Of a stretch of DNA of 64,000 nucleotides, positions 1 to 64,000 are shown piece by piece. The notes below the pieces were generated by a model. That model saw only the letters and a program-made list of their open reading frames with translations. It had not been told where the DNA came from and ran no database searches. Within the stretch, counting starts at the first letter, position 1; the number at the start of each line of letters is the position of its first letter. A program made the position numbers and the translations under genes. This stretch comes from Escherichia virus TH44, in the sequence record MT446415.1. The stretch is one strand, 5' to 3'.

Positions 1-236
1 AATGAATAACCAAACTGGTCAGCGAACTTTTTAATTTGATTAACCAAACCGTATGGTAATTTACGATTGTAATCCAGGAGGCGGATTCGTCCGTCCCAAA
101 CTCCCTGCTTGAACTTTGGATTGAAGCGATAGTTTTCAGCTTCGAAGCTGAAGTAATCACGGAGTTCGTAGAAGATTCCATCTTCACATTCAACATGCAC
201 GTGACTAAAATTTAGAAAGTTGATTTTAATATCCAT
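1..236 (-). CDS. uvsW: UvsW helicase, N-terminal part (gene continues past window start)
   Basis: Reverse-strand ATG at 236; translation MDIKINFLNFSHVHVECEDGIFYELRDYFSFEAENYRFNPKFKQGVWDGRIRLLDYNRKLPYGLVNQIKKF resembles recalled T4 UvsW N-terminus; truncated by window edge. Confidence 0.8.
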   Translation of the reverse strand, partial: MDIKINFLNFSHVHVECEDGIFYELRDYFSFEAENYRFNPKFKQGVWDGRIRLLDYNRKLPYGLVNQIKKFADQFGYS

Positions 237-264
237 GATGATTCCAAGGTAATAAATATATCTA

Positions 265-272
265 TATTTATA
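265..272 (-). promoter_or_regulatory. T4-type late promoter TATAAATA upstream of uvsW
   Basis: Plus-strand tatttata = reverse-strand TATAAATA, about 29 nt upstream of uvsW ATG. Confidence 0.5.
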
Positions 273-290
273 CACTAACCGAGGTTCATC

Positions 291-956
291 ATGATTGACA
301 AGAACTACATTGAGGAAATTCGTGTCCTCGAGAAAAAAGAAGCCAAAGAAAAATTAGCTGAATATGCAGCATCACTTGGTGTTGATGTTAAGAAAACAAA
401 AACCTTTGATAATATGTTGGCTGACCTGGAAGCAGGACTTAAAGCATTTGCTGACATGCCTATGCCTGATGATAATGAAGGCCTGAGCATCACTGACCTT
501 ATCGATGCCGATGATGAATTGTCAGGTGCTAAATTTGATGGCGATGAGTCAGCTAAAGAAGAAGCTAAGCTCTTATTTGATGCTCCAACCGAAGCAAAGG
601 TTGAAGTTGTTGAAATCGAAGAACCAGTTGTTTTGGTCGAAGAAGATGTTCCTTTTGTCGAAGAAAAGTTCGAAGCAGCTGTTGCTAAGGTTATCGAATC
701 TGAAAAACCTGTATTTGCTCTGCCAAAAAACTTTAGTCCAAATCTTATGCTTATTGGCAAGAACCCTGGATTCTGTACTGTTCCATGGTGGATTTATCAG
801 TGGATTTCTGAGACTCCGGATTGGAAAGAACGTCCGACTAGCTTCCAACATCCTACTGCACACCAAACACTATTCAGCTTGATTTATTACATCAATCGTA
901 ATGGGTCTGTTCTAATACGAGAAACTCGTAACTCATCTTTTGTCACTTTAAAATAA
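291..956 (+). CDS. inh: Inh-like protein (prohead protease inhibitor position), acidic N-terminal half
   Basis: 221 aa ORF with GAGG RBS; immediately upstream of hoc as in T4; identity assigned by position and composition only. Confidence 0.55.
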   Translation: MIDKNYIEEIRVLEKKEAKEKLAEYAASLGVDVKKTKTFDNMLADLEAGLKAFADMPMPDDNEGLSITDLIDADDELSGAKFDGDESAKEEAKLLFDAPTEAKVEVVEIEEPVVLVEEDVPFVEEKFEAAVAKVIESEKPVFALPKNFSPNLMLIGKNPGFCTVPWWIYQWISETPDWKERPTSFQHPTAHQTLFSLIYYINRNGSVLIRETRNSSFVTLK

Positions 957-965
957 GGGTTTATT

Positions 966-2378
966 ATGGCTTATACCGTAGCTATTGCTCCTTTGGCGGC
1001 TACGGCCGTTATTGGAGCAACAACCAATTTCACTGCAACCGGCTCTGGCGCTGCAGCTGAAGGTGTTGAATCATTTGTATGGACCGTTAATGGCGTTCCT
1101 CAATCTTCTGTGACTGCAGCAATGGCTTATGTCGCTGTTGGTCCAGCAGGCAGTAAGACTATTAAAGTTGTTGCAACCACCACTCCAGCAGAAGGTGAAC
1201 CGGAAACTGCTGAGGCTGAGACAACTTTAACTATCCAGAATAAAACAATGCCTGCTATTACATTGACTTTAGACCCTGCCTCTGTTACTAAAGAAGTGGG
1301 ACAATCTCAAGTTGTTACTGCTAACGTGACGGGTGCTCCTTCTGGTGCAACAATCACTTACGTTTGGAAACGTAACACTAGCGTAATCGCAGGTCAAACC
1401 GGTAAAACTATTACCGTAACCGAAGCGGCGGCAGCAAATTATACATTGAACTGTGAAGTTACTGTTTCTGCACCCGATTATAATAATGGTACTGCAACTA
1501 AAGGAGCTGCGGTATCTTTTGTTAAGAAAACTATGACAGGTGTTTCCGTTACTTTAACGCCCGCCTCAATTAGTACAGAGAAAGACTCACCTGCACAGTT
1601 TAAAGCGGATGTAGTCGGCGCTCCGGTCGGCGTAAAGGCAACTTATTCTTGGAAGAAAAATGGTTCTATTATTCCAGGCGAAAGCAGTAATATTCTTGCT
1701 GTTGATACGTCTACAATAGGTTCTTACTCTATTGAAGTTTCGGTACTCCTAACAGGTGCGGATTATAATGATTTAACCGTTACCAAAACAGGAAGTGTAG
1801 CAATTACTAAAAAGACTATGACAGGTGTTTCCGTTACTTTAACGCCGGCTTCTATTACCGTCTCTGAAGGACTCCCAGCTTCTTTTAAAGCTACCGTAGC
1901 CGGCGCGCCTAGTGGTGCTACTTTTGCATATTCTTGGAAGAAAGACGGTTTAGCTGTTGCTGGCACCACGGATACCCTAGCAATCGATACAAGCGCTGAA
2001 GGTTCACAGGTTATTGAAGTTTCTGTTGTGGTTTCGGCGACTAATTACAACCCAGTGACTGTCAAAAAAACTGGTAATGTAACAGTCACCGCTAAAGTCG
2101 CTCCTGAACCAGAGGGCGAACTACCTTACGTTCATCCGCTACCAGTTCGTAATTCAGCTTATATCTGGTGTGGTTGGTGGGTTATGGATGAAATCCAGAA
2201 AATGACTCTTGAAGGCAAAGACTGGAAAACCGATGACCCTGATAGTGATTTCTATCTCCATCGTTATACTCTTCAAAAAATGATTGCCGATTATCCAGAG
2301 GTCGATGTACAAGAATCCCGTAATGGATATATTATCCATCGTTCGGCTCTTGACGCAGGTATAATTTATTTTTACTGA
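966..2378 (+). CDS. hoc: Hoc head outer capsid decoration protein with extra Ig-like domain
   Basis: 470 aa; C-terminus PEPEGELPYVHPLPVRNSAYIWCGWWVMDEIQKMT...YPEVDVQESRNGYIIH matches recalled T4 Hoc capsid-binding domain; repeated Ig-like modules. Confidence 0.9.
   Translation: MAYTVAIAPLAATAVIGATTNFTATGSGAAAEGVESFVWTVNGVPQSSVTAAMAYVAVGPAGSKTIKVVATTTPAEGEPETAEAETTLTIQNKTMPAITLTLDPASVTKEVGQSQVVTANVTGAPSGATITYVWKRNTSVIAGQTGKTITVTEAAAANYTLNCEVTVSAPDYNNGTATKGAAVSFVKKTMTGVSVTLTPASISTEKDSPAQFKADVVGAPVGVKATYSWKKNGSIIPGESSNILAVDTSTIGSYSIEVSVLLTGADYNDLTVTKTGSVAITKKTMTGVSVTLTPASITVSEGLPASFKATVAGAPSGATFAYSWKKDGLAVAGTTDTLAIDTSAEGSQVIEVSVVVSATNYNPVTVKKTGNVTVTAKVAPEPEGELPYVHPLPVRNSAYIWCGWWVMDEIQKMTLEGKDWKTDDPDSDFYLHRYTLQKMIADYPEVDVQESRNGYIIHRSALDAGIIYFY
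1531..1847 (+). repeat. Internal direct repeat in hoc (Ig-domain duplication, about 285 bp period)
   Basis: 32-bp identical segment actatgacaggtgtttccgttactttaacgcc at 1531-1562 and 1816-1847; protein KKTMTGVSVTLTPASI occurs twice. Confidence 0.8.
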
Positions 2379-2397
2379 TACCTAATTCAAAATAACC

Positions 2398-2411
2398 GGG
2401 CCGCAAGGCCC
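2398..2411 (+). other. GNRA-type hairpin GGGCC-GCAA-GGCCC between hoc and collagen-like gene
   Basis: Perfect 5-bp stem with GCAA loop; not followed by a T-run, so likely an RNA stability/processing hairpin rather than terminator. Confidence 0.4.
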
Positions 2412-2427
2412 TTAATCCGGAGGTTGT

Positions 2428-4458
2428 ATGAGTGTAGAAGTAATTTTGGTAACTAAGTACACTATACCTGAACTTATCCAAGCCGTTAATGAAAAACAAA
2501 CGGTTGGATATTTTCCTGCTTGTGGTGTTCTTTATTTTAATAATAGATTTACCCAATTAATGACCTTAGACACAAATGCTACAGAAGTTCCATCAGCACC
2601 TTATACCATAATAGCCGAACAAAACGGTGTTTTATGGGCGGAAGCCGCTTCAGCTTTTGTGGATGCAAATCCGACAGCAGAATGCTTATCACCTGTAGAA
2701 TATATAGATTCGCTATACATGCAAGCTTATGGGGACGCAAGGGCCGCATCCGGTGGCGGTTCGACGGGGCCTAAAGGTGATACCGGTCCAATGGGTCCAA
2801 TGGGTCCTCAAGGTATTCAAGGGCCAATAGGTCCAGAAGGTCCCCAAGGTTTAAAAGGAGAAAAAGGTGATACTGGTCCTCAAGGTCCTCAAGGTCCACA
2901 GGGAGTAAAGGGAGACACAGGAGCAACCGGTTTAACTGGGGCTGAAGGGCCACAAGGACCTATAGGTTTAACGGGCCCTAGTGGAGCCCAGGGTGTTAAA
3001 GGCGATACAGGTCCTCAAGGACCCCAGGGTTTGAAGGGTGAAAAAGGTGATACCGGACCGCAAGGCCCACAAGGAGAACCAGGCACCGGCAATGGCGGTC
3101 TGAAATGGTATACAGAAGATGCTGGTAAAACTTATCCTATTATAGATGTGGACCCAAATTTATCACAAATAGGAATGGGTAATCCAGATGGTGGATACGT
3201 CCAATTAAAATTTATGACCGGAGGCAATAACGCTGGACATATAATGGCTGATGATGGGACCATGACGTTATGGAAAACCCAGCAAAGCACACTCAATCTT
3301 TCGGATAACTCGGCAGCACTGCATAACCATGCCAACGTGGAACTTGCCAATGCTGACATGACGCTTAACATGGATGGGCGTGACTTGACTGTTAGTGATG
3401 TGGATAGTATTCGTCTCCAGCTCAATGCGGACAGAAGCGCTCTGGTGGCGCCGGCGGACGTTGCAAACGTGACAGTATCCACTGAAGGCACTGCACAGGT
3501 CATGGCTAATACTTACATCCAACTGAATGCAGTAAACAACAGGTCTATAATTCAGCTAGACGAATCCGCTATCACCACAAGGTCAGGTCGCTCAAACACT
3601 GAACTCACAGATGCTACATACCGTGCCAGTGCGCCGGACTTAGACGGCCGAATTTCGTTGACTCTGGGTCCGCATGCAAAGTTCCTGGCTACACCTACCA
3701 ATACTGCAATCAATTTTAGTAAAAGTACTGTAACAACCAGAATGCTCATGGATAGTACCGGGATAAACATTGAAACATTAACCGAGGCACCTGTGTTTAT
3801 ACGGAATGTCGATAAGGTGGTTTATACGGCTGATAAAGGTGTGGCTACCATTGGACGGGGTGATTATACACAGGTCGTTGACCAAACTGGGGTAGTAATC
3901 ACTACGGGTGCAGGTAATGTAAGCACTCAAAATGCCACTGGATTTATTAAAGACACTGCCGGCGAGTATCAGTACCGCATCGACAACAAATTGGTATTCT
4001 TCTCTAGTGGGGACATTACAAGAATTAACACAGATGCTTGTGGTGTTGAACTTGATAATGGTTCAGGCATTGCTTATAATAGTGGCACAGGCGAACATAC
4101 TTTTCTTGGCGGTAACGTAGCCCCAGGTGCGGCCAATATAAGTTTAGGTGGAGCTGTTGCTCCGTGGGCTTCAATTTATCTGGATAGTTCTACCCCACGT
4201 GTAATTCAGACCAACACGGCCCACGCGGAAGTCCCAGCTGCTACAATAGCTAAGATGGCTACACTTGTCCCACAAGCTCTGAACACAGCATCCGGTGGCT
4301 TCACAATGGGATATGTTTACGAGGATGTGATTGCAGCTTTAGGCGCCGTCGATGCTGAACTCTACGGGCTTGCATGGATGGAAGGCGGGAAGAAGGTCAT
4401 TAACCCTGTTGCAATACTTGCTATGGAGGCGTTATACGTTCGTAGTAAATTAGTCTAA
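2428..4458 (+). CDS. Collagen-like repeat protein (fibre-like), about 36 G-X-Y triplets plus large C-terminal domain
   Basis: 676 aa ORF with GGAGG RBS; residues about 112-225 are uninterrupted GPQGPQG/GDTGP Gly-X-Y repeats; inserted between hoc and rnlB-side small genes. Confidence 0.8.
   Translation: MSVEVILVTKYTIPELIQAVNEKQTVGYFPACGVLYFNNRFTQLMTLDTNATEVPSAPYTIIAEQNGVLWAEAASAFVDANPTAECLSPVEYIDSLYMQAYGDARAASGGGSTGPKGDTGPMGPMGPQGIQGPIGPEGPQGLKGEKGDTGPQGPQGPQGVKGDTGATGLTGAEGPQGPIGLTGPSGAQGVKGDTGPQGPQGLKGEKGDTGPQGPQGEPGTGNGGLKWYTEDAGKTYPIIDVDPNLSQIGMGNPDGGYVQLKFMTGGNNAGHIMADDGTMTLWKTQQSTLNLSDNSAALHNHANVELANADMTLNMDGRDLTVSDVDSIRLQLNADRSALVAPADVANVTVSTEGTAQVMANTYIQLNAVNNRSIIQLDESAITTRSGRSNTELTDATYRASAPDLDGRISLTLGPHAKFLATPTNTAINFSKSTVTTRMLMDSTGINIETLTEAPVFIRNVDKVVYTADKGVATIGRGDYTQVVDQTGVVITTGAGNVSTQNATGFIKDTAGEYQYRIDNKLVFFSSGDITRINTDACGVELDNGSGIAYNSGTGEHTFLGGNVAPGAANISLGGAVAPWASIYLDSSTPRVIQTNTAHAEVPAATIAKMATLVPQALNTASGGFTMGYVYEDVIAALGAVDAELYGLAWMEGGKKVINPVAILAMEALYVRSKLV
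2761..3095 (+). repeat. Collagen-type triplet (G-X-Y) coding repeat
   Basis: ggtcctcaaggtcc-type 9-bp periodic units encoding GPQ/GDT/GEK triplets. Confidence 0.8.
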
Positions 4459-4465
4459 AAAAAAA

Positions 4466-4493
4466 TGGGAGAGCGAAAGCTCTCCCATTTTTA
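4466..4493 (+). terminator. Rho-independent terminator after collagen-like gene
   Basis: TGGGAGAGC-GAAA-GCTCTCCCA stem-loop followed by TTTTT. Confidence 0.8.
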
Positions 4494-4494
4494 T

Positions 4495-4524
4495 GTTTAC
4501 AAGTTAAAAATTCCATGTTAAGAT
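4495..4524 (+). promoter_or_regulatory. Candidate sigma70-type early promoter (-35 GTTTAC, -10 TAAGAT)
   Basis: GTTTAC at 4495-4500, 18-nt spacer, TAAGAT at 4519-4524, upstream of ORF at 4542. Confidence 0.4.
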
Positions 4525-4541
4525 AGCTTCACTAACTCAAC

Positions 4542-4745
4542 ATGAGAATCATTATGGATAAGGTTAAAGTACATTTTTTACACGAATCTGGTATGACATT
4601 TATTGAAATCGCCAAGGTACTAGGCGGGACTGCTAAAGAGATGGCAAAGGCCTGGGTTGATGTAGAACAAGCCAAAGCTAAATTTAAAGCGAAAGAAAAG
4701 ATTGTTTATCGTAAACGTTTGAATAACAAAAAGGTGAAGAAATGA
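4542..4745 (+). CDS. Hypothetical small protein (T4 24.3 position)
   Basis: 67 aa ORF downstream of candidate promoter; positional analogue between hoc and rnlB. Confidence 0.55.
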   Translation: MRIIMDKVKVHFLHESGMTFIEIAKVLGGTAKEMAKAWVDVEQAKAKFKAKEKIVYRKRLNNKKVKK

Positions 4746-5005
4746 CATTCGCAGAAGAACTACGCCAAATAGCCAAAGAGTCACAAGATAAAGTTGCAAA
4801 TGACTTTATTGCTATATTTCGCAAAGTGGCTCTTAACGCCGCCGAGAATGGCAAAGATGCTGTTAATATGGCAGTTTCTGAAAAAGAGTATGAAGAAGGA
4901 AACCGTGCAAAGATATCTGAATTTATGCGAGCAGAAAAATTTACATCATTTACCTGGAATTATGATTGGCAAGAAAACAAGCCAATGCTGTATGTAAAAT
5001 TCTGA
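4742..5005 (+). CDS. Hypothetical small protein (T4 24.2 position)
   Basis: 87 aa ORF overlapping previous stop (translational coupling). Confidence 0.55.
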   Translation: MTFAEELRQIAKESQDKVANDFIAIFRKVALNAAENGKDAVNMAVSEKEYEEGNRAKISEFMRAEKFTSFTWNYDWQENKPMLYVKF

Positions 5006-5010
5006 CCTTT

Positions 5011-5038
5011 TTTGCTTCAAATAAAAATGTGGTATAAT
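5011..5038 (+). promoter_or_regulatory. MotA-box middle promoter (TTTGCTTCA + 13 nt + TATAAT) upstream of rnlB
   Basis: MotA-box-like TTTGCTTCA at 5011-5019 and TATAAT at 5033-5038; followed by conserved GGTTCTAGACC also seen at 15208 and 40078. Confidence 0.55.
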
Positions 5039-5135
5039 GGTTCTAGACCCTTTGCGACTATTAATTCCTTTCAGAGAAAGAAAGTATAGTGGGTCTAATT
5101 TATAATGATATTTATAACATCAAAAGTGAGAGATT

Positions 5136-6143
5136 ATGTTTAAGAAATACAACAGCCTTGAAAATCACTATAACAACAAGTTCATTGAAAAGATTCGCCT
5201 GCAAGGCTTCACCAGCGGTGAATGGGTAGCTCGTGAGAAGATTCATGGTACCAACTTTTCATTAATCATTGAACAAGACAATGTGACATGTGCGAAACGC
5301 ACTGGACCTATCTTGCCTGCAGAAGATTTCTATGGTTATGAAATTGTATTAAAGAATTATGCAGATTCCATTAAAACTGTGCAGAAACTTTTGCAGGATA
5401 TTAATTACCAGGCATATCAGATTTATGGTGAGTTTGCCGGGGCAGGTATCCAGAAGAATGTGGATTACGGTGATAAAGATTTTTATGTATTTGATATCCG
5501 CGTTACTAAAGAAGATGGTTTTGAATCCGTCCTGACTGACACCTTGATGGAAGCATTCTGTATTATCCATAAGTTTAAGGTTGCACCGCGACTGGCTACG
5601 GGTAGTTTTGAAGAATTAATTAAGCTCCCTAATGACCTGGATTCCGTTGTCCCTGATTACAATTTCACAGTGGATAACGCAGGATTGACTACAGCAAATA
5701 CCACTGATTTTGCTGCAAAGGCGGAAGGTAAAGTATTCACTGCCGAAGGATTTGTATTAAAACCTGATGTTCCTGCATGGTTACCTAACGGTGAGCGTGT
5801 AGCGATTAAATGTAAGAACTCTAAATTCAGCGAAAAGAAAAAGTCTGATAAACCAATTAAAGCTGCAGTGGTTCTGAGCCAAAATGATATGGATTTACTG
5901 TGGAATTTCACTGATTATGTGACTGTTAACCGTATCAATAATGTTATCAGTAAAATTGGGGAAGTAACACCGAAGGATTTTGGGAAGGTAATGGGGCTAA
6001 CAGTTCAAGATATCCTGGAAGAAGCCGCTCGTGAAGGCCTTGAATTGTCCCTGACGGAAAATCCTGTTGAAGTTAAAAAGCAACTTATTGCAAATGTAAA
6101 AGAAACATTAAGACATGTTTGGATTACATTAATTAGTGAATAA
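5136..6143 (+). CDS. rnlB: RNA ligase 2 (Rnl2)
   Basis: 335 aa; [12 protein letters not shown]...[13 protein letters not shown] (adenylation lysine motif KxHG) ... [18 protein letters not shown] closely resembles recalled T4 Rnl2. Confidence 0.93.
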
Positions 6144-6147
6144 AAAA

Positions 6148-6172
6148 GGGCCGCAAGGCCCTTATTCTTTTT
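6148..6172. terminator. Bidirectional rho-independent terminator between rnlB and gp24 paralog
   Basis: GGGCC-GCAA-GGCCC hairpin flanked by A-run upstream and T-run downstream, between convergent stops. Confidence 0.75.
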
Positions 6173-7445
6173 CCAGTGGTGGAAGTTTAACACCAAGATA
6201 AGAACTCAATTGGCTTTGGTTAGCCATCTTATCCATATCAGCACCGTCAATAATGCGAGCTTCTTTATCGTCTTTAGCAACTGTATAAGGGTTCGCAGTC
6301 AATGCATAACGAGCTAACAGTGCAACCGTAGGCTGTAAGCTTTCAGGGTCAACAATAACCTTGAATTCCCCGACCGAGGTATCACCCTCATCATCAACTT
6401 CGCTAAGACCTTCCGTATAAGGCGCATAATACAAAGATGCGACCGTCTGTCCTTCACCCATATCAGCATTTACACCGACAATAACATAATCACATGGACT
6501 GTTCATATCTGCATAAAGCGGCAAACCGTTCTTCAGAACGCCATAGGCTAATTCATCCTGACCTTCCTTTTTCTCAACCCAGCCAGAAGCTGCTAAAATA
6601 GCTGCACAACGGGAAGAAGCGACTGCATATGTACCAGCAAACGAAGTCTGACGTTGAACTGCAGAGTTCATTTCACACATATAATAATACAGGGTTCGCG
6701 CACGGTCCTGAGCATTATCATATTTCGGGTCAGTAAGATTCAATACACCTTTTTCAGAAACACCTTGCACCTTGAAGCGGGAACTAACAGTAATAAGGGA
6801 TTGTAATACGTCCTTATTAATTTCCTCTGCCATTTGAATGCCGAGAATATTATCAATGAAATCTGTTGCATCGAAACCGTTTGCTTCCAGGTCTTGGGCA
6901 AGCTCAACAGTTAAAGAAGTTTTCAGCTTTCTGGATTTAACTTCGGTCTGCCATTTATCGATACGGAAACCCGCTTCGGCAATTTCAGGATGACCTTTTT
7001 CAAATTTATCAGTGAAAGCTGCATCTGACATCATTCTTATATGACCAGCAGCAATGGCTTCAGAAATAACTTCACCCAAATCAGTTTCGAGAGTCCCGGC
7101 GAATGGTGATGCTTCCAAAACTTTGAACACAACACTTTCAAACTGGAACATATCGCCGACTGCATAAGCTTCGTCTTTGTTTGTAAATTCTGGAATATTC
7201 TTACGCTCGAACATACCAATCTGTCCTGCAAATGTTGCTCCACCGAGATAAGTCATTTTATCATCTGGGTTCAGGACGCGAACACCATACAGCGCAGCAA
7301 CAGGCTGGGTAGTTTTCTGTTCAGCAACGAGTGCTTTAAAAATTCGTTTATTCGTAGCCTGAGTATAAGAAAGCAAATTAGGACGGGCGACCTGGTTGGC
7401 CGCCGTTAATGTTGATTCGTGAATTAGTGCGTTAATCTTTTGCAT
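6162..7445 (-). CDS. Capsid vertex protein gp24 paralog (second copy, more divergent)
   Basis: 427 aa; shares MxKINxL, QPVAALYGV, KSRKLKT, TVELAQDLEANGF, NKDVLQSLITVS, ANPYTVAKDDKEARIID with upstream copy; ATG directly abuts stop of upstream copy. Confidence 0.85.
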   Translation of the reverse strand: MQKINALIHESTLTAANQVARPNLLSYTQATNKRIFKALVAEQKTTQPVAALYGVRVLNPDDKMTYLGGATFAGQIGMFERKNIPEFTNKDEAYAVGDMFQFESVVFKVLEASPFAGTLETDLGEVISEAIAAGHIRMMSDAAFTDKFEKGHPEIAEAGFRIDKWQTEVKSRKLKTSLTVELAQDLEANGFDATDFIDNILGIQMAEEINKDVLQSLITVSSRFKVQGVSEKGVLNLTDPKYDNAQDRARTLYYYMCEMNSAVQRQTSFAGTYAVASSRCAAILAASGWVEKKEGQDELAYGVLKNGLPLYADMNSPCDYVIVGVNADMGEGQTVASLYYAPYTEGLSEVDDEGDTSVGEFKVIVDPESLQPTVALLARYALTANPYTVAKDDKEARIIDGADMDKMANQSQLSSYLGVKLPPLEKE

Positions 7446-8726
7446 TTACGCCTCATAAATGATTGGCGGAAGTTTAACACCGAGCAGATAAGACATATTG
7501 CTCTGACCGGCCATTAAATCCATATTGGTTGCATCGATAATACGAGCTTCTTTATCGTCTTTAGCAACGGTGTACGGGTTAGCTGAAAGCGCATAACGAA
7601 CCATCAAAGAGATAGCTGGCTGCAAACTATCGGGGTCCACAATGACCTTAAATGCGCCTACATGCTCTTCATCGTCTAAGTCCAGGCCTTCGGTATAAGG
7701 AGCATAGAAGATTGAGCCTACGACTTCGTTTCCACCGTAATTTTCTTTAACGCCAACGGTTACATAATCCAATGGACTGTTAACATCACAGAATACAGGG
7801 AGGCCATTAATCAAATAGCCGTACGCTGTTTCAGGAAGCCATTGTTCATCTTCTGGTTTATGTTTCAGCCACCCAGAGCCAGCCAACATAGCAGCAACAC
7901 GGCTAGAGGCAACAACAAAGGTACCGGAATAAGATGTAGTTTTCTGAATCTCGGAGTTCATTTCGCAAACCATTTCATATAATTTACGAGCGCTTTCTGG
8001 TGCAGAATTATATGACAAGTCAATAATGCCATTGTCAGAAACACCAGTTACTTTATAACGCTTGGAAACGGTAATAAGAGACTGAAGAACATCTTTGTTA
8101 ATTTCATCTGCCATAATAGTGGCAAGCAAGTCTTCCAGGAAAGCAGGAGCATTAAACCCATTTGCTTCCATATCCTGAGCAAGCTCAACAGTTAATGCAG
8201 TTTTCAATTTACGTGTTTTAACCGGAGCATTCCATTTGTTAACCTGGAATACAGCATTACTAATCTCAACATCACCGGCTTCAAATTTCTCGGTGTGCGC
8301 CGCATCAGGAACCAAACGAATGGTTAATGCAATAAGACCTTCTTGCAGAACATCGGATAGTACAGTTTCGGTAGTCGATGCAAATGGATTATCAACCAGA
8401 GCTTTATAAACGATATTCTGGAATTTAATGTATTCACCTTTAGCTACGGCTTGAGTTGGGGTTGTAAATTCCGGGATAGTTTCACGGTCTTTAGAACCAA
8501 CTTCACCGCCATAAACGGCACCGGTTTGGAAACTGAATTCATTATCAGGAGTAAGATATTTAACACCGTACAGAGCCGCAACTGGCTGGTTCGTACGTTG
8601 TTCAGCGATAATATCGCGGTAAATCAATTTGGTTGTAGCGCGGGTCAAAGCAACAAGATTCGGGCGGCCCAAGGAGTTGCTGGTAGTGGTAGTTGACTCG
8701 CGCAGTAATTTGTTAATCTTTGCCAT
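7446..8726 (-). CDS. 24: Capsid vertex protein gp24
   Basis: 426 aa; MAKINKLLRESTTT...PNLVALTRATTKLIY closely resembles recalled T4 gp24; HK97-fold relative of gp23. Confidence 0.9.
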   Translation of the reverse strand: MAKINKLLRESTTTTSNSLGRPNLVALTRATTKLIYRDIIAEQRTNQPVAALYGVKYLTPDNEFSFQTGAVYGGEVGSKDRETIPEFTTPTQAVAKGEYIKFQNIVYKALVDNPFASTTETVLSDVLQEGLIALTIRLVPDAAHTEKFEAGDVEISNAVFQVNKWNAPVKTRKLKTALTVELAQDMEANGFNAPAFLEDLLATIMADEINKDVLQSLITVSKRYKVTGVSDNGIIDLSYNSAPESARKLYEMVCEMNSEIQKTTSYSGTFVVASSRVAAMLAGSGWLKHKPEDEQWLPETAYGYLINGLPVFCDVNSPLDYVTVGVKENYGGNEVVGSIFYAPYTEGLDLDDEEHVGAFKVIVDPDSLQPAISLMVRYALSANPYTVAKDDKEARIIDATNMDLMAGQSNMSYLLGVKLPPIIYEA

Positions 8727-8753
8727 TTGCGCTTTTCCTTTTGTGATATACTT

Positions 8754-8761
8754 TATTTATA
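8754..8761 (-). promoter_or_regulatory. Late promoter TATAAATA for gene 24
   Basis: Reverse-strand TATAAATA 28 nt upstream of gp24 ATG. Confidence 0.6.
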
Positions 8762-8767
8762 AAAGTT

Positions 8768-8797
8768 GTTTACAACCAGATTAAGATAAGACATAAT
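8768..8797 (+). promoter_or_regulatory. Early promoter cassette (-35 GTTTAC, -10 CATAAT) for ORF 8838
   Basis: Same leader cataatgattccatactgagtta as cassettes at 47263, 48150, 48677. Confidence 0.5.
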
Positions 8798-8837
8798 GAT
8801 TCCATACTGAGTTAACAAACAAAACCTGGAGTTTAAA

Positions 8838-9119
8838 ATGAACAAATCAACTTTCCTTCTGAACACCTTTAAAAATCTGGAAATTGAAGTTATTGCCTTG
8901 GTCAACAAATACCCAAATGGTGTTAATGGTAATGCTCTGAACAAACTAGTTAAAAAATATGAAAACTTAGCATATGACACTGATTTCTGGTGGAATGGTA
9001 ATTATTCTACTCACACTAAAGATAAAAATGGTAACTGGTTGAAACTTCAAGAAAACAATGTTAACTTCAGAGACCTCATCAAGCGCCGGGTAGAAGTTCA
9101 TTTAAATGGTATGGTATGA
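8838..9119 (+). CDS. Hypothetical protein inserted between gene 24 and gene 23 on opposite strand
   Basis: 93 aa ORF with GGAG RBS and own promoter cassette; flanked by bidirectional terminator. Confidence 0.6.
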   Translation: MNKSTFLLNTFKNLEIEVIALVNKYPNGVNGNALNKLVKKYENLAYDTDFWWNGNYSTHTKDKNGNWLKLQENNVNFRDLIKRRVEVHLNGMV

Positions 9120-9129
9120 AAACAAGAAA

Positions 9130-9152
9130 GGGACCTCAAGGGTCCCTTTTTA
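9130..9152. terminator. Bidirectional terminator between ORF 8838 and gene 23
   Basis: GGGACC-TCAAG-GGTCCC hairpin with flanking A/T runs. Confidence 0.7.
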
Positions 9153-9169
9153 TTTAACTTAATCTAGGA

Positions 9170-10729
9170 TTAAATTCCTTTAACATACACGCGGCGGAAG
9201 TAACCGTTCAAGCCGAGGCTATTAACGATATCCGGCATGCCGTTCTGAATGCGCTTGGTCGGAGCCTGAGCAGCAGGGTCAGCAAACGGGTTGATACCGA
9301 TACCGTAACGGGTTTTGAAGCCCATAACCGGCTGGAAGTTTTTCGGGTCAGAGCCACGCAGCGGGGTCAGTGCAACATATGGTGCGTAGTAGATACCAGC
9401 ATCCATTTCGTTAGCACCTTTGTAACCGATGGTGAAGTAATCGGAGCGAGCATACTGGTCGATATAGACACGGTATTTGCCACCCAGAACACCAGCGAAC
9501 ACAGCTTTAGTGGTGTCAACGTTGAAACCTTTACCCAGACCCTGAGCAGCATAACTAACAGAAGTATCAACAGCGGCCAGTACGTTAACTACGTTACGGG
9601 AAGCGATGATGAAGTTACCTGCACCACGACCGGTCTGACGAGCGATTTCAGCGGCTTCTTTATCAATCTGGAACAGTAAAGCTTTGAAGCTTTCACCAGC
9701 CCAACGAGCGCCACGGATATCAATCGGGTCCTGGAAGTCAAACACACCAGCTTTAGCGCCAACGGTGTTGGTCATACCAGATTTACCAACCTGTGCGGAG
9801 TAGTTAATCCAATCGATAACTTCGCGGTTGATTTCCAGCATAATTTCGGTAGCCAGAATACCACTCAATTCGGCATCAGCATCCATACCGTGAACAGCGC
9901 GCAGGTCCTGTGCCAGTTCGATGGAGTAGCTTGCTTTCAGCTGACGGGATTTAGCTTCGATAACTTGTTTGTCGATACGGAAGCCCATTTCGTTCCACGG
10001 GTTATCCTGGGAACCGTTAAAACCTTCTTGCAGTTCGGCGATGGAGGTAGCCATACCTTCAGCCAGTTCAGCCAGCTGACCAGCTTCCAACAGAGCGGTA
10101 ACAGCAGCGTCAAGTTTAGCAGCATCGGTAGCAGCAGCATCAACAGTTACAGCTTCAACAGCCTGGAAGTGTGCAGCACCGGTAGCTTCGAAGAAGTAAG
10201 AATAAATTTTACCAACTTCAAGAACTTTACCCGCAGCCAGTGCTTCAAAAGTCTGAGCAGCGCCCTGACCAGAGAACATAGCATTCGGAGCATACATCGG
10301 ATGGAAAGCTTCTTTAGCGCCGGCAGCGACAGGGTCTTTACCGTATACTGCACGCAGTGCAAATACCTGACCAGTCGGGTTGTTCAGAGGCTGTACGCCA
10401 CAAATATCAAACGCAATCAGATGCGGGATAGCACGACGAACCATACCCATAACTGCCGGCCCAATCTGAGTTACTGCACCAGAGGTCTGGCCAGCAGCGA
10501 TATTGGTAGCATCATAACCATGGTCACCACCGATTTCAGCTTCGGTCAGGAAAGAACCAAATGCTTCGGAGATTTTTTCGTCACGGTATTCAGGAGCGGT
10601 CAGAATATCTTGTTCCTGGTTTTCAAAGATTTTAGCGATGATAGCTTGTTTAGAAGCACCAACGATTTCAGGAAGAGCTTCGTTTTCCAGCAGAGCGGAC
10701 CATTTTTGAACTAATGCATTCTTTTTCAT
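9170..10729 (-). CDS. 23: Major capsid protein gp23
   Basis: 519 aa; position between gp22 and gp24; shares FRIDKQVIEAKSRQLKA/ELAQDL block with gp24. Confidence 0.93.
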   Translation of the reverse strand: MKKNALVQKWSALLENEALPEIVGASKQAIIAKIFENQEQDILTAPEYRDEKISEAFGSFLTEAEIGGDHGYDATNIAAGQTSGAVTQIGPAVMGMVRRAIPHLIAFDICGVQPLNNPTGQVFALRAVYGKDPVAAGAKEAFHPMYAPNAMFSGQGAAQTFEALAAGKVLEVGKIYSYFFEATGAAHFQAVEAVTVDAAATDAAKLDAAVTALLEAGQLAELAEGMATSIAELQEGFNGSQDNPWNEMGFRIDKQVIEAKSRQLKASYSIELAQDLRAVHGMDADAELSGILATEIMLEINREVIDWINYSAQVGKSGMTNTVGAKAGVFDFQDPIDIRGARWAGESFKALLFQIDKEAAEIARQTGRGAGNFIIASRNVVNVLAAVDTSVSYAAQGLGKGFNVDTTKAVFAGVLGGKYRVYIDQYARSDYFTIGYKGANEMDAGIYYAPYVALTPLRGSDPKNFQPVMGFKTRYGIGINPFADPAAQAPTKRIQNGMPDIVNSLGLNGYFRRVYVKGI

Positions 10730-10750
10730 GTGTTGTATAACCTTATTAAA

Positions 10751-11569
10751 TTAAGAAATTCGTGATGCTGCGAGAGCAGACAAGTCCGCGAAGGACAGGG
10801 TAGGCTTGGCGCCTTTTTCTTCAACTGCTTCTGAAATGTAATTCAGTGCCGCAGCATCGTCTACATTTTTATTTATAGCGGCTTCGGTGATTGGTTTGTT
10901 GGTGGGTTCTACCTGACCTTTAACCATTTCAACGATAGCGCCAATTTTGGTACCGAATGCATCAGAGTATTCCATGCCTTCTACCAGAGAACCAACTTTT
11001 TCTTTCTGAGATTCAGTCAGGTCTTTAGTTGCTTCAGTCAACGCAACTTCACGTTGGACATAATTGATATAAGCATCACGCTTAGAAACTTCTTCGAACA
11101 GGTTAGCGGTTTCTTCTTTCTGTTCAGCCAGTTCTTCCTGCATTTCTGCAACAACATCAACAGATTCTTCCGGAACAACAACGTTGTGCTCAACGAACAG
11201 TTCTTTCATGCCGGTGAACATGGATTCGAACAGGTCAGCTTTAATGCCACGGTCGACAGCCAGTTTATTTTCAGCAAGCCATTCTTTAGCAACGTGGTCC
11301 AGGAATTTAGCTGCGGATTCTTTCAGTTTTTTCTCTGCTTTTTCGTCGGATTCTTCTTTATTCTTTTCGACTTCTTCTTCAGCTTTTTCAGCGATGGCGT
11401 GAATGTGAGATTCTGCCAGTTTGATGGCGTGTTGCTTGACGGTAGCTTCGAATACAGTGCCGAAGGTAGCTTTCGCTTCCGGGGACAAATTAACTGATTC
11501 GAAAATACTATCGAGAGCAACGGAAGCATCGATATTCTGAGCTTCGGCAATGAGTTGTTCTTTAAGCAT
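10751..11569 (-). CDS. 22: Prohead core scaffold protein gp22
   Basis: 272 aa acidic, helical, Glu/Lys-rich; between gp21 and gp23. Confidence 0.85.
   Translation of the reverse strand: MLKEQLIAEAQNIDASVALDSIFESVNLSPEAKATFGTVFEATVKQHAIKLAESHIHAIAEKAEEEVEKNKEESDEKAEKKLKESAAKFLDHVAKEWLAENKLAVDRGIKADLFESMFTGMKELFVEHNVVVPEESVDVVAEMQEELAEQKEETANLFEEVSKRDAYINYVQREVALTEATKDLTESQKEKVGSLVEGMEYSDAFGTKIGAIVEMVKGQVEPTNKPITEAAINKNVDDAAALNYISEAVEEKGAKPTLSFADLSALAASRIS
10870..10877 (-). promoter_or_regulatory. Candidate late promoter TATAAATA inside gene 22 (for gene 23)
   Basis: Reverse-strand TATAAATA about 140 nt upstream of gp23 ATG. Confidence 0.3.
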
Positions 11570-11598
11570 TTTGTAGTCCTGTTGTTAAGATATACATT

Positions 11599-11606
11599 TA
11601 TTTATA
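11599..11606 (-). promoter_or_regulatory. Late promoter TATAAATA for gene 22 (overlaps gene 21 stop)
   Basis: Reverse-strand TATAAATA 30 nt upstream of gp22 ATG. Confidence 0.55.
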
Positions 11607-12240
11607 ACGTCTTTAAAGCCTCTGCGAGAGCCATAAAGGCGTCATCGGCACTGGTATCGGCAACAGCCGTTTGTGATTCTGTAATCTGCTTTGGTTTGAC
11701 CCAAGCGTCCGGAGCACTTGGCCCCCATACTGCGTCCACTCCAACCGTCAATTTAAAACCTTCATTAACGATGTTATAACCTTTAGCTGATTTAGTCAGG
11801 GAACCAAGTCCACGACTAGATACGCCAGGAATCCAACCTGCTCTTATATTCGCAGCAAGTTTATCACCTGGGCCATGGTCGCCTTCGATAATACGCGCGC
11901 GGCCATATACATCATTCCCTTTCCACCACATTTCCTCGATAATAATTGCTGCCTGCATAGGGTCAACGTTTGCACGAGGTGGATGGTTTAATTCTCCAAG
12001 AGACTGCTTGGTTTCAACCTGTTCGGCGATATAGTCCGCAACGGCTTTTTCCAAAATATGTTTAGGATAAAGTCGTTTATTACGGTTAACAACTTCAGCT
12101 TGTAGGAAAATACCTTCAATATAAAGTCCTGGCTTTAAACCGCTGCTGGAACCATCATGAGATTCCAACATCGGTACACCATCTTTAATTTCGCCCGGTT
12201 GGCCCCAGTGTTCGATTAGTAACTCTGGTTTCTGTTCCAT
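11602..12240 (-). CDS. 21: Prohead protease gp21
   Basis: 212 aa, same length as T4 gp21; between gp68 and gp22. Confidence 0.88.
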   Translation of the reverse strand: MEQKPELLIEHWGQPGEIKDGVPMLESHDGSSSGLKPGLYIEGIFLQAEVVNRNKRLYPKHILEKAVADYIAEQVETKQSLGELNHPPRANVDPMQAAIIIEEMWWKGNDVYGRARIIEGDHGPGDKLAANIRAGWIPGVSSRGLGSLTKSAKGYNIVNEGFKLTVGVDAVWGPSAPDAWVKPKQITESQTAVADTSADDAFMALAEALKTL

Positions 12241-12668
12241 TAATCAAGTCCGAATGCTTTACGCTTAGCTCGAGCTTTTTTGCGCTTGCGCTCTGCTCTG
12301 ATTTGCGTAGATGGGTTTGCTCTTTTCGTTTTAGTAGCCAGACGGGCAATTTGACGACGTTTAGCTTTAGAAAGACCAGTTGTTTGGAAAGCATTACGCT
12401 TACGAGTAGCTAGGTCTTTTGTGCGGGTTAACTCACCGCGAGACGATACATGTTTAACGATAAATTCGTTAAGCTGAACACCTTCATTCAGAGCGCCGAT
12501 AACCGTTGCTTTTTCGTATTCACCGGCTGCAAACATGTTTTCTACAATAATATTTATATCGTCTTTTTCTAAGGCTTCAGATAATGAATCAAATTGTCCC
12601 TGAGCTTCTTCGGAAACACTTTCGATGTTTTCAAGAGTTAATTCGTAATCATCAGGGATAATAAACAT
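12240..12668 (-). CDS. 68: Prohead core protein gp68
   Basis: 142 aa with basic C-terminal tail; between gp67 and gp21. Confidence 0.8.
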
Positions 12669-12925
12669 TATTCATCGTCCTCATCTTCATCATCGTCGTC
12701 GCCTTCGTCAGCGTCATCAGATTCTTTTTTGTCTTTCTTTTCTGCTTTACCGTCGTCCTTGTCTTCATCTTCTTTAGGCTCTTCGCCTTCAATCATGATG
12801 GAACGTGCAATTTCAATCTTACGTTCTTCAATCAAACTACCGCATACTGGGCCAATGTTTTCAGCAAAATATTTGCGAACGGCTACGAGGTCGTTTGATT
12901 TAATGGCTTCAAATAAATCATCCAT
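12668..12925 (-). CDS. 67: Prohead core protein gp67
   Basis: 85 aa with poly-acidic C-terminus ([10 protein letters not shown]); follows portal gene. Confidence 0.8.
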
Positions 12926-14499
12926 TAGAAATCCTCTTCTTCTTCTTCAGGGTTTTGGAAACGAGCCTCTTTGGACTCCAATTCAATTTGCTTAGCTTCT
13001 TGATTAATTTCTTCATCAGACATCTGGAGGAAATCCTTCATAGCCGTTTGATGCGAAATATATTTACCGATAAACGGTTCAGCCATCGTTAGCATATTGA
13101 TTCTGCGTTCCATGATTTCTGCATCTTTCATTTCGGTGAAATAGCTATCACGGTTGAACGTAACTTTAATATTATTTAGTTCCTTTTCCCATTCCTCTTC
13201 TGAAATAATTTTTTTCAGGATAAGGTTTGTTTTAAGCGGGTCGAGGAAAACTTCTTCAAATTTATTCTGTAGCTGCCTAATCCATTTAGCGAAATTCAAT
13301 TCATCGCGAGTAATTGTCGCGCCCGCATCAAACATAACGCCACTGTTTTGGTCATTAGGGATACGAGATAATGGAATTCGGAGAGCCTGATATAGGTTGT
13401 TCTTAAACCAGCGAACATCGTCCATATCCGACATGCCTTGCGCGCCCGGGAGGGTATCAACTTCGGTGACAGCTTTACCATCACGACGTTGCAACCAATA
13501 GTCTTCTGTCATTGACATGTTGTGCTGTTGGTTTTTGATTTTACCAGTAGTTGCATCATATACGACACGGTTTTTCATCGTGTTCATAATATGTTGCATG
13601 TGTGCTGCTGCTTTACGAGACGGCATATTCCCGGTATCGATATAAAAGACTCGGCGGTCTGGCGCACGAGTTATACGATAAATGACTAAAGCATCTTCTA
13701 ATAGTTTTAATTGGTTTGCAGGTTTAATTGCTCGTTGCAAGTATCCGATGATATTCTTGCCGCAGCAATCGAGTAATCCAGAATGTGCATATACAATTGC
13801 CGCACGAGGAATTTTTATTTTAGTACCTGCTTCATATATACGACCATCGGCACAATAACTTTCATGGCCCGTATCGTATACAAAATATTCTCTGTACCCG
13901 TCGACAACTTTCGTACCGTTTTCCATGCGCGTAACAATTTCACGGATGAACTGAATTTGTCTTGGGTCAAGACGACGAAGTTCTTGAACTCCATCTTTAA
14001 GTTTTGATGGGTTGATAATTTTGTGGAAGAAAATTCGAGAATCCACATACCAACGTTTAAAATGGTCAGAACCTTTACGCTCGAAATTAAGGAGGTTATT
14101 GACTTCCAAAAATTCTTCGAGGATTCGGTCTTTAATTTTCTGACTAAATTCGGTAGCATCAAGGTTAAGAGCTACAACATCTTTACCGTCTTCAAAAACG
14201 ATAGCATCAGATACAATTTCTTGCACTGCGTTATCAACTTCATAATTATTTAGTAGGTTACGGTAGGTGTCAATTAATTCCCTGGTATTTTTTACTTCAG
14301 GTTCATTGCTCCCGAACATCTGTTGCATCAATGCATTATACGGGACGTTTTGTTCTTGTGACTCAATTTCGCGAGCCCCATCATCAAACTTCGGCCCGGT
14401 CATTGACTCTAAATTATTTTTTTCTTGTTGCTTATATTCTTGTTCATCTTCTTTAGCCCAAGGCTTAAGAAAATTTAGTATTGTGTTAAAACCTGCCAT
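12925..14499 (-). CDS. 20: Portal vertex protein gp20
   Basis: 524 aa, same length as T4 gp20; between gp19 and gp67. Confidence 0.92.
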
Positions 14500-14523
14500 T
14501 AGAGTCTCCGAAGTTTGGGAAAT

Positions 14524-14537
14524 GAGGCCGAAGCCTC
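14524..14537 (-). other. UUCG-tetraloop hairpin in 5' leader of gene 20
   Basis: Reverse strand GAGGC-TTCG-GCCTC between late promoter and gene 20 RBS. Confidence 0.5.
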
Positions 14538-14547
14538 ATAATAACTT

Positions 14548-14555
14548 TATTTATA
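14548..14555 (-). promoter_or_regulatory. Late promoter TATAAATA for gene 20
   Basis: Reverse-strand TATAAATA immediately after gene 19 stop, 49 nt upstream of gp20 ATG. Confidence 0.6.
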
Positions 14556-14556
14556 C

Positions 14557-15048
14557 TTATTCCCACCAGTCAATTGCGAACGTTGTTTCGAACGTCTCAA
14601 TCTCATTATTACTGTCCCAATCCATCTGGACTTCCCCAACGTTGGTTGGCCACATGCCGGTAATAACAACTTCTTTCGTAACGGTCTTGCCATCACGATG
14701 GAACTGGCGGACAGTAGCGGTTTTCTTATAATCAGCAGGAGCTGCACCGGTGATTTCGTTAGTCATACCGTGACACAGATTTTGCCAATCAACAATTGCT
14801 TGACGAACTTTATGAGCATCGTCGTTATAAATCGTAATAGTCCAGTCATCAAATGTACGGTCGCCCGCAACGTTGATTTTACGGTTCATGTAACCGACAG
14901 GAACTTTTTCTACAATGCCTGCTGGCATCGGGGCTGCTTTACAATGGAAAGCAAAGTTTTTACCCAGGAATGGGATTTCGACTTCGAACAGGTTAGGGCG
15001 AGCAAAGTCGCCGGATTCGAAAGCGCGTGTGATATCGGTCAACTCCAT
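14557..15048 (-). CDS. 19: Tail tube protein gp19
   Basis: Start trimmed to MELTDITRAFESGDFARPNLF (ATG 15048, AAGAGGA RBS), matching recalled T4 gp19 N-terminus; the upstream in-frame ATG at 15099 sits directly beside the late promoter. Confidence 0.9.
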   Translation of the reverse strand: MELTDITRAFESGDFARPNLFEVEIPFLGKNFAFHCKAAPMPAGIVEKVPVGYMNRKINVAGDRTFDDWTITIYNDDAHKVRQAIVDWQNLCHGMTNEITGAAPADYKKTATVRQFHRDGKTVTKEVVITGMWPTNVGEVQMDWDSNNEIETFETTFAIDWWE

Positions 15049-15100
15049 TAAGGAATCCTCTTTATAGACACAGGTCGCGCGAACGCGTCCCTGATGCATG

Positions 15101-15108
15101 TATTTATA
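15101..15108 (-). promoter_or_regulatory. Late promoter TATAAATA for gene 19
   Basis: Reverse-strand TATAAATA 52 nt upstream of trimmed gp19 start. Confidence 0.55.
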
Positions 15109-15180
15109 CTAGGTAATATGATTCATCATCTCAAGATAATGTCTTCCCAGAATCAACCACAGGAGCCCGTAGAACCGATT

Positions 15181-15207
15181 ATGCTTTTATTTATAACACT
15201 GTATAAT
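15181..15207 (+). promoter_or_regulatory. MotA-box-like middle promoter oriented antisense to gene 18
   Basis: ATGCTTTTA + 12 nt + TATAAT followed by GGTTCTACGG; same architecture as 5011-5050. Confidence 0.4.
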
Positions 15208-15252
15208 GGTTCTACGGTTTCTAACTGATTAATTCATTCTAAGCGATGATAA

Positions 15253-17232
15253 TTATTGTGGCCCAATCAGCTCATCAAAATCAGCACCAGTGCTAGTGGC
15301 TACAAAATTAAGCTGTATATAGTTAATGCTGCGCGCAGGTTTATAATAAATGCTAGCAACGAACTCATTGCGGTCTATGACCGCTGGGGTGTTGTTAGTA
15401 GTATCACAAACCACACGACCTTCATAAATGCCACCGAGCGCACGAATACCATCCAAGTATTGAGAAGTTTCCATACGGAATGATGCACGAGTGAAGTTAT
15501 CGTTAAGCTCAAACAGTTTATATTTGGATGCGTCACCGATATTTTTCTTCAGCATATTCGTAAGACGACGAACGTTAATATGGTCCATCGGAGATGGAAC
15601 TTTAGTTGCAGTCTTATCACCATACAGAACAAAACCATCACCACCTGCGAAACCAACAACCGGGTTGATAGCTTCCTGATACATACGGTCACGTTGGGTC
15701 TGACGTGGTTCAACAGCCAATTTCAGAACGTTCAGAATCTGACCGCGGTTATAACCAGCAGGAGACATCCAAGGCTGAGAAACATCATCAGTACGAGCAC
15801 ACAGACCAGCCATATCAGCTGCCAGAGGAACCCAACGGTTAACGTCGTTATATTTATCATACTGATATTTATAGTTGCCATCAATCGCTGCATAAGTCGT
15901 GCTGATATTCATATTATCAGTATCAAATGCACCAGCACCTGTACGCCAGTCAATCAGGTTATCCACTGCACGGGTCAGAGGAACGTTAACCAACAGACCT
16001 TTCGGCGGGGAAATGAATGCCAAGCAATCCTGACGTTCGTCAGCAATAGAAACTACGTGCTTCTGAACAGTGGAAGCGGTCGCATCACCTTCACCAGCTA
16101 CTGCACCAGCGATAAGCAGGTTAATATGTAGAGCTTCACGGTCAGCGAACAGGTCCCAACCTTGCATCAAATCACCAGCGGTAATCTTATCGTTTGCAGA
16201 AATACCGCCAGACAGATTGATGATACCACTGAAGCCTACAGGCCAGTTGCGAGATGTTGCATAGATGTAGTTGGAAGTACCTTTTGCAAAGTAGTCATCC
16301 AGGTAAATGTTATTACCATAAACATCTTTTTCACCCTGCTTGGTAGACAAAACAACGTTTTCGACGATTGCACCATCACGGCGAACGATAATTGCATATT
16401 GGTTTTCGGACTGAGGACCGTAGTTAAACACTGCACGAGCCACAGAAGCACGCGTTCCGCCACCTGGGAAAATATTCAGATTTGTAGCCGCGCCTTTTTC
16501 GAATTCGGCTTTAGATACGATTTCAACTTCAAGTGTCGAACCAATTTCACCAGGATAAAGAGCAACAACACCCGGCATTGCATATTTTGCCAATGATGCC
16601 TGGAATTCCAGAGAAGTAATTGCTTCTTCACTATTTTCTGCTTCAGTCAACAGAATGCCGGAATCGGTAACAATTTTCCCAACAGTGATGGTACCAGATA
16701 CACCGGAAGAAGTGGTCGTAACTTCTGCAGTCCATGCGCTACCCAAATTAGGATATTGGTTAATAGTTTTGGCAAATGCAACAATCTTATCGGTAGGAAT
16801 AAAGATTGCAAGAATTTTACCATCAACATCGACCTTGGTCACGCGGCCAGCTGATTCAACAACAGTCTGATTGTGCTTAACCTGAATAACATCACCAACA
16901 GCATAGTTTGTACCAGCAGTTACAATGGTAGTTTCAATATTGCCAGCAATCGGGGATGCGTTTTTAGCTTCGTCGCGGTTAACAACACGTACAGTACGGA
17001 GGTCATTACCATATTGCAGGAAGTTCATCCCACTCATAAAGTAATCTGCTGTTTCATTATTCGGACCACCAAATAAATCAACAAGTTCAACTTCGTTTGT
17101 AATCTGAGTTACCTGGAAAGCTGGGCCCCACTGGAATTTACCAACCAGCGCCGCACGACCCGTCGCATTACGAACAACAGTGCTTTGGACCGTTGTTTCT
17201 TTGAGCTCAATGCCCGGAGATAATAAAGCCAT
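15253..17232 (-). CDS. 18: Tail sheath protein gp18
   Basis: 659 aa, same length as T4 gp18; between gp17 and gp19. Confidence 0.93.
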   Translation of the reverse strand: MALLSPGIELKETTVQSTVVRNATGRAALVGKFQWGPAFQVTQITNEVELVDLFGGPNNETADYFMSGMNFLQYGNDLRTVRVVNRDEAKNASPIAGNIETTIVTAGTNYAVGDVIQVKHNQTVVESAGRVTKVDVDGKILAIFIPTDKIVAFAKTINQYPNLGSAWTAEVTTTSSGVSGTITVGKIVTDSGILLTEAENSEEAITSLEFQASLAKYAMPGVVALYPGEIGSTLEVEIVSKAEFEKGAATNLNIFPGGGTRASVARAVFNYGPQSENQYAIIVRRDGAIVENVVLSTKQGEKDVYGNNIYLDDYFAKGTSNYIYATSRNWPVGFSGIINLSGGISANDKITAGDLMQGWDLFADREALHINLLIAGAVAGEGDATASTVQKHVVSIADERQDCLAFISPPKGLLVNVPLTRAVDNLIDWRTGAGAFDTDNMNISTTYAAIDGNYKYQYDKYNDVNRWVPLAADMAGLCARTDDVSQPWMSPAGYNRGQILNVLKLAVEPRQTQRDRMYQEAINPVVGFAGGDGFVLYGDKTATKVPSPMDHINVRRLTNMLKKNIGDASKYKLFELNDNFTRASFRMETSQYLDGIRALGGIYEGRVVCDTTNNTPAVIDRNEFVASIYYKPARSINYIQLNFVATSTGADFDELIGPQ

Positions 17233-17261
17233 TTTGAGTCCTCTAATAGTTTGCTTTACTT

Positions 17262-19568
<2,307 letters not shown>

Positions 19569-19572
<4 letters not shown>

Positions 19573-20444
19573 AGTGGTACCCTATTTTTTCTTGGGGCTG
19601 GCGGTGCTGGGTCAACCGGTACAGGAATATCCTGCGAATATGTTTGAACAGATTCACCTTGCCAGTCTTCTTGGTCGACGTCTCGTGGAACAGCTTCCGA
19701 GTCAACAGATTCGAAATTGCCCTCTGGTGCAAGCTCTCTGGAATTTGCAAAGAAGTCAAGATAGATAGTGCGGATTTCCCCTGCTACTTCCTTGACCGGT
19801 GGATATAACCAACCGTTGACTTCGAACATAATGGACCATTCGAGTCTACGGCGAGTCATTGCATCACCTTCAATTTGCTCATCCATAGCAATGGACTGGA
19901 GCACGATTCTTATATCACGTTCGAACGTAATTTCATTCGTATAAAGTTCAGTGATAGTTGTATTAAAATGTGGTTGGAAGTAAGGCATGATTTGTTCGAT
20001 AATCTGGAACATATCATCTTGATGCCTTGTATATATTCCAAGCTCGAAAATCATTTTGACCGGCACCGGAGAATATTGAGATATCTGCTTGCGAGGGTCG
20101 TTATTAGCAAATCGCGCCTGTGTGTGATTCTGGAGAGCCGTTTTATATTGCCCGTTATACATCAAGTCAACCATATGTAGGTTCATACGGGGCAATACGG
20201 TCTCGATTTTAGCCTTCTGAGCAGCACGTTCTTGTGGTGTCATGTCAGGAGTAGGTGTATTCTGAATAGCGGTCCATTTTCCAAGCTGCATCATGAATTT
20301 TTCTTTTGAAGCATAAGAAATAGGGACCTTAATATATTTAAGTCCAGTGTCTTCTCTGGTTCTGGCCACTTGTACATGGGAAAATAAATCGCCCATTAAA
20401 ACGATATAGCGACGCAGAGACGAATTATAAAAATGCCCAAACAA
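19569..20444 (-). CDS. 15: Tail sheath stabiliser/completion protein gp15
   Basis: 291 aa; [21 protein letters not shown] resembles recalled T4 gp15 N-terminus; initiator codon appears to be TTG with GGAGG RBS 5 nt upstream. Confidence 0.88.
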
Positions 20445-20456
20445 AGTAACCTCCAG

Positions 20457-20473
20457 GCGCCCAATTCGGGCGC
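20457..20473 (-). other. Hairpin GCGCCC-loop-GGGCGC in gene 14-15 intergenic leader
   Basis: 6-bp GC stem immediately upstream of gene 15 RBS. Confidence 0.4.
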
Positions 20474-20487
20474 ATTAATAAATGTAT

Positions 20488-21273
20488 TTATTCATCAAAG
20501 AAACTATCGTCAAAGCTATCCTGTTTTGCCTTCGGAGGAGCCTCAAGTCCACGACCATTCTGCACAAAATATGGTTTAACATATTCAGCTGCTTCTGCGT
20601 TAATCTCATCAGATTCTGCATAAGGGATATCGCTGATATCTGTAAGGCCATCAATATTGTGGATTGGTTGTAAATCGAGCTCGCTGAATTCTGAAATATT
20701 AATACCTTCATTCCGTTGCAATTCAGGTTTAAGTTCTTCCCCGGAGTAAATGTATTTGCTCGCGGTGATTTTACGAATGGCGTTTTGACCTACCTGATAG
20801 AATGGGTCGTAAGGTTGTACCCATGTAATTTCGAACAGGCTGTTATCAAGAGGGAAATAAATCAAATCCCCTGCAATAGGTTCAGTGCCATTACATTGAT
20901 GTTTAAACAGATTAGGGTTAATCGATATTGTGATTTCGTCATTCACAGTCATACCGAATTTACTAAAGATAGAACCATCACCCTGATAGGCGTCAAACGT
21001 ATCCAGATAACCTGCAAATTTCCATGCTTTATCGAATTTACTCTGGAGGTCTTCACCGAATAGCAAATCCGGTTTAACGAATTGTCTTGGGATATAATAG
21101 AGAGACATTCCACGCATCTGAATACTTTCGGCAACAATAGCATCAGCTAAAGTCTGGGTATTTTCATGATGCATAAAGTTTACATAAGGGTTCAATATCT
21201 CTGTAGCATTGGTATTGTCATACCCGGTCCCGTCTTCGAGCCGGGCGAATAATCTTGAGTCATAAGTAGCCAT
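20488..21273 (-). CDS. 14: Neck protein gp14
   Basis: 261 aa; between gp13 and gp15. Confidence 0.85.
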
Positions 21274-22211
21274 TAGCCCACCAATATAGGAGTCGGTGCA
21301 TCCAGCAAGTCAAGTTCCTCACGGAGACGTTCTTTTTCCATACGAGCTTCTTCGATTAAACGGACGCCATCAACCGTGGTACCACCTGGCATCATCATCC
21401 CCTGATGTTTAGCCAATACGTTGCCGTTAACTTCCTTAACGAGTGCCGTGGCATAGTCTTTCACCCAACGATTGTTGTATGCACCATCTTGAAGTCCAAG
21501 GTCCTCACCAGCTCTCATGCCGCTTATTCTGCGTGCCGGGTTATCCCACTGTGCGCCAGCATTCCACGGATTATCACAATCAGCCGAAGCAAAACCATAA
21601 CCAGCTGTATTGCCTACCATTGAATCCACACCGTTATATGATTTGGTATAAACTTCAATTACAATCACATCTCCCTGACGGAAGTTGCCCATAATTTTAA
21701 GTTGTTCAGTATCGTCATTATACCAGTAATCTGGCAGCGGAACCATCAGGTCTTGCATCATTGAACGGTATTGCATAAGCTGTGTAAAATAACCAAGGTC
21801 TGCACCAAAAGCATTTGGGCCAAAGCTGTTACATGAGCTACCCATTCCACCGTTAATCCCAGCAAGGCCCAGAACGAAATCTGTGAACCACGGATATGTA
21901 GCTTGTCCGTCCATTGAAGTTAATGAACCGACGTTAGTACGAATAATCTGCGTTACTGCAAAAATATTACGGCCTTTTAAATCGAAAACACCATCGCGGA
22001 ATTTCTGTTGTGAAACTTCATCATGGCCAATATAAAAAGCCTGATAACCTTTGTTATAACCATTATAGTGATATTCGCCATATAATTCTAATGCACGCTG
22101 GATGCAATCATAAACCTGTTCGGTCGTAACTTCGATATTCGTGATTGGCGCACCAAGACGACGAAGGATTGCATCTTTTAATTGTTTCGGGTTGTATGAT
22201 TCAGTTGCCAT
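21273..22211 (-). CDS. 13: Neck protein gp13
   Basis: 312 aa; between wac and gp14. Confidence 0.85.
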
Positions 22212-22229
22212 ATGTTTTCCTCTTTACTG

Positions 22230-22237
22230 TATTTATA
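22230..22237 (-). promoter_or_regulatory. Late promoter TATAAATA for gene 13
   Basis: Reverse-strand TATAAATA between wac terminator and gene 13 RBS. Confidence 0.5.
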
Positions 22238-22245
22238 CGAAAAAA

Positions 22246-22257
22246 GGGCCGAAGCCC
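22246..22257 (-). terminator. Terminator hairpin after wac (GGGC-UUCG-GCCC + U-run)
   Basis: Reverse strand GGGC-TTCG-GCCC followed by TTTTTTCG. Confidence 0.6.
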
Positions 22258-22262
22258 TTTTA

Positions 22263-24509
22263 TTATGGTGCTGGATTTAATGTCACAAATGTTGACAAAA
22301 GAACCCATGCATTATCAACGAGAACATACGGGAGACCATCATCCGCAGGAGCGACAGGAGGCCTTTTGGCGAGCTCTGTTTCTAAGGCTGATACTTTACC
22401 TTCTAAAGTAGTTATCTTCGCCTCGGCTGCATCCAGGCGACCAGGAAGAGGAGTTACTTTGCCTTCGAGAGTTGTCACACGAGTGGTTAATGGTGCAATT
22501 TTTGCAGTATCAAGTTTAATCGTAGCGATTTCATCTTCACTCGAGGTAACACGTACAGTTAATGGTGCAATCTTAGCAGTATCGAGTTTAATCGTATCGA
22601 TTTCATCTTCAACTGTTGCGACTCTTTCGTCTAGCGGTGCAATTTTTGCAGTATCCAATTTAATTGCGGTAATTTCATTTTCACTTGATGTGACACGCGT
22701 AGTTAATGGAGCAATTTTTGCAGTATCGAGTTTAATCGCAGTGATTTCTCCTTCCGCCGAAGTCATTCGCCCGGTCAAGGTTACCAAACCACCTTTGTTT
22801 GTTTCGATATTTGCTTTGATAGTAACCAGTTCACCTTCAACATTGCTAACGTCTAAAGCTAAAGCAGTGACATCATCATCAGTAGACGCGGTTTTGGTTT
22901 CCAGTGCGGTTATTTTACCGTCAACAGTCGTATCCTTCGTTTCTAATGCAGTGAGTCGACCATCTTGTTCCGTATCTTTATTTTGCAGAGCAAGAACATC
23001 TGCCTTAACACCAGTGACGGAAGTATTCAGCGCACCATAACGAGTATCTAATGAACTAATTGCCGTATCATTATCGTCAACACGACCAGTTAATGTTGTT
23101 ACGCGCCCATCAGTTGTTGCCAATGAAGCTTTAACCGCATCAACTTCGGTTTTGGAATCGATAATTTCTGTCCAGGCTCCTTGCTTGCGACCATATAACT
23201 TATTGTCCAATGGTGCGTCGTTCAGCTTGGTCGCCATCAGCATATCCAAGTTAATTACAACCGGAAGAACACCACGTTCAGCCACAGTAGCACCGTTAGG
23301 GTTAGTTCCGTTCATCTGACTAGTTAAAGTCAAAATAGAGCCTTTCATACCGGTGTTATTTGTACCGATTTCGGCCTGTACATCCTGAAGACCTGATGCG
23401 GTTTCGTTAGCCAGCGTAGTAGTTGCATTCAACTTGTACGTGATAGTGTTTGGCTCTGGAGATTGCTCTGTACCGATTCTCTGAGAAAGCCATGCAGTGG
23501 TTCCGCGTAAACCGGAGCTTGAATCCTGACCAACAACAACCTGTAATCCATTAACATCCGTGCGTAAAGCACTGATTCGACCATTAATTGTTAATGGTTC
23601 CAGAGCGGTGCCGATATCAGCTTCAACCTTAGTGAGTCTTGGTTTGATATTCGCAATATCTGTTTCATTGACTAGAACACGTCCACCAAGATTTTCAACG
23701 CGGGTTGTAATTGCAATCCCTGTACCAAAACCAATAGCTTCTTGAATGCTGGCAATATCTTCGTCAATTTCGACTGCTTTATCATCAAGAGTATTCAGTC
23801 GAACAAATACAGCCGGTTTACCTGTTGCTAAAGTAGACTCACCTAATTCTTCACGAATTTTAATTACTTTTACGTTAAGAGAACCAACATCAGAATCGTG
23901 ATAGTTATCTTCAAGAGTCTTAATACGAACTCCATGCGCAACAATAGCCGAACTGTTATCGATGATGCGGCGTTTCATGCCTTTTGATGGATTGCCAATA
24001 ACCTGAAGACCATTTATATCTTGGTCAACATACTGACCTAATTCATTTTTAATCCATAAAAGGTCATTACGAACTGTGCGATAATATGAATCGGTTAACG
24101 GGTCATAAGCACCAACATCTTCCTTTAACTTTTTAAGACCTTCGGATGTTTCGCTTGATAACAATTCAGTATTAAATTGGCGTTCATCAAGGTCAAGAAT
24201 ATCCGTACGGTTTTTTTCAATTTGTTTAACAACTTCCGTGTTAGTTGTTATATCCAAAGCTTCCTGAATATTATTGACGTTATCAATAATTTCGTTGATT
24301 TTTTCTTTAGATGTATTTGAGTTGTCGTCGAGTGTATCTACGTTTGTTTGAACGCTTACCGCAGCAGCGTTCAAATTACCATCATGGCCATATTTGGTGC
24401 TGGCCGCAGTCATACAATCGCCATTTTGTATCCAACGAATTCTCTGTTGACCTTCGTCTGGAATACCGATGCTATACGGCAGTTCTTTGAGACTGAGTTT
24501 ATTAATCAT
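22263..24509 (-). CDS. wac: Fibritin (whisker/neck fibre), elongated coiled coil with C-terminal foldon
   Basis: Start trimmed to MINKLSLKELPYSIGIPDEGQQRIRWIQNG (AAGGA RBS); C-terminal YVLVDNAWVLLSTFV foldon-like; 748 aa. Confidence 0.88.
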   Translation of the reverse strand: MINKLSLKELPYSIGIPDEGQQRIRWIQNGDCMTAASTKYGHDGNLNAAAVSVQTNVDTLDDNSNTSKEKINEIIDNVNNIQEALDITTNTEVVKQIEKNRTDILDLDERQFNTELLSSETSEGLKKLKEDVGAYDPLTDSYYRTVRNDLLWIKNELGQYVDQDINGLQVIGNPSKGMKRRIIDNSSAIVAHGVRIKTLEDNYHDSDVGSLNVKVIKIREELGESTLATGKPAVFVRLNTLDDKAVEIDEDIASIQEAIGFGTGIAITTRVENLGGRVLVNETDIANIKPRLTKVEADIGTALEPLTINGRISALRTDVNGLQVVVGQDSSSGLRGTTAWLSQRIGTEQSPEPNTITYKLNATTTLANETASGLQDVQAEIGTNNTGMKGSILTLTSQMNGTNPNGATVAERGVLPVVINLDMLMATKLNDAPLDNKLYGRKQGAWTEIIDSKTEVDAVKASLATTDGRVTTLTGRVDDNDTAISSLDTRYGALNTSVTGVKADVLALQNKDTEQDGRLTALETKDTTVDGKITALETKTASTDDDVTALALDVSNVEGELVTIKANIETNKGGLVTLTGRMTSAEGEITAIKLDTAKIAPLTTRVTSSENEITAIKLDTAKIAPLDERVATVEDEIDTIKLDTAKIAPLTVRVTSSEDEIATIKLDTAKIAPLTTRVTTLEGKVTPLPGRLDAAEAKITTLEGKVSALETELAKRPPVAPADDGLPYVLVDNAWVLLSTFVTLNPAP
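22486..22760 (-). repeat. Tandem ~60-70 bp coding repeats in wac coiled-coil region
   Basis: Four copies of ttaatggtgcaat.tt.gcagtatc.agtttaatcg; protein repeat KLDTAKIAPLTTRVTSSE.EI.AI. Confidence 0.75.
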
Positions 24510-24517
24510 TTTGGTCC

Positions 24518-26068
24518 TTAGTAATGAATTTTGATAATATAGTTTAAAGACATATTCCATGGGCGAGTTTCATAACCAATAAGACCTTCACGGTTTAATG
24601 TACCTAAAGCATCTCTGCCGCCACCGAGTTCAAATCCATCGTTAGTAAAATATGAAGCGTTATCCCAGTCCGCATATTTTCTTGTGCCCAGATACCCCTG
24701 ATAAACTGATGCACCAAATGGAGCTTCGTTACGTTGGTATTCACCCCAACCACCCGCGTGTTTATGATATGACATTTGCTGGGCTTGTACACCACCGACC
24801 CATGAACCATCACAACCAACACCCAAACGGTCTTTGCCATAACCATCTTGACCGCGGTTATTCAGAATATGTCCACCGGTACCAGCACCACGAACAAACA
24901 AACCACGCATATCAGGAATACCGACGTTGGTCCAATCACCACCGAAACGAGTCCCAACAGTATTTCGATAGTCAGGGAATTGGTCACCATTAACGGTGCC
25001 ACCATGACACATAATCCAACCAGGAGGAGCACTATCACCCGCAAACATCATCACGGTTCCGACAGGAACACGTTCAGAAGCATAACGTTGTGTGGAAAGT
25101 AATTGGCCACCCATGTGAGCCGTATTAGAATCAAAATTGCCAGTGGAAATATAATCTAAAGAAAGACTTCCATTAATTCGTTGACCGCCGCGAGTGTTAA
25201 TTACATCAGCGTTCCAAGCCAGTGCGCCAGCACCATCGCCACCGGGAGCAACCCCCGCCTGAGTAGTTAATCTAACAACACCGCGAATATCGGTTGTAGC
25301 ACCACGGCCATTAAGAGTTGCTCCGGTTACTGCAACGCCATCAGCACTGTTATTAATCTCTGACTGAGTACCAAGACGAATAATCCCCGCGCGGTCTTGT
25401 GTTGATGTACGAGCATTTAAACCAGCCGGAGAAATTGCTACACCGTCACCTAGAGTTCCTGCTTGTACTTCAGCATTTGTAGCAATTCGTACTAAACCAG
25501 AAACAGTTTGTGTGGCAGTTGAATAAGTCGGAAGAGCTGCTGTTGCTTTGCCAATTGCCAGAGCAACTTTCAACGGAGACATAGCAGTTGTATCATCTGT
25601 ACCAGCTAAAGCTGCATCCTCGGTACTAATACGAAGAACACCCAAATTATTTTCGGTACCGACACGAACAGTAAAAACATCGTCAATTGTTGCTTTTAAT
25701 GAAGATGGAACAATAGCCGCATCGGTTACTGTTCCGGCAATTGCTTCAGCATCGGTTGCATAACGGGTAATACCTACATAAGTTTCTGTGGCTTGCGTAG
25801 GGATGTCTAAACGAGCTTTTAAGGTCGCTGGAGTAACTGCAGAGTCTGGACTAATACCATCAATAACTTCTTGTGTGGTGGCTAGTCTGATGAGTCCTGC
25901 AGTCGTTTCGGAAGAGGCTGGGATATATCCATCTAACGCAATTTTATTAAGAGACCCTAAAGCCTCTTGTACGTTGGTAACAGTCGACGGGAAAGCTGTC
26001 CCCGTCGGGTCGAACGTTTTATATTCGGATTTATCGCTAATGTGTTTTAGCGTGTTAGTCGTTGTCAT
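24518..26068 (-). CDS. 12: Short tail fibre protein gp12
   Basis: 516 aa; C-terminus SYHKHAGG.GEY...TRPWN.SLNYIIK closely resembles recalled T4 gp12 receptor-binding domain. Confidence 0.92.
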   Translation of the reverse strand: MTTTNTLKHISDKSEYKTFDPTGTAFPSTVTNVQEALGSLNKIALDGYIPASSETTAGLIRLATTQEVIDGISPDSAVTPATLKARLDIPTQATETYVGITRYATDAEAIAGTVTDAAIVPSSLKATIDDVFTVRVGTENNLGVLRISTEDAALAGTDDTTAMSPLKVALAIGKATAALPTYSTATQTVSGLVRIATNAEVQAGTLGDGVAISPAGLNARTSTQDRAGIIRLGTQSEINNSADGVAVTGATLNGRGATTDIRGVVRLTTQAGVAPGGDGAGALAWNADVINTRGGQRINGSLSLDYISTGNFDSNTAHMGGQLLSTQRYASERVPVGTVMMFAGDSAPPGWIMCHGGTVNGDQFPDYRNTVGTRFGGDWTNVGIPDMRGLFVRGAGTGGHILNNRGQDGYGKDRLGVGCDGSWVGGVQAQQMSYHKHAGGWGEYQRNEAPFGASVYQGYLGTRKYADWDNASYFTNDGFELGGGRDALGTLNREGLIGYETRPWNMSLNYIIKIHY

Positions 26069-26733
26069 TACGATACTCGCTTATAATGGTAAAGTGAAAT
26101 TGCGCCATTTGCTGTGCCACCTGATAATGTCTGGGTTGAAGTTCCAAGATATTCCCATGAACCATAACCACCGCGCGGTTGCTGTATAATAGTCTGGCTA
26201 AGCGTACAACCATATTGAGCGAAAGGTGCAAAATTATGGTTTTGGTAGTCGTTATATGTAATATTTAATATAGACTGGTCCACACTATCAATTGCGGAGC
26301 TTGACACAATTAAACTATCAGCAACAGCCGTCAGCAAAGCATCGTTAACCTTGGAAGCAACTAATACAGCCGAATCCCCGACAATAACCTCGACCGGAAT
26401 ACCAAAAATGAAAAATAAAACAGTATCACCAACCCCAGCACCAGAAATAGACCCGGTGAATTTAATTTTATCCGACTGACTAATTGCCGCAGGAGAAAGG
26501 TTATTCGTATTAGTAATTACACTGCCAACCGGAAGCTCATATCGAAACGCAATATCATCTATTGCGCTCTGAACTGTTGGATAAAAAATACCCTCGGTTG
26601 TTTGTGTTGCGGATGGGCCGCCGATTGCTCGTTGACCCATGACAGCCGTAATATTTTTTGATGTATTTTGAAATTCTAAGTAACTAGCAAGGCGGGAAAT
26701 TACTCCAGCCTTTTTATTCGTTAATGTTTTCAT
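26068..26733 (-). CDS. 11: Baseplate wedge protein gp11
   Basis: 221 aa; between gp10 and gp12. Confidence 0.85.
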   Translation of the reverse strand: MKTLTNKKAGVISRLASYLEFQNTSKNITAVMGQRAIGGPSATQTTEGIFYPTVQSAIDDIAFRYELPVGSVITNTNNLSPAAISQSDKIKFTGSISGAGVGDTVLFFIFGIPVEVIVGDSAVLVASKVNDALLTAVADSLIVSSSAIDSVDQSILNITYNDYQNHNFAPFAQYGCTLSQTIIQQPRGGYGSWEYLGTSTQTLSGGTANGAISLYHYKRVS

Positions 26734-28544
26734 TAAGCAATCCTTACCCAGCGATGAGCAATCAAATATGGAGGCATTGTATAAACCGGTTGAGCTTGAG
26801 GGTCTTGCGCCTGATTAATAGTGGCTTTGTCTTCTCTGTATTTGGTATAGGCTGGACCTTGTGCATCTGGGTCTACCTGACAACCGCCAACAACAATCGG
26901 ACCATTATCATCAACAACCAAAACTTTCTCATCGGTTTCAAGTTTAGGTACGTTTATATCTTTAATATGAACTTCAACACTACCACCTGTGCCACCCGCT
27001 GTCGCTTGTGGGTTACCACCAGAATCCAGGTCATTATTGTTTGTATGGAAGTTTGAGGCAGGGTCGTCCGACCAGGCAACGATTACACGCTCTTTCAAAC
27101 GTTTCCATGAACCGAATCCCATATAAGTAACCGGGTTATTCGGGTTAACCGTATTTTCGTAAATTGTACCGACCGGATAGAATAATTCGAAGATAGCGCC
27201 AACAGAAGATGGAACAACTTCCTGAAGACCGACTGGTTCAACGTTTGGTGCAAACGGATTATCAAAATCTGTAATACGTACACGACCAGTTAGGCTCAAT
27301 GTGTTTCCCTGAGAAACATAAAGAGTGTCAGTCTCATCACGGATTTCATCCATGGTCATAGTTGTGCCGATATCGTTATTGTACCAAATGACCGACAGAA
27401 TATCACCGTCTTCAAATTCACGATAAATGCTAATACCTTCGATGCGGTTGTCATCATCAAATTGCAGCAAATAATCCTGGGTTGATTCAGACCAACTGCC
27501 ACCATTTGCGCTACATTCTGCCGCAGTGGAACCTTGTGCACCTTCGCAATAAAATACTGGAGTTCCTGCGGTCCCGGCTTGATGTTGTAAAATACTGTTA
27601 ATGAATACCTGACATGCATTTGGGTTAATTGGACTACCCGGAGAAATACCAAGTTCTTCAATTGTAAAGGTGTGTTTGGTTGTCAAATCTGTAACAATCA
27701 AAGAACCATTAATTGTTGTTTCTTTAGTCCTGTCTTGACTACGAACAAGTATATCACGACGATTATACGAACTACGCCATTGAGCAATACCATCATTAAA
27801 TGTTCGGATGATAACCGTATCACCTTCAGCGCATGGCATTTTCAAACGGATACTTTTGCCATCAAGCGCAACAATTTCGCCAGGGTTTGCGCCAGGGGAA
27901 CCAAATTCAGCATTCACCGGGTCGAAAATATCATCTTTACCATAAAACAGGTCGTTACCACGATGTTTGACTTCTAAGTTCGATACGCTATACGGAATAG
28001 CACCAAACACATTGATAAAGTCAGTTTGTCCTTCGGTAGCAATAAACTGTTGGGATGCAACCGTAGCAACGTCGTTATTTGAAATTTTATCGACTTGTTT
28101 ATTATCGATATATTCCCAACGACCTGGTGAACAATATACAAGTTCAAGGTCAGCTAAGTTGCGTTTAATTTCTACTGGATTTGGTGAGCCTTTAATCGTA
28201 TCCCCGACTGCAGGAACAATTGTCACCGGGTTGATTTGCCAGGTAGCAAACACATCGCGCAATCGAATTACATAATTGTATTCTTGAGTTGTTCCTTTCG
28301 GGAGGATAACTCGGACTGCACCGGCCGATGTATCGATGGTATAGCTTCGACCCATAACAGCAGGCAACTCGGTGCCTTCTTGTGTAGTCCAAGTTTTCCA
28401 TGCACCAGCCGCATGAGGATTTTCACCGTCACCCAGCTGATAATAAAGGTCGTCAAAGTTATTGTTTATTTTTTGACCGCCGAGACGAAGGTAATCACCA
28501 GTACCATCATCAACCATATTGCCAATTTTTAAATTCTGTTTCAT
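26733..28544 (-). CDS. 10: Baseplate wedge protein gp10
   Basis: 603 aa; T4 gene order. Confidence 0.88.
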   Translation of the reverse strand: MKQNLKIGNMVDDGTGDYLRLGGQKINNNFDDLYYQLGDGENPHAAGAWKTWTTQEGTELPAVMGRSYTIDTSAGAVRVILPKGTTQEYNYVIRLRDVFATWQINPVTIVPAVGDTIKGSPNPVEIKRNLADLELVYCSPGRWEYIDNKQVDKISNNDVATVASQQFIATEGQTDFINVFGAIPYSVSNLEVKHRGNDLFYGKDDIFDPVNAEFGSPGANPGEIVALDGKSIRLKMPCAEGDTVIIRTFNDGIAQWRSSYNRRDILVRSQDRTKETTINGSLIVTDLTTKHTFTIEELGISPGSPINPNACQVFINSILQHQAGTAGTPVFYCEGAQGSTAAECSANGGSWSESTQDYLLQFDDDNRIEGISIYREFEDGDILSVIWYNNDIGTTMTMDEIRDETDTLYVSQGNTLSLTGRVRITDFDNPFAPNVEPVGLQEVVPSSVGAIFELFYPVGTIYENTVNPNNPVTYMGFGSWKRLKERVIVAWSDDPASNFHTNNNDLDSGGNPQATAGGTGGSVEVHIKDINVPKLETDEKVLVVDDNGPIVVGGCQVDPDAQGPAYTKYREDKATINQAQDPQAQPVYTMPPYLIAHRWVRIA

Positions 28545-29413
28545 TATACCGGTACTCCGATTGTTTGGGCGGAAATTACTTTAACAGCGAGCTTCATGGC
28601 AGTGGGTGAGCTTATAGCCGCCTGAATGATATCCTGGTTATCAATTCTAAAATCGATGGCATATATCTCATCTTCTTCATTAGTTTGTCCACGTCTGATT
28701 ACAGCGTATTCTGTGCTATATACCTTGCGGTCCTTAAGGTCGATGTAAAGTAATATTTCTGATGCTTTGTATTTAGTTTCGTCTGTTGAAATAGCTGTCA
28801 GCATCAATTTGATAGTTTTATAATCTGCGCGGAAAGCAAGTGGAATATCACGAACAACCGAGCTCATATTGTATGTTTTGTCGAGCAATACAGATTGGTT
28901 GCCAAACATACTTTCAATTTTGTAGTCCCAGGTCCCTACACCGTTAGCATCGTCAATACACCACAATGTAATTTTTGTATAAGGCTGAGTAAATTTCATT
29001 TTGTTCGTTGCAGCAGTCAGGAATGAATCCGTGCCTTGTAGTTCAACTTCCAAAGGCAACGAGGTGGATAATGAACCATTGGAGTTAATAAAGATAACAC
29101 CTTCGCCTGCTTTACCTTTTGCAATTCTTGCAGTGATAACACCTTCGGCAGTATTGACATCTCGCATAGAACCGAGAGCAACAGTCGAGTTCCATTCGAT
29201 GATATTTGTGGCTTTTTGATAGTAGCCAGTCGCATGAAGTACCTGGGAGTTTTCTCCATTGTTCACAGAGTACAGACGCTGGTCGCCGAATGTATTATAC
29301 AAACTGTCTAAATCCACGTTCAGTTTACGACCGCCTTCATATAGAATATCACCGGTGCTGGCGTTACCAATCTCGCCGATGTCTACTAATAATTTTGGGG
29401 TTTGATTAATCAT
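28544..29413 (-). CDS. 9: Baseplate wedge protein gp9 (long tail fibre socket)
   Basis: 289 aa; T4 gene order. Confidence 0.85.
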   Translation of the reverse strand: MINQTPKLLVDIGEIGNASTGDILYEGGRKLNVDLDSLYNTFGDQRLYSVNNGENSQVLHATGYYQKATNIIEWNSTVALGSMRDVNTAEGVITARIAKGKAGEGVIFINSNGSLSTSLPLEVELQGTDSFLTAATNKMKFTQPYTKITLWCIDDANGVGTWDYKIESMFGNQSVLLDKTYNMSSVVRDIPLAFRADYKTIKLMLTAISTDETKYKASEILLYIDLKDRKVYSTEYAVIRRGQTNEEDEIYAIDFRIDNQDIIQAAISSPTAMKLAVKVISAQTIGVPV

Positions 29414-29440
29414 AGGTAAGCCTCGTTATTGATATAGCTA

Positions 29441-29448
29441 TATTTATA
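29441..29448 (-). promoter_or_regulatory. Late promoter TATAAATA for gene 9
   Basis: Reverse-strand TATAAATA 28 nt upstream of gp9 ATG. Confidence 0.55.
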
Positions 29449-29458
29449 GAATAAAAAA

Positions 29459-29474
29459 GGGACCCGAAGGTCCC
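29459..29474 (-). terminator. Terminator/attenuator hairpin between gene 8 and gene 9
   Basis: Reverse strand GGGACC-TTCG-GGTCCC followed by TTTTTTATTC. Confidence 0.6.
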
Positions 29475-29477
29475 TTG

Positions 29478-30482
29478 TTAGAATTCAAAAATAATGTTAA
29501 CTTCTTCTGTCTGGTCCATTGCACGAATAATCGGTGGACGGTTTTCCATATAAATCATTTCCCCGGAATGACGGTCCAAATCAATTGCATCGTAGTATTC
29601 TTTGATTGCTTTGATATTTGGGTCATTAGGATGTACTTTAACTTCAAGTGGGTTGGATATAATCGACAGCTGGCGGAAGCCTTTGTTCCCCGGGAGACTG
29701 AACTCTGGGAAATAAATGGAATCCATAAATGCTTTAAATCTGATTGTATATCCTTTGATTCTGTATATTAAACCGAAATCATCTTGTTGCCAGCTGATAT
29801 TGTCTTTGTAGCCCCAACGTGATGGGTCTTCTTCGATTTCTTCAGGCCATGGAACAACAATATATTCGTTAGTACAACGGTTGATGGATACATCAGGTGG
29901 AATCTCATACAAATATTCCCAGAGATAACCATCGCCCATATCGACTCGTCCTTCTGTATCACCAGTCCCAGCTGGAGCTCTCGTTGAGTTATATTCTGCA
30001 GTCCATTTACCACCGAGTTTTAAACACTCTTCTTTATTGATAATAGAATAAATGGAGCAAGTCCCAACATCAGGAACATCTACACAACGATAAACCATCC
30101 AACCTTTACCAACATCAGTTCGGTTATACGGAGCACTGTTAGCTACAACAATTTCCCCTACCTGGAAGTTAAGCGGATTAGGATATCTGATATCGCCCCA
30201 GTCTTTACGTGGGACAACACAATCAAGCATTGACTTATAAACTTTGACTGCACCCATCATATTTGTCCAAGTATCTTCAACACCTTGTGCTGTGTCAACC
30301 GGATACGGAGGGGCGAACCCCGGGTCATTCTCATTCGAAGCCCAGGGTTCAGCACGACCGAACGTTACATACATCGTATTCTGGTCGGGCTCATTACCAA
30401 TCATTTTATAAAAGTTATACATTTTTTCAGTTCGAAATTTCGAGGTAATTATCGAACGATAAACTACAGATGAATTATTCAT
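29478..30482 (-). CDS. 8: Baseplate wedge protein gp8
   Basis: 334 aa, same length as T4 gp8. Confidence 0.88.
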   Translation of the reverse strand: MNNSSVVYRSIITSKFRTEKMYNFYKMIGNEPDQNTMYVTFGRAEPWASNENDPGFAPPYPVDTAQGVEDTWTNMMGAVKVYKSMLDCVVPRKDWGDIRYPNPLNFQVGEIVVANSAPYNRTDVGKGWMVYRCVDVPDVGTCSIYSIINKEECLKLGGKWTAEYNSTRAPAGTGDTEGRVDMGDGYLWEYLYEIPPDVSINRCTNEYIVVPWPEEIEEDPSRWGYKDNISWQQDDFGLIYRIKGYTIRFKAFMDSIYFPEFSLPGNKGFRQLSIISNPLEVKVHPNDPNIKAIKEYYDAIDLDRHSGEMIYMENRPPIIRAMDQTEEVNIIFEF

Positions 30483-33400
30483 TTACCTTTACCTGTGTTG
30501 GGTCTTTCGGGTCGCGTGGATTACCAATATCATCCTTAAGACGTTGATTAACCAAATTGCGCCAGTTAGCAAAAGTCACGGCAGACTGGTCAAACAATGG
30601 ACTGTATTTTTTACGACGTTCAGACGGGAGAGTCCCATGAAAATCTGAAAAATCGTTTTCGGCATCATAATCTGCCGGTAATGGGAACGGTAAACCTGCG
30701 TTAGGAGCAATATTATATACTGCTTCACCTGTAACAGGGTTATGCTCAATGTTTCCATCAGCTCCAATAACTGCAATACGGTCACACCATTCTGACGGGA
30801 TACCCGACGACCAACGATAGTTGTTCAGTTTATTGATAATGGTTTCTGTGTGTTTTAATGACAGACCAGCATTAACAAACATTGTCAATAATGTAATTCC
30901 AACAAATCCAAATCCAACCGGATGAACAAATCGCAATACGTCATTACGATAACGAGATGTAGGGAGACTTGATTTAATGGTCATTACATAGTAAGAACGA
31001 TTTCGGTTGATATAATCTATGTTGTTGCTAAGTAATTCTTTCCCGCGAACACCCTGAACAATCATGCCTTCAAAGGAAGTCCTTTCGGATTTAATTTCTT
31101 GCCCAACAATAAAGCGACCAAGCAAGTTATGAATCGTGATACGCCATCTCAATTTACCCTGTTTGTAGTCACGCTCCATATAGGTAACGTTACTGCGGCC
31201 GGTTGGTGTGTAAATTGTTTGCCCAACAATATCTTCGCTGATATTATCAGATTCGACAATTATGTCATACTCGGTTCCGTTCTTGGATTCAATATCGATT
31301 TCAACGTCTTCATTATATAACAATTTGAATAAAAACTTATAGGATGCTTCAGTCCCCTTGGTTGCCCAAAAATCAGACTGTCTTGCTTCAAAGAAACGAA
31401 CTACTTCGTCACGCTTGGTCTTTGACAAATATATATTTCTTTTGTACATTTCACTCCAAAGGTATTCCCATGCATCTTCCTCGCGTGGGTATTGGTTGCG
31501 AATCAAGTTCAAAAGGTTGTTATAATATGTGCCAGAACCATCACTGATAAACTGCAAATAATATTCACAGAATTTTTCGAAGTTGCTATCCTGGAGCAAA
31601 TAACTATCCGGAATCATCTTTGTTAAAAGAGGACGCAAGTCCGGGTCTTTCTCTTGTTCATCATTCTCCGGGGTCCATGGAATATCATGTTCCTGGTTCT
31701 GCAATTCTGCAGTGAACATAACTTCTTTCGGTTTCCAGATTAATCTAACTTCATCACGCATACGATAGTCGAATTCAAAATAACCAATAAGCTCACCAGT
31801 ATTTTTATGTAACATAATACCTGAGGCATATTTTTTAAAGCCATTGAATTCGATGTTAGGAGAAGTAACTTTCACTTGACCTTTATTCCAGTATTCGTGC
31901 ACAATACGTTCAGGGGATGAACCACCAAAGGTATCGATAATCTTTTGATACAGCATGTCATTATATACAACCAGAGCTTTGTCTGATGTAGTAATCCAGC
32001 AACGAGTATCATCACGGCGAGACCAGTTAAAGAACGGTTCAGCGTAATATGACATACGTCCAGGTTTAAACTCTTCCCAACCTGAATCTTTATTTGACCT
32101 AAAACTCATCATCAAATAATGCTTGTCATGTATCCATTGTTCATCATACACATATTTGACTGCTTCGTTAACTTCTTCAGGATACTTAGCAGGGAGTTCG
32201 GTATCTGGCTCAACGGAATAACGGAAGTTACTTGAACTGATAAAAAGTTCAATTCCATCAGTTGACATGCTTGTGTAACCATGTTCAATACGGCGACGTT
32301 CATCCTCTGTATTACCAAAAACTCGTGTCCATGTATCGGTATCGGTATTTAATTTATAAACACCCTTTGATAATGAATCGACAACGTTTTCAGGCTTAGT
32401 CGGGTCTTGGCGTTCTTCCTTTACTTCACCCGTGATTAATGCAAACACTTCACCGTCAATTGAATCCATCTTGTAACAAACAGCTTTTGGGTTGCCGCTT
32501 ATTGTGCTATATCCAGCTTCAAATAATTTTTCACCGAATGTTGGGGAGTTAGGGTCGTTATCAATTGGAGCATCAGAAGATTTAGCTTTATATACACGGT
32601 CGCGGCCAGCAACGTAAATCATGGAATCGGTCGTGGTAATTGCTTCGGCAATTGTTGAGATATATGCCGGAAGTCTTGCGTATGTGCCAAATATTTCAAT
32701 ATCAAATCCGAGATTGATATCCGAACCAATTTTTGCAAATGTTATATCCTGAGAACTGAATCGAACATCATCAGCAGACCATCTTATGTCACTTGATTTA
32801 CGACCGTAAAAAATTCGGTCATATCCGAGTACATAAGTTGTCGTATCTGATTGATAATAAATTGTGCGCGATACTGGGTTACCGATACGGTCATTAAACA
32901 ATTTTACATAATACCAGTTCTGCCCTTTATCATTGGAGACTTTGACAGTTGTCTGGAATCGTTCAAACAAATACAGTACACCACCAAGTTCAGCAATCAT
33001 CGTACGATTAACATCGTTACACACTGGCTGAATACTGCCCTGAATTTCGTGATATTGGTCTTCTTTTAATACATAGTTTGAAATTGAAGACAAATGAGAA
33101 TAAGCAGGAGTAAAGCTAAAATCTTCAGACATCAACGATGCCATAATTGCATCATTATTAAAGTTGATATAAGCCTGATTATTGTTTGTGAATTTTTCTT
33201 CGATGAATTTATTTGTTAATGTAAACTCACGCATGTGTTCAAATGTGTATGCGTTAGTTGCAAAGGTTTCAAATTCTTCGGTATAAACCCAATCAGATTG
33301 TTCAAAACCCATTGCTGCAACAGCAACACGCATTTTGTAAAATGACACTGGACGAATAAAATCTTGTTCGAACCATTCATTGTCTGGAGTATAACCTAAA

Positions 33401-33573
33401 TTCCTCCATAACAGATTTTCTTCTGGAATAGCAACACCATTTTCTTTTGTCGTAGCAATCTCAACAAAATAATAAAAGTTGGCGCCAACATTATCCCATT
33501 TTATGCTAACCTGGTTAGCAGATAGTTTATCAATCCGTAAGCTGGTTACATAAGGGGCTTTAACACTCATCAT
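30475..33573 (-). CDS. 7: Baseplate wedge initiator gp7
   Basis: Start trimmed to MMSVKAPYVTSLRIDKLSANQ, resembling recalled T4 gp7 N-terminus; about 1032 aa. Confidence 0.9.
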   Translation of the reverse strand: MMSVKAPYVTSLRIDKLSANQVSIKWDNVGANFYYFVEIATTKENGVAIPEENLLWRNLGYTPDNEWFEQDFIRPVSFYKMRVAVAAMGFEQSDWVYTEEFETFATNAYTFEHMREFTLTNKFIEEKFTNNNQAYINFNNDAIMASLMSEDFSFTPAYSHLSSISNYVLKEDQYHEIQGSIQPVCNDVNRTMIAELGGVLYLFERFQTTVKVSNDKGQNWYYVKLFNDRIGNPVSRTIYYQSDTTTYVLGYDRIFYGRKSSDIRWSADDVRFSSQDITFAKIGSDINLGFDIEIFGTYARLPAYISTIAEAITTTDSMIYVAGRDRVYKAKSSDAPIDNDPNSPTFGEKLFEAGYSTISGNPKAVCYKMDSIDGEVFALITGEVKEERQDPTKPENVVDSLSKGVYKLNTDTDTWTRVFGNTEDERRRIEHGYTSMSTDGIELFISSSNFRYSVEPDTELPAKYPEEVNEAVKYVYDEQWIHDKHYLMMSFRSNKDSGWEEFKPGRMSYYAEPFFNWSRRDDTRCWITTSDKALVVYNDMLYQKIIDTFGGSSPERIVHEYWNKGQVKVTSPNIEFNGFKKYASGIMLHKNTGELIGYFEFDYRMRDEVRLIWKPKEVMFTAELQNQEHDIPWTPENDEQEKDPDLRPLLTKMIPDSYLLQDSNFEKFCEYYLQFISDGSGTYYNNLLNLIRNQYPREEDAWEYLWSEMYKRNIYLSKTKRDEVVRFFEARQSDFWATKGTEASYKFLFKLLYNEDVEIDIESKNGTEYDIIVESDNISEDIVGQTIYTPTGRSNVTYMERDYKQGKLRWRITIHNLLGRFIVGQEIKSERTSFEGMIVQGVRGKELLSNNIDYINRNRSYYVMTIKSSLPTSRYRNDVLRFVHPVGFGFVGITLLTMFVNAGLSLKHTETIINKLNNYRWSSGIPSEWCDRIAVIGADGNIEHNPVTGEAVYNIAPNAGLPFPLPADYDAENDFSDFHGTLPSERRKKYSPLFDQSAVTFANWRNLVNQRLKDDIGNPRDPKDPTQVKVNE

Positions 33574-33587
33574 GGTTTCCTTAAAAA

Positions 33588-33601
33588 GCCTCCGAAGAGG
33601 C
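33588..33601 (-). other. Intercistronic UUCG hairpin between gene 6 and gene 7
   Basis: Reverse strand GCCTC-TTCG-GAGGC + TTTTT, then AAGGA RBS of gene 7. Confidence 0.5.
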
Positions 33602-35548
33602 TTATAGTGTAATTGGTTCAAGGTCAATCTTTGTATATTGCGGACGAAGGTCATTCTCAAATACAATCAGTGAACCATCTTGCGTGTATATATTATCTTG
33701 GTTAGGACTTGCATAAAGTTCGATTGATTGAACTTCAAAGCGCTCGGAGGTCAATCCAATCGCGGCGATATCCCAAAAAATATAATCAGAGTAATAGTCA
33801 ATTTCGCCAATTGCGTAATAAACTGTTTGGTCAGCCGGAGCTTCCATTTTATTAAAGTCATCTTGCAGGTAAGGCTGGATGTTTACATTTTCAATAACAT
33901 CGCCTGGACGGAATGGACCAATTACCATTTTACCATCGCCACGAGAATCTTTATCAGTTGCAACAATGCGAACGTTATAGGCTTCACCCGTGGTCGGAAC
34001 AAATTCAAATTCACTTGATTCGACTGAACGGTTGCCATACTGGTTATAGTATTTAATGCCGGATTCTGGAGTCTTAAAGAAGTTCAGGACTTCACGCACC
34101 ATCGAAATGGTTGCAGATGAACCAAGAATACTATGGTCAGTATTATCCACATACGTAAGCATTTTTGACTTAGCAAAACTTCTGTTAAAGATTTCAACTT
34201 CATCGATATAATAACGGTCAATCTGATTAATGATTTGTGCTTGCAGCCATTGTTCAGATTCTTGTAATTTGTTCAGCGCATAAGATACTTTGATATTATG
34301 TTTAAGGAACAAATAATCCGGAGAAATTACCGAGGGTGTAATTGTTGATACGTTGAACTCGCTAAGGTAGTTCTGGATGTCCTCACGCTGCACTGCAGTG
34401 AGATACAAGCCCGATTTAGGCTTAACTGATATAAACGCATACCCAGGCTTATTTGCGTCTGTAAACGTCTGTACGGCTTGCACGATTGAACCAAATCTTT
34501 CAGATACGAAGGTATCATAATCTGTTCCGGTGACAGCACGCATCTGCGCTTCACGTTTAACAACAGCCAGTTCACGGATACGTTCGATATCTTCTGGGTC
34601 ACCACCGCCATCGGCACCGACATAATCAGGGTCGTTGTTGTAGTTTTCAGTAATTTTATCCACTGTGATATAAGACAAAGTATCGGCATAACTGAAATCA
34701 ACAGCGCCGTTTGCATCTGCCCCTGAGGTACGAAGATATTCAATAACAATTGTCGAATCTTGCACCGGTTTGAGACCGCCAATATAGTTGGCTTCCATAA
34801 CGCCACCGGCTACGGATTTGGTGGATTCACCTTCACCGAAGAAAAATTCAGTATAGCCATCGATTGTTTCACGCATATAAAATATGGTGGAAGTCGAACC
34901 AGCATGGACCATTGATTTGTTCGTCCAGTCAACCCACTCAACACCGTTCACATATAACTTAACTTCTTTGCGGTCGATATCCGGGTCGCGAATAAGAATA
35001 GGTTGTTTCGGGTCATATAAAAGTTCTGTACGAATAATACGGCCCTGGGCCAGAGATACAATCGGAAGGTATTGGTTGTTAATATCTTTAACCGCAATAA
35101 CGTTTTCCGTGGTAACAAAAACATAAGGGTCAGCTGATGTATCACGAGCATATGCCAGGAATTTAGTTCCTCGTGGGATTTCAATATTCGATGGTTGCAG
35201 AGCATGAGAACATGTCAACATAACCGAAGTCTTTGCGGCCGAACGTGAAGATGGAAGATATCCATTATCCTGTGCCGCCTGAACAACCGAAGACCTTAAG
35301 TTTGCAGTTCCGATAAATGATTCATAAACTGCTGTATTAGCAAACTGCTGCATATAAAGTGTATTATACGCAAGCATGTCAATCAGGATATTCATTCGCG
35401 AACCTACGAAATCATAATCCTTAAATTCATCCTGGCTTGATAACCAGTCGATGATGTTCTTTTTAATTTCTTCAAACGTAGCTCCCACAAATACTTTTGG
35501 GATAGCGTTAACGGTTCTTGTTAATTGGTAATTCGTAGGAGTAGCCAT
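33602..35548 (-). CDS. 6: Baseplate wedge protein gp6
   Basis: 648 aa; MATPTNYQLTRTVNAIP...DYDFVGSR resembles recalled T4 gp6. Confidence 0.9.
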   Translation of the reverse strand: MATPTNYQLTRTVNAIPKVFVGATFEEIKKNIIDWLSSQDEFKDYDFVGSRMNILIDMLAYNTLYMQQFANTAVYESFIGTANLRSSVVQAAQDNGYLPSSRSAAKTSVMLTCSHALQPSNIEIPRGTKFLAYARDTSADPYVFVTTENVIAVKDINNQYLPIVSLAQGRIIRTELLYDPKQPILIRDPDIDRKEVKLYVNGVEWVDWTNKSMVHAGSTSTIFYMRETIDGYTEFFFGEGESTKSVAGGVMEANYIGGLKPVQDSTIVIEYLRTSGADANGAVDFSYADTLSYITVDKITENYNNDPDYVGADGGGDPEDIERIRELAVVKREAQMRAVTGTDYDTFVSERFGSIVQAVQTFTDANKPGYAFISVKPKSGLYLTAVQREDIQNYLSEFNVSTITPSVISPDYLFLKHNIKVSYALNKLQESEQWLQAQIINQIDRYYIDEVEIFNRSFAKSKMLTYVDNTDHSILGSSATISMVREVLNFFKTPESGIKYYNQYGNRSVESSEFEFVPTTGEAYNVRIVATDKDSRGDGKMVIGPFRPGDVIENVNIQPYLQDDFNKMEAPADQTVYYAIGEIDYYSDYIFWDIAAIGLTSERFEVQSIELYASPNQDNIYTQDGSLIVFENDLRPQYTKIDLEPITL

Positions 35549-35556
35549 TTTATTTC

Positions 35557-35850
35557 CTATTTTATAAAGACTTTTGATGAGGCTTGAGCCACAGTATCAC
35601 CACATGAAATCGGGTCTGCCATTTGAACAGCTTTCTTACCGGTAACAAATACTTTTGATGTGCGCGGTTGTGTTACTCCACCGTGAGTTTCATATGGTTT
35701 TTTAATTTCGGTATGCTCGGTAATAGGGTCCCCGGCAACTAACACCGGAATTCCCCCGGTGAATACTTTACCTTGAGTTGCATTAATTACAGTCGGTGGC
35801 CATGCTTCGTGGCCTGCTGTAACACATTGATTGAAACTTAATCCAGCCAT
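35557..35850 (-). CDS. 5.4: PAAR-repeat spike tip protein gp5.4
   Basis: 97 aa, same size and position as T4 gp5.4 (between gene 5 cluster and gene 6). Confidence 0.8.
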
Positions 35851-36347
35851 TAATCCCTCGCATATACGTATGAACGCAATTTATCTGCCCATCTTGACCA
35901 GTTACCAACGATAGTTTTTGTGTAAACTTTTGTCATTGTTTTTCTTACTGGAGCAGGAGGTGGGTCGGTCTCATTACCCGCACGGCTATTACTGCCACCA
36001 GAGCTCCCTGTGTCTCCACCAGAGCTCTCTTCTTGAAAGTCATAGGTTAGGGTTACCGTGTATGAAAAGACTCTCTGGAGGCTCGCTGGGGCCCTCCAGA
36101 GATACAATTGAGTACTCTTATCGGTAGGAAGGTCTTCCCATGAACCAGCAGTTTTGAATTCATCATTAAGCCGATATTTAAGTGCATCATCTGCGAATCC
36201 GAACACGGATTCATAAACGCCATAAAGATGATTCTCCTCAACATTAACGCCAGGGGTGGCCTCATATTCAGTTATATTTATTTCGACTAATGTTTCGTTT
36301 GTTTCTAATTGAGCTGTAAACGTAACATCGATTGAGGCTCCTTCCAT
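35850..36347 (-). CDS. 5.1: gp5.1-like hypothetical protein
   Basis: ORF-track start is TTG; trimmed to ATG 36347 ([10 protein letters not shown]) which has AGGAG RBS; an alternative ATG at 36371 has no RBS. Confidence 0.6.
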
Positions 36348-36381
36348 GGAGTCTCCTAAGTCAGTGCTCATTGGAAGTATA

Positions 36382-38124
36382 TTAGCCAATGTCAATCCTC
36401 GAACCATCAATAGTATATTGACCAGATGCAATAGAACTCATTGTTGACATTGTTTCGGACCAATTGCCAGCCACGGTCATATCAACGTTTCCATTAACGG
36501 ACCATTTGACATTACCATTTACCGTATAATCATGGTTACCTTCGACAAGAGTTTTTGCGTCACCTTTAACAGTTATTTCAGCATTACCTTCGACCAAAAT
36601 ACTTACATTACCTTTGACAATAATTGTACCGTCACCTTCAATGGTTTTGGTTTCATTCCCACGAATATGAATGCTTTCGTTTCCATCGGTCTGACGACGA
36701 ACGTTAGCCATATTATAATAGGTTTCATCACCACCAACGTTGACTTTATTATTACCGCCAACGTAAGTACTCGAATCGCCCTGGGTCATATAATAACCAT
36801 CAGCCACTGTCTTCGAAGTCTTACGACCGTCTGGTGCAACTTCCTCATAGGAACCGGTTGGATGAATCAGTCGATAACGTTCTTGTCCAGGGGTGTTATC
36901 AAATTCCTGAATATGACCGCCTTCAGTTTGCATTGTCTGCACGTAAGGATATTCGCCCTTGTAACTGGATTCTGGCTCTTTAAACAGAATCCTCGTATCT
37001 TCTGGAGTCCATGGGTCGGCTGGGTCAGAATTTGCAGGGGCTGCAAAGGTTTGAATCATCCTATATGAACGCCCTTTAAATGACCTTTCTTTAGGGGCCA
37101 TAATACCATATGATTCCATGTTACCTGTAAGGATAATCATTGATACCCTTGATGCACGGCCTTTAGTTTGGTTAAACCATACAGAATCACGAGCGGCATC
37201 AAATGCTTTCTTATAATCTCCAGCTAACATTGCAGCGAGCATCGTTTTAAATTTAGCAAGCCCACCCAATCCCATTTGGAAAGCCATGTTTTCAAGAGCC
37301 ATTTGTCTCGAACGGTTTTCTTTATTGTAAACTGGACCCACGACACTATGTCGACCTATATCGTTTTGCACTTTTTTAAGGTCTTCTTGGAATAATTTAG
37401 AGGCCTCGTCCATTGATATTGCACCAGGGTTACCTTTAACTTCACGGCCTATTTGATTAGATAATATTTTGTTTATCTGATTCATATCTCTAATAGGTTG
37501 TGGTGCAATCAAGTGTCCTATACCTATAGTAGGATAACCTTCGGTGTCCCAATATACTTTCAAACGAAGACCTTCATCACGGTGAAGCATATTTTCAATT
37601 GTGAAATTAGGATTATCATCTGGCTTAACTTGACTCAAATCAAGGCCATCGGGGTTAATACCAAGGTCAAGGTTTGCATCCTGAATTACGTTCGAAGTTG
37701 CATCATAACCGACCTCACCGCCTCGGTTGAGCGCAGCAGCATCATTACCTACATAAAGTGGATATTGTCCTGTGGGGTCAGAGAAGCCTTCGTTGGGATT
37801 TGCTTTTTGTCTTGAGGCTGAACCATATGTACCAAGGACTAATCCGTTAAGTTTCCACTTGTCTAAAAAGTGACCATACACTTGAGTCCCTGGCACCATA
37901 CCGGTCATTGCAGTTTGAATACCCGAAACTGATGCAGATGATGTTGGCATCAATACAGACATCCATGGCAGGTCTTCAGTTCTGATACCTTTTACAGGCC
38001 CTTGCGATTTCTCATATGGATGCATACCCCATACACGGACACGGACTCGACCTTGTTGAAGTGGGTCCATTCGGTCTTCGACAACACCGACGAACCAACT
38101 TACACTATCTGACATATTAATCAT
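36382..38124 (-). CDS. 5: Baseplate hub / tail lysozyme gp5 (OB domain, lysozyme domain, beta-helix needle)
   Basis: 580 aa; internal T4-lysozyme-like segment ENMLHRDEGLRLKVYWDTEGYPTIGIGHL with Glu/Asp/Thr triad; C-terminal VxGN octad repeats. Confidence 0.93.
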   Translation of the reverse strand: MINMSDSVSWFVGVVEDRMDPLQQGRVRVRVWGMHPYEKSQGPVKGIRTEDLPWMSVLMPTSSASVSGIQTAMTGMVPGTQVYGHFLDKWKLNGLVLGTYGSASRQKANPNEGFSDPTGQYPLYVGNDAAALNRGGEVGYDATSNVIQDANLDLGINPDGLDLSQVKPDDNPNFTIENMLHRDEGLRLKVYWDTEGYPTIGIGHLIAPQPIRDMNQINKILSNQIGREVKGNPGAISMDEASKLFQEDLKKVQNDIGRHSVVGPVYNKENRSRQMALENMAFQMGLGGLAKFKTMLAAMLAGDYKKAFDAARDSVWFNQTKGRASRVSMIILTGNMESYGIMAPKERSFKGRSYRMIQTFAAPANSDPADPWTPEDTRILFKEPESSYKGEYPYVQTMQTEGGHIQEFDNTPGQERYRLIHPTGSYEEVAPDGRKTSKTVADGYYMTQGDSSTYVGGNNKVNVGGDETYYNMANVRRQTDGNESIHIRGNETKTIEGDGTIIVKGNVSILVEGNAEITVKGDAKTLVEGNHDYTVNGNVKWSVNGNVDMTVAGNWSETMSTMSSIASGQYTIDGSRIDIG

Positions 38125-38723
38125 AATGACTTCTCCATCTCACGGATTAATGCCGAAATAAATGATTCGATATCATTAGGGTCGATTATCTTTATTTCTC
38201 GTTTATATTCATTTTTGCGAATAGCATCTTCATAGATATCTACTGCAGCTAATGGACCTTCATATTGGGGGTACAATTTATTCTTATCACCTTTATCATA
38301 CCAGGTGTACGGATTATCAGGATAAGAAACAAGATTCCAGAATTTTTCACCATCTTCATTTACATGATAAAGAACCTGATTACCACCTATATTCGAATAG
38401 CGTTGAATTGATGCCTGATACGATGATTCTTGTGAACATATCCAACCATAATAAGGGTCATAGATATTATTAAGCATAAGGAGAACCCAATAGAGTTGCG
38501 TGTTCCCATAGAGCTGGTATGCAAGTTCTTCAGGTCTCGGAGCTCCGGCGATGTAATATGTTTTTGGTGTATAATTAACCGCAACCTTATCAAAATAGGC
38601 ACGATAGTTTCTGAAGATGTCAGTCATTGGGATGCTTAAGACGTCTTCTTTCGTTAATGATGCCGAGTTTTTTCTGATTGTTTTTGCATCATAATCAATT
38701 GGGTTAAAAAATGAAAAAAGCAT
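38121..38723 (-). CDS. 53: Baseplate wedge protein gp53
   Basis: ORF-track start is TTG; trimmed to ATG 38723 (MLFSFFNPIDYDAKT, GGAGG RBS) resembling recalled T4 gp53 N-terminus; overlaps gene 5 start. Confidence 0.85.
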   Translation of the reverse strand: MLFSFFNPIDYDAKTIRKNSASLTKEDVLSIPMTDIFRNYRAYFDKVAVNYTPKTYYIAGAPRPEELAYQLYGNTQLYWVLLMLNNIYDPYYGWICSQESSYQASIQRYSNIGGNQVLYHVNEDGEKFWNLVSYPDNPYTWYDKGDKNKLYPQYEGPLAAVDIYEDAIRKNEYKREIKIIDPNDIESFISALIREMEKSL

Positions 38724-38735
38724 AAAGCCTCCATT

Positions 38736-38743
38736 TATAAATA
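38736..38743 (+). promoter_or_regulatory. Late promoter TATAAATA for gene 4
   Basis: Plus-strand TATAAATA 29 nt upstream of gp4 ATG in divergent 53/4 intergenic region. Confidence 0.6.
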
Positions 38744-38771
38744 AGTATATCAATATTTATTAGGAGGCTAT

Positions 38772-39221
38772 ATGGCATACTCCGGGAAATTTAAGCCCAC
38801 CAATATAGAAAAATATAAGGGCGACTGGAAGAAAATACAATACCGGTCAAGCTGGGAGGCTTGGTTGATGAGATGGCTCGACAATCATCCGAACGTTGTT
38901 CAATGGGGCTCTGAGACTGTGATTATTCCATACTTCTGCAATGCTGAAGGGAAAAAGCGCAGATATTATATGGATTTCTGGGTTAAGTTTGATACAGGGC
39001 AACAGTTCTTTTTTGAAGTTAAGCCGTTAAAAGAAACAAGACCCCCAACCAAACCGGCTAATAATACCACTGCGAGTAAAAAGAGATTTATTAACGAAAT
39101 GTACACCTGGAGCGTTAACTCTGACAAATGGAAAGCTGCACAAGCTACCGCGGATAAGATGGGTATAACTTTCAGGATAATCACTGAAAACTCACTGAAA
39201 AAATTAGGATGGAAAGGATGA
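38772..39221 (+). CDS. 4: Head completion protein gp4
   Basis: 149 aa; [18 protein letters not shown]...YRSSWE resembles recalled T4 gp4. Confidence 0.88.
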
Positions 39222-40042
39222 GTATTTTTACATTTATCAATGAATCTGCAGATAAACCAGGTCCGAAACCCAGTAAATCAGAACAACAATGGGTTGAAAT
39301 AGGGGTTGAATTTTATACAGCAAAAGAAAAGGGAATGACCTCGAAGAAGTTTGCTGAAGAGAAAGGAATCAACTATTCGACCTTTACCAAAAGCATGTCA
39401 AGATATCATTCGAGAATTCAGACTGCTTATAAAGTATCCAAGCTCAAAAAGAAACCTGCTGGTAAACTTACGAAGGCTGAACGTCAGCTGATAATGGTGA
39501 ATAGCTTTAGAAAGAGCATAAGAGATAAGATTGCTAACGAAGGCGCTGCAAGCAACACCAAATCTGCCAGATGGTTCGCTGAGACAATTAAGAAATCAGT
39601 TCGTGGTCACGTAACGGCTAAACCCCAACCGGGTAAGATTTATGCTTATATCTATGATGCAAAGCATAAGGATACTCTTCCGTACTGGGACAAATATCCG
39701 TTAATCATTTATCTTGGGCTAGGTAAGCACAATTTGATGTATGGTTTGAACTTGCACTATATTCCACCGAAGGCACGTCAAGAGTTCCTTGAGGAACTTC
39801 TTAAGCAATATGCTAATACTCCTACGATTACGAACAAGACTCATCTGAAGATTGATTGGTCAAAGGTAAAGGGATTTAAAGGGGCTGACCAGATGATTAA
39901 AGCATATATACCTGGCAATATAAAAGGTACTATCACTGAAATCAAGCCCAGCGACTGGGCAAACGTGGTATTACTCCCCCTTCAGCAGTTCATGTCGAAA
40001 GGCAAAAGATATTCTTCCCAGAAAGTATGGAGAAATTCATAA
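39209..40042 (+). CDS. 2: DNA end protector protein gp2
   Basis: 277 aa, basic; T4 gene order 4-2-3-1. Confidence 0.85.
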
Positions 40043-40088
40043 TCTATTATCGGTCAGTGTTATTGGTAAGGACAAAAGGTCTAGAACC

Positions 40089-40116
40089 ATTATAACACTG
40101 ATTGTTTTAAAGCAAA
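40089..40116 (-). promoter_or_regulatory. MotA-box middle promoter on reverse strand, antisense to genes 2/4
   Basis: Reverse strand TTTGCTTTA + 13 nt + TATAAT + GGTTCTAGACC; same 17-mer as at 5033-5049. Confidence 0.4.
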
Positions 40117-40127
40117 CAAGGTGCACT

Positions 40128-40727
40128 ATGTCAGGTTTATATAATCAAACTAACACGACTAACTTTATATTAGAGGTGAGCGATTCAAACCTCACACAGA
40201 CCTTTAAACTAAACGTTCAAGACGTTACCCTCCCAGGGGTTCACATTCCTGTGACGGATGTTCCTGGCGGAACACAAGGTATAAATCGCTCCAGTCTTCC
40301 TGGTAGTACAATAGAATTCGACCCGCTGATTGTTAACTTTCTGTGTGACAAAGACCTAAGAGCGTGGCTTGACATCTATAAATGGATGCTCTCGCTCAAC
40401 AACTACATCACACACGAATCAAAAGCATGGCATCCGAAGGGTCGTCCCGAAGCGGTCACGCTTCATATCTTAGATAACAACAAGGACAAAATTGTCATGT
40501 CAATCCATTACTATGGAGCATGGCCGTCCGACCTGTCAGAGATTCAGTACTCATATAAAGAAGATTCTGACCCGGCTATCAATGCAACAGCAACTTTTAA
40601 CTTTAAGTCTTTTGCTGTAGAAATTGATGGTATAATAATAGAAGGTAGACCACAGATTGATAGTAATGCAGCAATGCAACAGGAAATCAGGTCTAAGTCA
40701 ATGCATCCATCTATGAGAAACGTATGA
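40128..40727 (+). CDS. 3: Tail completion and sheath stabiliser protein gp3 (by position)
   Basis: 199 aa ORF between gp2 and gp1. Confidence 0.65.
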   Translation: MSGLYNQTNTTNFILEVSDSNLTQTFKLNVQDVTLPGVHIPVTDVPGGTQGINRSSLPGSTIEFDPLIVNFLCDKDLRAWLDIYKWMLSLNNYITHESKAWHPKGRPEAVTLHILDNNKDKIVMSIHYYGAWPSDLSEIQYSYKEDSDPAINATATFNFKSFAVEIDGIIIEGRPQIDSNAAMQQEIRSKSMHPSMRNV

Positions 40728-41400
40728 AATTAATTGCGATTGTGGGTAAAAAACGCAGTGGTAAAGATACGACTGCTGATTATGTTATTAGTCAAAACGG
40801 AACAAAGTGGCAGCTTGCAGGTCCGATTAAAGAAGCGCTTTATAAAGCGTGGATTCGTCAAGACCTGCCACACAATTTGACCCTGGAAAATTTTGATGGA
40901 CAAGGTTATGACCGTGAAAAAACCTTGATAATGAACAACACCGAAGCTCATATTCTTCTGGCTGATGCTCTTGAATGGTTGAAACAACAATACAATCTCG
41001 ACCTTCCGAATCCGGATATGGTTCGTAAAATTATTGAATTTCACACACTAAATAATGTTGAGCCCTGGACAGTTAGACGTTTCATGCAGACCCTTGGAAC
41101 TGACATTGTTTGTACAGAGTTCGACAGCATGTTTTGGATTAAAACTTTTGCCTGCGACTATCTTGACAACCTCTATTCTGGATATAAATATTACGTTGTC
41201 CCAGATGTTCGCCAAAAGAACGAACTTGATTCGCTTCGGGCGATGGGTGCTACAATAATCTTTGTAGAACGCGATGAAGCAAATCATTCTACTGATACAC
41301 ACATTACGGAAGCTGGACTTCCACCACTAGCTAGTGACATTGTTATTAAAAACGATGGCACACTCGAAGAACTTTTTGATAAAATTAATAAGGTAATATA

Positions 41401-41401
<1 letters not shown>
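40724..41401 (+). CDS. 1: Deoxynucleoside monophosphate kinase gp1
   Basis: 225 aa; P-loop GKKRSGKDT; T4 gene order. Confidence 0.85.
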
Positions 41402-42091
<690 letters not shown>

Positions 42092-42092
<1 letters not shown>

Positions 42093-42129
42093 TGTACAAA
42101 TGAGTGTAGGTGCAGTATTATGCACCTAC
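42092..42129 (+). promoter_or_regulatory. Early promoter stem-loop cassette (PeSL-like)
   Basis: -35 GTGTAC; 9-bp inverted repeat GTAGGTGCA/TGCACCTAC with -10-like TATTAT in the loop. Confidence 0.5.
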
Positions 42130-42152
42130 GTCAACGAACAAACGGAGTTAAA

Positions 42153-42485
42153 ATGAACATCAAAACTTACAACGAGTTTTTAGCCGAATCCGCCATCAAT
42201 GAGACCAAATCAATTGATGATAGTGAAGGCTCTCTGAAATTTGGTTTATCCAAAAATGCAGATGGTGTTTTCTTTCAGATTGGTAATGAACGTTTTCAAA
42301 CGTCCAAATATTCCAAAGCTGCAGTTGAAGCTGTCCTGAAATCTGGTGGCAAGTGGAAAGGCAAAGAAGGTACTAAAGAAATTGGTATCGCTGTTGACGG
42401 TGGTATGGCTTATTTTAAAATTGGCGATGAACAATTTATTATGTCTGCTCGCGGGCGTAAAGAACTGGCAAAACTTTATAAATAA
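42153..42485 (+). CDS. Internal-protein-like small protein with capsid-targeting-type N-terminus
   Basis: Trimmed start MNIKTYNEFLAES (GGAG RBS); N-terminus resembles T4 IP leader MKTYQEFIAE. Confidence 0.7.
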   Translation: MNIKTYNEFLAESAINETKSIDDSEGSLKFGLSKNADGVFFQIGNERFQTSKYSKAAVEAVLKSGGKWKGKEGTKEIGIAVDGGMAYFKIGDEQFIMSARGRKELAKLYK

Positions 42486-42493
42486 GGTTTCTT

Positions 42494-42766
42494 ATGAAAA
42501 CTTTCAATGAATTTTTCAACGAGTCACAACTGAATGAAGAAGTAAAAATTAGTAAAGCAGTCAAATCTATGATTGACAATATCAATCACCTGTATAGCAT
42601 TGACTTGACTGACCATATAACAATTGGTAACAAACGCAACTTTTTCGCGTTTGACATTTCAGAACTTGACCAGAACCAAATTAATAACATTGAGCGTTTT
42701 GCCAATGACAAGGGTCTCCGTCATGAGACGGCTGGTTATAAAAAATATGCAATTTATCTAAAATAG
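42494..42766 (+). CDS. Internal-protein-like small protein
   Basis: 90 aa; N-terminus MKTFNEFFNES. Confidence 0.7.
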   Translation: MKTFNEFFNESQLNEEVKISKAVKSMIDNINHLYSIDLTDHITIGNKRNFFAFDISELDQNQINNIERFANDKGLRHETAGYKKYAIYLK

Positions 42767-42774
42767 GATTTCAA

Positions 42775-43074
42775 ATGCAAACGCTCCATGAATTTTTAGT
42801 AGAAAACAATTACCTGGCAGAAGCAAAAACCTGGCCTCTGGGTCTTCAGAAGAAAAACACTTTCAAATGGGTTGACTTCAAAGGTAAAGGTGACGAAGAA
42901 GATTTTATGCAACTGCGTAAAAATGGTTATACCTTCCTTGACTCCAACTATAACAAAATTACCTCTTTTAGTCAGAAGTCAAGCATTGCCTTCATTGAAA
43001 CTGGTAAGAACTCTCCTAAAGATATTTCTGACGACTTCGCCGCTTATGGTGTAATTCGTGGCGGTAAGATGTAA
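42775..43074 (+). CDS. Internal-protein-like small protein
   Basis: 99 aa; N-terminus MQTLHEFLVEN. Confidence 0.65.
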   Translation: MQTLHEFLVENNYLAEAKTWPLGLQKKNTFKWVDFKGKGDEEDFMQLRKNGYTFLDSNYNKITSFSQKSSIAFIETGKNSPKDISDDFAAYGVIRGGKM

Positions 43075-43083
43075 ATAACACAA

Positions 43084-43105
43084 GGGGATAATTATCCCCT
43101 TTTTA
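43084..43105 (+). terminator. Palindrome GGGGATAATTATCCCC + T-run
   Basis: 16-bp perfect palindrome followed by TTTTTA; cassette boundary. Confidence 0.5.
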
Positions 43106-43120
43106 TGGCTTGGAGACAAC

Positions 43121-43363
43121 ATGAAAACTTATCAAACATTTATAACAGAATCTTCTCATGGTATGGAAGTTAAACTTGGTCAAGCCCTTGCTGAAGCTGA
43201 GCGTTTGTTTGCACGCATCAAAGAACTTGCTGATTCCGTAGATGCATCATCTTTTAAAGGTGACCAAGGCAAAGTTAAAGCTCTCCTCGCTCTTTGTTCA
43301 GACGCGGGTGAAATTGCTAAGAATGGCACCAAGATGAAAAAACGTCTGGAAGACTTAAAATAA
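43121..43363 (+). CDS. Internal-protein-like small protein
   Basis: 80 aa; N-terminus MKTYQTFITES. Confidence 0.7.
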   Translation: MKTYQTFITESSHGMEVKLGQALAEAERLFARIKELADSVDASSFKGDQGKVKALLALCSDAGEIAKNGTKMKKRLEDLK

Positions 43364-43401
43364 GTATACGCGATGGGATAACTGCATTATAATTATCCCA
43401 T
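43364..43401 (+). promoter_or_regulatory. Early promoter stem-loop cassette (PeSL-like)
   Basis: -35 GTATAC; inverted repeat ATGGGATAA/TTATCCCAT flanking TATAAT. Confidence 0.5.
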
Positions 43402-43418
43402 CAACTACTGGAGACAAC

Positions 43419-43697
43419 ATGAAAACTTATCAAGAATTTATTAACGAATCAATTAGTCACCCGGATATGCTGGAAGACCTGAAAGGATATCTGATGGTTA
43501 AGGCCAAACCGGTTGATGGTGGCGCATTTGAGTTGTTTCTTGTTAAAGGCGAAAACGGTCCTGATAACAAGAAAGTTTCAGCAATGATGTTGACTAAAGG
43601 TTACAAAGTCAGTTCTTCCTGGAATGCTCCATTCACTTACGCGGTAAGCCCTCGTGAACTGAAAAAAGTTAAAGCTGGGCAATATACAAAAATTTAG
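43419..43697 (+). CDS. Internal-protein-like small protein
   Basis: 92 aa; N-terminus MKTYQEFINES. Confidence 0.7.
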   Translation: MKTYQEFINESISHPDMLEDLKGYLMVKAKPVDGGAFELFLVKGENGPDNKKVSAMMLTKGYKVSSSWNAPFTYAVSPRELKKVKAGQYTKI

Positions 43698-43734
43698 TGT
43701 ACGTGATGGGATAACTGTAGTATGATTATCCCAT
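43697..43734 (+). promoter_or_regulatory. Early promoter stem-loop cassette (PeSL-like)
   Basis: -35 GTGTAC; inverted repeat ATGGGATAA/TTATCCCAT flanking TATGAT. Confidence 0.5.
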
Positions 43735-43751
43735 CAACTATTGGAGACCAC

Positions 43752-44006
43752 ATGAAAACTTATCAAGAATTTATTACTGAATCTGCAAATACAAAAGTTG
43801 AGTTTGCTTATGTTGGTTCGCCGCGTGGCAGTTTTTCCAATGAGGAATTCCGTCGTTCACTGGACAATTTCATGCAGTTAAGTGCTGAAGTATCGCATGA
43901 TGGTCGTTATGACATCGTTACTATTAGCGGTTCTGAAGACCTTATCAAAAAGTGGCACAAGCAGAAAGATGTTGAGATGCGTTACTATCGTATCCCTAAA
44001 AAATAA
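43752..44006 (+). CDS. Internal-protein-like small protein
   Basis: Trimmed start MKTYQEFITES (GGAG RBS). Confidence 0.7.
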   Translation: MKTYQEFITESANTKVEFAYVGSPRGSFSNEEFRRSLDNFMQLSAEVSHDGRYDIVTISGSEDLIKKWHKQKDVEMRYYRIPKK

Positions 44007-44043
44007 GTGTACTTTTAAATGGGATAGTGTATAATTATCCCAT
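44007..44043 (+). promoter_or_regulatory. Early promoter stem-loop cassette (PeSL-like)
   Basis: -35 GTGTAC, -10 TATAAT inside loop of inverted repeat ATGGGATA/TATCCCAT; leader ...caactactgaggagaataaaATG. Confidence 0.55.
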
Positions 44044-44063
44044 CAACTACTGAGGAGAATAAA

Positions 44064-44249
44064 ATGAAACGTTGCGAATTAATTAGAAATGTTACTGCCC
44101 TTGTTGCTGTTACCACTTTTGGTTTTAACATGTTTGCTGGCTTTATGTTGAATATGCTTTCAACTTCTGAGAATATAATCTCTTTAGTAGTTGCATTTTT
44201 AATTGGTTCAATCTCTTTCGTTATGGATAAAATCTCTAAAGGTGAGTAA
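44064..44249 (+). CDS. Small hydrophobic (membrane) protein
   Basis: 61 aa with central hydrophobic segments; GGAG RBS. Confidence 0.55.
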   Translation: MKRCELIRNVTALVAVTTFGFNMFAGFMLNMLSTSENIISLVVAFLIGSISFVMDKISKGE

Positions 44250-44250
44250 A

Positions 44251-44640
44251 ATGTATAAAGTGTATGCGGATTATCAGGCAAATCCATCTGAAAAACCAGA
44301 TTGTCAAATTGGGTGGGCGCATGACACCCTGCTTGAAGCGGTAGATGAAGCTCAAAAATTAGGGTATAGTTATGTAGATATTGTTCAACCAAATGGAACA
44401 GTTATTACTCTTGAAGAATTCAAGAATATCAAAACAAACTTTTTGCTCTTTGCTGGTGATAGCTATTATCCTCGTGGCGGTTATGCTGACTTAATTGCAA
44501 AAGCTGCGACTGAAGATGAACTGCGTGATATCATTAAAGAAAACGAGAAGAAGCCTTGTTATGGTTCCAACCGTTTTGACTGGTGGCAGATTGTTAATGC
44601 CAATACGCATACTATTGTTGATGAAGGAACATGCGAATGA
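44251..44640 (+). CDS. Hypothetical protein
   Basis: Trimmed start MYKVYADYQ with RBS; 129 aa. Confidence 0.55.
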   Translation: MYKVYADYQANPSEKPDCQIGWAHDTLLEAVDEAQKLGYSYVDIVQPNGTVITLEEFKNIKTNFLLFAGDSYYPRGGYADLIAKAATEDELRDIIKENEKKPCYGSNRFDWWQIVNANTHTIVDEGTCE

Positions 44641-45113
44641 ATATCAAATTTGGTCAGACCATCCCTAAAGGTTATGTGATTGAAATTGAAACCTGGGAAA
44701 ATGATGGTGACAACTATAAAACCCAAACGGTATTTGGCGTAGAAGAACAAGAAATCCAACAGTACAAATATATCCTGGAACTTTTCCATGGTTCGCATTG
44801 CAATAACCGCAATAAATGTGGTAATTCAGAATGGGATGTGGTTAAACACTTGGTTATCGCCCACATTGCATCTGGTGTAAAATCTGGCCAGTTGACTTAT
44901 GAATTTTTGGATAAAGTTCTTGGTATCCAAGACTTAGAAGCCTTGCTGAATGATGATGAAGAAGCATACTATTTGAATGAAGCCCTTACTGAGCTCCTTG
45001 GTATGGCTTGCGAATATGATGGCGATTTCATGCGTGTAATTTCTTATGTTAAGCTATATATAATCGAAGAAGAAATCCGAATCCCATCTGTTAAAGCGCT
45101 TGATATGCTTTAA
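44637..45113 (+). CDS. Hypothetical protein
   Basis: Trimmed start MNIKFGQ with GAAGGAA RBS; 158 aa. Confidence 0.55.
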   Translation: MNIKFGQTIPKGYVIEIETWENDGDNYKTQTVFGVEEQEIQQYKYILELFHGSHCNNRNKCGNSEWDVVKHLVIAHIASGVKSGQLTYEFLDKVLGIQDLEALLNDDEEAYYLNEALTELLGMACEYDGDFMRVISYVKLYIIEEEIRIPSVKALDML

Positions 45114-45234
45114 CAAAAACGCGTTATTATTAATAAGTACCCTCTATTACCAAAGGTTCTTCCCTCAAAGAACCTTTCATAATAGCATGTGCTATTAATC
45201 AAACTTACTTTACTTAATTTTACTTGAGGTGTTT

Positions 45235-45504
45235 ATGTTAGTATTAAAATTAGCTTTTTACGACCCTAAAACAAAGACAACCACTACCAAACGTTGCTCT
45301 ATCTCGTATGAGTGTCAATTTGGCGAAATTCAGCATCCAACAGGCGAAACCTTTATGTCAATTGGTTGTTCAACATTCAATAAAGTCAAATTAATCCCGT
45401 TGGTTAATACGGCGGCTTATCTGGTTGCACCAGAAGAAATGACTTATCATACAATTCAGCATATGGTTAAAGATGATAATGCTCCCGCTGGATTTGTAAT
45501 TTAA
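45235..45504 (+). CDS. Hypothetical protein
   Basis: ORF-track start is GTG; ATG at 45235 with RBS; 89 aa. Confidence 0.5.
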   Translation: MLVLKLAFYDPKTKTTTTKRCSISYECQFGEIQHPTGETFMSIGCSTFNKVKLIPLVNTAAYLVAPEEMTYHTIQHMVKDDNAPAGFVI

Positions 45505-45509
45505 TTTTA

Positions 45510-45583
45510 GGCCCTGTAGCTCAATTGGTTAGAGCATCCGGCTCATAACTGGCAGGTTTCCGGTTCAAGTCCGGATGGGGCCA
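45510..45583 (+). tRNA. tRNA with CAT anticodon (Met by sequence; likely lysidine-type Ile as in T4)
   Basis: Cloverleaf folded by hand: acceptor GGCCCTG/TGGGGCC, D arm GCTC/GAGC, anticodon loop CTCATAA, T arm TCCGG-TTCAAGT-CCGGA. Confidence 0.8.
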
Positions 45584-45585
45584 CC

Positions 45586-45662
45586 CGGGGTGTAGCTCAA
45601 TTGTATAGAGCAACGGTCTTCTAAACCGTAGGTTGTGGGTTAGAATCCCACCACCCCGACCA
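45586..45662 (+). tRNA. tRNA-Arg (anticodon TCT), CCA encoded
   Basis: Perfect acceptor CGGGGTG/CACCCCG, D arm GCTC/GAGC, anticodon stem ACGGT/ACCGT with loop CTTCTAA, T arm GTGGG/CCCAC, 3' ACCA. Confidence 0.85.
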
Positions 45663-45677
45663 ATTACTGAGGATATT

Positions 45678-45917
45678 ATGGTTATTAGTGAATCATATGC
45701 AGTTATGGATATAACCAGCAACGAGCTGGTTTATAGCTTTGATGAGTTTGACGAAAATGATAAACAAGTCCCATGGTTTGCATTAACTGCTCCACCTGAA
45801 CATAATAAATATCTAAGTTTCCCGACTCGCAGACTAGCAACAAATTTTATGGAATTCAATGACCTTGATTCCAATTATAAGGTTGTTAAAGTCAAATTAG
45901 CTATTACAATTGAATGA
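45678..45917 (+). CDS. Hypothetical protein
   Basis: 79 aa from ATG 45678 (GAGGA RBS) just after tRNA-Arg; ORF-track start lies inside the tRNA. Confidence 0.5.
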   Translation: MVISESYAVMDITSNELVYSFDEFDENDKQVPWFALTAPPEHNKYLSFPTRRLATNFMEFNDLDSNYKVVKVKLAITIE

Positions 45918-46150
45918 GAAACCGGGTCGCTACCGGTAAGTCGTCGGACTGATGTTCCCTGGAGTATAGTTCCTCCCACGGTTTTACTGTGTTCTGGTTC
46001 TTTACTATCACAGCTGAAACGGCGCACCCTTTTAACGGAGTTTTTCCAGAGCGGACGGTGCGTCCGGTAGTACGAGAAATCAGAGCGGGTGGTGCATCCG
46101 GTACTATGGAATATAAATATTAACAACAACCCTAATAATGGAAAAACAAA

Positions 46151-46534
46151 ATGCTTACATATGCAGAATTTTTAAATCGCAATACCATCACTGAATCCGT
46201 ACTGACTGAAGCTGGCAAATTTTCTTTAGTGGCTCCAGAAAAAGCCGGTGTTTCAATTGGTGACCGTGTTATGTTCAAGAAACCAGTTAATGGCGTTTCT
46301 TGGGGTATCGTAACTGGGTTTGGCATCAAAGCTAAAGACGTTAAAAACGCCGCAGCACCTGGTGCTAAACTGGCTGGTTCCAAAGTTTCAACTTATATGG
46401 TTCGCCCTAAACAGTCTCCAGGTAATGGTGCTGCTGACTGGGTTGGTGCTCCAATCGAAATCGCTCGTGATAAATTCTTGAACATCACTGACCGTGCCAA
46501 CGAACGCGCTGCAATGGCATTCGCTCGCGGATAA
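46151..46534 (+). CDS. Hypothetical protein with IP-like N-terminus (MLTYAEFL)
   Basis: 127 aa; Gly/Ala-rich. Confidence 0.6.
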   Translation: MLTYAEFLNRNTITESVLTEAGKFSLVAPEKAGVSIGDRVMFKKPVNGVSWGIVTGFGIKAKDVKNAAAPGAKLAGSKVSTYMVRPKQSPGNGAADWVGAPIEIARDKFLNITDRANERAAMAFARG

Positions 46535-46571
46535 GAACACTTGCCTTGCAGGTGGAACCCCGACAAGGTAT

Positions 46572-46600
46572 AGCCCCTTCCGAAAGGTTGGGGCTTTTTT
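46572..46600 (+). terminator. Rho-independent terminator
   Basis: GCCCC...GAAA...GGGGC stem followed by TTTTTT. Confidence 0.7.
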
Positions 46601-46623
46601 ATAAATCAACTAAAGAGAAACGT

Positions 46624-47178
46624 ATGAAACTGTTAAAATATTTGAGTTGGATTCTGTTAGTTCCGCTGGATTTTATCTCCATGATTCTGGCCGTTATCCT
46701 GGCTCCATTTGTAGTTCCGTTCCATAATAAAAAGACTGGTAAACTTCCGTTCGGGTTTGATTGGATGATGACTTATGATAATCCGATTGATGGTGACCGT
46801 GGCCATGTCAAACGTTGGTCAAAAATCCGAAAATGGCCATTAGGTGTTTACTTCCAACGAGTAGCCTGGCTCTGGCGAAACAAAGCATACAATTTTGCTT
46901 ACCACAAGCTCGGCCGTGATTGCAATTCAGAATTCCATTATAAAGGTAATCCGGATGTTGAATCGGGCTCCCCTGATAAAGCTCATCATGGTTGGCTCTT
47001 TATGTGGACTGATAATGCATGGGGTGTTTTTGCTTCTGTTCCTTATCTTAAGGTCGGTGGAATCACCTTTTATCTGCGTGTTTATTGTGGCTGGAAGCTC
47101 AAGAGTCTTCTGTCCCGACCTATCCCTAAGGCTATGCTCGCCTTCCATATAAATCCGTTCCGCTTTTATAAGAACTAA
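46624..47178 (+). CDS. Membrane protein (N-terminal transmembrane helices)
   Basis: Trimmed start MKLLKYLSWILLVPLDFISMILAVILAPFVVPF; RBS AAAGAGAAA. Confidence 0.6.
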   Translation: MKLLKYLSWILLVPLDFISMILAVILAPFVVPFHNKKTGKLPFGFDWMMTYDNPIDGDRGHVKRWSKIRKWPLGVYFQRVAWLWRNKAYNFAYHKLGRDCNSEFHYKGNPDVESGSPDKAHHGWLFMWTDNAWGVFASVPYLKVGGITFYLRVYCGWKLKSLLSRPIPKAMLAFHINPFRFYKN

Positions 47179-47180
47179 CA

Positions 47181-47202
47181 GCCCGCATTGCGGGCTTTTT
47201 TA
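47181..47202 (+). terminator. Rho-independent terminator
   Basis: GCCCGC-ATT-GCGGGC followed by TTTTTT. Confidence 0.75.
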
Positions 47203-47238
47203 TACCCCGAATAAATTTGAAATTTTCTTCAAAAAGTA

Positions 47239-47268
47239 GTGTACATCCGAATTGACCCGGCGCATAAT
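47239..47268 (+). promoter_or_regulatory. Early promoter cassette (-35 GTGTAC, -10 CATAAT)
   Basis: 18-nt spacer; conserved leader cataatgattccatactgagttac. Confidence 0.5.
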
Positions 47269-47319
47269 GATTCCATACTGAGTTACACACTGAATCAAAC
47301 AAAACTTTGGAGAAATAAA

Positions 47320-47745
47320 ATGAACTTTCTGACCCTGACCTCTGCATTCTCTGTTACCCGCATCACCAACAAAATGGTTGCTGACGAAGTATGTGAAATC
47401 TGCATTCGTGAAGATGCACTTATCCATCTGACTTCAACCCAGATTGTTGCCATTGCCAAGTCCCTTAATTCTGAACTGAAGGTAAACACCAAACAGTCAA
47501 AAGAATCTATCATTGAATTAATCCAAGCTGAAATGATTGAATTCCCAATTGAAGAAGTTAAAGAAGAAAAAATCCAGTCCAAATCTGGTAATGCTCGTGA
47601 CATTTGCTTCCAGGCATTTGCAGAAATTGATATGAATGATAATGCAGCTCGTCGCGCTCTGATTGATGTTCTGGTTACCACCCATGATATCAAAAAGACT
47701 GTTGTTCAGTCATATGCTTCCAACTTCCGCAAAGCTCAAAAATAA
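47320..47745 (+). CDS. Hypothetical protein with C-terminal AARRALID...VQSYASNFRK domain
   Basis: Trimmed start MNFLTLTS; C-terminal 45 aa shared with ORF 48198. Confidence 0.6.
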   Translation: MNFLTLTSAFSVTRITNKMVADEVCEICIREDALIHLTSTQIVAIAKSLNSELKVNTKQSKESIIELIQAEMIEFPIEEVKEEKIQSKSGNARDICFQAFAEIDMNDNAARRALIDVLVTTHDIKKTVVQSYASNFRKAQK

Positions 47746-47755
47746 TTGAGAAAAG

Positions 47756-47795
47756 TGTTTTACTTCCAGATGGGATAATGTATAATTATCCCATA
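47756..47795 (+). promoter_or_regulatory. Early promoter stem-loop cassette (PeSL-like)
   Basis: 10-bp inverted repeat ATGGGATAAT/ATTATCCCAT around TATAAT. Confidence 0.5.
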
Positions 47796-47827
47796 CTGAG
47801 TTACCAAATAAAACACTGGAGAATAAA

Positions 47828-48124
47828 ATGTTTAACGCACCTGCATGGCACGCTACCCAAGCTCAAGAAGAAAACAAAGCAATCGTTTCTGCTAAAATTG
47901 AAGCTCAACTGAATGAATTGTGTGAAACTGCTTCTGAAGAAGTTGTTGCAATCATCAAACAGTATCCTGCATCCAACTACTCCCTGGCATGCATCAAAAC
48001 AGAAATGGTTAACTTGTGGCGTAAGAACAAGAAAACTTTCTTGGGTATGCAGTACCAAGCAATCGCGTCTGCAGTAGTAAACATGTATGACTTTGAAGTT
48101 TATTTCCCAACTTCTGAAAATTAA
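47828..48124 (+). CDS. Hypothetical protein
   Basis: 98 aa with GGAG RBS. Confidence 0.55.
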   Translation: MFNAPAWHATQAQEENKAIVSAKIEAQLNELCETASEEVVAIIKQYPASNYSLACIKTEMVNLWRKNKKTFLGMQYQAIASAVVNMYDFEVYFPTSEN

Positions 48125-48125
48125 T

Positions 48126-48155
48126 GTGTACTTTGGAATTTAACTAAGACATAAT
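48126..48155 (+). promoter_or_regulatory. Early promoter cassette (-35 GTGTAC, -10 CATAAT)
   Basis: 18-nt spacer; same leader family. Confidence 0.5.
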
Positions 48156-48197
48156 GATTCCATACTGAGTTAACAAATAAACAAACGGGATAATAAA

Positions 48198-48641
48198 ATG
48201 AAAACTTCAAAACTGGTTAAGTATGTTAAACTGGCATTAAACAACTCTTCTGAAGCTGAAGCACAATCCGCAGCACGTATGTTCTTCAAACGTCTGACAG
48301 CTGAAGGTATTTCATTTAACCCGGCAGTATTTGGTATCACTCGTGGCGAAGCTGCTAAACTGGCAACTCTGGCAGGTAAAATTTTTAAAGGTCTGAATGA
48401 TGGACAGGTTAAACCAGAAGTTAAACCTACTCCTAAAGCTGAACCAAAAGCTGAACGTAAGGCACCTAAACGCTCCGGTATGAGCAACAAAGATTTATGC
48501 TATGATATGTTCAAAACTGTTAATATGTCTAATGGTGCCGCTCGCAGGGCTGTTATTGATATGATTGTGCGTGAGTTTGGATTCAACAAAGCATCAGTTC
48601 AGTCTTATGCTTCCAACTTCCGCAAAGAATTTGAAATTTAA
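48198..48641 (+). CDS. Hypothetical protein with C-terminal AARRAVID...VQSYASNFRK domain
   Basis: 147 aa; paralogous C-terminus to ORF 47320. Confidence 0.6.
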   Translation: MKTSKLVKYVKLALNNSSEAEAQSAARMFFKRLTAEGISFNPAVFGITRGEAAKLATLAGKIFKGLNDGQVKPEVKPTPKAEPKAERKAPKRSGMSNKDLCYDMFKTVNMSNGAARRAVIDMIVREFGFNKASVQSYASNFRKEFEI

Positions 48642-48652
48642 TTTAAAAGGGG

Positions 48653-48682
48653 GTATACAAGCCCCCTGCTTTAAGGCATAAT
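48653..48682 (+). promoter_or_regulatory. Early promoter cassette (-35 GTATAC, -10 CATAAT)
   Basis: Preceded by GGGGG-loop-CCCCC hairpin; same leader family. Confidence 0.45.
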
Positions 48683-48723
48683 GATTCCATACTGAGTTAC
48701 ACAATAAAACACTGGAGAATAAA

Positions 48724-49029
48724 ATGAAATTCATCATCAACCTGGCGCTTGTTGACTTTGATAAAACTGGTAATTTCGCATCTGCTGAAAATATGATTCG
48801 TAACACCAAGTTCAAAGTGCAAGTCCAACAGGCGGTAGCAAAAGAGTTCTTTACTGATAAATTAACTAACGTTGTTAATCACCTGAATGTGCAAGTTAAA
48901 TTTACTCGTGAAGCGGAAACTACTGTTGCATTTGATTTTGACTGCCAATACCATGATGAATATGTTCGCCGCATCCTGGATATCGTGTCTGACGAACTTT
49001 ATTATGGTGTACAGGAAAACAAAATCTAA
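48724..49029 (+). CDS. Hypothetical protein
   Basis: 101 aa with GGAG RBS. Confidence 0.55.
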   Translation: MKFIINLALVDFDKTGNFASAENMIRNTKFKVQVQQAVAKEFFTDKLTNVVNHLNVQVKFTREAETTVAFDFDCQYHDEYVRRILDIVSDELYYGVQENKI

Positions 49030-49043
49030 ATTAGTGCTTTAAT

Positions 49044-49065
49044 GGGAACATGATAGTATGTTCCC
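49044..49065 (+). promoter_or_regulatory. Stem-loop cassette (inverted repeat GGGAACAT/ATGTTCCC)
   Basis: 8-bp arms flanking a 6-nt loop (GATAGT) upstream of ORF 49102. Confidence 0.4.
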
Positions 49066-49101
49066 TGGATAATAAAACATTAACCAACTGAAGGAAATAC
49101 C

Positions 49102-49695
49102 ATGAATACTTTAAAGAAACTTGTTGAATTCATCCGCTCCAAACTGGGTACTGCAATGGCACAAAACCTGTCTATTGAAGACCAATATACTAAAGCTGCT
49201 TCTACCCTGATTGACAAGATTACTGAGCTCCAGACTGCCCATGTTAAGTCTGTTAATGAAGAAAAACGCATCCGCGAGTTAGCGAATGAAAAAGACCAGC
49301 TCGCCGCTTCAAAAGAGCGTGAAATCCGCAAACTGATTTCTGATGGTGCAGATGTTCAGGTCCATGCTAAACTGGGTCTTCTGTATCGTCGCACTGCTAA
49401 ACAACTTCGTAAGAAGGCAGATGATTATGTTGAAATGCGTAATGAAATTAAATTGAAAGTTAAAGAGCTGGATGACTCTCGTCAGGAACTAGCTGTTAAA
49501 CTGGAATACATCCGCGAAACCCGTAAGGTGTCTGCACTGGGTATTGCGACTGCAGATGATGTTGTTGAAATCGCTGCATTGACTAAGATTGATATTGAAG
49601 ACACCCTGATGCGTGTTGAAACCTTCAAAGGCCCACAGGTTGGTGTGGATACCACGTCCGCGGACATTGAAGAATACATCAATTCACTTAAGTAA
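49102..49695 (+). CDS. Coiled-coil protein (PspA-like pattern, tentative)
   Basis: 197 aa, long heptad-rich helices; family assignment is a guess from composition. Confidence 0.55.
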
Positions 49696-49737
49696 GATAA
49701 AGGGGGCTTTGCCCCCTAATTGGGAGAGGAGAATATT

Positions 49738-50292
49738 ATGAGCTTATATAATGACCTTATATCAAATGTAGAATGGTTTGGCGGTAGTGGTCTTGCTACT
49801 GAAACTAATACAGTTCTTTATAGAATCCGTGGTGACTTGGGTTATTCCAATGATTTCTTAAGAAGAACAACTAGCCGTGGACACACTACAAAATTGCCTT
49901 TTATTTTTGCTTTAGCTGAAGACCTTTCTTTCGCAGATGCCTTGGAAATTATTGATGTAAATCTGGGTATTCAACGAGTGGAATTCGGTGGGCTGAGTTA
50001 TTCCGTGTATGCGTTAAATGACCCAAGCGATTATAGGCAACTTATTAATGCGAACGATGATGACCATTTGGTGTGTTATTTGATGTTGGAAAATGGTGAC
50101 CACTTTGGAATGGTTGACCGCCGACCAGCTTATACTGATATTAAAAATTATGATAAAGATGAGCTTCTTGATTTGACGTCTGAGTACACATTAGAGAGTC
50201 GTAAACAAAAACGAAAGCTTAATCGTTTTATTGCTGAATGTCGTGAATATGCTAAAGAGGTTCAAAATGCGAACGTTATATCTGCCAAATAA
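49738..50292 (+). CDS. Hypothetical protein
   Basis: Trimmed start MSLYNDL with GGAGAGGAG RBS; 184 aa. Confidence 0.55.
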   Translation: MSLYNDLISNVEWFGGSGLATETNTVLYRIRGDLGYSNDFLRRTTSRGHTTKLPFIFALAEDLSFADALEIIDVNLGIQRVEFGGLSYSVYALNDPSDYRQLINANDDDHLVCYLMLENGDHFGMVDRRPAYTDIKNYDKDELLDLTSEYTLESRKQKRKLNRFIAECREYAKEVQNANVISAK

Positions 50293-50626
50293 ACCAGAAA
50301 AATTTGTATACGCAAACAAGATTGATAAAGACTTGATGCCTCCATTTGGAGCTTTGTCCATGTGCATCGTTGGGGTTATAATGATGGTGCTTTGTGGGGA
50401 TATGGATATCATTAGTGTCGGAGTCGCCTGGGCACTAATAATCGCAGCTCCTTTTATTACAGTCCTGAGCATGATTTTGATAAATGTGTGGCATCAAAAT
50501 CATATGAATAAAGGATATCGTGGGCGAGTTAAAGAGTGGGAACAAAAATGTATTTCCCTACAAGAAGAGCACAAAATTAAATGTGCAGAAGAATTTATCA
50601 AGGAGGTTCGTAATGGAACGGCCTAG
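50267..50626 (+). CDS. Membrane protein with C-terminal EEFIKEV motif
   Basis: Trimmed start MRTLYLPNKP (AAGAGG RBS); two hydrophobic helices. Confidence 0.55.
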   Translation: MRTLYLPNKPEKFVYANKIDKDLMPPFGALSMCIVGVIMMVLCGDMDIISVGVAWALIIAAPFITVLSMILINVWHQNHMNKGYRGRVKEWEQKCISLQEEHKIKCAEEFIKEVRNGTA

Positions 50627-50966
50627 TCTTGCATCACATGTTTATCAATTGGCTGAATATGATATTGGTGCCAGTTTATTATTAGGGATACCCACCGCCA
50701 TGCTTGGTGGTTTGGTTGGTCTGGTAATGACCACGGTTATGGCTGCAATCGAGGGAGTGATGCCCATTGAGATGGGTTTCTTTATGATAATCGCTCCGGC
50801 TGTTGTGTCTTATTTTATCCCTGTTGTGTATGATATCTGCCACACAAACGCCGTGAATGCTCCTAGTCGGAAGAGATATGCTTCAGCAATGGCTGAGTAT
50901 AATAAGTTCCTAGACAAAACAAAACGTAATGACCTTGAAACCTTTATTAAGGAATGTAAATCATGA
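50613..50966 (+). CDS. Membrane protein with C-terminal ETFIKECK motif
   Basis: Trimmed start MERPSLASHVYQ (AAGGAGG RBS); hydrophobic helices. Confidence 0.6.
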   Translation: MERPSLASHVYQLAEYDIGASLLLGIPTAMLGGLVGLVMTTVMAAIEGVMPIEMGFFMIIAPAVVSYFIPVVYDICHTNAVNAPSRKRYASAMAEYNKFLDKTKRNDLETFIKECKS

Positions 50967-51253
50967 ATAAAATTGAAATTGCTATCCCCAAGTATTATGA
51001 TGAGAAATCTGCAGAAAAAGCTATCTATTCTCTTCTAAATAAGACCTCTGAAATTGAAAAACACTGTGAAGAAATCGCAGATGAATATGGTATCGAATTC
51101 AGCACTGGCGATTACGGCACCGGCCGTACATATCACCCAGTCGGTTATGAATGTTCCGAATGGTTCGCTCACCATATTGAAAACAACGGCGGGCAAGTTG
51201 AAAACGGCATTGTTACTGTTGGTGCCTGGGTTTCCTCTTCTGAGGTGTGCTAA
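50963..51253 (+). CDS. Small protein, member 1 of W-x-S-S-x-x-C C-terminal family
   Basis: 96 aa ending GAWVSSSEVC. Confidence 0.6.
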   Translation: MNKIEIAIPKYYDEKSAEKAIYSLLNKTSEIEKHCEEIADEYGIEFSTGDYGTGRTYHPVGYECSEWFAHHIENNGGQVENGIVTVGAWVSSSEVC

Positions 51254-51254
51254 T

Positions 51255-51536
51255 ATGATGAATGATTACCGTAAAAATAAAGAACTGGCTAACGCAGTAA
51301 ATGATATCCATAAAGCTATTCGTCGTGCCGAGGAAATTGCAAACAAATATGAGACTCATTTTAATATATACCCTGCTCGCGGTATGGGCGGTGACTATTA
51401 TTCTCCTGGCGCCCTGAAAGCTGACCTTGCTCATTGGGAAGAACATGGTCATCCTGAATGGGCTATTGTTAATACTCATGACTATACAACTGACCTGGAA
51501 AAAGGCGGTTGGGTGTCCTCCTCTTCTGAATGTTAA
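51255..51536 (+). CDS. Small protein, member 2 of W-x-S-S-x-x-C C-terminal family
   Basis: Trimmed start MMNDYRK; 93 aa ending GGWVSSSSEC. Confidence 0.6.
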   Translation: MMNDYRKNKELANAVNDIHKAIRRAEEIANKYETHFNIYPARGMGGDYYSPGALKADLAHWEEHGHPEWAIVNTHDYTTDLEKGGWVSSSSEC

Positions 51537-51544
51537 GGAATGTT

Positions 51545-51742
51545 ATGTCTCGTGAATTAGATTGTGCAATCCGTACTGCTGCGGCAGCTATTGAAAACGT
51601 TATCCAGATTTGTAAAGAAGAGCGTGAAGAAGCTGATATCTATATTGACGGTCAGCGTAATCTGGAACGTCATATCACGCTTTATAATGGTTGTATTACA
51701 ATTAGTGGTACCTCTTGGGTGTCCTCCTCTTACGAATGCTAA
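51545..51742 (+). CDS. Small protein, member 3 of W-x-S-S-x-x-C C-terminal family
   Basis: Trimmed start MSRELDCAIR; 65 aa ending TSWVSSSYEC. Confidence 0.6.
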   Translation: MSRELDCAIRTAAAAIENVIQICKEEREEADIYIDGQRNLERHITLYNGCITISGTSWVSSSYEC

Positions 51743-51751
51743 GGAAATAAA

Positions 51752-51970
51752 ATGACTACTAAAACTGTTAAAGAAATTGAAGACCAAATCCGTGCACTAA
51801 TCTGTGAAGGTGAACAACTGGCCGATAAAACCGGCGAACACTTCTGTAGCGGTGGCGAAGAATATATTCCAGCTTCTAGTCCGGAATATAACGATTACGA
51901 ATGGGTTCGTGATGAATATTGTATTCCAGAAGGTGAAGGTTTCTGGTTTAACTCCTCTATGTCTTGCTAA
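51752..51970 (+). CDS. Small protein, member 4 of the family
   Basis: 72 aa ending GFWFNSSMSC. Confidence 0.6.
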   Translation: MTTKTVKEIEDQIRALICEGEQLADKTGEHFCSGGEEYIPASSPEYNDYEWVRDEYCIPEGEGFWFNSSMSC

Positions 51971-51979
51971 GGTGATAAA

Positions 51980-52213
51980 ATGACTACTGCTGTTGAACAT
52001 GCTGAATTAGAAAAAGCTGCCCTTGAACTGGCCGCGCTGTATAAGAAAGTAAAAGATATGGCTTTTGCTCAAGATTTCGGTGTCGAGCTTGATGATTATG
52101 ACGGCGAAGTTCGTCTTGAAGATTGGTTGAATAGCTCTTGTTACGGTGAAGAAGCTGGTCGTACCTTCGTTGCTCGTGCCGATGGTAAAATCTGGTATCC
52201 GAGTAGCTGCTAA
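51980..52213 (+). CDS. Small protein, member 5 of the family
   Basis: 77 aa ending KIWYPSSC. Confidence 0.6.
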   Translation: MTTAVEHAELEKAALELAALYKKVKDMAFAQDFGVELDDYDGEVRLEDWLNSSCYGEEAGRTFVARADGKIWYPSSC

Positions 52214-52316
52214 AATTATCACAAGGATGTGATAGGAGGACTTATGTGCAGAAATTTAGTGTACAAGCCTAAAGAAACGTAGTATCATTATCTCGTCAAC
52301 TAATGAGGAAAATATT

Positions 52317-52484
52317 ATGTATAATGTTCTTATTGTTTTTGTCACTCACCCGCAAGGTGGAGTAAGACAGAATACTTCTCAAGTGGTTCAATTTTCTTCA
52401 CTAGAGGCCGCCAATCTTGCTGCCTCACGAATTGAAGCGAAAAAATCGGCACTTGGAAAATATGAAGTAACTCGTCTTTACTAA
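52317..52484 (+). CDS. Small hypothetical protein (55 aa, below ORF-track cutoff)
   Basis: ATG 52317 preceded by conserved aatgaggaaaatattATG initiation region (also at 52485 and 53503). Confidence 0.45.
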   Translation: MYNVLIVFVTHPQGGVRQNTSQVVQFSSLEAANLAASRIEAKKSALGKYEVTRLY

Positions 52485-52497
52485 TGAGGAAAATATT

Positions 52498-53457
52498 ATG
52501 ATGTTAGTTATTGGTTCTCGTGCATTACATAACGCTGGTCTGATTGAAAGTCAGAAAATTGAAAACTCTGATTGGGACTTTATCGCTGACCAGGGTTCTT
52601 GGAACCACTTTAAAGCACGTATGTTCGGGGCTCATGTTCCTGTGGATAACCCTAACGTCCAAGCTTTTAAATGTATGTACAATGGCAAAGAAACCTATTT
52701 TGAAGCTTATATTGTCCGTGCCCTGACCAATGTCAGAGAAATTACTGGTGAGCTTCAAGACGAAGATTTCACCTCAAGTTATCGTCTCTTGAAATACGCT
52801 GAAAATCATATTAAGAAAGACCGTCTTACAGGTTTCTATTGGGCGACGCCTGATATTTGCCTGGCGATTAAATTGTCTCATCGTTACCTGAAGAACAATC
52901 CATTCTTCCTGAAGACCATGAGTCATATTAATTACCTTCGCAATAAGGGTGTTGTTCTTAATGATGAACTGCAAAAAATCATGCTACAGCGTCAGGCAGA
53001 AACATTGTCATATAGTCACCCTAAACTAGACGTGGGCAAGAAAACTTTCTTTAATGATACAATCTATACCCTTGACCATGACTCCATCCACGAGGCCGTG
53101 GCGCTTGCTGATAAGCCTGCATATAAGTTCTATATGAAGGATGATTCAGAAGTCATGACCTCACGTGAAAAATTTGAAGCACTCCCTGATGTTATTAAAC
53201 TGGCAGGGGTTTATGAAGAAGCATGTGTGCTCGCTCTGGAGCGTTCGCAGGTTCCTAATGAGTTCAATATCTCTCCATCCGTGAGCTTCCATGTTGCGCT
53301 GGAAAAAGTCTGCACCTCCATTACTTCTGGATGGTTCCGTGAGTACGCCTGGGAACATTACCAGGAAGTGGTTAATATGTATAACACCCTGGGTCGCGAA
53401 GACTATGTTAAACGCTTCAAGGCTAACCAACATTTAATTCGCCCTTTCACAAAATAA
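52498..53457 (+). CDS. Candidate nucleotidyltransferase-fold protein
   Basis: 319 aa; N-terminal LVIGSRAL ... SDWDFIAD resembles hG[GS]...DxD nucleotidyltransferase signature, with unusually long spacing. Confidence 0.6.
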   Translation: MMLVIGSRALHNAGLIESQKIENSDWDFIADQGSWNHFKARMFGAHVPVDNPNVQAFKCMYNGKETYFEAYIVRALTNVREITGELQDEDFTSSYRLLKYAENHIKKDRLTGFYWATPDICLAIKLSHRYLKNNPFFLKTMSHINYLRNKGVVLNDELQKIMLQRQAETLSYSHPKLDVGKKTFFNDTIYTLDHDSIHEAVALADKPAYKFYMKDDSEVMTSREKFEALPDVIKLAGVYEEACVLALERSQVPNEFNISPSVSFHVALEKVCTSITSGWFREYAWEHYQEVVNMYNTLGREDYVKRFKANQHLIRPFTK

Positions 53458-53460
53458 GTA

Positions 53461-53497
53461 TGTACATCCAAGTGGGACCATGACACAATGGTCCCAC
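53461..53497 (+). promoter_or_regulatory. Stem-loop cassette (inverted repeat GTGGGACCAT/ATGGTCCCAC)
   Basis: 10-bp arms; preceded by TGTACA -35-like element. Confidence 0.4.
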
Positions 53498-53516
53498 AAT
53501 CAATGAGGAAAATATT

Positions 53517-54203
53517 ATGAACAGTCCAAAAACTTTTAATTCTCAAGCTCGTGCAGTAGGCGGATTTGCAGGTCATATTTCTAATGATGATATTAAAAAC
53601 GAGCCTATGTTCTTTAACTGTGATTTGAATTTTGCTGCACAAAATGGCGGTCCTATTACTCGTAGCTTTATTACTAATCTCCCTGATGAGTGGAAAGCCG
53701 CTGAATGTGTATTTGATTCTCGGGTTCATATGTTGATGCCTGGTTGGTATCCTGCTATCCCAGGGTATCATCATGACGATGTACCACGCCCAGATATTCC
53801 GGTTGGTCAACACTTTATTACTGCAGGGCAACCTGATTATGATAATCCTCGTTACCATTCTGAACATATTCTTGGTCTTGTTAACGCTGATGTGTGTCCT
53901 ACTTATTTTGCAACCGGAACTGCACAATTTAGTCAGATTCCTGAAGGCGAACTTATCTATCGCCAGTGGCATAAAGAAGTTCTGGAAAAAATTGAGTCCA
54001 ATGAATTAACCAAGTGGGATGCTCCTGACCGTACGTTGCTCCAGTTTGATTGGCAGACATGGCATACAGGTTCTCGCGCAGTAAGTAATGGTTGGCGCTG
54101 GTTTGGTCGCGTATCTCGTAAAACTGACCGCGTTAATAAAATCACCAATGAAATTCGCGTTAATGCTCAAGTATATCTGGAATTCCCTATGGAGGGCTGG
54201 TAA
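53517..54203 (+). CDS. Hypothetical protein (His/Asp-rich core GYHHDDVPRPD)
   Basis: 228 aa; RBS GAGGAAAA. Confidence 0.6.
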   Translation: MNSPKTFNSQARAVGGFAGHISNDDIKNEPMFFNCDLNFAAQNGGPITRSFITNLPDEWKAAECVFDSRVHMLMPGWYPAIPGYHHDDVPRPDIPVGQHFITAGQPDYDNPRYHSEHILGLVNADVCPTYFATGTAQFSQIPEGELIYRQWHKEVLEKIESNELTKWDAPDRTLLQFDWQTWHTGSRAVSNGWRWFGRVSRKTDRVNKITNEIRVNAQVYLEFPMEGW

Positions 54204-54790
54204 TGGCCCTTTATGAACCTGGGTGTATGGGTGTTGATGTAAACTTCATCCGTCGCCCAGAAAATGCAGGAATTATTGTCTCAAGAGACGAATTTATGAT
54301 TACCAAAAGATATTGGGCGGACCTTGATGATGGTGATGAAGGAATCAAGGTTGAAAACGTTGATTGGTCGCGATGCAATCGTCATGTGAAAGAGCTTTTA
54401 ATTAAGGAATATAAAATGGGATATATTGTTAATGGGTATCAACCGGAACCACTCAAAGAACAGACACCCGACCCATTAATTTCTTATAGCAAGAAATATG
54501 GATTTCGTACCTGGAGTGATGAATTTGATAAGTTAATTTGTTCCAGGTTTTATGCCTGGTCTGGAATCTTATTTTTACCATTCCTGTGGTTTTTCCTGAC
54601 AGGTAAAAATGAAGCATCTGTAGCTGTAATGGGCGCGTGCTTTTCTACTGCTCTTGCTGGACTTATTGCATCATTTTTATGGACTATGGTTATTGAAGTA
54701 CCTTTTCGTATTTCTAAAGTTAAAAAGGTGTACGACGATATCACTAAGAAAAATACATTGAACTCTTTTATTGAGGAATGCCGTAAATGA
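54203..54790 (+). CDS. Membrane protein with C-terminal NSFIEECRK motif
   Basis: 195 aa; start overlaps previous stop (TAATG); hydrophobic helices near C-terminus. Confidence 0.6.
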   Translation: MALYEPGCMGVDVNFIRRPENAGIIVSRDEFMITKRYWADLDDGDEGIKVENVDWSRCNRHVKELLIKEYKMGYIVNGYQPEPLKEQTPDPLISYSKKYGFRTWSDEFDKLICSRFYAWSGILFLPFLWFFLTGKNEASVAVMGACFSTALAGLIASFLWTMVIEVPFRISKVKKVYDDITKKNTLNSFIEECRK

Positions 54791-55023
54791 GTATTGCAAT
54801 TTATATTAAATCCGAGTCATGTGATTCTTATCTGTATTCCTATGACACCGGAACATCAGAAGAGAAAATCAAAGAAGATTTAGAAAGTGATTTGGATATG
54901 TTCTGCCCAATTTCCGATTATATGGTCCAAATATCTGATAGTGAAAGTCCGTCAACAGAAACACGCGTTGAAATTATTATGGCCGAAATCTTTAAAAAAT
55001 CTTGGGAACGTGATGATGAGTAA
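54787..55023 (+). CDS. Hypothetical acidic small protein
   Basis: 78 aa, translationally coupled to upstream gene. Confidence 0.5.
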   Translation: MSIAIYIKSESCDSYLYSYDTGTSEEKIKEDLESDLDMFCPISDYMVQISDSESPSTETRVEIIMAEIFKKSWERDDE

Positions 55024-55468
55024 GAAAGTGAAGGAATTATCTGCTGGCATTATTTTCATGACCGAAGATAAAGAGTTATTCATGGGTCGTGTGACTGGTT
55101 CTCGTAAACCAGGTATGCCTGCGCACAAATGGGACATCCCTAAGGGTCATGTTGAAGCTGGCGAATCACCGATTGAAGCTGCTATCCGTGAAACCGAAGA
55201 AGAAACTGGGTTTACCCAATACGACCCGGCATTCTTAAAAGACCTCGGTGAATTCCGTTATTCAGATAATAAAAACCTTCACCTGTTTTTATATACGGTT
55301 CCGGTTGAGCATGAACAATTCAGACATAGTAAATGCTCTGCATATCATACCTTCCCGGATGGTAGTACGGTCCCAGAGTTCGATGCATTTGCTCTGATTA
55401 AACCGAGCCAATGGCAGTATGTGATGGGCAAATCGATGTACAAGGTAATGACTCAAATTTTCGGATAA
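55013..55468 (+). CDS. nudE: Nudix hydrolase NudE
   Basis: Nudix box GHVEAGESPIEAAIRETEEETG; trimmed to ATG 55013; immediately upstream of e as in T4. Confidence 0.85.
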   Translation: MMSKKVKELSAGIIFMTEDKELFMGRVTGSRKPGMPAHKWDIPKGHVEAGESPIEAAIRETEEETGFTQYDPAFLKDLGEFRYSDNKNLHLFLYTVPVEHEQFRHSKCSAYHTFPDGSTVPEFDAFALIKPSQWQYVMGKSMYKVMTQIFG

Positions 55469-55494
55469 TAAATACCCCTATATAAGGGGGTATT

Positions 55495-55986
55495 ATGAAT
55501 ATATTCGAAATGTTACGCATAGATGAAGGTTGTAAGTTGGATTTGTATAAAGATACCGAAGGCTATTGGACCATTGGTATCGGGCAATTGATAACTAAGA
55601 ACCCATCAAAAGATGTAGCTCGTGCTGAGCTCGACAAGCTTATGGGTCGCGTCTGTAATGGTCGCATAACCCAGCACGAAGCTGAAACATTGTTTAATCG
55701 TTCGGTCGAAAAAGCTAAAGCCGGAATCTTGAGGCATCCTGTCTTAAAACCTGTTTATGATGTACTGGATGAAGTTCGTCGTTGTGCGCTCATTAATATG
55801 GTATTCCAGATGGGTGTTGCCGGGGTAGCTGGTTTTCCTAAGGGTATGCGATTGCTGAAGGCTAAATCATGGGAAGCCGCTGCTAAGGAACTAGCTGACT
55901 CAAGATGGTATAAAGTCCAGACTCCGAATAGGGCAAAACGAGTTATCGAAACTTTCCGTACTGGAACTTTTGACGCATACAAATAA
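55495..55986 (+). CDS. e: Endolysin (T4 lysozyme e)
   Basis: 163 aa; [12 protein letters not shown]...[15 protein letters not shown] with Glu11/Asp20/Thr26; ...[12 protein letters not shown]...NRAKRVI..FRTGT.DAYK resembles recalled T4 lysozyme. Confidence 0.95.
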
Positions 55987-55994
55987 GGTAAAAT

Positions 55995-56264
55995 ATGAAA
56001 ACGTATCAAGAATTTTTGGCTGAATCTGTATTAAATGAATCAGATGAAAGTCGCATGGCATTTTTAGCTAAGAAAGAAGGCTTTGAGTTTACTTCTATTA
56101 AAAAAGTTAATGGAACTTCATTTAAAGTTGGTGATTGGACCTTTGGTAACAAAGGAAATGGCCAGTGGCAAATTGTAGATAAATCTGGCAAAGAAGTGGA
56201 TTATTTGTTTAATCAGAAATTGGGTGATATCGCTAAACTTATGGGTCAATACTCTAAGAAATGA
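55995..56264 (+). CDS. Internal-protein-like small protein
   Basis: 89 aa; N-terminus MKTYQEFLAES. Confidence 0.7.
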   Translation: MKTYQEFLAESVLNESDESRMAFLAKKEGFEFTSIKKVNGTSFKVGDWTFGNKGNGQWQIVDKSGKEVDYLFNQKLGDIAKLMGQYSKK

Positions 56265-56301
56265 TGTACATCTCCAAACGATAGGGTTATAATGACCCTA
56301 T
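56264..56301 (+). promoter_or_regulatory. Early promoter stem-loop cassette upstream of denV
   Basis: -35-like ATGTAC; inverted repeat ATAGGGT/ACCCTAT with TATAAT in loop. Confidence 0.5.
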
Positions 56302-56319
56302 CAACTACGGAGAATAAAC

Positions 56320-56736
56320 ATGACTCGTATTAATTTAACCCTGGTATCTGAACTTGCCGACCAACATCTTATGGCTGAATACCGTGAACTTCCTCGCGTG
56401 TTTGGTGCGGTTCGTAAGCATGTGCAAAATGGTAAAAAGGTTTCTGACTTTAAAATCCCATCATCTTTTCTTTTAGGGACTGGTCATGTCACCTTCTTTT
56501 ATGATAAACTTTTGTTCCTTAAAAACCGCCATCAAGAACTTATTGCGGAATGTTTAAAGCGAGGGTTTAACATAAAAGATATTTCTACCCAGGATTTAAA
56601 TGATATTCCTGATGAATGGAAGAATGATTATCAACCATCAATCTGGTCAATTGAAATCAGTCAAGCCAGACTGAATGAGAAAATTTCTCAAAAGCCTACC
56701 TGGTACAAATACTATGGGAAAGCTGTGTACGCTTAA
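56320..56736 (+). CDS. denV: Endonuclease V (pyrimidine dimer DNA glycosylase/AP lyase)
   Basis: 138 aa; [35 protein letters not shown]...[10 protein letters not shown]...[10 protein letters not shown] closely resembles recalled T4 DenV. Confidence 0.95.
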
Positions 56737-56784
56737 TTAAAAAGGTTGTATAATGATTTTATCAACCAAACAATGGAATATAAA

Positions 56785-57048
56785 ATGAAAACTTATCAAG
56801 AATTTATTACTGAATCTGCCAAAGCTCCTGCTGGTTCTTTTAAAGTTCGCGCCTTCGCGGGTGATGCTGAAGACTTTGGCACCATGAAGCGTAACGGTTA
56901 TTCTTTCTTTGGCGGAGATGGTAAAGAAATTGTAACCTATGCAAAACGTCGCGAAATCGCATTTGTGGTTGCTGGTAAGAAAGTTGATGTTGACGATATT
57001 GAATGGGACTTTGAGACCTTTGGTATTGTTTCTGGCGGTAAAGCATAA
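56785..57048 (+). CDS. Internal-protein-like small protein
   Basis: Trimmed start MKTYQEFITESAKAPAGS; TATAAT promoter upstream. Confidence 0.7.
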   Translation: MKTYQEFITESAKAPAGSFKVRAFAGDAEDFGTMKRNGYSFFGGDGKEIVTYAKRREIAFVVAGKKVDVDDIEWDFETFGIVSGGKA

Positions 57049-57050
57049 CT

Positions 57051-57087
57051 GTTTACTTTATGATGGGATAGTGTATAATTATCCCAT
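57051..57087 (+). promoter_or_regulatory. Early promoter stem-loop cassette (PeSL-like)
   Basis: -35 GTTTAC, 17-nt spacer, TATAAT in loop of ATGGGATA/TATCCCAT. Confidence 0.55.
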
Positions 57088-57107
57088 CAACTACTGAGGA
57101 GAATAAA

Positions 57108-57305
57108 ATGTTAACTTATAAAGAATTTATGAAAGAAGTTAAAAAACTTAAAAAGACTTCTGGTGATGTTAAAATTGAAATCCATGGCCAAACCGTAAAT
57201 GCGGTAGCGGATGGTCAGGCATTAGTTCTTTATAGTGATAAAGACCAAGAATTTCGCGAAGCACAAAAGAAAAAATTTACCGTGTGGCTCAAAAAAGCTG
57301 TTTAA
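57108..57305 (+). CDS. Small basic protein with IP-like N-terminus (MLTYKEFMKE)
   Basis: 65 aa; GGAG RBS. Confidence 0.6.
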   Translation: MLTYKEFMKEVKKLKKTSGDVKIEIHGQTVNAVADGQALVLYSDKDQEFREAQKKKFTVWLKKAV

Positions 57306-57313
57306 GGACCAAT

Positions 57314-57613
57314 ATGAAAACTTATCAAGAATTTATCACAGAAGCCAAAGCCCCTAAAGCATTCCAAATTGGAGTCCAAGGCAATTTAGACCAACAATAT
57401 GTTGATGCTATTGTAGCAAGCCTCGGTAAACAGGGTGTACAAGTGGATTTGGTTGATTTTACTAAAGGCAATACTTTTAATATTGTCACATCTAAAGGTT
57501 CTTTAGCTAAAGTTAAAAAGGCCTTTGGTGTAGCACAAGCATATGAAATCGACCACTCTGAATTGGAAAATAAAGGTCGCCAGAACACAATTAAAGGTTC
57601 TGGTTCTTTCTAA
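57314..57613 (+). CDS. Internal-protein-like small protein
   Basis: Trimmed start MKTYQEFITEAKAPKAF; 99 aa. Confidence 0.7.
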   Translation: MKTYQEFITEAKAPKAFQIGVQGNLDQQYVDAIVASLGKQGVQVDLVDFTKGNTFNIVTSKGSLAKVKKAFGVAQAYEIDHSELENKGRQNTIKGSGSF

Positions 57614-57777
57614 TAAAGGCAAGCCGACCCTCTCCTCATGAACTTCGTGTCCTCTGAGTGATGGACCTTTCCCTACCTGTAATAAGGTCGAGCCCAAGTG
57701 CGGTAAAGGGTTTACATACGGATACATGGACGAATTATGTGCCAAGGAATGGCCCCACAACTTAAAAAGAGACAATT

Positions 57778-58323
57778 ATGAAAACGTTTTTAACCGGTAG
57801 TTATCTATCCCTGATGAATGCTTTTGCAAACCATTCTGATGCTAGAGTAGAACACATTTGTAATAGTGGGTTTTATGTACCCGATTCGCAAACCTTGTTT
57901 AAAGAATGTTGCACCTTAAAACTTGATGGTGGGCGCCAATCTGGTAAAACTAAAGCAGTATCCATTTTTGCTACGGAATGGTTAGCTGATGGCGGCTCTA
58001 TTGTTATTTTGTCTAATAACACGGCATATGCTAATGTTTCGGCTACTGCAATCCGAAAGGAATATTTTAATAACCATACAGAAAGTATTAAGCACCGCTT
58101 GTACACTGATTCTGTTCGTAGTTTTATTGGTAACACTGCATGTAAATTCCGTGGATTATCACTTTCACGGGTTCTGTATATAATTGATGAGCCTGTTAAA
58201 ACACCTGATATGGATAAGATTTATGATGCCCACATAAAGGTTGTGCATTATTGCTGCCGTGCATCATGTGAAGAAACCAATCAAACCACACGCCCTCTGT
58301 TCTTTGTGATAGGAATGCAATGA
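57778..58323 (+). CDS. Hypothetical P-loop protein
   Basis: 181 aa; Walker A-like GGRQSGKT. Confidence 0.6.
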   Translation: MKTFLTGSYLSLMNAFANHSDARVEHICNSGFYVPDSQTLFKECCTLKLDGGRQSGKTKAVSIFATEWLADGGSIVILSNNTAYANVSATAIRKEYFNNHTESIKHRLYTDSVRSFIGNTACKFRGLSLSRVLYIIDEPVKTPDMDKIYDAHIKVVHYCCRASCEETNQTTRPLFFVIGMQ

Positions 58324-58619
58324 TGACCCATGAAGAGCTTTTTGACCAAATCTATTTTATTCCAAAGGTTAGGTCAGAAGATTTCGTAAAGAATTTTGAA
58401 ATCTTTAATAAAGCAAATTTCTTTGAGTATGTGTTTTTGTCTGGGCCTTTTAATGGGTCCAGATTTCGTTGCACTGCTCCGAGTATTCGCTTGATGAAGT
58501 TGGTTCCTTACTTTACTCTGGAATTTATTTCTGGACCGTGTAAGGGTATTATCACTCGTAGCCTCCTGACCTATGACCAGGATGTGCGATTAATTAGTGA
58601 CTGGAAAAAATATGTCTAA
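58320..58619 (+). CDS. Hypothetical protein
   Basis: 99 aa overlapping previous stop. Confidence 0.5.
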   Translation: MMTHEELFDQIYFIPKVRSEDFVKNFEIFNKANFFEYVFLSGPFNGSRFRCTAPSIRLMKLVPYFTLEFISGPCKGIITRSLLTYDQDVRLISDWKKYV

Positions 58620-58826
58620 ATTGACTATTGAAGGTTCTGATGCAGCCCTGAAAAGATTTGTTGAATGGTTTAATGGCCCAGGTGAACAAGACTTTCTGGA
58701 AGTCTGGAACGGTGGACAGTGGAATGGTAAAGAAATAGTTTACCCAACTACCTATATCTCCGTGCAAGGTTGGACTGAAGGCCTTCGTTTGGTAGAATAT
58801 GATATCGCAACTGGCGAGGAAGTGAA

Positions 58827-58830
<4 letters not shown>
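58612..58830 (+). CDS. Hypothetical protein
   Basis: Trimmed start MSKLTIEG; 72 aa. Confidence 0.5.
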
Positions 58831-59409
<579 letters not shown>

Positions 59410-59410
<1 letters not shown>

Positions 59411-59468
59411 TGTACAAGCAGGTTGAAATGAGTTATGATTATCCCATCAAACAAAAGGAGATAATCAT
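59410..59468 (+). promoter_or_regulatory. Early promoter with inverted repeat spanning -10 and regB start codon
   Basis: -35 GTGTAC, -10 TATGAT; ATGATTATC (59436-44) is reverse complement of GATAATCAT (59460-68) covering RBS/ATG. Confidence 0.5.
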
Positions 59469-59925
59469 GACTACTATCGATTCAAGTGTTTACATTCGCC
59501 GCAATAAACTTCGTCGCATTTTTGAAACGGAGTTCCTCAAAATTAATAATGCTATCAACAAGGCTTGTAAAGAAGCAGGCCTTGAAGCATTCTTCATTAA
59601 GTACAGTCCACACCTGTTGGACCGTGCAATCCAACGTGAAATTGATGAACAATATGTTTTTGACTTGTTTGGAAAAATCACACCACATGTAAAAGAAATC
59701 GTTGAATTCCTGGAGATGAAACCACTCCCGGAAGTTGAAGCACAAATTGACCCGAATGTGAACTATCGTCCACTTCGTCTGGAAATCACAGACAAGAACC
59801 TGTGGTTAGGAATGACAGTTAACCCAGCTCTTCCTGGGAAGTCTCCGACCATGTGTTGTCGTATGGCGTTTGTTAACTCTAATCGTCTGGAAGGAAAAAT
59901 TAGCACAAAAGTGATTTATATCTAA
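59467..59925 (+). CDS. regB: RegB endoribonuclease
   Basis: Trimmed start MTTIDSSVYIRRNKLRRIFETEF...LLDRAIQREIDEQYVF...RLEITDKNLWLG resembles recalled T4 RegB; AAGGAG RBS. Confidence 0.85.
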   Translation: MTTIDSSVYIRRNKLRRIFETEFLKINNAINKACKEAGLEAFFIKYSPHLLDRAIQREIDEQYVFDLFGKITPHVKEIVEFLEMKPLPEVEAQIDPNVNYRPLRLEITDKNLWLGMTVNPALPGKSPTMCCRMAFVNSNRLEGKISTKVIYI

Positions 59926-59935
59926 TGGGGAATTC

Positions 59936-60478
59936 ATGAAAAAAGTAATCGCCACCTTACTATTGACAGTTAGTATGTCTGCCCATAGCGTAGAGCCTAC
60001 TTTCAGTAATGAACAAATGGGGAACCTCCAATATGCTTATGCGTTTGGAGAACAGTTCCAGAAAAATGGTAAGTACAAAGAAAATCCGCACCAACATAAT
60101 GGTTTGGGATATATCATGGCTGGTTTAGCCTGGCAGGAAAGTTCTGCTGGGATTAATACTGGATTAAATAAAGATAAGCATCATGCATATGGTATATTCC
60201 AAAATTATCTTCCAACCGTGCGCGAACGCGTGAAACAGGTTGGGTGGACAATGACAGATAAAGAAATAATCAAGATGATAAGCAAGAGAGAGAACAGTGC
60301 ACGCTGGGCTTATATTGAGCTTTCATACTGGTTGAATATTCATAAGGGGGATATAAGGAAAACACTATCATCATATAACGCAGGGTGGAATGTGAAAGCT
60401 GGTAATACGTATGCTTCACAGGTCCTAGAAAAAGCTAACTACTTAAAATCACGAGGCCTATTAAAAACGGTGGATTAA
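59936..60478 (+). CDS. Secreted protein with lytic-transglycosylase-like motif
   Basis: 180 aa; signal peptide MKKVIATLLLTVSMSAHS; AWQESS...AYGIFQ resembles SLT ES...GLMQ motif. Confidence 0.6.
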   Translation: MKKVIATLLLTVSMSAHSVEPTFSNEQMGNLQYAYAFGEQFQKNGKYKENPHQHNGLGYIMAGLAWQESSAGINTGLNKDKHHAYGIFQNYLPTVRERVKQVGWTMTDKEIIKMISKRENSARWAYIELSYWLNIHKGDIRKTLSSYNAGWNVKAGNTYASQVLEKANYLKSRGLLKTVD

Positions 60479-60480
60479 AA

Positions 60481-60840
60481 ATGGTAAGAGTTATCACTTT
60501 AGCCATAGGGTTAGTATTCAGCACGGGAGGAATAGCTTCAGTACAGAGCGACGACAACAACAGCATCATAGAATATGCAACGAGGACGGCTAAAGATTAT
60601 TGCGCAGCAAGCAATGTGGATTGTGTAATCCAGTTCAGTGCCAAGCTCACCGCAGCCTATAAAGATGGCCAAAATGATGTTGAACATACGCTTTTGAAAA
60701 AGAATGTATTATCCAACAAATATGAAAAGAAACTATTTGAAATGGATTGCATTCTGTCAAGTGCAAAATATAAGGCGGCCTGCACCAGTATGGTTGACAG
60801 GTTAGTGGATTCATATAATAGAGGATTGAACTCTAAATGA
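60481..60840 (+). CDS. Secreted cysteine-containing small protein
   Basis: 119 aa; signal peptide MVRVITLAIGLVFSTGGIAS; four Cys. Confidence 0.6.
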   Translation: MVRVITLAIGLVFSTGGIASVQSDDNNSIIEYATRTAKDYCAASNVDCVIQFSAKLTAAYKDGQNDVEHTLLKKNVLSNKYEKKLFEMDCILSSAKYKAACTSMVDRLVDSYNRGLNSK

Positions 60841-61310
60841 TTACCCAGTATATTAAGGGCGATATCGTCGCCCTCTTTCTTCAAGGCAATATTATTGCAC
60901 ATGGTTGTAACTGCTTTCACACAATGGGTTCTGGCGTAGCTGGGCAGCTGGCGAAGGCTTATCCAAAAGTTTTAGAAATAGATAAAACCACTACTGAATA
61001 CGGTTCTCGTGATAAATTAGGCGATATGTCTATTGTTTTTAAACATAAGACTACAGGTTTTGGCATGTGCTATAACTTGTATACGCAATACGAACCAGGC
61101 CCTAATCTTGATTATGGTGCTTTAGTAAATTGTATGATAGAATTAAATCTACAAGCAGAAACCCTTTTGTTTAAACCGGTAATTTATATTCCTCGTATTG
61201 GTTGCGGTATTGCAGGCGGAGATTGGGATAAGGTTTCTAAATTAATCGACATGTTTACTCCTGACATTGATTTAATAGTGGTGGATTATGAGCCAAGCCC
61301 GAATTCTTAA
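60837..61310 (+). CDS. Macro-domain protein (candidate ADP-ribose binding/processing)
   Basis: 157 aa; KGDIVA...NIIAHGCNC...MGSGVAGQL and IGCGIAGGDW resemble macro-domain motifs GDIT...VNAAN...GGGV and G.G..G. Confidence 0.65.
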   Translation: MITQYIKGDIVALFLQGNIIAHGCNCFHTMGSGVAGQLAKAYPKVLEIDKTTTEYGSRDKLGDMSIVFKHKTTGFGMCYNLYTQYEPGPNLDYGALVNCMIELNLQAETLLFKPVIYIPRIGCGIAGGDWDKVSKLIDMFTPDIDLIVVDYEPSPNS

Positions 61311-61494
61311 AACGGCCAAATGTGAAAAATGTGAATGGCCAGTAATCGCAGCTTTGTGCAACGATGAAATGAATTGCGAATATGATTACTGGTGGTACTG
61401 TTCTAATAAAGGATGTTCTAATCATAAGGGTGAAGGTTTTCATTCTGGTTATTGCGAACATCCTAAATTTGTGCGATATGGGGAACCGAAATGA
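61288..61494 (+). CDS. Cys-rich small protein (zinc-ribbon-like)
   Basis: 68 aa with CxxC...CNDEMNC...CSNKGCSNH...C pattern. Confidence 0.5.
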   Translation: MSQARILKTAKCEKCEWPVIAALCNDEMNCEYDYWWYCSNKGCSNHKGEGFHSGYCEHPKFVRYGEPK

Positions 61495-61676
61495 GTTTAA
61501 GCATTAGTCAGAAAAGTAGATTATTTGAGCTTATCCATGAGCTTTTGGATGAGCATACGGAAGCAAACGCCTTTTATGATGAATACGGTCCAATAGATGC
61601 CGAACATCAGGAAGAATTTGCCAATCGATTTGATGCGAAAGAAAACGAATTAATAGCTTATGTGAATACGCTTTAA
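61491..61676 (+). CDS. Hypothetical small protein
   Basis: 61 aa, translationally coupled. Confidence 0.45.
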   Translation: MSLSISQKSRLFELIHELLDEHTEANAFYDEYGPIDAEHQEEFANRFDAKENELIAYVNTL

Positions 61677-61685
61677 GAAGGTGAT

Positions 61686-62258
61686 ATGGCGAGTTTAATT
61701 TATCATTACGCAGCAATGAATGCAGGCAAAACAGCTTCATTGCTGACTGCAGCTTATTCCTATAAAGAGCGTGGAATGAGTGTGCTTTTGCTAAAACCTG
61801 TTATTGATAATCGGGACTCGGAAGGCGAAATTAAATCACGCATCGGTATTAGCCAGGAAGCAAACCTGGTGACGGCCGACATGAACCTGTTTGAATTCTA
61901 TAAATGGGCCGAGTCTCAAAAGGATATCCATTGTGTCCTGGTCGATGAAGCTCAATTTTTGTTACCAGAGCAAATTGACCAGTTAGCTCAAGTGGTTGAT
62001 AATTACAATATCCCCGTTATGTGTTACGGGTTAAGAACAGATTTTCGGGGCCAATTATTTCCCGGTTCGGCTAGACTTCTGGCTATTTCGGATAAACTGG
62101 TTGAATTAAAGGGCGTCTGTCATTGCGGTCGGAAAGCAACCATGACCGCTCGAGTAATCGACGGTGCTGCTGTAAAGGACGGCGAGCAAGTATTGGTCGG
62201 TGGGAATGAATCGTACGTATCTTTATGCAGAAAACATTGGCTCGAATTGACAAGCTGA
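61686..62258 (+). CDS. tk: Thymidine kinase
   Basis: 190 aa; P-loop MNAGKTASLL, VDEAQF, C-terminal CHCGRKA...C..H zinc motif. Confidence 0.92.
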   Translation: MASLIYHYAAMNAGKTASLLTAAYSYKERGMSVLLLKPVIDNRDSEGEIKSRIGISQEANLVTADMNLFEFYKWAESQKDIHCVLVDEAQFLLPEQIDQLAQVVDNYNIPVMCYGLRTDFRGQLFPGSARLLAISDKLVELKGVCHCGRKATMTARVIDGAAVKDGEQVLVGGNESYVSLCRKHWLELTS

Positions 62259-62265
62259 GGTTCGC

Positions 62266-62541
62266 ATGGTATACAAGGTTTGGACGTATATCTCTATTTT
62301 GATATTCCTGGTTTTGGTTTTTGTTCCGATGCAACAAGACCAGGAAAGGTATGAGCGCGAAGTTGAAATTGTTGCAAGTACCTATCACTCGTTCAACAAA
62401 GAGTGCCCCAATAAAAACGGAATAAGCCTGCAACAAGCATACTATTTGTCAACGGTCACCAGCCCAAAACAACGGGTCTGGGTTGAACGTAATTTTGCAA
62501 GTTTATTTTCAGAGTACTGCTTTAATTTTAAACGTCTATAA
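62266..62541 (+). CDS. Small membrane protein
   Basis: 91 aa; N-terminal hydrophobic helix WTYISILIFLVLVFV. Confidence 0.5.
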   Translation: MVYKVWTYISILIFLVLVFVPMQQDQERYEREVEIVASTYHSFNKECPNKNGISLQQAYYLSTVTSPKQRVWVERNFASLFSEYCFNFKRL

Positions 62542-62613
62542 ATACAGTTACTAACTAGTATTCCGCTATGTTAAGGCTGCAAAGCGTAATCATGACCAAC
62601 AATAGGAGTCCTT

Positions 62614-62907
62614 ATGGACCTTATTCGAGGACTTTCATTAAGTCTAATAATCCTGGGCTGTTTAGGCCCAAATCTGTCCTCTGCAACAGAGGGGAAGTTT
62701 ACCCAATATGCAGATAGTGCGATGAAGATTTATTCGCAATTCAAAGAACCAAGCGTGCACCAATCCGAACAGTTCTGGGCGTTTATCAAGACTGAATGGA
62801 ACAACAAAAGCCAATGCGAAACAGAAATCACCTGCAAAAGCGATGGTAAAGCTGCGGCGAGAGAGTACGCTAAATTAATGAAGGTAAAATTGGAAGATGA
62901 AATTTGA
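62614..62907 (+). CDS. rI: RI lysis inhibition antiholin
   Basis: 97 aa; signal-anchor-like N-terminus; SEQFW.F, C..E..C and AREYAKLMKVKLE resemble recalled T4 RI. Confidence 0.75.
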   Translation: MDLIRGLSLSLIILGCLGPNLSSATEGKFTQYADSAMKIYSQFKEPSVHQSEQFWAFIKTEWNNKSQCETEITCKSDGKAAAREYAKLMKVKLEDEI

Positions 62908-63280
62908 TGATTTCGTAACGGGTCGTGGGTCTGAGGTGGATTCATATATTGGGTGGCTATTAGTCTCTTTGGCTTATTTTAAGTCTGCTCATCTTGAAAC
63001 CAAAAGTTATGCCCGCCATAAAGCTTATGATTTCTACTTCACAGAAATCCAGGGTCCACTCGACCAGTTCAGTGAGCAATGGTTAGGTTACAGCGGGAAA
63101 CAATACAAAGCTGCATTACCGTCCGCCTCGGACTTGCCGAAAGATACAATTTTGTTTTTAGATGAAATGATTAAAAGCTCGGAAAGAGTCTATAAAGTTG
63201 TACCCAAGGCTATTCAATCGACTCTGGACGATATCGTTGGAGTTTTCTTTCAGACTAAGTATCTGTTAACACTAGAGTAA
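62897..63280 (+). CDS. Hypothetical protein
   Basis: 127 aa overlapping rI stop. Confidence 0.5.
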   Translation: MKFDDFVTGRGSEVDSYIGWLLVSLAYFKSAHLETKSYARHKAYDFYFTEIQGPLDQFSEQWLGYSGKQYKAALPSASDLPKDTILFLDEMIKSSERVYKVVPKAIQSTLDDIVGVFFQTKYLLTLE

Positions 63281-63287
63281 TTCAAAA

Positions 63288-63314
63288 GGTCTGCCTTCGG
63301 GTGGACCTTTTTTC
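63288..63314 (+). terminator. Rho-independent terminator (UUCG loop)
   Basis: GGTCTGCC-TTCG-GGTGGACC followed by TTTTTTC. Confidence 0.7.
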
Positions 63315-63323
63315 ATTTAGGGG

Positions 63324-63353
63324 GTTTACAACACCATAAAAAGGGTGTACTAT
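63324..63353 (+). promoter_or_regulatory. Early promoter cassette (-35 GTTTAC)
   Basis: GTTTAC, about 18-nt spacer, TACTAT/TATTAT, then tatcccatcaactactgaggagaacacaATG leader. Confidence 0.5.
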
Positions 63354-63381
63354 TATCCCATCAACTACTGAGGAGAACACA

Positions 63382-63585
63382 ATGAGAATTAAAAATATCA
63401 AGATTGATGCAGTTAATACTGGTGATGAGGTTGTTATCTATCTTAATGATTATGCAATCTTTATGGACAGTGCCACTGATGAAGAAGTGGTTGAACTCTT
63501 ACAGAAAGCTCCATTTGAACTGTGTGAAGAAGATGCTACCCATCTTTCATCAGCAATTTTCTCATTATCATATGTGGTGGAATAA
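63382..63585 (+). CDS. Hypothetical acidic small protein
   Basis: 67 aa; GGAG RBS. Confidence 0.5.
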   Translation: MRIKNIKIDAVNTGDEVVIYLNDYAIFMDSATDEEVVELLQKAPFELCEEDATHLSSAIFSLSYVVE

Positions 63586-63821
63586 TGAAACTTACAAATA
63601 CCATGGTTTCATTGGAATATGAAACCAATAATCATATTCTTGAAATTAAGATATTTGATGACGGAAGCATATTTGCTGATTACCGCGGATATAGAATCCG
63701 CCTGGAAAAGGATGAGCTCAATGAACCATGGCTCCTTAAAGACACCTTAAAGGGTTGTGGGTGTAAACTGAAGACCACTCAAGTCCAAGAATTAATTTCT
63801 ACCATCAAAAAATACTGGTGA
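63585..63821 (+). CDS. Hypothetical protein
   Basis: 78 aa, start overlaps previous stop. Confidence 0.5.
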   Translation: MKLTNTMVSLEYETNNHILEIKIFDDGSIFADYRGYRIRLEKDELNEPWLLKDTLKGCGCKLKTTQVQELISTIKKYW

Positions 63822-63825
63822 TATT

Positions 63826-64000
63826 ATGTTAACTACTGAACAGATTGAACAAATCCTTAAACTTGCTACTGCTGTTGAACGCGATTCTTATGATATGGCA
63901 GTAGAACATTGTGAAGGCTATTCATATTCCGGAATAGAGCAGTGTAAACGAGATTTAGCGAATTCTAAAGCAGCATTGGTTGGGTATCTGAATGAGTTGA
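63826..64000 (+). CDS. Hypothetical protein, 5' part (runs off window end)
   Basis: ATG 63826, MLTTEQIEQILKLATAVERDSYDMAVEHCEGYSYSGIEQCKRD..., no stop before window end. Confidence 0.4.
   Translation, partial: MLTTEQIEQILKLATAVERDSYDMAVEHCEGYSYSGIEQCKRDLANSKAALVGYLNEL

Follow-up and report, generated by a model that had tools for sequence, protein, structure and literature searches.

Hoc is a capsid fibre that has been implicated in the adherence of phages to mucus and is much used as a display platform. Published Hocs range from one to ten Ig modules: the Hoc of Serratia phage Muldoon has 10 (PMC10385173), PNJ-9 represents a two-Ig-domain type (PMC11853027), and a four-Ig Hoc of 468 aa has already been described (PMC13435897). 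The T4 protein (PDB 5vf3, 8t1x; PMC10385173) combines three N-terminal Ig-like modules with a C-terminal capsid-binding domain in 376 aa, and its fibre measures 180 Å in length. Among the titles and abstracts listed in our literature search, none dealt with module gain or loss in hoc, and the combination of Hoc with Gaprivervirus returned one irrelevant paper. Two general mechanisms are of note: in T4-type phages, DNA is deleted or duplicated between short direct repeats, and tandem protein-domain repeats undergo concerted evolution.

The DNA considered here (the window) is a stretch of 64,000 nucleotides from Escherichia virus TH44 (MT446415.1) that is 95–96% identical over 20 kb to Gaprivervirus genomes; the nearest genome overall is that of MN01, which has a four-module hoc. 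The plus-strand open reading frame at 966–2378, listed as 470 aa plus stop, had been called hoc in an initial annotation, and the homology searches agree. Its product matches PHROG 1149 ("Hoc-like head decoration") with E=1.7e-127 and T4 Hoc (PDB 5vf3_Z) with E=2e-126, the query being covered by two overlapping alignments to the T4 protein. Upstream, the gene adjoins conserved inh, which encodes the inhibitor of prohead protease (291–956, plus strand; PHROG 1051, E=8.9e-90). The order uvsW-inh-hoc, which is the position of hoc in T4, is also found in MN01, VR20, SP18, and JS10. The MN01 homologue (Gaprivervirus) is 93.6% identical to the 470-aa Hoc in amino acid sequence, and no database protein found exceeds 94% identity to this allele. 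More than 600 records match the query over most of its length. A collagen-like protein encoded downstream (2428–4458) has no similarity to a Hoc-type capsid-binding domain (best E=0.59). We read the open reading frame as hoc from a T4-like phage of the genus Gaprivervirus, the product of which would form a capsid-surface fibre consisting of four Ig-like modules of 91–95 residues (I-II-III-IV) ahead of a conserved C-terminal domain. The probability that we attach to this reading, about 0.75, is a joint one for the whole of our preferred explanation.

The AF2 model contains four β-sandwich Ig-like modules, with a block-mean pLDDT of 82–97 over aa 1–370, and a C-terminal domain of low confidence (pLDDT 46–68). 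The best Foldseek matches are four-Ig-domain proteins, RB49 Hoc (3shs), and the C-domain of T4 Hoc (8t1x). Pfam Ig_3 and I-set are above their cut-offs, with matches at aa 289–376. The lengths given in the initial annotation, 470 aa against 376 in T4, hold, and so does its statement that this Hoc carries an extra Ig-like domain: the AF2 model, the Foldseek matches, and the alignment to T4 give four modules against three.

All five parts of the protein are encoded on the plus strand. Module 1 (966–1238; aa 1–91, type I) is a β-sandwich in the AF2 model with a block-mean pLDDT of 82–93; it groups with domain 1 of T4 Hoc in the module tree and is present in 17 of the 17 phages sampled. Module 2 (1239–1523; aa 92–186, type II), as delimited by the module split, begins NKTMPAITLTLDPASV. 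It is 35–38% identical to modules 3 and 4 in amino acid sequence (BLASTP against module 3: E=2e-20, 35% identity), and the type II clade has a bootstrap of 100. Module 3 (1524–1808; aa 187–281, type III) is the "extra" module: its clade likewise has a bootstrap of 100, and the protein alignment indicates that it is missing from the three-module Hocs of VR20, PSD2001, P896, UPEC01, and ECML-359. Module 4 (1809–2093; aa 282–376, type IV) is the counterpart of T4 Hoc domain 3, to which it is 58.5% identical in amino acid sequence. The module tree was built from 17 hoc genes. Some of its deep-node supports are unusable owing to rooting, and sister pairs are weak (49.5–69.5); for the modules of this gene we rely only on the support of the type II and type III clades.

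The domain for capsid binding at the C-terminus (2094–2375; aa 377–470) aligns to about residues 281–376 of T4 Hoc and is near-identical to 5vf3_Z over the last 95 aa, with a phmmer alignment that reaches the final residue. Foldseek compares it with 8t1x_X at 82% identity and a TMt of 0.71, and PHROG 21694, 14282, and 11091 match aa 389–470. By homology with T4, the domain is predicted to dock at the center of each hexamer of the major capsid protein, gp23. From the conservation of this domain only, we would also expect the mature capsid to carry one Hoc monomer per gp23 hexamer and growth not to require Hoc.

The four-module architecture is not special to this phage and is already known in related phages. 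The same plan (I-II-III-IV-C, 468–473 aa) is found in Gaprivervirus MN01, in Dhakavirus IME341, ABTNLsp5, and JS10, and in Jiaodavirus PMBT63 and KP13MC5-5 (PMC13435897); the PMBT63 Hoc (cluster P0023) is 75% identical to the protein of the window. In the Jiaodavirus Hocs, unlike here, both distal modules are of type IV, are 80% identical to each other, and pair at a bootstrap of 84.5, which suggests that their duplication was a separate one or that homogenisation has been stronger in that genus. T4 domain 3 resembles module III (55% aa identity) as well as module IV, whereas T4 domain 2 is only 30% identical to module II. Shorter and longer Hocs belong to the same family and differ in module count. 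They include the two-module proteins of SP18 and QL01 (282 aa), the 280-aa protein of JD18, and five-module metagenomic Hocs of 563–565 aa; gain and loss among them proceed in units of about 95 aa, with boundaries at an (N/K)KTM motif. Module number is polymorphic within four genera, in which Hoc lengths are 282, 377, and 470–472 aa (Gaprivervirus), 282, 439, and 469–473 aa (Dhakavirus), 280 and 468 aa (Jiaodavirus), and 376 and 472 aa (Tequatrovirus).

The feature that distinguishes the allele is an exact repeat. The 32-mer ACTATGACAGGTGTTTCCGTTACTTTAACGCC occurs twice on the plus strand of the window, at 1530–1561 and 1815–1846, with a spacing of 285 bp, or 95 codons. No further match with up to three mismatches exists within the 64 kb, and none is expected by chance (100 shuffles). 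The copies cover codons 3–13 of module 3 (T M T G V S V T L T P) and codons 3–13 of module 4, and the peptide KKTMTGVSVTLTPASI accordingly appears twice in Hoc, at aa 187–202 and 282–297. The repeat and its duplicated peptide are thus as first annotated, except that the span given there, 1531–1847, is off by one base. Structurally, the repeat encodes the linker and the first β-strand of modules III and IV, a sequence conserved in all relatives. The longest exact run between modules III and IV is 32 nt here, as compared with 15–24 nt in the other four-module genes sampled from Gaprivervirus and Dhakavirus, five in number, and this is the only sampled allele in which the two module starts are identical over 32 nt and 16 aa. 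An assembly artefact was considered as the source of the repeat and rejected, as each of the two modules has orthologues and 38% of the bases differ between them. A promoter and terminator scan of 200–4700 found nothing in or beside the two copies that explains the nucleotide conservation; weak terminator-like matches inside hoc (1902–1919) are in the range of chance (7 found against 3.7 ± 1.8 expected).

Several observations argue that the patch became fully identical by a local event. In the patch, modules III and IV use identical codons at 9 of 9 degenerate positions; over the remainder of the module they do so at 18 of 43 (Fisher p=0.0018). The codons that flank the patch encode the same conserved peptide in both modules and differ synonymously (AAG AAA versus AAA AAG on one side, CCC GCC TCA versus CCG GCT TCT on the other). 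Codon 5 of module III is ACA (Thr) in this phage, whereas the five other module IIIs all have TCG or TCA (Ser); in module IV, ACA is found in the window phage, MN01, and JS10. This change from Ser to Thr involves two bases, is unique to this phage among the six genomes, and makes module III match module IV. In addition, codon 8 is TCC in both copies here, and TCT in both copies of MN01, the closest genome. From these six genomes only, we infer that a short gene-conversion tract, directed from module IV to module III, probably homogenised the patch in this phage. Instead of conversion within the gene, recombination with a hoc allele outside the sample could be the source of the same pattern.

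The identity might instead reflect purifying selection on the linker and first-strand peptide, together with codon preference and chance, and no conversion at all. Indeed, in all relatives modules III and IV open with the conserved peptide KKTM.GVSVTL.P.SI, and the patch nucleotides are nearly identical between the modules in several of them, the exact run being 24 nt in ABTNLsp5 and 18 nt in MN01. Conservation of a similar kind arises elsewhere in the gene without any need for conversion: the stretch that encodes the YSWKK core strand of module 3 (1644–1665, plus strand) is 91% identical to 1929–1950 in module 4, and in each of the six four-module genes from Gaprivervirus and Dhakavirus, modules 3 and 4 agree at 100% of the 15-nt bin over TAT TCT TGG AAG AAA. 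Moreover, third-position identity in the patch is raised in most four-module genes (0.54–0.92 versus 0.37–0.47) but not in JS10 (0.46 versus 0.48), so that ordinary constraint may account for some of the conservation at the nucleotide level. Constraint of this kind fits poorly, however, with synonymous choices that agree at every degenerate codon of the patch and at 42% elsewhere (p about 0.002), with a two-base replacement at codon 5 that is found in this phage only and copies the module IV state, and with the TCC that both copies share at codon 8 against TCT in both copies of MN01. In our opinion, an origin of the repeat without conversion is unlikely.

Besides its probable conversion, the patch has properties of a crossover site. 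With exactly one in-frame module between them, the two copies can act as substrates of homologous or slipped recombination: crossing over from one copy to the other would remove module III and leave a 375-aa, three-module Hoc of the VR20 kind, and the reciprocal product would gain a module. Junctions in relatives, from which this role is deduced, fit it. The VR20 junction consists of the ABTNLsp5 module III start (AAG AAA ACT ATG TCG), the shared 24 nt, and the ABTNLsp5 module IV continuation (GCT TCT ATT ACT GTC), and in the protein alignment VR20 is without exactly 95 aa. The five-module proteins P0003–P0006 have a chimeric boundary in which KKTMSGVSVTL is joined to SPTSVSKE. SP18, which is without exactly 190 aa, and QL01 have a different junction, which lies not at the 32-bp patch but at a microhomology of only 5 nt (AAAAC) that the start of module II shares with that of the last module. 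The direction of change could be loss from four modules to three, or re-acquisition of module III from another phage, a choice that junctions alone cannot prove. As in the deletion and duplication known between short direct repeats, repeats flank an in-frame unit and hybrid junctions are present in relatives; here, in contrast, fixed differences between phages are all that is seen of the events.

A further explanation concerns the origin of module III itself, which recombination during co-infection may recently have distributed among phages of Gaprivervirus and Dhakavirus, the conserved boundary patches being the crossover points; the repeat would then be a footprint of import into a three-module ancestor. 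Between phages, module III has diverged less than any other module: it is 91–95% identical in nucleotides even to that of JS10 (module I 56%, module II 79%), and relative to JS10 the window has a dS of 0.14 in module III and of 0.39 in module IV. The gene is also strongly mosaic, with a nearest relative that differs module by module, which blurs tree-based counts of events, and close genome relatives (95–96% over 20 kb) have three-module genes. MN01, however, is the nearest genome overall and already has four modules, and stronger purifying selection on module III would also explain its low divergence. The mismatch profiles in 45-nt bins, taken between the window and each four-module relative, are patchy and mosaic and have no sharp steps at 1524 or 1809, the module boundaries, a pattern compatible with import but no support for it. 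We consider import of a cassette very unlikely as the explanation of the repeat; it is compatible with, and does not exclude, the conversion and crossover that we favor.

The age of the modules bears on the remaining alternative. Modules 3 and 4 are demonstrably homologous (BLASTP E=2e-33, 57% identity), and their self-similarity spans whole modules, although weakly: the best 280-nt window at offset 285 is 58% identical, as compared with about 40% at unrelated offsets. Over 95 codons the two are 57% identical in amino acids and 62% in nucleotides; pS is 0.66, which is saturated, and dS is about 1.6. Per-bin identity falls to 33–60% beyond the first 45 nt. Orthologues of module III in MN01, IME341, ABTNLsp5, vB_EcoM_005, and JS10 are 91–95% identical to it in nucleotides, and the six-phage clade has a bootstrap of 100. 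Judging by these distances, modules III and IV are evidently old paralogues in an array that grew by internal duplication at some time, and the I-II-III-IV architecture is common to several Gaprivervirus and Dhakavirus phages rather than created in this lineage. The internal duplication proposed in the initial annotation therefore stands as paralogy but not as a recent event, and the repeat, which had been taken as the trace of that event, is better described as a locally homogenised patch at a module boundary. We also rejected a three-module ancestor in which module III was made de novo here, module III being as far from module IV as T4 domain 3 is (55–58% aa identity). A recent tandem duplication, in which one 285-bp Ig module was copied lately in this lineage with the 32-bp identity as its remainder, has an exact repeat spaced by one module and the homology of the modules in its favor and is nevertheless scarcely tenable, since the copies are about 55–60% identical in DNA outside the patch with saturated synonymous sites, uniform decay cannot leave 32 perfect bases beside codons that already differ synonymously, and module III, present in five other phages of two genera, is neither lineage-specific nor an independent copy of module IV in each of them.

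As to architecture, the locus adds little, because four-Ig Hocs are common and described; what is new is an allele of a known kind. It does provide a clean, small example of array change, in which a conserved boundary patch is homogenised to 32 identical bases in this phage and relatives have lost or gained 95 codons in frame. A stronger reading, which we regard as doubtful, is that the patch reflects more than constraint on the protein and is a maintained recombination "joint", with hoc a contingency-like locus, where unequal crossovers would continually yield in-frame variants of 2 to 5+ modules. The VR20 and five-module junctions in the patch, the polymorphism in four genera, and the raised third-position identity in most genomes permit it. 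If it were true, populations would carry standing variation in the length and adhesion specificity of the capsid fibre, and this phage, with its perfect 32-bp repeat, would be particularly liable to switch.

By extension from published work on the Hocs of T4, PNJ-6, PNJ-9, and PMBT63, the fibre should be longer by one Ig module, and the extra module should add surface for weak adhesive contacts, for example with mucin glycans or the surfaces of bacteria. How many Ig-like modules a Hoc fibre has, and of which type, probably tunes its length and binding. Through crossover at the patch, stocks of this phage may segregate three-module hoc variants, which would matter for phage therapy and display applications that assume a fixed Hoc.

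The window Hoc consists of four Ig-like modules followed by the Hoc capsid-binding domain. The 470-aa product of the ORF at 966–2378 (plus strand) matches PHROG 1149, "Hoc-like head decoration" (E=1.7e-127), as well as the PDB entry for T4 Hoc (5vf3_Z; E=2e-126); inh, the gene for the prohead-protease inhibitor, lies upstream at 291–956. Modules I (aa 1–91, nt 966–1238), II (aa 92–186, nt 1239–1523), III (aa 187–281, nt 1524–1808) and IV (aa 282–376, nt 1809–2093) precede the capsid-binding domain (aa 377–470, nt 2094–2375), all on the plus strand, and an (N/K)KTM motif is present at every module boundary. Against T4 Hoc, the HMMER alignment splits into two overlapping segments (query 1–173 to T4 1–173, query 196–470 to T4 100–375), a pattern diagnostic of one additional module. 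An AlphaFold2 model built with 25 homologues as input (mean pLDDT 85.6; block means 82–97 over residues 1–370; 291 residues at 90 or above) shows four successive β-sandwich modules and then a small α/β domain. Its top Foldseek matches in the PDB are four-Ig-domain proteins, namely DCC and the N-terminal four Ig domains of Dscam1. Both the model and the split alignment thus bear out the extra Ig-like module, relative to T4 Hoc, that the initial annotation had proposed.

That annotation attributed the module to a recent duplication, citing an exact 32-bp repeat and a duplicated peptide. Internal duplication is indeed the ultimate origin of the module, modules III and IV being homologous along their whole length (BLASTP E=2e-33, 57% identity), with module II more distant (35%, E=2e-20). 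It is the recency that does not hold. Modules III and IV are 62% identical in nucleotide sequence; the proportion of synonymous differences is 0.66 and dS about 1.6, a saturated value even when the identical patch is counted in. At the amino acid level, the distance between III and IV (57%) is about that of either module from T4 domain 3 (55% and 58.5%, respectively). When the modules of 17 phages were all placed in one tree, the window module III did not pair with its own module IV; it fell into a clade with the module IIIs of MN01, IME341, ABTNLsp5, vB_EcoM_005 and JS10 (bootstrap 100; 91–95% nucleotide identity), which spans two genera. Together, this divergence and the two-genus clade place the duplication before the split of Gaprivervirus and Dhakavirus. 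Modules III and IV are old paralogues, and the extra module is neither recent nor specific to the window phage, nor is it what the 32-bp repeat records.

The repeat itself is real, although the coordinates given in the annotation are off by one base: the 32-mer ACTATGACAGGTGTTTCCGTTACTTTAACGCC occurs exactly twice, at 1530–1561 and 1815–1846, spaced 285 bp (95 codons) apart. No further copy was found in the 64-kb window with up to 3 mismatches allowed, and none in shuffles. The duplicated peptide, KKTMTGVSVTLTPASI, occupies aa 187–202 and 282–297, at the starts of modules III and IV. Codon-by-codon comparison of the two copies of this conserved 16-residue peptide shows different codons at its left end (AAG AAA versus AAA AAG) and at its right end (CCC GCC TCA versus CCG GCT TCT), with the 32 bases between them identical. 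Among codons that specify the same residue in modules III and IV and have synonymous alternatives, the same codon is used in 9 of 9 cases within this boundary patch versus 18 of 43 elsewhere (Fisher p=0.0018). At codon 5, module III has ACA (Thr) in the window phage only, the five other module IIIs having TCG or TCA (Ser); ACA is the module IV codon at this position in the window, MN01 and JS10. Both window copies have TCC as codon 8, and both MN01 copies have TCT.

Because a two-base replacement equalises the paralogues inside a sharply bounded identical tract, the 32-bp identity looks like the footprint that short-tract gene conversion would leave, with module IV as donor and module III as recipient. 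From the six genomes compared, we infer a putative tract of at least 10 nt that does not exceed the 32-nt exact run. Ordinary constraint is a live rival explanation for part of the patch conservation: the patch is similar, if not identical, in the five other four-module genes of Gaprivervirus and Dhakavirus (longest exact runs 15–24 nt), and third-position identity over the first 13 codons, mostly above that of the rest of the module in four-module genes, is not raised in JS10.

Hoc length is polymorphic inside each of four genera: 282 aa (SP18), 377 aa (VR20, PSD2001, P896, UPEC01, ECML-359) and 470–472 aa (window, MN01) in Gaprivervirus; 282 aa (QL01), 439 aa (vB_EcoM_005) and 469–473 aa (JS10, IME341, ABTNLsp5) in Dhakavirus; 280 aa (JD18) and 468 aa (KP13MC5-5) in Jiaodavirus; and 376 aa (T4) and 472 aa (RB27) in Tequatrovirus. 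The 439-aa form (nt 601–1920 of its locus) retains four modules, but an internal deletion has taken about 31 aa out of the C-terminal domain, including a Trp-rich stretch (SAYIWCGWWVMDEIQKMT...) that all other Hocs conserve; this protein may have lost capsid binding, or the record may contain an assembly error.

In alignment, the residues missing from VR20 are precisely the 95 of module III, and those missing from SP18 are precisely modules II and III. The VR20 junction begins as the module III start of ABTNLsp5 (AAG AAA ACT ATG TCG), passes through 24 nt common to both patches and continues as ABTNLsp5 module IV (GCT TCT ATT ACT GTC). Among the sampled four-module relatives of VR20, ABTNLsp5 is the nearest for modules I and IV and is close for module II, and the junction is as expected for a crossover within the patch. 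The type switch lies between codons 5 and 12 in UPEC01 and ECML-359 and between codons 2 and 5 in PSD2001 and P896, so more than one crossover position is represented. The two-module junction of SP18 and QL01 has only a 5-nt microhomology (AAAAC). Four Hoc clusters from metagenomic and Logan contigs (P0003–P0006, 563–565 aa) have five modules, I-II-II'-IV-IV, before the C-terminal domain; their second module II opens with a chimeric boundary, KKTMSGVSVTL joined to SPTSVSKE, which by its sequence would be the reciprocal kind of crossover product. In P0003, Jiaodavirus-like Ig modules are joined to a C-terminal domain ending like those of T4 and RB27 (…GIIYTYP), a composition that points to inter-genus mosaicism. 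In RB27 (hoc at 301–1719 of its locus), T4-type domain 2 was duplicated independently, representing a separate module gain in Tequatrovirus; the copies are 80% identical in amino acid sequence, and both begin with KTQTTTLAVTPASP. KP13MC5-5 has two type IV modules, also 80% identical. These separate duplications, together with the boundary junctions, indicate that growth and shrinkage of the array at module boundaries is recurrent.

Since a diverged module III could not be made de novo, any three-module gene nested among four-module alleles must have arisen by deletion or been the recipient in a later re-import. Of all modules, III has diverged least between phages (dS to JS10 of 0.14 versus 0.39 for module IV), and hoc is strongly mosaic, its nearest relative changing from module to module; horizontal spread of module III is thus a reasonable rival explanation in part. 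The hoc modules are 78–98% identical in nucleotide sequence to those of Gaprivervirus relatives, compared with 95–96% for the first 20 kb of the window against genomes such as MN01, PSD2001 and VR20. Against the compared loci (L001–L010, L015 and L016), divergence and mosaicism of hoc are far above those of its surroundings. From 2316 on, its 3' end is sharply unlike those of MN01, IME341 and ABTNLsp5 and less unlike that of JS10.

Directly 3' of hoc lies a gene for a 676-aa collagen-like protein (2428–4458, plus strand) with a long G-X-Y tract. Pfam Collagen matches it at about aa 111–237 (E=9.6e-17), its PHROG "tail fiber" matches fall wholly or largely inside the collagen part, and a search of this protein for similarity to the Hoc capsid-binding domain found none. 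The gap between hoc and 24.3 is a variable insertion slot, because MN01 also has a gene there and VR20 and SP18 have none, with 24.3, 24.2 and rnlB coming straight after hoc. Dhakavirus genomes carry, just downstream of hoc and on the opposite strand, a second gene annotated "hoc / outer capsid protein Hoc I" (~286 aa; minus strand, 2661–3521 in the JS10 locus and 1755–2003 in that of ABTNLsp5), which adjoins a tail-fiber-like gene; in the window, this slot is occupied by the collagen-like gene. A perfect GC-rich hairpin (GGGCC-GCAA-GGCCC, 2398–2411) lies 20 nt past the hoc stop, immediately ahead of the RBS for the collagen-like protein; it is flagged terminator-like on the minus strand only, owing to a T-run on that side.

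The four-module architecture is already known. Hoc has been described as a conserved C-terminal domain with strings of variable Ig-like domains, numbering one in phage PG7 and two and ten in the short and long Hocs of Muldoon (Fokine et al., PMC10385173), and a Hoc with only two was characterised by Fu et al. 2024 (PMC11853027). The four-Ig Hoc of PMBT63 (Ewertz et al., PMC13435897) is 75% identical to the window protein. Of the best 120 protein clusters, 88 have four-module length (467–472 aa); boundary-motif parsing of these 120 yields 84 four-module architectures, six with the I-II-III-IV-C order of the window. New in the window allele are only its identity of at most 94% to any database protein found and the perfectly homogenised boundary repeat. 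Our literature search found no published account of a boundary-patch crossover mechanism for hoc; such crossover is in itself a standard mechanism.

By homology with T4, the C-terminal domain would dock at the centre of gp23 hexamers, with the Ig string projecting as a fibre (PMC10385173). Mucin glycans are ligands of Hoc modules in T4-like phages, the responsible modules differing by phage (PMC11853027; PMC13435897). By analogy, a fourth module would give a longer fibre and added weakly adhesive surface. A perfect 32-bp direct repeat around one in-frame module should allow recombination or slippage in the window phage, with either a five-module gene or a three-module hoc (375 aa; 1128 bp including the stop codon) as the product. 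Recombination in T4 works best when homology reaches about 50 bp or more, but deletions between far shorter direct repeats are well documented. The junctions of relatives fit crossovers inside the patch. That the patch is a maintained recombination joint, making hoc a module-number switching locus, is in our opinion improbable, at roughly one chance in five.

Follow-up and report, generated by a model that had tools for sequence, protein, structure and literature searches.

The hexon centre of phage T4 is already occupied by Hoc. In two other phages, capsids bear proteins that are relevant to the locus discussed here, with gp12 of SPP1 being a collagen-like trimer that stands at the quasi-sixfold hexon centre and is non-essential (PMC6813328), and the DUF1737 of phi24B gp84 (NanS-p) being a capsid-decorating domain, six copies of which were seen by cryo-EM to encircle the pore at face-centre hexons (bioRxiv 10.64898/2026.04.10.717836, a 2026 preprint). 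A third system is the Xuquatrovirus podophage PTXU04, in which knock-down of gp03 or gp04 gave the class 'Semi-Fit', with plaque size reduced only, and the tail-module genes gp16 and gp17 were classed 'Fit', that is, as required (PMC11879866 supplement); mass fingerprinting of PTXU04 identified only gp7, gp10, gp11 and gp12. The window, by which we mean the whole 64-kb stretch of DNA that was analysed, carries next to hoc a gene whose product is very probably a trimeric fibre with a collagen stalk and a chaperone-fold end. The virion probably bears this fibre as a non-essential adhesin, and the best single reading of the sequence, which we hold tentatively, is that of a homotrimeric accessory fibre anchored on the head. 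Phage fibres with collagen stalks, ends of the S74 fold, and decoration by DUF1737 are all of known kinds; what is apparently new against the searchable literature is their combination, its occurrence in a T4-like phage, and an apparent anchor-plus-collagen design that recurs across podo-, sipho-, and myophages. Our search of that literature found no description of the 676-aa protein, of collagen-like/Hoc-like pairs, or of DUF1737 in T4-like phages.

The original prediction had placed a gene for a 676-aa protein between hoc and rnlB, and this open reading frame is real and does lie there, with hoc on one side and 24.3, 24.2, and rnlB on the other (Table 1). Comparison with related phages at the same position bears out the view that it is an insertion. 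The first 9 kb of the window are about 94% identical in DNA to Gaprivervirus phages such as MN01, VR20, and PSD2001, with the exception of the fibre gene: in VR20 the slot is empty, hoc being followed directly by 24.3 in the annotation, and blastn alignment with VR20 breaks off at 2368 and returns at 4494, at the conserved 24.3 promoter that forms the right edge of the cassette. In MN01 the slot holds a gene for a second Hoc-like protein, of 944 aa, with the window's hairpin and ribosome-binding site in front of it, shared up to window position 2423, and in TH15 it holds, on the opposite strand, genes for a 439-aa collagen-like protein and then a 288-aa Hoc-like protein. The pairing of a collagen-like with a Hoc-like protein recurs at the hoc locus of Dhakavirus (CLB_P2 and ESCO10), of Aeromonas phages, and of Erwinia phage Cronus, and homologues of the TH15-type collagen-like member are also present, irrespective of locus, in dhaeg and Salmonella CGG4-1. 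Judged by its gene content, the hoc-rnlB slot is a hot spot, a cassette site at which T4-like phages exchange surface proteins.

The window fibre shares this genomic slot with T4 Hoc and the extra Hoc-like and collagen-like cassettes, and presumably also their role as non-essential surface adhesins; unlike Hoc, it has neither Ig domains nor the Hoc C-terminal capsid-binding domain, and Pfam and PHROG return no Hoc match for the 676-aa protein, whereas the product of the neighbouring gene does match Hoc. The collagen proteins of TH15 and Dhakavirus, which are paired with a small Hoc-like protein, belong to a family other than that of the window fibre, to which the 439-aa protein of TH15 is unrelated. 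No full-length homologue was found among 50,697 phage records, the exact protein being known from one 171,075-bp NCBI contig and one Logan read-set assembly only, and no other copy of its anchor was found within the window.

Table 1. Features of the fibre locus and its surroundings in the window
Feature	Coordinates	Strand	Basis
inh	291-956
hoc	966-2378		PHROG Hoc-like, E 1.7e-127
Inserted cassette without VR20 counterpart, from end of hoc to 24.3 promoter	2369..4493	+	blastn against VR20
Small GC hairpin GGGCC GCAA GGCCC after hoc stop, without U-run	2398..2411	+	also in MN01
Ribosome-binding site GGAGG, 4 nt before fibre-gene ATG	2419..2423	+	sequence
Fibre gene, 676 codons plus stop, ATG start	2428..4458	+	ORF call
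N-terminal anchor, aa 1-105: DUF1737-like unit (aa 1-47) and probable degenerate second unit (aa 57-103)	2428..2742	+	hhalign
Collagen triple-helix stalk, aa 111-221, 37 Gly-X-Y triplets	2758..3090	+	repeat count, Pfam
Mosaic shaft, aa 222-575	3091..4152	+	homologue comparison, AF2
C-terminal module, aa 576-676, intramolecular-chaperone (Peptidase_S74/ICA) fold	4153..4455	+	fold comparison
Strong intrinsic terminator flanked by A-run and U-run	4461..4496	.	hairpin 4461-4492; scan lists both strands
Sigma-70-type promoter TTTACA-17-TAAGAT with TG, for 24.3/24.2/rnlB	4496..4524	+	kept in VR20
DUF2774 protein, T4 24.3 equivalent	4542-4745
24.2	4742-5005
rnlB	5136-6143
Two gp24 paralogues near fibre gene		-

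The protein is built as an anchor, a stalk, a shaft, and an end module. The stalk had been described as about 36 uninterrupted Gly-X-Y triplets; the run is indeed uninterrupted, its length is 37 triplets, and it matches Pfam Collagen (PF01391) at E 9.6e-17 with 60.9 bits against a cut-off of 27.2. A collagen helix rises by 0.286 nm per residue, and the 111 residues, in fully helical form, would thus span about 32 nm. The remainder had been called a C-terminal domain of roughly 450 aa, which is close in length (455 aa) but is not a single domain, since a mosaic shaft is followed here by a chaperone-fold module. The shaft, of some 350 aa, is rich in Ala, Thr, Gly, Asn, and Val, has no Pfam or NCBIfam domain, and is predicted by AF2 as beta strands only, at low confidence (mostly pLDDT 32-68 by 10-residue block). 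Two of its segments are related to podophage fibres, aa 222-351 at 77-80% and aa 482-575 at 57-71% identity, and no homologue was found for aa 352-481. That last segment, which lacks an assigned domain, is one of the few points that speak for a virion-borne enzyme, a depolymerase or esterase, instead of a passive fibre, the others being the esterase carried by DUF1737 in phi24B and the beta-helix tailspike gene that adjoins in podophage contigs. We consider this reading highly improbable: Pfam and NCBIfam reveal no enzymatic or other catalytic domain anywhere in the 676 residues, even at permissive thresholds, and the shaft consists of short repeat-like segments common to non-enzymatic fibres. 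The fibre-like character proposed at the outset is upheld by the collagen run, the chaperone-fold end, the modular fibre homologues, and this lack of a detectable enzyme domain.

The C-terminal module takes, by fold comparison, the three-dimensional fold of an intramolecular-chaperone (Peptidase_S74) domain, a fold of fibre type, with the next match in that comparison scoring 3.8; the model of aa 602-676 has block-mean pLDDT values of 74-93, or 83-93 save for the last few residues. The closest named chaperone domains are those of endosialidase (3gw6), the GA-1 neck appendage (3gud), the T5 L-shaped tail fibre (4uw8), and MyRF (7dc3), from which the window module differs in having no Pfam or profile match and no Ser-Asp...Lys motif. 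Identification as S74 by sequence was tried and rejected: there is no Pfam match and no PDB sequence or profile match, and hhalign gives 2.3%, where the sequence test was PF13884 or an alignment of S74 domains, so fold comparison is the sole support. True S74 relatives show Ser-Asp-x-x-x-Lys in the form TSD[GAE][DTR][HYL]K, whereas the window has QTNTAHA in a register inferred from its position relative to the first helix, and neither the Ser nor the Lys is conserved in the alignment of the module's own family. Three homologues (P0003, P0023, and P0029) have the module in an internal position, with a distal head after it. This argues that it is probably not cleaved off, and that it probably acts in trimerisation, without cleavage, as a lasting part of the fibre. 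It would then exemplify a chaperone fold that is kept permanently instead of being removed.

The relatives of the protein point to a podophage fibre family. With the part after the collagen as query, 19 homologues were recovered besides the protein itself, 12 of the 19 from contigs of about 21-63 kb, the others from short fragments. Their genes stand in the order of the Xuquatrovirus PTXU04 layout, with a terminase, the window-type fibre, and a second fibre or tailspike with Peptidase_S74, and behind these an SU10-type portal, capsid, and adaptor. In nearly all the homologues the N-terminus is a domain of about 105 aa with 42-49% identity to window aa 1-103, and a profile of this N-domain retrieves only 22 representatives among 1.84 billion proteins, the window protein scoring E 7.5e-49. 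A single-sequence search with the N-domain gave no match and an alignment query two fragments only, in a search whose sensitivity is limited by the word index; a scan of IMG/VR with the N-domain alignment returned only PTXU04 itself, and a scan of JGI metagenomes with the N-domain found no relative. The domain is N-terminal in every case, and behind it come shafts and tips that are exchangeable: a tip may be a jelly-roll-like head, a true S74 end, or the end module found in the window. Fibres of the Xuquatrovirus gp03 type (PTXU04 gp03, the metagenomic P0002-P0020, and HelliStehle Bas95_0004) share the N-domain, shaft segments, and C-terminal module with the window protein. They differ from it in that they belong to podophages of about 56-62 kb, where they lie between the terminase and portal genes, in that many end in a jelly-roll-like head, and in that most lack collagen, a short stalk being present only in P0014 and P0015, behind a different N-terminus. 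By sequence, the window protein belongs to this Xuquatrovirus-type modular fibre family, a collagen stalk having been inserted behind its anchor. The original prediction contained neither this origin nor the mosaic build. Downstream of the fibre gene in the P0002 contig, an ORF of 146 aa was considered as a separately encoded tip and rejected, being hydrophobic and resembling a membrane protein.

Identity to the podophage homologues is itself mosaic, with 40-60% in the anchor and 71-86% over aa 547-676, and the end module is 86% identical to that of P0002 over aa 612-676. Codon composition bears on when this mosaic arose. A recent horizontal transfer was rejected, as the GC3 of the fibre gene (0.36) is like that of its T4-like neighbours (0.29-0.43) and unlike that of the podophage homologues (0.53-0.64). 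Along the gene, GC3 is 0.22-0.28 in the anchor and collagen and steps up to 0.42-0.54 after about aa 250; the first part being the most adapted, this profile suggests an old resident gene whose distal part was exchanged later. Long residence and maintenance are likewise indicated by the intact reading frame together with the neighbour-like GC3. These data also weigh on the view that the product is not a virion component at all, but a soluble protein freed at lysis, which might, for instance, mask receptors or bind debris, or else a functionless hitch-hiker whose anchor lacks a partner on a T4-like particle. In its favour are the occurrence of the gene in one NCBI genome and one read-set assembly only, the scarcity of relatives in the JGI and IMG/VR scans described above, and the stronger divergence of the N-domain than of the distal part, which could reflect relaxed constraint. 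We nevertheless find it quite unlikely for a 676-codon frame that is intact and has 37 perfect triplets, a good ribosome-binding site, its own terminator, and a GC3 in line with that of the host genome, above all in the anchor and collagen; in addition, the residues invariant in eight aligned N-domain sequences are all retained, by definition, in the window copy.

If the product is a virion fibre, as we favour, its anchor should indicate where it docks. By profile-profile comparison, the first half of the anchor is homologous to DUF1737: hhalign gives 93.5% (E 2.4e-7) against a strict DUF1737 set, made up of the phi24B gp84 N-terminus and two 100-aa proteins from podophage contigs, one of which was scanned and lies above the Pfam DUF1737 threshold, the other being a near-identical copy on a second contig. 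The first 50 residues of the anchor family reach 93.6% against a mixed DUF1737 set, as against 0-0.3% for reversed or column-shuffled controls. The link rests on profile-profile comparison since the window N-domain has no match to Pfam DUF1737 (PF08410; gathering score 24 bits) even at E 10, its relatives reaching E 0.035-0.21. The second half of the anchor aligns with the first half (hhalign 64%, E 6.5e-5), and against DUF1737 directly it gives 2-4%, so that a domain of two units is likely, though not certain, the second unit being weakly supported. Structure prediction is of low confidence for the N-domain. AF2 models aa 5-47 as beta-alpha-beta-beta with pLDDT of about 56-73 by 10-residue block, a topology of one helix and three strands that agrees with the phi24B domain in a model of low confidence, and the N-domain model as a whole, with a mean pLDDT of 50, is too poor for fold claims. 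Fold matches of the N-domain in BFVD (prob 0.87-1.00, none at E <= 0.001) are dominated by small viral proteins; two are named DUF1737 (prob 0.87-0.98), and others are N-domain-plus-collagen proteins of Rogunavirus-type phages, with the same limit on E. In comparison with gp84, a proteolytically processed protein that has a single DUF1737 unit, bears an esterase, and binds as a hexamer, the window fibre would have a two-unit domain on a trimeric collagen stalk, with capsid binding predicted only.

Gene neighbourhood also directs attention to the head, since in three lineages the genes for anchor-bearing proteins lie in the company of head genes. In the window the neighbours are hoc, inh, and gp24; in Xuquatrovirus-like phages the gene lies between terminase and portal, with separate fibre-like genes in the tail module; and in Rogunavirus a 514-aa anchor-plus-collagen protein is encoded immediately upstream of the major capsid gene. 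The Rogunavirus protein (UDF157lw_00019 and MM01_00019), from a siphophage, resembles the window fibre in passing directly from a two-unit N-domain of about 105 aa into collagen, the two whole N-domains aligning over 81 columns (hhalign 64%, E 6.7e-5), and differs from it in a longer, interrupted collagen, a CBM5/12-like insert, and an unrelated C-terminal domain. The HelliStehle counterpart is annotated 'head fiber protein'. SPP1 gp12 is, like the window fibre, a collagen-like trimer, displayed from the capsid in SPP1 and predicted to be so in the window phage; it is only 6.6 kDa, has no DUF1737-like anchor, shaft, or chaperone-fold end, and no sequence relationship to the window fibre was found. 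An accessory virion fibre is thus favoured by the collagen run, the DUF1737 homology, the head-gene neighbourhoods, the chaperone-fold end, the signs of long residence, the use of the slot, the mild knock-down effect for PTXU04 gp03 and gp04 beside that for gp16 and gp17, and the SPP1 precedent. The suggestion of an additional head or adhesion fibre, with which the original prediction ended, accordingly finds partial and indirect support in the DUF1737 homology and the neighbourhoods in three lineages. Our confidence in anchoring on the head specifically is kept tentative by the nature of its grounds, which are remote homology, gene neighbourhood, and one preprint.

Several observations stand against head anchoring. 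The window phage also encodes Hoc; DUF1737 capsid binding is known from one preprint and for an HK97-fold capsid very different from T4 gp23; and both podophage fibres carry such N-termini, which makes docking on a tail adaptor equally possible. The corresponding alternative is an auxiliary tail or neck fibre, whose N-domain docks on a component of the tail, collar, or baseplate and which confers a second receptor specificity. Annotation agrees with it, the homologues being called tail fibre or tail protein and the PHROG matches being tail-fibre families, though driven by the collagen, as does the finding that relatives sharing the N-domain carry, at their far end, a typical receptor-binding head or an S74 tailspike end. 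In the podophage contigs, moreover, one neighbouring gene encodes a beta-helix tailspike of 842 aa, whose N-terminus is related and whose end is of S74 type. We judge a tail or neck location unlikely, however, in view of the head-gene neighbourhood in all three lineages, of the separate fibre-like genes in the podophage tail modules, those being the essential ones, and of capsid binding as the sole structural datum for the domain family; nor is any docking partner known that is common to T4-like and SU10-like tails.

Returning to the head-anchored fibre, a plausible course of assembly can be put forward. The C-terminal module would nucleate trimerisation and remain as a distal knob, the collagen would zip into the stalk, and the N-terminal domains would dock the trimer on the particle. 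Three chains with two units each would present six units, a number that would fit a capsid hexamer by analogy with phi24B gp84 and SPP1 gp12. Shaft and knob might then bind host or environmental glycans reversibly and so raise adsorption, as has been proposed for Hoc and for the phi29 head fibres. A more far-reaching version of this model, which we regard as doubtful, holds that the two-unit DUF1737-like domain is a portable capsid plug, with the six units of a trimer closing into a pseudo-hexameric ring above the pore of a hexamer with the HK97 fold. Such a plug could allow any trimeric fibre to be displayed on unrelated heads (Xuquatrovirus-type, Rogunavirus, and the window phage), and it would here compete with or complement Hoc at the hexon centres and provide a T4-like phage with long head fibres of collagen. 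Were the fibre indeed on the head, T4-like phages would have a second way, unrelated to Hoc, to dress the capsid with adhesins, and the DUF1737-type anchor would, if this holds, be a cross-family docking module, reusable for phage display and for the engineering of host or mucus adherence. Exchange at the slot bears, in addition, on the host range, pharmacokinetics, and immunogenicity of therapeutic phages.

As to expression, no promoter-like site was found in the 49-nt gap between the hoc stop and the fibre ATG, and no copy of the late promoter consensus TATAAATA was found on the plus strand upstream of the fibre gene, the sole near-consensus late promoter on that strand upstream being AATAAATA at position 251. 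Since the gap has no promoter-like site and the only near-consensus late promoter lies that far upstream, the fibre gene is probably expressed late, by read-through from the inh/hoc transcript. The strong terminator of its own that had been noted earlier is present: the hairpin at 4461-4492, followed by a U-run, has a dG of -23 kcal/mol and a z of -8.5 against shuffles, and with an A-run on one flank and a U-run on the other the terminator is potentially usable in both directions. The RNA fold of 2379-2427, at the other end of the gene, is unremarkable (z -1.34), and the small hairpin within it is common to MN01, where a different gene stands downstream.

The slot between hoc and rnlB, which the collagen-stalked fibre gene occupies in the window, holds in the related phage MN01 a second Hoc-like protein that combines Ig-like repeats with a Hoc capsid-binding C-terminus. 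The hairpin and ribosome-binding site upstream of the MN01 gene are the same as those before the window fibre gene, with the homology reaching window position 2423, which suggests at the sequence level that cassettes have been exchanged in this slot at ORF boundaries.

The hoc locus of other T4-like phages, namely Gaprivervirus TH15, the Dhakavirus members CLB_P2 and ESCO10, Aeromonas phages, and Erwinia Cronus, holds a gene pair, for which our literature search found no description: a collagen-like protein of 337–501 aa, unrelated to the window collagen fibre, directly followed by a small second protein. The latter is annotated as Hoc-like or head decoration in GomatiRiver_11 and CLB_P2 and as a "putative structural protein" in Cronus, carries no name in ESCO10, and has a Hoc-type C-terminus in TH15; the Hoc-like partner may serve as the capsid anchor of the collagen-like fibre. 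In dhaeg and Salmonella CGG4-1, the collagen-like member was also matched by tblastn. The window Hoc itself is about 95 residues longer than those of VR20 (377 aa) and TH15 (375 aa), so that Hoc length varies within the genus too, and the excess, judged from length alone, is consistent with roughly one more Ig-like domain. The tandem gp24-like pair nearby is likewise annotated in VR20 and MN01.

Features of the window and of the comparison loci
Feature	Locus and position	Strand	Size	Remark
Collagen-like protein gene and small second gene	TH15 (L002) 2664-4859	minus		also in loci L012, L013, L014, L020
Two tandem gp24-like capsid vertex paralogues	window 6162-7445, 7446-8726	minus	427 and 426 aa	
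hoc	window 966-2378		470 aa	
Fibre segment aa 352-481	window 3481-3870		130 aa	
Tandem DUF1737 protein	podophages L010 2932-3234; L011 6177-6479; L016 4801-5103		100 aa	between two fibre genes
Second Hoc-like protein	MN01 (L001) 2917-5751		944 aa	slot equivalent to window 2428-4458
Collagen protein	Rogunavirus UDF157lw (L019) 5179-6723		514 aa	two-unit DUF1737-like N-terminus
Hydrophobic ORF	podophage L010 2476-2916		146 aa	overlaps P0002 stop codon

Within the window fibre, residues 352–481 found no homologue in any search, are modelled with low confidence, and fall within the region of raised third-codon-position GC (0.42–0.54); this segment could be a specificity-determining insert.

The Xuquatrovirus-like podophages, including HelliStehle, place the tandem DUF1737 gene between their two fibre genes, and its L010 copy passes the Pfam DUF1737 threshold. 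Since the N-terminus of the second PTXU04 fibre, gp04, is 37% identical to this protein, both podophage fibres may use DUF1737-like anchors. The hydrophobic ORF beside P0002, the closest homologue of the window fibre, has no counterpart in the window, and its product looks from its sequence like a membrane protein.

The UDF157lw collagen gene is flanked on one side by the genes for the prohead protease and structural protein and on the other by that for the major capsid protein. Residues 3–150 of the window fibre match PHROG 22681; this family and a phiJLA23 protein of the UDF157lw type both carry the label "DNA polymerase", which looks like a mislabel.

Follow-up and report, generated by a model that had tools for sequence, protein, structure and literature searches.

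Large prolate capsids are generally understood by reference to phage T4, in whose head gp24 alone fills the 11 non-portal vertices. All 55 gp24* subunits of T4 are structurally equivalent (PMC9546572), and it is thus not evident why a prolate head of this size should need more than one vertex protein. The prohead protease gp21 removes the first 10 residues of T4 gp24 (PMC9958956). The protein has an older paralog in gp23, the major capsid protein, and the gp23-to-gp24 duplication is itself a precedent for what is described here, a case in which a capsid-shell gene was duplicated, one copy became specialised for a different lattice position, and the two genes adjoin in the late head cluster (PMC9958956).

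Some relatives of T4 carry two adjacent gp24 genes. The pair has been annotated in GenBank since JS98 and is present in more than 100 related phage genomes; the genes are called 24a and 24b in JS98, 24(1) and 24(2) in VR7, "capsid vertex protein I" and "II" in VR5, VR20, VR25 and VR26, and gp108 and gp109 in S16, and they are annotated in CGG4-1 too. As a genome-scan finding the pair is therefore not new. A full-text literature search returned no publication that treats the gene pair, whether for its function or otherwise, no virion proteomics for a two-copy phage, and no direct evidence that either protein, the second one especially, occurs in virions.

Here we analyse the pair in a 64,000-nucleotide stretch of DNA from Escherichia virus TH44 (the window), which belongs to Gaprivervirus (VR7 group) and is 96.8% identical in nucleotide sequence to phage PSD2001. 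The pairs of JS98, VR7, S16 and the VR series agree with that of the window in gene content, gene order and tightness of the junction, and they have identical neighbours (gene 23 upstream and convergent rnlB downstream). Relative to JS98, VR7 and PSD2001, the proteins of the window, here called 24A and 24B, are 92–98% and 95–100% identical, respectively; nothing of substance differs from the JS98/VR7-type pairs, and the window represents another Gaprivervirus isolate. The resemblance to T4 gp24 (1YUE, 5VF3, 7VRT) is also extensive, comprising full-length homology (70% identity for A, 57% for B), the predicted fold, the motif of the N-terminal protease site, the late promoter and the location after gene 23. 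But T4 has one gene 24, as a preliminary description of this DNA had stated and the equivalent T4 locus confirms, whereas the window adds a second, divergent paralog that is probably co-expressed and that differs from T4 gp24 in a remodelled N-terminal arm and in replacements at residues invariant in other gp24s. The analogy to gp23 and gp24 is likewise not exact because those proteins are no more than about 20% identical and their distinct positions, in hexamers and pentamers, are proven, whereas A and B share 55% and a distinct position for B is putative.

Results

Both genes are encoded by the minus strand in a head-to-tail arrangement, with 24A as the upstream copy, and gene 23 provides the context.

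7446..8726, minus strand: 24A, main-type (T4-like) capsid vertex protein gp24, 426 aa (open reading frame, Pfam, PDB matches, tree placement)
6162..7445, minus strand: 24B, B-type paralog of gp24 ("24b" or "capsid vertex protein II"), 427 aa (open reading frame, Pfam, PDB matches)
9170..10729, minus strand: gene 23, major capsid protein, older paralog of gp24

The first two of these open reading frames match exactly the two adjacent 426/427-aa genes that the preliminary description had placed, with the strand unnamed, at 6162–8726. That description had also reported common blocks throughout two clearly diverged copies. The blocks QPVAALYGV, INKDVLQSLITVS and ANPYTVAKDDKEARIID indeed occur in both proteins, and the divergence is borne out by BLASTP, which gives 236 identities over 428 positions (55%), 75% positives and an E value of 4e-174, a similarity far above chance level. 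Both proteins score well over the 24.4-bit cut-off of Pfam PF07068 (Gp23), with 329 bits for 24A and 325 bits for 24B. When they were searched against the PDB, T4 gp24 (1yue) was matched over its full length, residues 1–424 (E 1e-196 for 24A and 9e-148 for 24B), and gp23 chains only in the core region 156–393, at about E 1e-11. The matches were limited to chains of T4 gp24 and gp23, with no B-type chain from a solved capsid among them. 24A and 24B are members of the T4 gp24 family, with full-length homology to gp24 that exceeds their homology to gp23, and both reading frames are intact in every genome examined.

Strong purifying selection acts on both genes. Among pairs with dS below 1, dN/dS is 0.04–0.08 for A and 0.01–0.07 for B. 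When A and B are compared inside one genome, dN is 0.37–0.39 and dS is 1.5–2.9, which is saturated and rules out gene conversion or a recent duplication. No difference in charge, pI or codon usage was found between 24A and 24B, codon usage being alike.

A check of the distribution in related phages, proposed in the preliminary description, found the pair to be widespread. A B-type gene is present in 113 of 1417 gp24-bearing T4-like phage records (about 8%), and the pair occurs in at least six genera; Dhakavirus, Gaprivervirus, Gelderlandvirus, Kanagawavirus and Marfavirus carry B, as does Erwinia phage FBB1. Window 24B is 78–100% identical to the B proteins of the five genera and 67–70% identical to those of the FBB1-like group. 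A scan of IMG/VR yielded the same lineages as GenBank only. In all 33 B-bearing loci that were fetched, a main-type gene lies directly upstream of B, and the start codon of B abuts or overlaps its stop. One contig whose gp23 is 96% identical to that of the single-copy phage JD18 carries both A and B, so a particular gp23 lattice is not what demands B.

24A is 92% identical to JS98 24a, 70% identical to T4 gp24 and about 55–56% identical to its neighbour 24B; 24B is 55–57% identical to both 24A and T4 gp24. The B clade, with window 24B inside it, is monophyletic at 100% bootstrap support, and it is excluded from a main-type clade that unites the A partners with the gp24 proteins of T4, RB69, Karamvirus, Merlin and EcS1 (98.5% and 96% in two bootstrap trees); these are neighbour-joining trees with a simple distance correction, in which alternatives for the exact branching point of B have only 19–41% support. 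We considered whether the position of B might be a long-branch artefact and rejected this explanation: the distances to the outgroups Acj133, Bragavirus and Phi1 are much the same for A as for B, and only A is near T4. A simple acceleration of the rate of B therefore does not explain the tree.

The partner genes of B are scattered across the main gp24 tree, and the tree of A does not agree with that of B; a B subclade of P0009/13/14/15 has 99% support, and its partners fall in three main-type subclades. Since the B clade is old, spans at least six genera and has scattered partners, the pair either predates the T4/JS98/S16 radiation or moves among its members. A gp23 tree, used as a proxy for the species tree, is star-like (bootstraps 8–59%) and favours neither repeated loss nor lateral spread of B. 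On the gp24 trees, B probably originated earlier than the T4/RB69/JS98/S16 radiation, and it would since have been lost repeatedly or have moved as an add-on cassette by recombination.

The single gp24 of Jiaodavirus JD18 was considered as a possible A/B chimera produced by unequal crossing-over. Its N-terminus is A-like and its middle slightly B-like, but no segment past the N-terminus exceeds 90% identity and 13 of 19 diagnostic sites show the A state; there is no clear block structure, and this origin is unsupported.

The following signals surround the pair.

8754..8761, minus strand: T4-type late promoter TATAAATA, 27 nt upstream of the 24A start
7451..7454, minus strand: GAGG Shine-Dalgarno sequence for 24B, in the last codons of 24A (Y-E-A-stop), 5 nt before the ATG
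7443..7448, minus strand: TAAATG junction, the 24A stop (7448–7446) abutting the 24B start (ATG 7445–7443)
6146..6163, bidirectional: terminator, a G+C-rich hairpin with T-runs on both strands, ending the 24A-24B and the convergent rnlB transcripts
9127..9149, minus strand: terminator-like hairpin after gene 23, separating the gene 23 transcript from the 24A-24B unit (context)

The order is thus gene 23, late promoter, 24A, 24B and terminator, so that the pair, as late genes, comes right after gene 23 in the head-gene cluster. The promoter motif at 8754–8761 is the sole one of its kind from gene 23 to the end of 24B. Because TATAAATA is absent inside 24A, 24B lacks a separate late promoter, and sigma-70-like matches that might serve as a separate 24B promoter do not exceed the number expected from shuffled sequence. 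The terminator hairpin and its T-run lie directly 3' of the 24B stop. On the minus strand the junction reads ...tatGAGGcgTAAATGcaa, in agreement with the earlier statement that the second ATG directly abuts the first stop. In relatives the junction is TAAATG, TAATG (a 1-nt overlap), ATGA (a 4-nt overlap) or a 1-nt spacer; this type of junction is kept in 11 genomes and 6 metagenome contigs, and the placement of a GAGG Shine-Dalgarno sequence within the end of 24A recurs in 11 genomes. From this arrangement we infer that 24B is translationally coupled to 24A.

Both proteins carry a predicted prohead-protease site at the same place.

8694..8699, minus strand: E10/S11 codons of 24A, predicted gp21 site LLRE|STTT, as in T4 gp24
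7413..7418, minus strand: E10/S11 codons of 24B, predicted gp21 site LIHE|STLT

E10 and S11 are invariant across 71 gp24 sequences of both types, and gp21 would be expected to cleave 24A and 24B between these residues. An AlphaFold2 model of 24B (pLDDT 76.8, pTM 0.72) has as its best match T4 gp24* (5vf3_a), with TM scores of 0.85 and 0.88 and an rmsd of 3.5 Å over 414 columns; against gp23* chains the TM score is about 0.6. 24B is thus predicted to have the gp24* fold, which is HK97-type with a T4-specific insertion (I) domain.

As judged from the alignments, B differs from all other gp24s mainly in the N-terminal arm (residues 11–60) and the insertion domain. Identity in the arm is 77–80% inside each class and 53% between classes, and the I-domain region is 39% identical between main-type and B-type proteins; the core and C-terminal blocks of B are 64–66% identical to main-type gp24. 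Six diagnostic residues, R34, V57, G68, Q246, G332 and Q333, are fixed in 15 of 15 B proteins, occur in none of 37 other gp24s, and are all carried by window 24B. Three diagnostic changes, L34R, Y57V and E335Q, fall at positions that are invariant in the 37 other gp24s. The arm of B has the signatures LLSYT[QK]ATNKRIFK and G[IV]RVLNP, the first of which was sought and found in window 24B.

Discussion

We think it likely that the locus as a whole is a two-gene late operon of capsid vertex proteins in a VR7-like Gaprivervirus, in which 24A is the ordinary gp24 and 24B an old, separate paralog. 24B most likely acts as a second structural subunit of the vertex, one whose N-terminal arm has been remodelled and whose place in the capsid is putative. 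The two proteins would be made together from one late mRNA, with 24B produced by coupled re-initiation after 24A. Both would then enter the prohead, be trimmed by gp21 and become subunits of vertex pentamers within one and the same capsid. B probably has altered contacts with its neighbours because its N-terminal arm and insertion domain, which in T4 touch adjoining subunits, are changed; such contacts could lead to B-only pentamers at some vertices or to pentamers in which B is mixed with A.

Several other explanations can be weighed against this one. The preliminary description had taken the pair for a tandem duplication. Two intact, adjacent gp24 paralogs are certainly present, but 24B is not a lineage-specific copy of its neighbour. 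A recent duplication of gene 24 whose daughters then diverged and divided the function would account for two genes that are adjacent, co-oriented, equal in length and homologous from end to end, and yet we regard it as very improbable. 24A is closer to T4 gp24 than to 24B (70% versus only 56% identity) and groups with the single-copy genes of T4, RB69 and Karamvirus, leaving B outside (98.5% and 96% bootstrap), a placement that a faster rate of B alone is insufficient to explain given the near-equal distances to outgroups. Moreover, the A/B dS is saturated, the pair is spread over at least six genera, and, at an 85% threshold, not a single site distinguishes the A genes that have a B partner from single-copy gp24, a result that speaks against subfunctionalisation of A in the classic sense. 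The trees, as reconstructed here, already contradict a recent origin. There is practically no chance that one copy is a decaying pseudogene or that the pair is an assembly artefact, the latter having been named at the outset as a finding that would overturn the duplication. The reading frames are intact in every genome examined, with dN/dS of 0.01–0.08, and the pair is found in metagenome contigs as well as in more than 100 independent genome records; an artefact is excluded because the copies differ at 44% of residues, have saturated dS and recur together in more than 100 independently sequenced genomes. This explanation is already refuted. Both genes look functional, and it is therefore legitimate to ask, as the preliminary description did, whether vertices are specialised or the copies divide the work.

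Two further possibilities accept that B is functional. In one, which we consider unlikely, B would be an alternative or back-up vertex protein, and a capsid or vertex would use the paralog that is at hand or that suits the conditions (possibly temperature, gut pH or proteases, or recognition of gp24 by a host defence or an antibody), giving robustness and not a new architecture. T4 gp24 joins the vertices of a pre-formed gp23 shell (PMC9958956), and compatible paralogs could therefore compete for the same holes; gp24 also aids resistance of the capsid to low pH and digestive enzymes (PMC10580926), and the pairing of B with very different main-type partners, with incongruent A and B trees, fits a self-sufficient add-on. 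But it would be odd for a fully self-sufficient substitute never to occur without an upstream main-type gene in 33 loci, the tight translational coupling implies constant joint production and not conditional use, and no defence system that targets gp24 was identified. The other possibility, still less probable in our estimation, is that B has left the vertex altogether and is a gp24-fold assembly factor, a minor or internal component of the head, or a non-virion protein. Its long stem branch and the replacements L34R, Y57V and E335Q, at sites invariant in 37 other gp24s, are a signature of functional shift. Against this, the full-length architecture and the predicted gp24* fold (TM 0.85) are kept, the core and C-terminal blocks are 64–66% identical to main-type gp24, the late expression signals are the same as those of A, and B retains a protease site that is meaningful only inside the prohead.

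If B is a second structural vertex subunit, as we favour, its location could be quite specific. In a more speculative proposal, which is doubtful as it stands, B subunits would form a particular set among the 11 non-portal vertices or take fixed positions in mixed pentamers, creating chemically distinct classes of vertex, and T4, nested among B-bearing lineages, would have been secondarily simplified by loss of B. The set could be the apex at the far end from the portal, or one of the two rings of five vertices where the cap meets the midsection.

About 8% of the T4-like records searched retain this second, strongly conserved vertex paralog, and the two-copy relatives include candidates for phage therapy such as JS98, S16 and the VR phages. 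If both proteins prove to be in the virion, the pair would raise the questions of how two pentamer-forming proteins sort on one shell, whether the vertices of such capsids differ, and whether the single-gene state of T4 is ancestral or the result of a loss.

The gene 24 pair and its expression signals

The preliminary description placed two adjacent gp24-family genes, related yet diverged, at 6162-8726, and these coordinates are correct; it left out the strand, which is minus. We call the upstream gene, of the main type found in T4, 24A (or A), and the downstream B-type paralog 24B (or B). BLASTP aligns the two over their whole length with 55% identity and 75% positives (E 4e-174), which bears out the divergence. 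Both score about 325-329 bits against Pfam PF07068, and in a PDB search both match T4 gp24 (1yue) end to end (24A, E 1e-196; 24B, E 9e-148) and T4 gp23 only weakly, in the core region.

Features of the gene 24 region
966-2378, plus strand: 470-aa protein with immunoglobulin domains (Hoc-like position), beyond rnlB
2428-4458, plus strand: 676-aa protein with collagen triple-helix repeats, beyond rnlB
6146-6163: G+C-rich hairpin with T-runs on both strands, immediately after the 24B stop
6162..7445, minus strand: 24B, downstream copy, ORF of 427 aa
7445-7443, minus strand: 24B ATG
7448-7446, minus strand: 24A stop
7446..8726, minus strand: 24A, upstream copy, ORF of 426 aa
8754-8761: T4-type late promoter motif TATAAATA, 27 nt upstream of the 24A start
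8838-9119, plus strand: 93-aa ORF in the gap from gene 23 to 24A, antisense to the late genes; GGAG ribosome-binding site
9127-9149: hairpin after gene 23

As also described beforehand, the 24B ATG directly adjoins the 24A stop; the junction reads tatGAGGcgTAAATG on the minus strand, with the GAGG Shine-Dalgarno sequence of 24B lying within the final codons of 24A. All 11 isolate genomes that we compared keep this tight junction, as do six metagenome contigs, and in relatives it takes the forms TAAATG, TAATG, ATGA, or a 1-nt spacer. The motif at 8754-8761 is the sole T4-type late promoter motif from gene 23 to the end of 24B, none being present inside 24A, and the hairpin at 6146-6163 would act as a bidirectional terminator common to the convergent genes 24B (minus) and rnlB (plus). 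With a lone late promoter, a hairpin after 24B, and a tight junction, 24A and 24B look like one late bicistronic unit in which 24B is predicted to be translationally coupled to 24A.

The records of VR7 (ORF190c), JS98 (orf173c), and PSD2001 list the 93-aa ORF as hypothetical. It has no match in a Pfam search, and two sigma-70-like promoter matches (8769-8797 and 8812-8839) lie just upstream of it; T4 has the homing endonuclease gene segD at this place. The immunoglobulin-domain and collagen-like proteins may be head-surface fibre proteins. A collagen-like ORF (2676-3674) directly follows the B-type gene in an FBB1-like contig (L044).

Distribution and prior annotation

Megablast of 6000-9200 matched 85 phage records, led by Escherichia phage PSD2001 (96.8% identity) and then the VR20/VR26/VR25/VR7 group (genus Gaprivervirus). 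The pair is annotated as "capsid vertex protein I/II" in VR5, VR20, VR25, and VR26, "24(1)/24(2)" in VR7, "24a/24b" in JS98, JS10, and IME08, "head vertex protein I/II" in CGG4-1, and gp108/gp109 in S16. The pair in the window is the same in kind as those of JS98, VR7, and S16 and near-identical to them in sequence, and as a finding the two-gene pair is already known.

The preliminary description had proposed looking at the distribution in related phages. By tblastn with 24B, gp24 homologs occur in 1417 phage records, 113 of which carry a B-type gene (E ≤ 1e-180, equal to at least 78% identity among the matches listed), in phages of Escherichia, Salmonella, Klebsiella, Enterobacter, Kosakonia, Proteus, and Yersinia. 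Fetched records confirm at least five genera (Dhakavirus, Gaprivervirus, Gelderlandvirus, Kanagawavirus, and Marfavirus), and a protein search over some 5.8 billion sequences revealed a further, deeper group of the B type (66-70% identity) that includes Erwinia phage FBB1. T4 has a single gene 24 at this locus in its fetched record, as had been stated, and one gene is likewise present in RB69, Karamvirus, Jiaodavirus (JD18), Bragavirus, Acinetobacter phage 133, and Krischvirus. In all 33 fetched B-bearing loci the gene directly upstream of B is of the main type, and none of these loci carries B alone.

Our literature search returned no discussion of the monophyly or age of B, of its obligate place behind a main-type gene or its N-arm signature, or of the single T4 gene as a secondarily simplified state. 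Because key genome papers lie outside that search, we do not claim these points as new.

Age and phylogeny of the B type

A and B share 55-58% identity; A is 70% identical to T4 gp24 and B 57%. Their distances to the outgroups Acj133, Bragavirus, and Phi1 are roughly the same, and thus a faster rate of B alone fails to explain the identities. In neighbour-joining trees with bootstrap, A genes cluster with T4/RB69/Karamvirus, and B falls outside this group (98.5%). In a tree of 52 taxa, B forms a clade with 100% support, and a main-type clade without B, comprising all B-partnered genes and the single-copy genes of T4, RB69, Karamvirus/CC31, Merlin, PM2, EcS1, and Serratia 4S, has 96%. Alternatives for the exact attachment point of B receive 19-41% support. 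Within one genome, A-B dS is saturated (1.5-2.9), which gives no indication of a recent duplication or of gene conversion; we reject both.

The A and B trees are incongruent. Four B genes (P0009, P0013, P0014, and P0015) form one clade (99%), and their upstream partners are spread over three main-type subclades: P0041 clusters with T4/Karamvirus (99%), and P0102 and P0104 with F48_A (88%). Metagenome contig L042 encodes a gp23 that is 96% identical (aa) to that of Klebsiella phage JD18; its 1067-6046 region holds a T4-like gp24 (76% to T4), a B-type gp24, and a 239-aa ORF, whereas JD18 has one, different gp24 there (L007 860-3781). A vertex-gene cassette appears to have been exchanged between these otherwise close relatives.

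Taken together, the tree groupings, saturated dS, incongruence, and L042 probably place the origin of B before the enterobacterial T-even phages radiated. B would then either have undergone numerous losses, the T4 lineage being one that lost it, or have moved between lineages as a recombination-borne cassette; the gp23 tree is star-like and does not decide between the two.

The single Jiaodavirus copy, JD18 gp24 (L007 2501-3781), is nearly equidistant to the A type (63%) and the B type (64%), with an A-like N terminus and a slightly B-like middle. Its block structure is too indistinct to support an ancient A/B hybrid.

The dS between the window and VR5 (L015) is 1.47 for A and 0.96 for B, and that between the window and JS98 (L001) is 1.22 and 1.61; VR5 also differs in position between the A and B trees. 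This discordance suggests recombination breakpoints within or between 24A and 24B among Dhakavirus and Gaprivervirus phages.

Sequence features and selection

Regional identities (B numbering)
11-60, N-terminal arm: within B 77%, within A partners 80%, B versus A 53%
61-150, insertion-domain region: within B 60%, within A partners 53%, B versus A 39%
151-230 and 341-427, core and C-terminal parts: within B 77-83%, within A partners 79-80%, B versus A 64-66%

In every comparison, variability peaks in the insertion-domain region. The B clade has a specific N-arm signature (LLSYT[QK]ATNKRIFK, G[IV]RVLNP, and MTYxGGAT), and six residues are fixed in 15 of 15 B sequences and present in none of 37 other gp24s. 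Three of the six (L34R, Y57V, and E335Q, the last in T4 numbering) replace residues that are invariant in all other gp24s, distant outgroups included. At about 13 of 19 diagnostic sites the outgroups agree with the main type, which argues that the B states are derived. At an 85% threshold, zero sites divide B-partnered A from single-copy gp24; the upstream partner is an ordinary gp24 and not one that has specialised jointly with B to share out a divided function.

In T4, once the capsid has expanded, gp23* and gp24* have N-arms that become ordered on its outer surface and bind adjacent subunits (PMC9958956), which by homology would place the altered elements of B at contacts with neighbours.

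Purifying selection is equally strong on both genes: among orthologs, in pairs with unsaturated dS, dN/dS (Nei-Gojobori) is 0.04-0.08 for 24A and 0.01-0.07 for 24B. Codon usage, GC content, net charge, and pI are also similar. The prohead protease gp21 trims T4 gp24 by 10 residues at the N terminus (PMC9958956); across 71 aligned gp24 sequences, A and B types included, Glu10 and Ser11 do not vary, and this kept site suggests that 24B, like 24A, is inside the prohead when the protease acts. An AlphaFold2 model of 24B (mean pLDDT 76.8) superposes best on mature-capsid T4 gp24* (5vf3_a; TM 0.85/0.88, 55% identity) and clearly more poorly on gp23* chains (TM ~0.6).

Discussion

The best supported reading, partly shown and partly inferred, is that 24A and 24B would be made together, late in infection, from a single mRNA, that both would enter proheads and be trimmed by gp21, and that both would serve as vertex subunits, with 24B an accessory vertex protein whose contacts with neighbours are changed. 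B may form its own pentamers at some vertices, mix with A, or be a condition-dependent alternative. A structural need for two vertex types is disfavoured, both by the equivalence of all 55 gp24* subunits in T4 and by the occurrence of near-identical gp23 proteins with and without B. Virion proteomics for a two-copy phage was not found in the literature search, nor a structure in the PDB search.

Other readings weigh less. That B is a redundant or alternative vertex protein is unlikely, though the least so of these, and that it has departed from a vertex role is more doubtful still; its model fits gp24*. The tandem duplication of the preliminary description stands insofar as there are two real vertex paralogs and falls as a recent event, given the grouping of the main type without B and the saturated dS; recent duplication with subfunctionalisation is accordingly very improbable. 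A pseudogene or artefact, set beside dN/dS values this low in both genes, is scarcely credible.

By implication of the age of B, the single gene 24 of T4 may be a secondarily simplified state. The vertex-gene pair offers a well-conserved, experimentally tractable question on capsid vertices.

Follow-up and report, generated by a model that had tools for sequence, protein, structure and literature searches.

UUCG- and GNRA-capped intercistronic RNA hairpins at the late-gene junctions of Escherichia virus TH44

The junctions between late genes of Escherichia virus TH44 carry short RNA hairpins of a class that is already known, namely, the "CUUCGG hairpin" terminators and mRNA stabilizers long described in T4-type phages. 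We observed defined stem-loop structures, nonrandom placement, sense-strand polarity, positional conservation, and covariation. From the comparative sequence data, these are very probably T4-type intercistronic RNA hairpins, some serving as terminators and others as stability or boundary elements. The window, i.e., the whole stretch of 64,000 nucleotides analyzed here (MT446415.1), belongs to a Gaprivervirus-like T-even phage with 94-97% identity to VR26/TH15, in which the late structural genes 53-5-6-7-8-9-10-11-12-wac-13...23-24 are located on the minus strand. The initial annotation of this DNA had interpreted the hairpins as RNA stability or processing elements in addition to terminators, a view that is partly supported by our results and is not new.

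Structure, placement, and polarity of the hairpins

GC stem-loops are present at all seven coordinates singled out in the initial annotation, which had assigned them UUCG, GCAA, or GAAA loops (Table 1). Four of the sites do have UUCG loops, on the minus (coding) strand, where the displayed plus strand reads CCGAAG, and two (2398 and 6146) have GCAA loops on the plus strand. The loop of the hairpin after gene 23, listed at 9130, is 5 nt long (CUUGA on the minus strand, UCAAG on the plus strand) and belongs to neither tetraloop class, and GAAA caps none of the seven (0/7); a GAAA hairpin is located at 4461, a site that had been overlooked.

Table 1. Hairpins and late-promoter motifs in the TH44 window (SD, Shine-Dalgarno sequence; unlisted, absent from the initial annotation)
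Feature	Coordinates	Strand	Structure and context
Gene 6/7 junction hairpin	33586-33603	-	AAGCCUC-UUCG-GAGGCUU then UUUAAGGAAACCAUG (gene 7 SD and start)
Gene 8/9 junction hairpin	29457-29476	-	AAGGGACC-UUCG-GGUCCCUU then UUUUAUUC
Late-promoter motif, gene 9	29441-29448	-	TATAAATA; 8 nt downstream of hairpin, 28 nt before start codon
wac/13 junction hairpin	22242-22261	-	AAAAGGGC-UUCG-GCCCUUUU then UUCG
Late-promoter motif, gene 13	22230-22237	-	TATAAATA; 4 nt downstream of wac/13 hairpin
Gene 14/15 junction hairpin	20457-20473	-	GCGCCC-GAAUU-GGGCGC; SD 2 nt downstream; unlisted
Late-promoter motif, gene 20	14548-14555	-	TATAAATA; between gp19 stop codon and hairpin
Gene 19/20 junction hairpin	14522-14539	-	AUGAGGC-UUCG-GCCUCAU then UUCCCAAAC
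Hairpin after gene 23	9127-9149	-	AAAGGGACC-CUUGA-GGUCCCUUU then CUUGUUUU; terminator-like
Hairpin between convergent rnlB (+) and second gene 24 copy (-)	6146-6163	both	GCAA on + (transcribed strand for rnlB), UUGC on -
Hairpin after collagen-repeat gene	4461-4492	+	14-bp stem, GAAA tetraloop on transcribed strand, flanking A and U tracts; unlisted
hoc-like/collagen-repeat gene junction hairpin	2398-2411	+	GGGCC-GCAA-GGCCC, GCAA on transcribed strand; SD (GGAGG) 7 nt downstream
GNRA-loop hairpin	46572	+	GAAA on transcribed strand
Early-region hairpin	63284-63311	+	12 bp, UUCG cap, then U6; unlisted

Folding energies (dG) are nearest-neighbor values that already include the tetraloop bonus. 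The 6/7 hairpin, which shares 2 nt with the gp6 stop codon, has a dG of -10.5 (z of -2.7 against shuffles), and the 8/9 hairpin, which begins 2 nt past the gp8 stop codon and has canonical intrinsic-terminator anatomy, reaches -14.9 with its flanks included, a value matched by 0/200 shuffles. The wac/13 hairpin also begins 2 nt past the stop codon and, preceded by an A tract and followed by a U tract, displays the same canonical anatomy. The 19/20 hairpin (z of -3.4) is separated by 8 nt from a late promoter on its upstream side and by 12 nt from the gene 20 SD on its downstream side. Taken alone, the 5-bp stem at 2398 does not differ significantly from shuffles (z of -1.7). On the plus strand, the 4461 hairpin has a dG of -23 and a z of -7.7, and the 63284 hairpin folds on this strand only, owing to two G·U pairs in its stem. 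The hairpin at 6146 is followed by U tracts on both strands, resembling a bidirectional terminator.

The chance expectation was derived from 200 dinucleotide shuffles of the window, counting perfect hairpins whose loop is 4 nt long and whose stem includes no fewer than 4 GC pairs. For stems of at least 5, the window contains 15 hairpins versus 5.0±2.2 in shuffled sequences, and for stems of at least 7, there are 8 versus 1.1±1.1 (maximum 5). Seven of these 8 fall in noncoding DNA, which makes up 7.6% of the window, and among these 7, 6 have a UUCG or GNRA loop in the sense orientation, against an expectation of ~3.4% per loop. All five UUCG loops of the window (33586, 29457, 22242, 14522, and 63284) lie on the sense strand, i.e., that of the flanking genes, and all five have the form C-UUCG-G; the hairpins lie in noncoding DNA or share 2 nt with a stop codon. 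The built-in terminator scan of the window gave no overall enrichment (22 versus 18±3.8; 12 versus 15.9±4.4), its loose criteria swamping the signal, and the stricter hairpin counts were therefore used. The number of CTTCGG hexamers alone (43 versus 19) is not diagnostic, most copies being coding and found on both strands, and at gathering score the Rfam 15 covariance models matched two tRNAs and no hairpin family.

Probable terminators and boundary elements, and late-promoter motifs

The termination function proposed in the initial annotation fits most of the sites. With a U tract defined as at least 5 U within 8 nt past the last G-C pair, such tracts follow the hairpins at 33586 (5), 29457 (7), 22242 (6), 9127 (6), 6146 (on both strands), 4461, and 63284. 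The hairpins at 14522 (3), 20457 (2), and 2398 (3) have none and were therefore not filed as terminators, so that "terminator" cannot cover every hairpin. Across T4-like phages, conserved hairpins at the 14/15 and 19/20 junctions are followed by a U tract in 0/34 and 11/52 cases, respectively, and the retention of U-tract-less hairpins at these positions points to a function distinct from termination. Stability or boundary elements are thus the more likely identity of the hairpins at 19/20, 14/15, and between hoc and the next gene, as judged from their sequence. The proposal of a role beyond termination accordingly draws support from anatomy and comparison, and also from the T4 literature, in which CUUCGG hairpins are credited with stabilizing mRNA and arresting reverse transcriptase (Tuerk 1988, cited in PMC8948821); the TH44 hairpins may likewise stabilize mRNA. 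Loop class and U tract show a weak trend (GNRA, 6/28; UUCG, 22/48).

The coupling of hairpins to late promoters is less regular than had been suggested. The order hairpin, then promoter motif holds for two of the seven listed sites, at 8/9 and wac/13, and the gap at 8/9 is 5-9 nt in most relatives. At 14522, the motif is instead upstream of the hairpin, and at 33586 and 2398 the next SD follows directly, with no promoter in between. T4 late-promoter geometry predicts that the late transcript of gene 20 starts ~3 nt before the 19/20 stem. In the lineage of the window, which comprises Gaprivervirus, Dhakavirus, and Kanagawavirus-like phages, the stem follows the late promoter at a constant spacing of 8 nt, and the gp19 stop codon lies on the other side of the promoter; in T4, the order is the reverse, hairpin and then promoter. 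It is possible, and we suggest only tentatively, that the 19/20 hairpin has a dual use in these phages, as a 3' cap for the gene 18-19 mRNA and as a 5'-terminal protective stem (at about +4) for that of gene 20. If true, the swapped order of promoter and hairpin would represent a family-wide tuning of portal-gene mRNA stability.

We infer termination efficiency and effects on mRNA half-life from these sequence features and propose the following mechanism. The hairpins, placed 0-21 nt past certain late-gene stop codons (those of 6, 8, wac, 14, 19, 23, 24, and hoc), would act in mRNA rather than in DNA, their short G+C stems gaining a stability unusual for their size from the C(UUCG)G or GNRA tetraloop. 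T4 late transcription is carried out by the host core RNA polymerase, so the intrinsic-terminator mechanism should be applicable, and the sites with U tracts (6/7, 8/9, wac/13, after 23, 24/rnlB, and 4461) would be intrinsic terminators for this enzyme. Termination is probably partial, given that several stems have just 4-5 G-C pairs. The terminated 3' end would be capped by a structure resisting 3'-to-5' exonucleases, and the late promoters of genes 9 and 13, a short distance downstream, would restart transcription, thereby splitting the late cluster into units of different output. Where the U tract is missing (19/20, 14/15, and hoc/next gene), the hairpin would most likely contribute to stability or mark a boundary inside polycistronic RNA, and at 19/20 the late transcript of gene 20 may additionally begin with it as a 5'-terminal stem.

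Conservation in relatives and alternative explanations

The comparison covered 11 reference genomes and 77 IMG/VR loci, a hairpin being counted at dG <= -8. Among the IMG/VR loci, hairpins occupy the 8/9 junction in 51/62, the wac/13 junction in 67/75 (63 of them with a UUCG or GNRA loop), and the 19/20 junction in 52/58, a presence of 82-90% versus 14% in control windows (106/750 random). At four junctions of these loci, UUCG was found on the sense strand 101 times and CGAA once, and UUCG is closed by C-G in 47/48 distinct hairpins among relatives. In the covariation alignment, 97% of cells are paired, double changes occur at all 7 pairs, and compensatory cells number 62 versus 14±3.5 in shuffles; the alignment was drawn from hairpin-forming sequences, and these values are therefore descriptive, the unbiased test being the presence rate relative to control windows. 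At one and the same orthologous junction the loop can be UUCG, GCAA, GAAA, or GUAA, a switching confined to UUCG and GNRA, stems vary freely, and G·U pairs render some hairpins strand-specific. Terminators have been annotated by other groups at the same junctions in phages G2248 and Miller. The 6/7 hairpin was found, among the genomes compared, in the window, VR26, and IME281 only; since genes 6 and 7 overlap in T4, it is a peculiarity of the Gaprivervirus/Dhakavirus lineage. Collectively, the sequence comparison indicates that hairpin position and loop class (UUCG or GNRA) are kept across Straboviridae, with turnover of the stems and the exact loop.

Could the hairpins work mainly for the downstream gene, as 5' or SD-proximal structures that hinder RNase E entry or insulate the ribosome-binding site? 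We consider this unlikely, even though the gene 20 promoter lies upstream of the 19/20 hairpin with an 8-nt gap that is constant over four or five stem sequences, so that the stem would begin ~3 nt into the transcript. In addition, the distance from the hairpin end to the next SD is 2-7 nt at 33586, 20457, and 2398, and the gene 32 mRNA of T4 is a precedent for stabilization by a 5' hairpin. However, it is the hairpin that stays beside the gp19 stop codon across the family, while the promoter changes sides; in T4-type phages, the promoter is downstream of the hairpin, and the late transcript would thus lack it. The hairpin invariably precedes the promoter at 8/9 and wac/13, and with the 1-nt gap of RB43-like phages, the late transcript would lose part of the 5' arm.

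A function in the DNA itself, whether as cruciforms, as cassettes for recombination or shuffling, or as mobile palindromes like PeSLs or REP elements, is highly improbable. The stems are perfect palindromes in DNA, and T4-like phages carry recombinogenic promoter/stem-loop cassettes (PMC2839356, PMC4122927), including five in the early region of the window, but the asymmetry of the loops tracks the direction of transcription and some stems contain G·U pairs. Moreover, the late-junction hairpins have just CUUCGG in common, with unrelated stems, unlike a mobile repeat family, and occupy fixed junctions of the conserved core rather than indel boundaries. We give equally little credence to sequence-specific sites of binding or cleavage, be it translational-repressor operators or RNase III processing sites. 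RNase III substrates are far longer than these stems of 5-8 bp, and nothing in the analysis pointed to the proposed processing, taken as endonucleolytic cleavage at the hairpins. Loops interchange and stems vary at orthologous junctions, what is conserved being stability and not sequence, and no Rfam family was matched, despite the extensive use that T4 makes of RNA operators (gp32, gp43, and RegA) and of the nuclease RegB (PMC3014915). As for chance palindromes in AT-rich intergenic DNA, the 2398 hairpin is not significant singly and the CTTCGG hexamer is common in coding sequence; nevertheless, the counts above shuffles, the noncoding location and loop classes of the longer stems, and the retention of hairpins with compensatory changes at orthologous junctions leave this origin a negligible probability. 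It was rejected, being refuted by the shuffle, placement, and conservation tests.

Under the preferred reading of T4-type intercistronic hairpins, TH44 provides a re-finding, in a VR26-like coliphage, of UUCG/GNRA elements known from T4, and the discovery value is small. The comparative tables make a modest addition, namely, the conservation of position and loop class alongside turnover of stem and exact loop. For annotation, the hairpins would mark the ends of the late transcription units [53-6], [7-8], [9-wac], [13-14], [15-19], [20-23], and [24], and they may be of use as compact natural terminator/stabilizer parts.

Comparison with known systems

The CUUCGG hairpin class of T4 was reportedly described by Tuerk et al. 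in 1988 (PNAS 85:1364), which led to UUCG becoming a recognized extra-stable tetraloop. According to PMC8948821 (citing Tuerk 1988 and Gorski 1985), the intergenic regions of T4 are rich in such hairpins, which stop reverse transcriptase and stabilize the gene 32 mRNA. Hairpin-forming CTTCGG is restricted to the sense strand in T4 (PMC7165471), and a T4 mobE hairpin with a short U tract terminates 30-50% of transcripts by 3' RACE (PMC2790892). In a synthetic terminator library, the choice between GAAA and UUUC loops had no consistent effect on termination; the literature searched yielded no usable tetraloop enrichment statistics for bacterial terminators, TERMITe making no mention of tetraloops, and the search for a genome-wide T4 map of 3' ends or transcription start sites (Term-seq, ONT-cappable-seq) returned other phages only.

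PeSLs (Arbiol 2010; Comeau 2014) are likewise intergenic, composite terminator/promoter modules of T4-like genomes. They form, however, a repeated sequence family of hyperplastic early regions, the loop of which contains a sigma-70 -10 box, whereas the TH44 late-junction hairpins are not repeats, have unrelated stems, 4-5 nt loops, and any late promoter outside the stem, and are not PeSLs. Five PeSL-like elements are present in the early region of the window (43375-57085). With Rho-independent terminators of E. coli, the hairpins share the G+C stem-loop and U tract; an A tract on the upstream side often makes them bidirectional (6146 and 4461). They differ in the sites devoid of a U tract (14522, 20457, and 2398). 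The 19/20 stem, predicted to begin ~3 nt into the gene 20 late transcript, resembles the 5' stabilizing stem-loops of the T4 gene 32 leader and E. coli ompA, but here the start site is a deduced one, and the hairpin is equally well placed as a 3' element of gene 19, the T4 promoter being downstream. The closest likeness is to the C(UUCG)G hairpins of T4, with which the TH44 hairpins share the virus family, the hexamer, the C-G closing pair, intercistronic placement on the sense strand, and the same or neighboring junctions, T4 carrying UUCG loops behind genes 23 and 18. T4 differs in its loops at 8/9 (CAUG), wac/13 (GCAA), and 19/20 (GAAA); after gene 23, GGGAACC-UUCG-GGUUCCC followed by U6 occupies the very place of the CUUGA hairpin of TH44.

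Tetraloop hairpins between the late genes

A megablast search with 14000-24000 recovers T-even phages, with Gaprivervirus VR26, TH15 and TH41 as the best matches (covering 94-98% of the query at 94-97% identity), and the portal protein shares 99.8% identity with its VR20 counterpart. In a gene map drawn from the ORF list and from the annotations of VR26 and T4, the minus strand carries late structural genes from ~38.7 kb down to 6.2 kb (53, 5, 5.1, 5.4, 6, 7, 8, 9, 10, 11, 12, wac, 13, 14, 15, 16, 17, 18, 19, 20, 67, 68, 21, 22, 23, then two gene 24 copies), and hence the late cistrons between 14524 and 33601 are read from that strand. Gene 24 is also tandemly duplicated in VR26 and IME281, whereas T4 has one copy. 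The plus strand at 0.3-6.1 kb carries inh, an Ig-domain Hoc-like gene, a collagen-repeat gene, 24.2 and rnlB; VR26, by comparison, has the collagen-repeat gene on the opposite strand, together with a Hoc-like gene. Several GC hairpin matches inside coding sequence (2743-3023) are due to the collagen Gly-X-Y repeats. Two tRNAs were the sole gathering-score Rfam matches in the window, with no family for the tetraloop hairpins.

Genes, hairpins and repeats in the window; U counts refer to the 8 nt past the last G-C pair, the basis for class A (intrinsic-terminator anatomy) and class B (without U tract)
Feature	Coordinates	Strand	Class (U count)	Remarks
Hoc-like protein with Ig domains, 470 aa	966-2378	+
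GCAA hairpin	2398-2411	+ (sense)	B (3)
Collagen-triple-helix-repeat protein, 676 aa	2428-4458	+		after Hoc-like gene
GAAA hairpin, 14-bp stem	4461-4492		A	late region; dG -23, z -7.7
rnlB/24 hairpin, genes convergent	6146-6163	both	A (6-7, both strands)	GCAA on +, UUGC on -
Gene 24 (capsid vertex) paralogues	6162-7445, 7446-8726	-		after gene 23
Hairpin after gene 23	9127-9149		A (6)
19/20 hairpin, C(UUCG)G	14522-14539	-	B (3)	perfect-hairpin scan
14/15 hairpin, GCGCCC-GAAUU-GGGCGC	20457-20473	-	B (2)	2 nt before gene 15 SD
wac/13 hairpin, C(UUCG)G	22242-22261	-	A (6)	perfect-hairpin scan
8/9 hairpin, C(UUCG)G	29457-29476	-	A (7)	perfect-hairpin scan
6/7 hairpin, C(UUCG)G	33586-33603	-	A (5)	perfect-hairpin scan
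Repeated stem-loop, five copies	43375-43399, 43708-43732, 44021-44041, 47772-47792, 57065-57085	+
Further site listed beside these copies	43082-43101
tRNA-Met (CAU)	45510-45585	+		Rfam gathering score
tRNA-Arg (UCU)	45586-45662	+		Rfam gathering score; adjoins tRNA-Met
UUCG hairpin, 12-bp stem, two G·U pairs, then U6	63284-63311	+	A	early region

The initial annotation described short G+C stem-loops at these junctions, and one is present at every coordinate that it listed, starting 0-21 nt past the upstream stop codon; small corrections aside, the observation is confirmed. All four listed hairpins within its span carry C(UUCG)G on the minus (mRNA) strand. The good hairpin at 9127 has a 5-nt CUUGA loop and had been mis-described as a tetraloop, while the only GAAA hairpin of the late region, at 4461, had gone unlisted, as had those at 20457 and 63284. 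The last of these, terminator-like and in the early region, indicates that tetraloop terminators are not limited to late genes.

Scanning for perfect hairpins with a 4-nt loop, at least 5 stem pairs and at least 4 GC pairs yields 15 in the window, while 200 shuffles that preserve its dinucleotides give 5.0±2.2; eight had stems of at least 7, against 1.1±1.1 (maximum 5). Seven of these eight fall in non-coding DNA, 7.6% of the window, and six of the seven have UUCG or GNRA as the sense-strand loop, for which composition predicts ~3.4% per loop. Excess, placement and loop class together exclude chance as an explanation. Tested singly, most hairpins outscore nearly every one of 200 shuffles, or all of them; the small one at 2398 is not exceptional (z -1.7). 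The bare count of the hexamer CTTCGG (43 copies, 20 on the plus and 23 on the minus strand, versus 19.2±4.4 in dinucleotide shuffles) is uninformative; only 5 copies lie within hairpins, and the others fall inside genes on either strand, where the surplus presumably stems from codon or amino-acid usage.

A distinct intergenic stem-loop, (GAT)GGGATA-N9-13-TATCCC(ATC), is repeated five times (0.04 matches expected), with TATAAT or TATGAT in the loop and CAACTACTG-GAG, then a start codon, after each copy. These repeats look like the PeSL (promoter-early stem-loop) cassettes known in T4-type phages (PMC2839356, PMC4122927).

Conservation across T4-like phages

We compared ~41 kb around gene 20 from 11 genomes, T4, VR26, IME281 (Dhakavirus), Q7622 (Kanagawavirus), Roth51 (Klebsiella), JK42 (Mosigvirus), Konradin (Acinetobacter), G2248 (Krischvirus), Miller (Pseudotevenvirus), phiAS4 (Aeromonas) and PVA8 (Vibrio), together with 77 IMG/VR loci around gene 13. 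Junctions were placed by tblastn with the window's proteins, and a hairpin was scored as present if a simple hairpin with dG <= -8 kcal/mol lay at most 150 nt upstream of the start codon.

Hairpins at late-gene junctions of T4-like phages, by loop type
Junction (start codon)	Loci with hairpin	UUCG	GNRA	Other UNCG	Other	U tract
8/9 (gene 9)	51/62	20	13	0	18	35/51
wac/13 (gene 13)	67/75	49	14	0	4	32/67
14/15 (gene 15)	34/70	9	5	2	18	0/34
19/20 (gene 20)	52/58	23	19	2	8	11/52
Random control windows, same loci	106/750	10	4	1	91

Hairpin presence, the unbiased statistic, is 82-90% at 8/9, wac/13 and 19/20 versus 14% in controls, and the G2248 and Miller records independently annotate a 'terminator' at these junctions. 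At the same three places T4 has CAUG, GCAA and GAAA loops, respectively, whereas the window has UUCG throughout; T4 has UUCG loops after genes 18 and 23. Relatives carry UUCG, UUUG, GAAA or UGG hairpins at 14/15. The 6/7 hairpin is specific to the lineage of the window, VR26 and IME281; in T4, by contrast, genes 6 and 7 overlap. In VR26, the closest annotated relative (genomes ~95% identical), the 8/9 hairpin differs by a single transition, UUUG for UUCG in the loop.

Stems are highly varied (GGGC, GGACC, GGGACC, GGGAGC, GGGAGAC, GGGGC, GGGCC, GGCUCC and others), and C-G closes the UUCG loop in 47 of 48 distinct hairpins. A loop-anchored alignment of 32 distinct wac/13 and 19/20 hairpins has 97% of cells paired, double changes in all 7 pairs and 62 compensatory cells versus 14±3.5 in shuffles, figures that we take as descriptive because the sequences were pre-selected as hairpins; in slid registers pairing collapses. 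Across the IMG/VR loci, UUCG lies on the sense strand in 101 cases versus one CGAA. That case (L055, IMGVR_UViG_638275429, ~9853-9873) reads AAGGCUCC-CGAA-GGAGCCUU, versus AAGGCUCC-UUCG-GGAGCCUU in its sister L058; it lies 127-147 nt upstream of gene 13, and an opposite-strand gene may intervene.

Proposed roles in termination and stability, and rival readings

Since T4 late transcription relies on the host's core polymerase together with gp55 and gp33 (PMC3014915), class A elements should terminate part of the late transcripts, and the 3' ends formed there would be capped by a very stable stem. The gene 9 and 13 late promoters, just downstream of their hairpins, would then re-initiate transcription. 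A late promoter had been described as often following the hairpin immediately; this holds at 22242 and 29457, where TATAAATA lies 4 and 8 nt downstream. At 14522 the motif precedes the hairpin (14555-14548, gap 8 nt), and it is absent at 33586, 2398, 6146 and 9127. Class B elements are conserved yet, judging from their anatomy, cannot be efficient terminators, and are best read as putative stability or boundary structures within polycistronic RNA. The suggestion of roles in RNA stability or processing besides termination is partly supported: the termination anatomy is borne out, the subset without U tracts points to a further role, and processing is unsupported.

Explanations at the DNA level or by mobile elements fail: polarity strictly follows the sense strand, some stems contain G·U pairs and no stem sequence is shared. 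Sites for a sequence-specific protein or RNase fare no better, given that UUCG and GNRA loops interchange at one junction and stems span just 5-8 bp. For class B, the main role may instead be on the 5' side, as protection or insulation of the ribosome-binding site that lies downstream.

The gene 19/20 junction and the hairpins of T4

Throughout the family the 19/20 hairpin adjoins the gp19 stop codon, with the late promoter on either side of the stem. In 23 loci the promoter lies between stop codon and stem, giving stop19-TATAAATA-8 nt-hairpin-SD in the window (14499-14560, minus strand), Dhakavirus and others; in 19 loci (T4, Mosigvirus and others) it lies downstream, as stop19-hairpin-spacer-TATAAATA-SD. 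In 11 loci, the window's group, promoter and stem are separated by exactly 8 nt across four or five different stem sequences; RB43-like phages have a 1-nt gap. A second CUUCGG (14508-14513) overlaps the gene 20 SD (CUUCGGAG). From T4 late-promoter geometry, the window's gene 20 late transcript would start ~3 nt before the stem and so gain a 5'-terminal hairpin, a kind known for mRNA stabilisation. Dual use of this hairpin, 3' and 5', accompanying the swap in promoter/hairpin order, is a tentative and rather doubtful proposal, of modest interest if true; swap and dual use are the only, mildly new, angle here.

According to the summary of a 1988 paper in PMC8948821, CUUCGG hairpins of T4 arrest reverse transcriptase, and a CUUCGG hairpin at the 5' side stabilises gene 32 mRNA. 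In a T4 recount, over half of the CTTCGG copies on the sense strand had self-complementary flanks, and no antisense copy did (PMC7165471). By 3' RACE and RNase protection, 30-50% of transcripts were shown to terminate at one T4 hairpin whose U tract is short (PMC2790892). The hairpins, correctly recognised in this VR26-like phage, are of a kind already known from T4.
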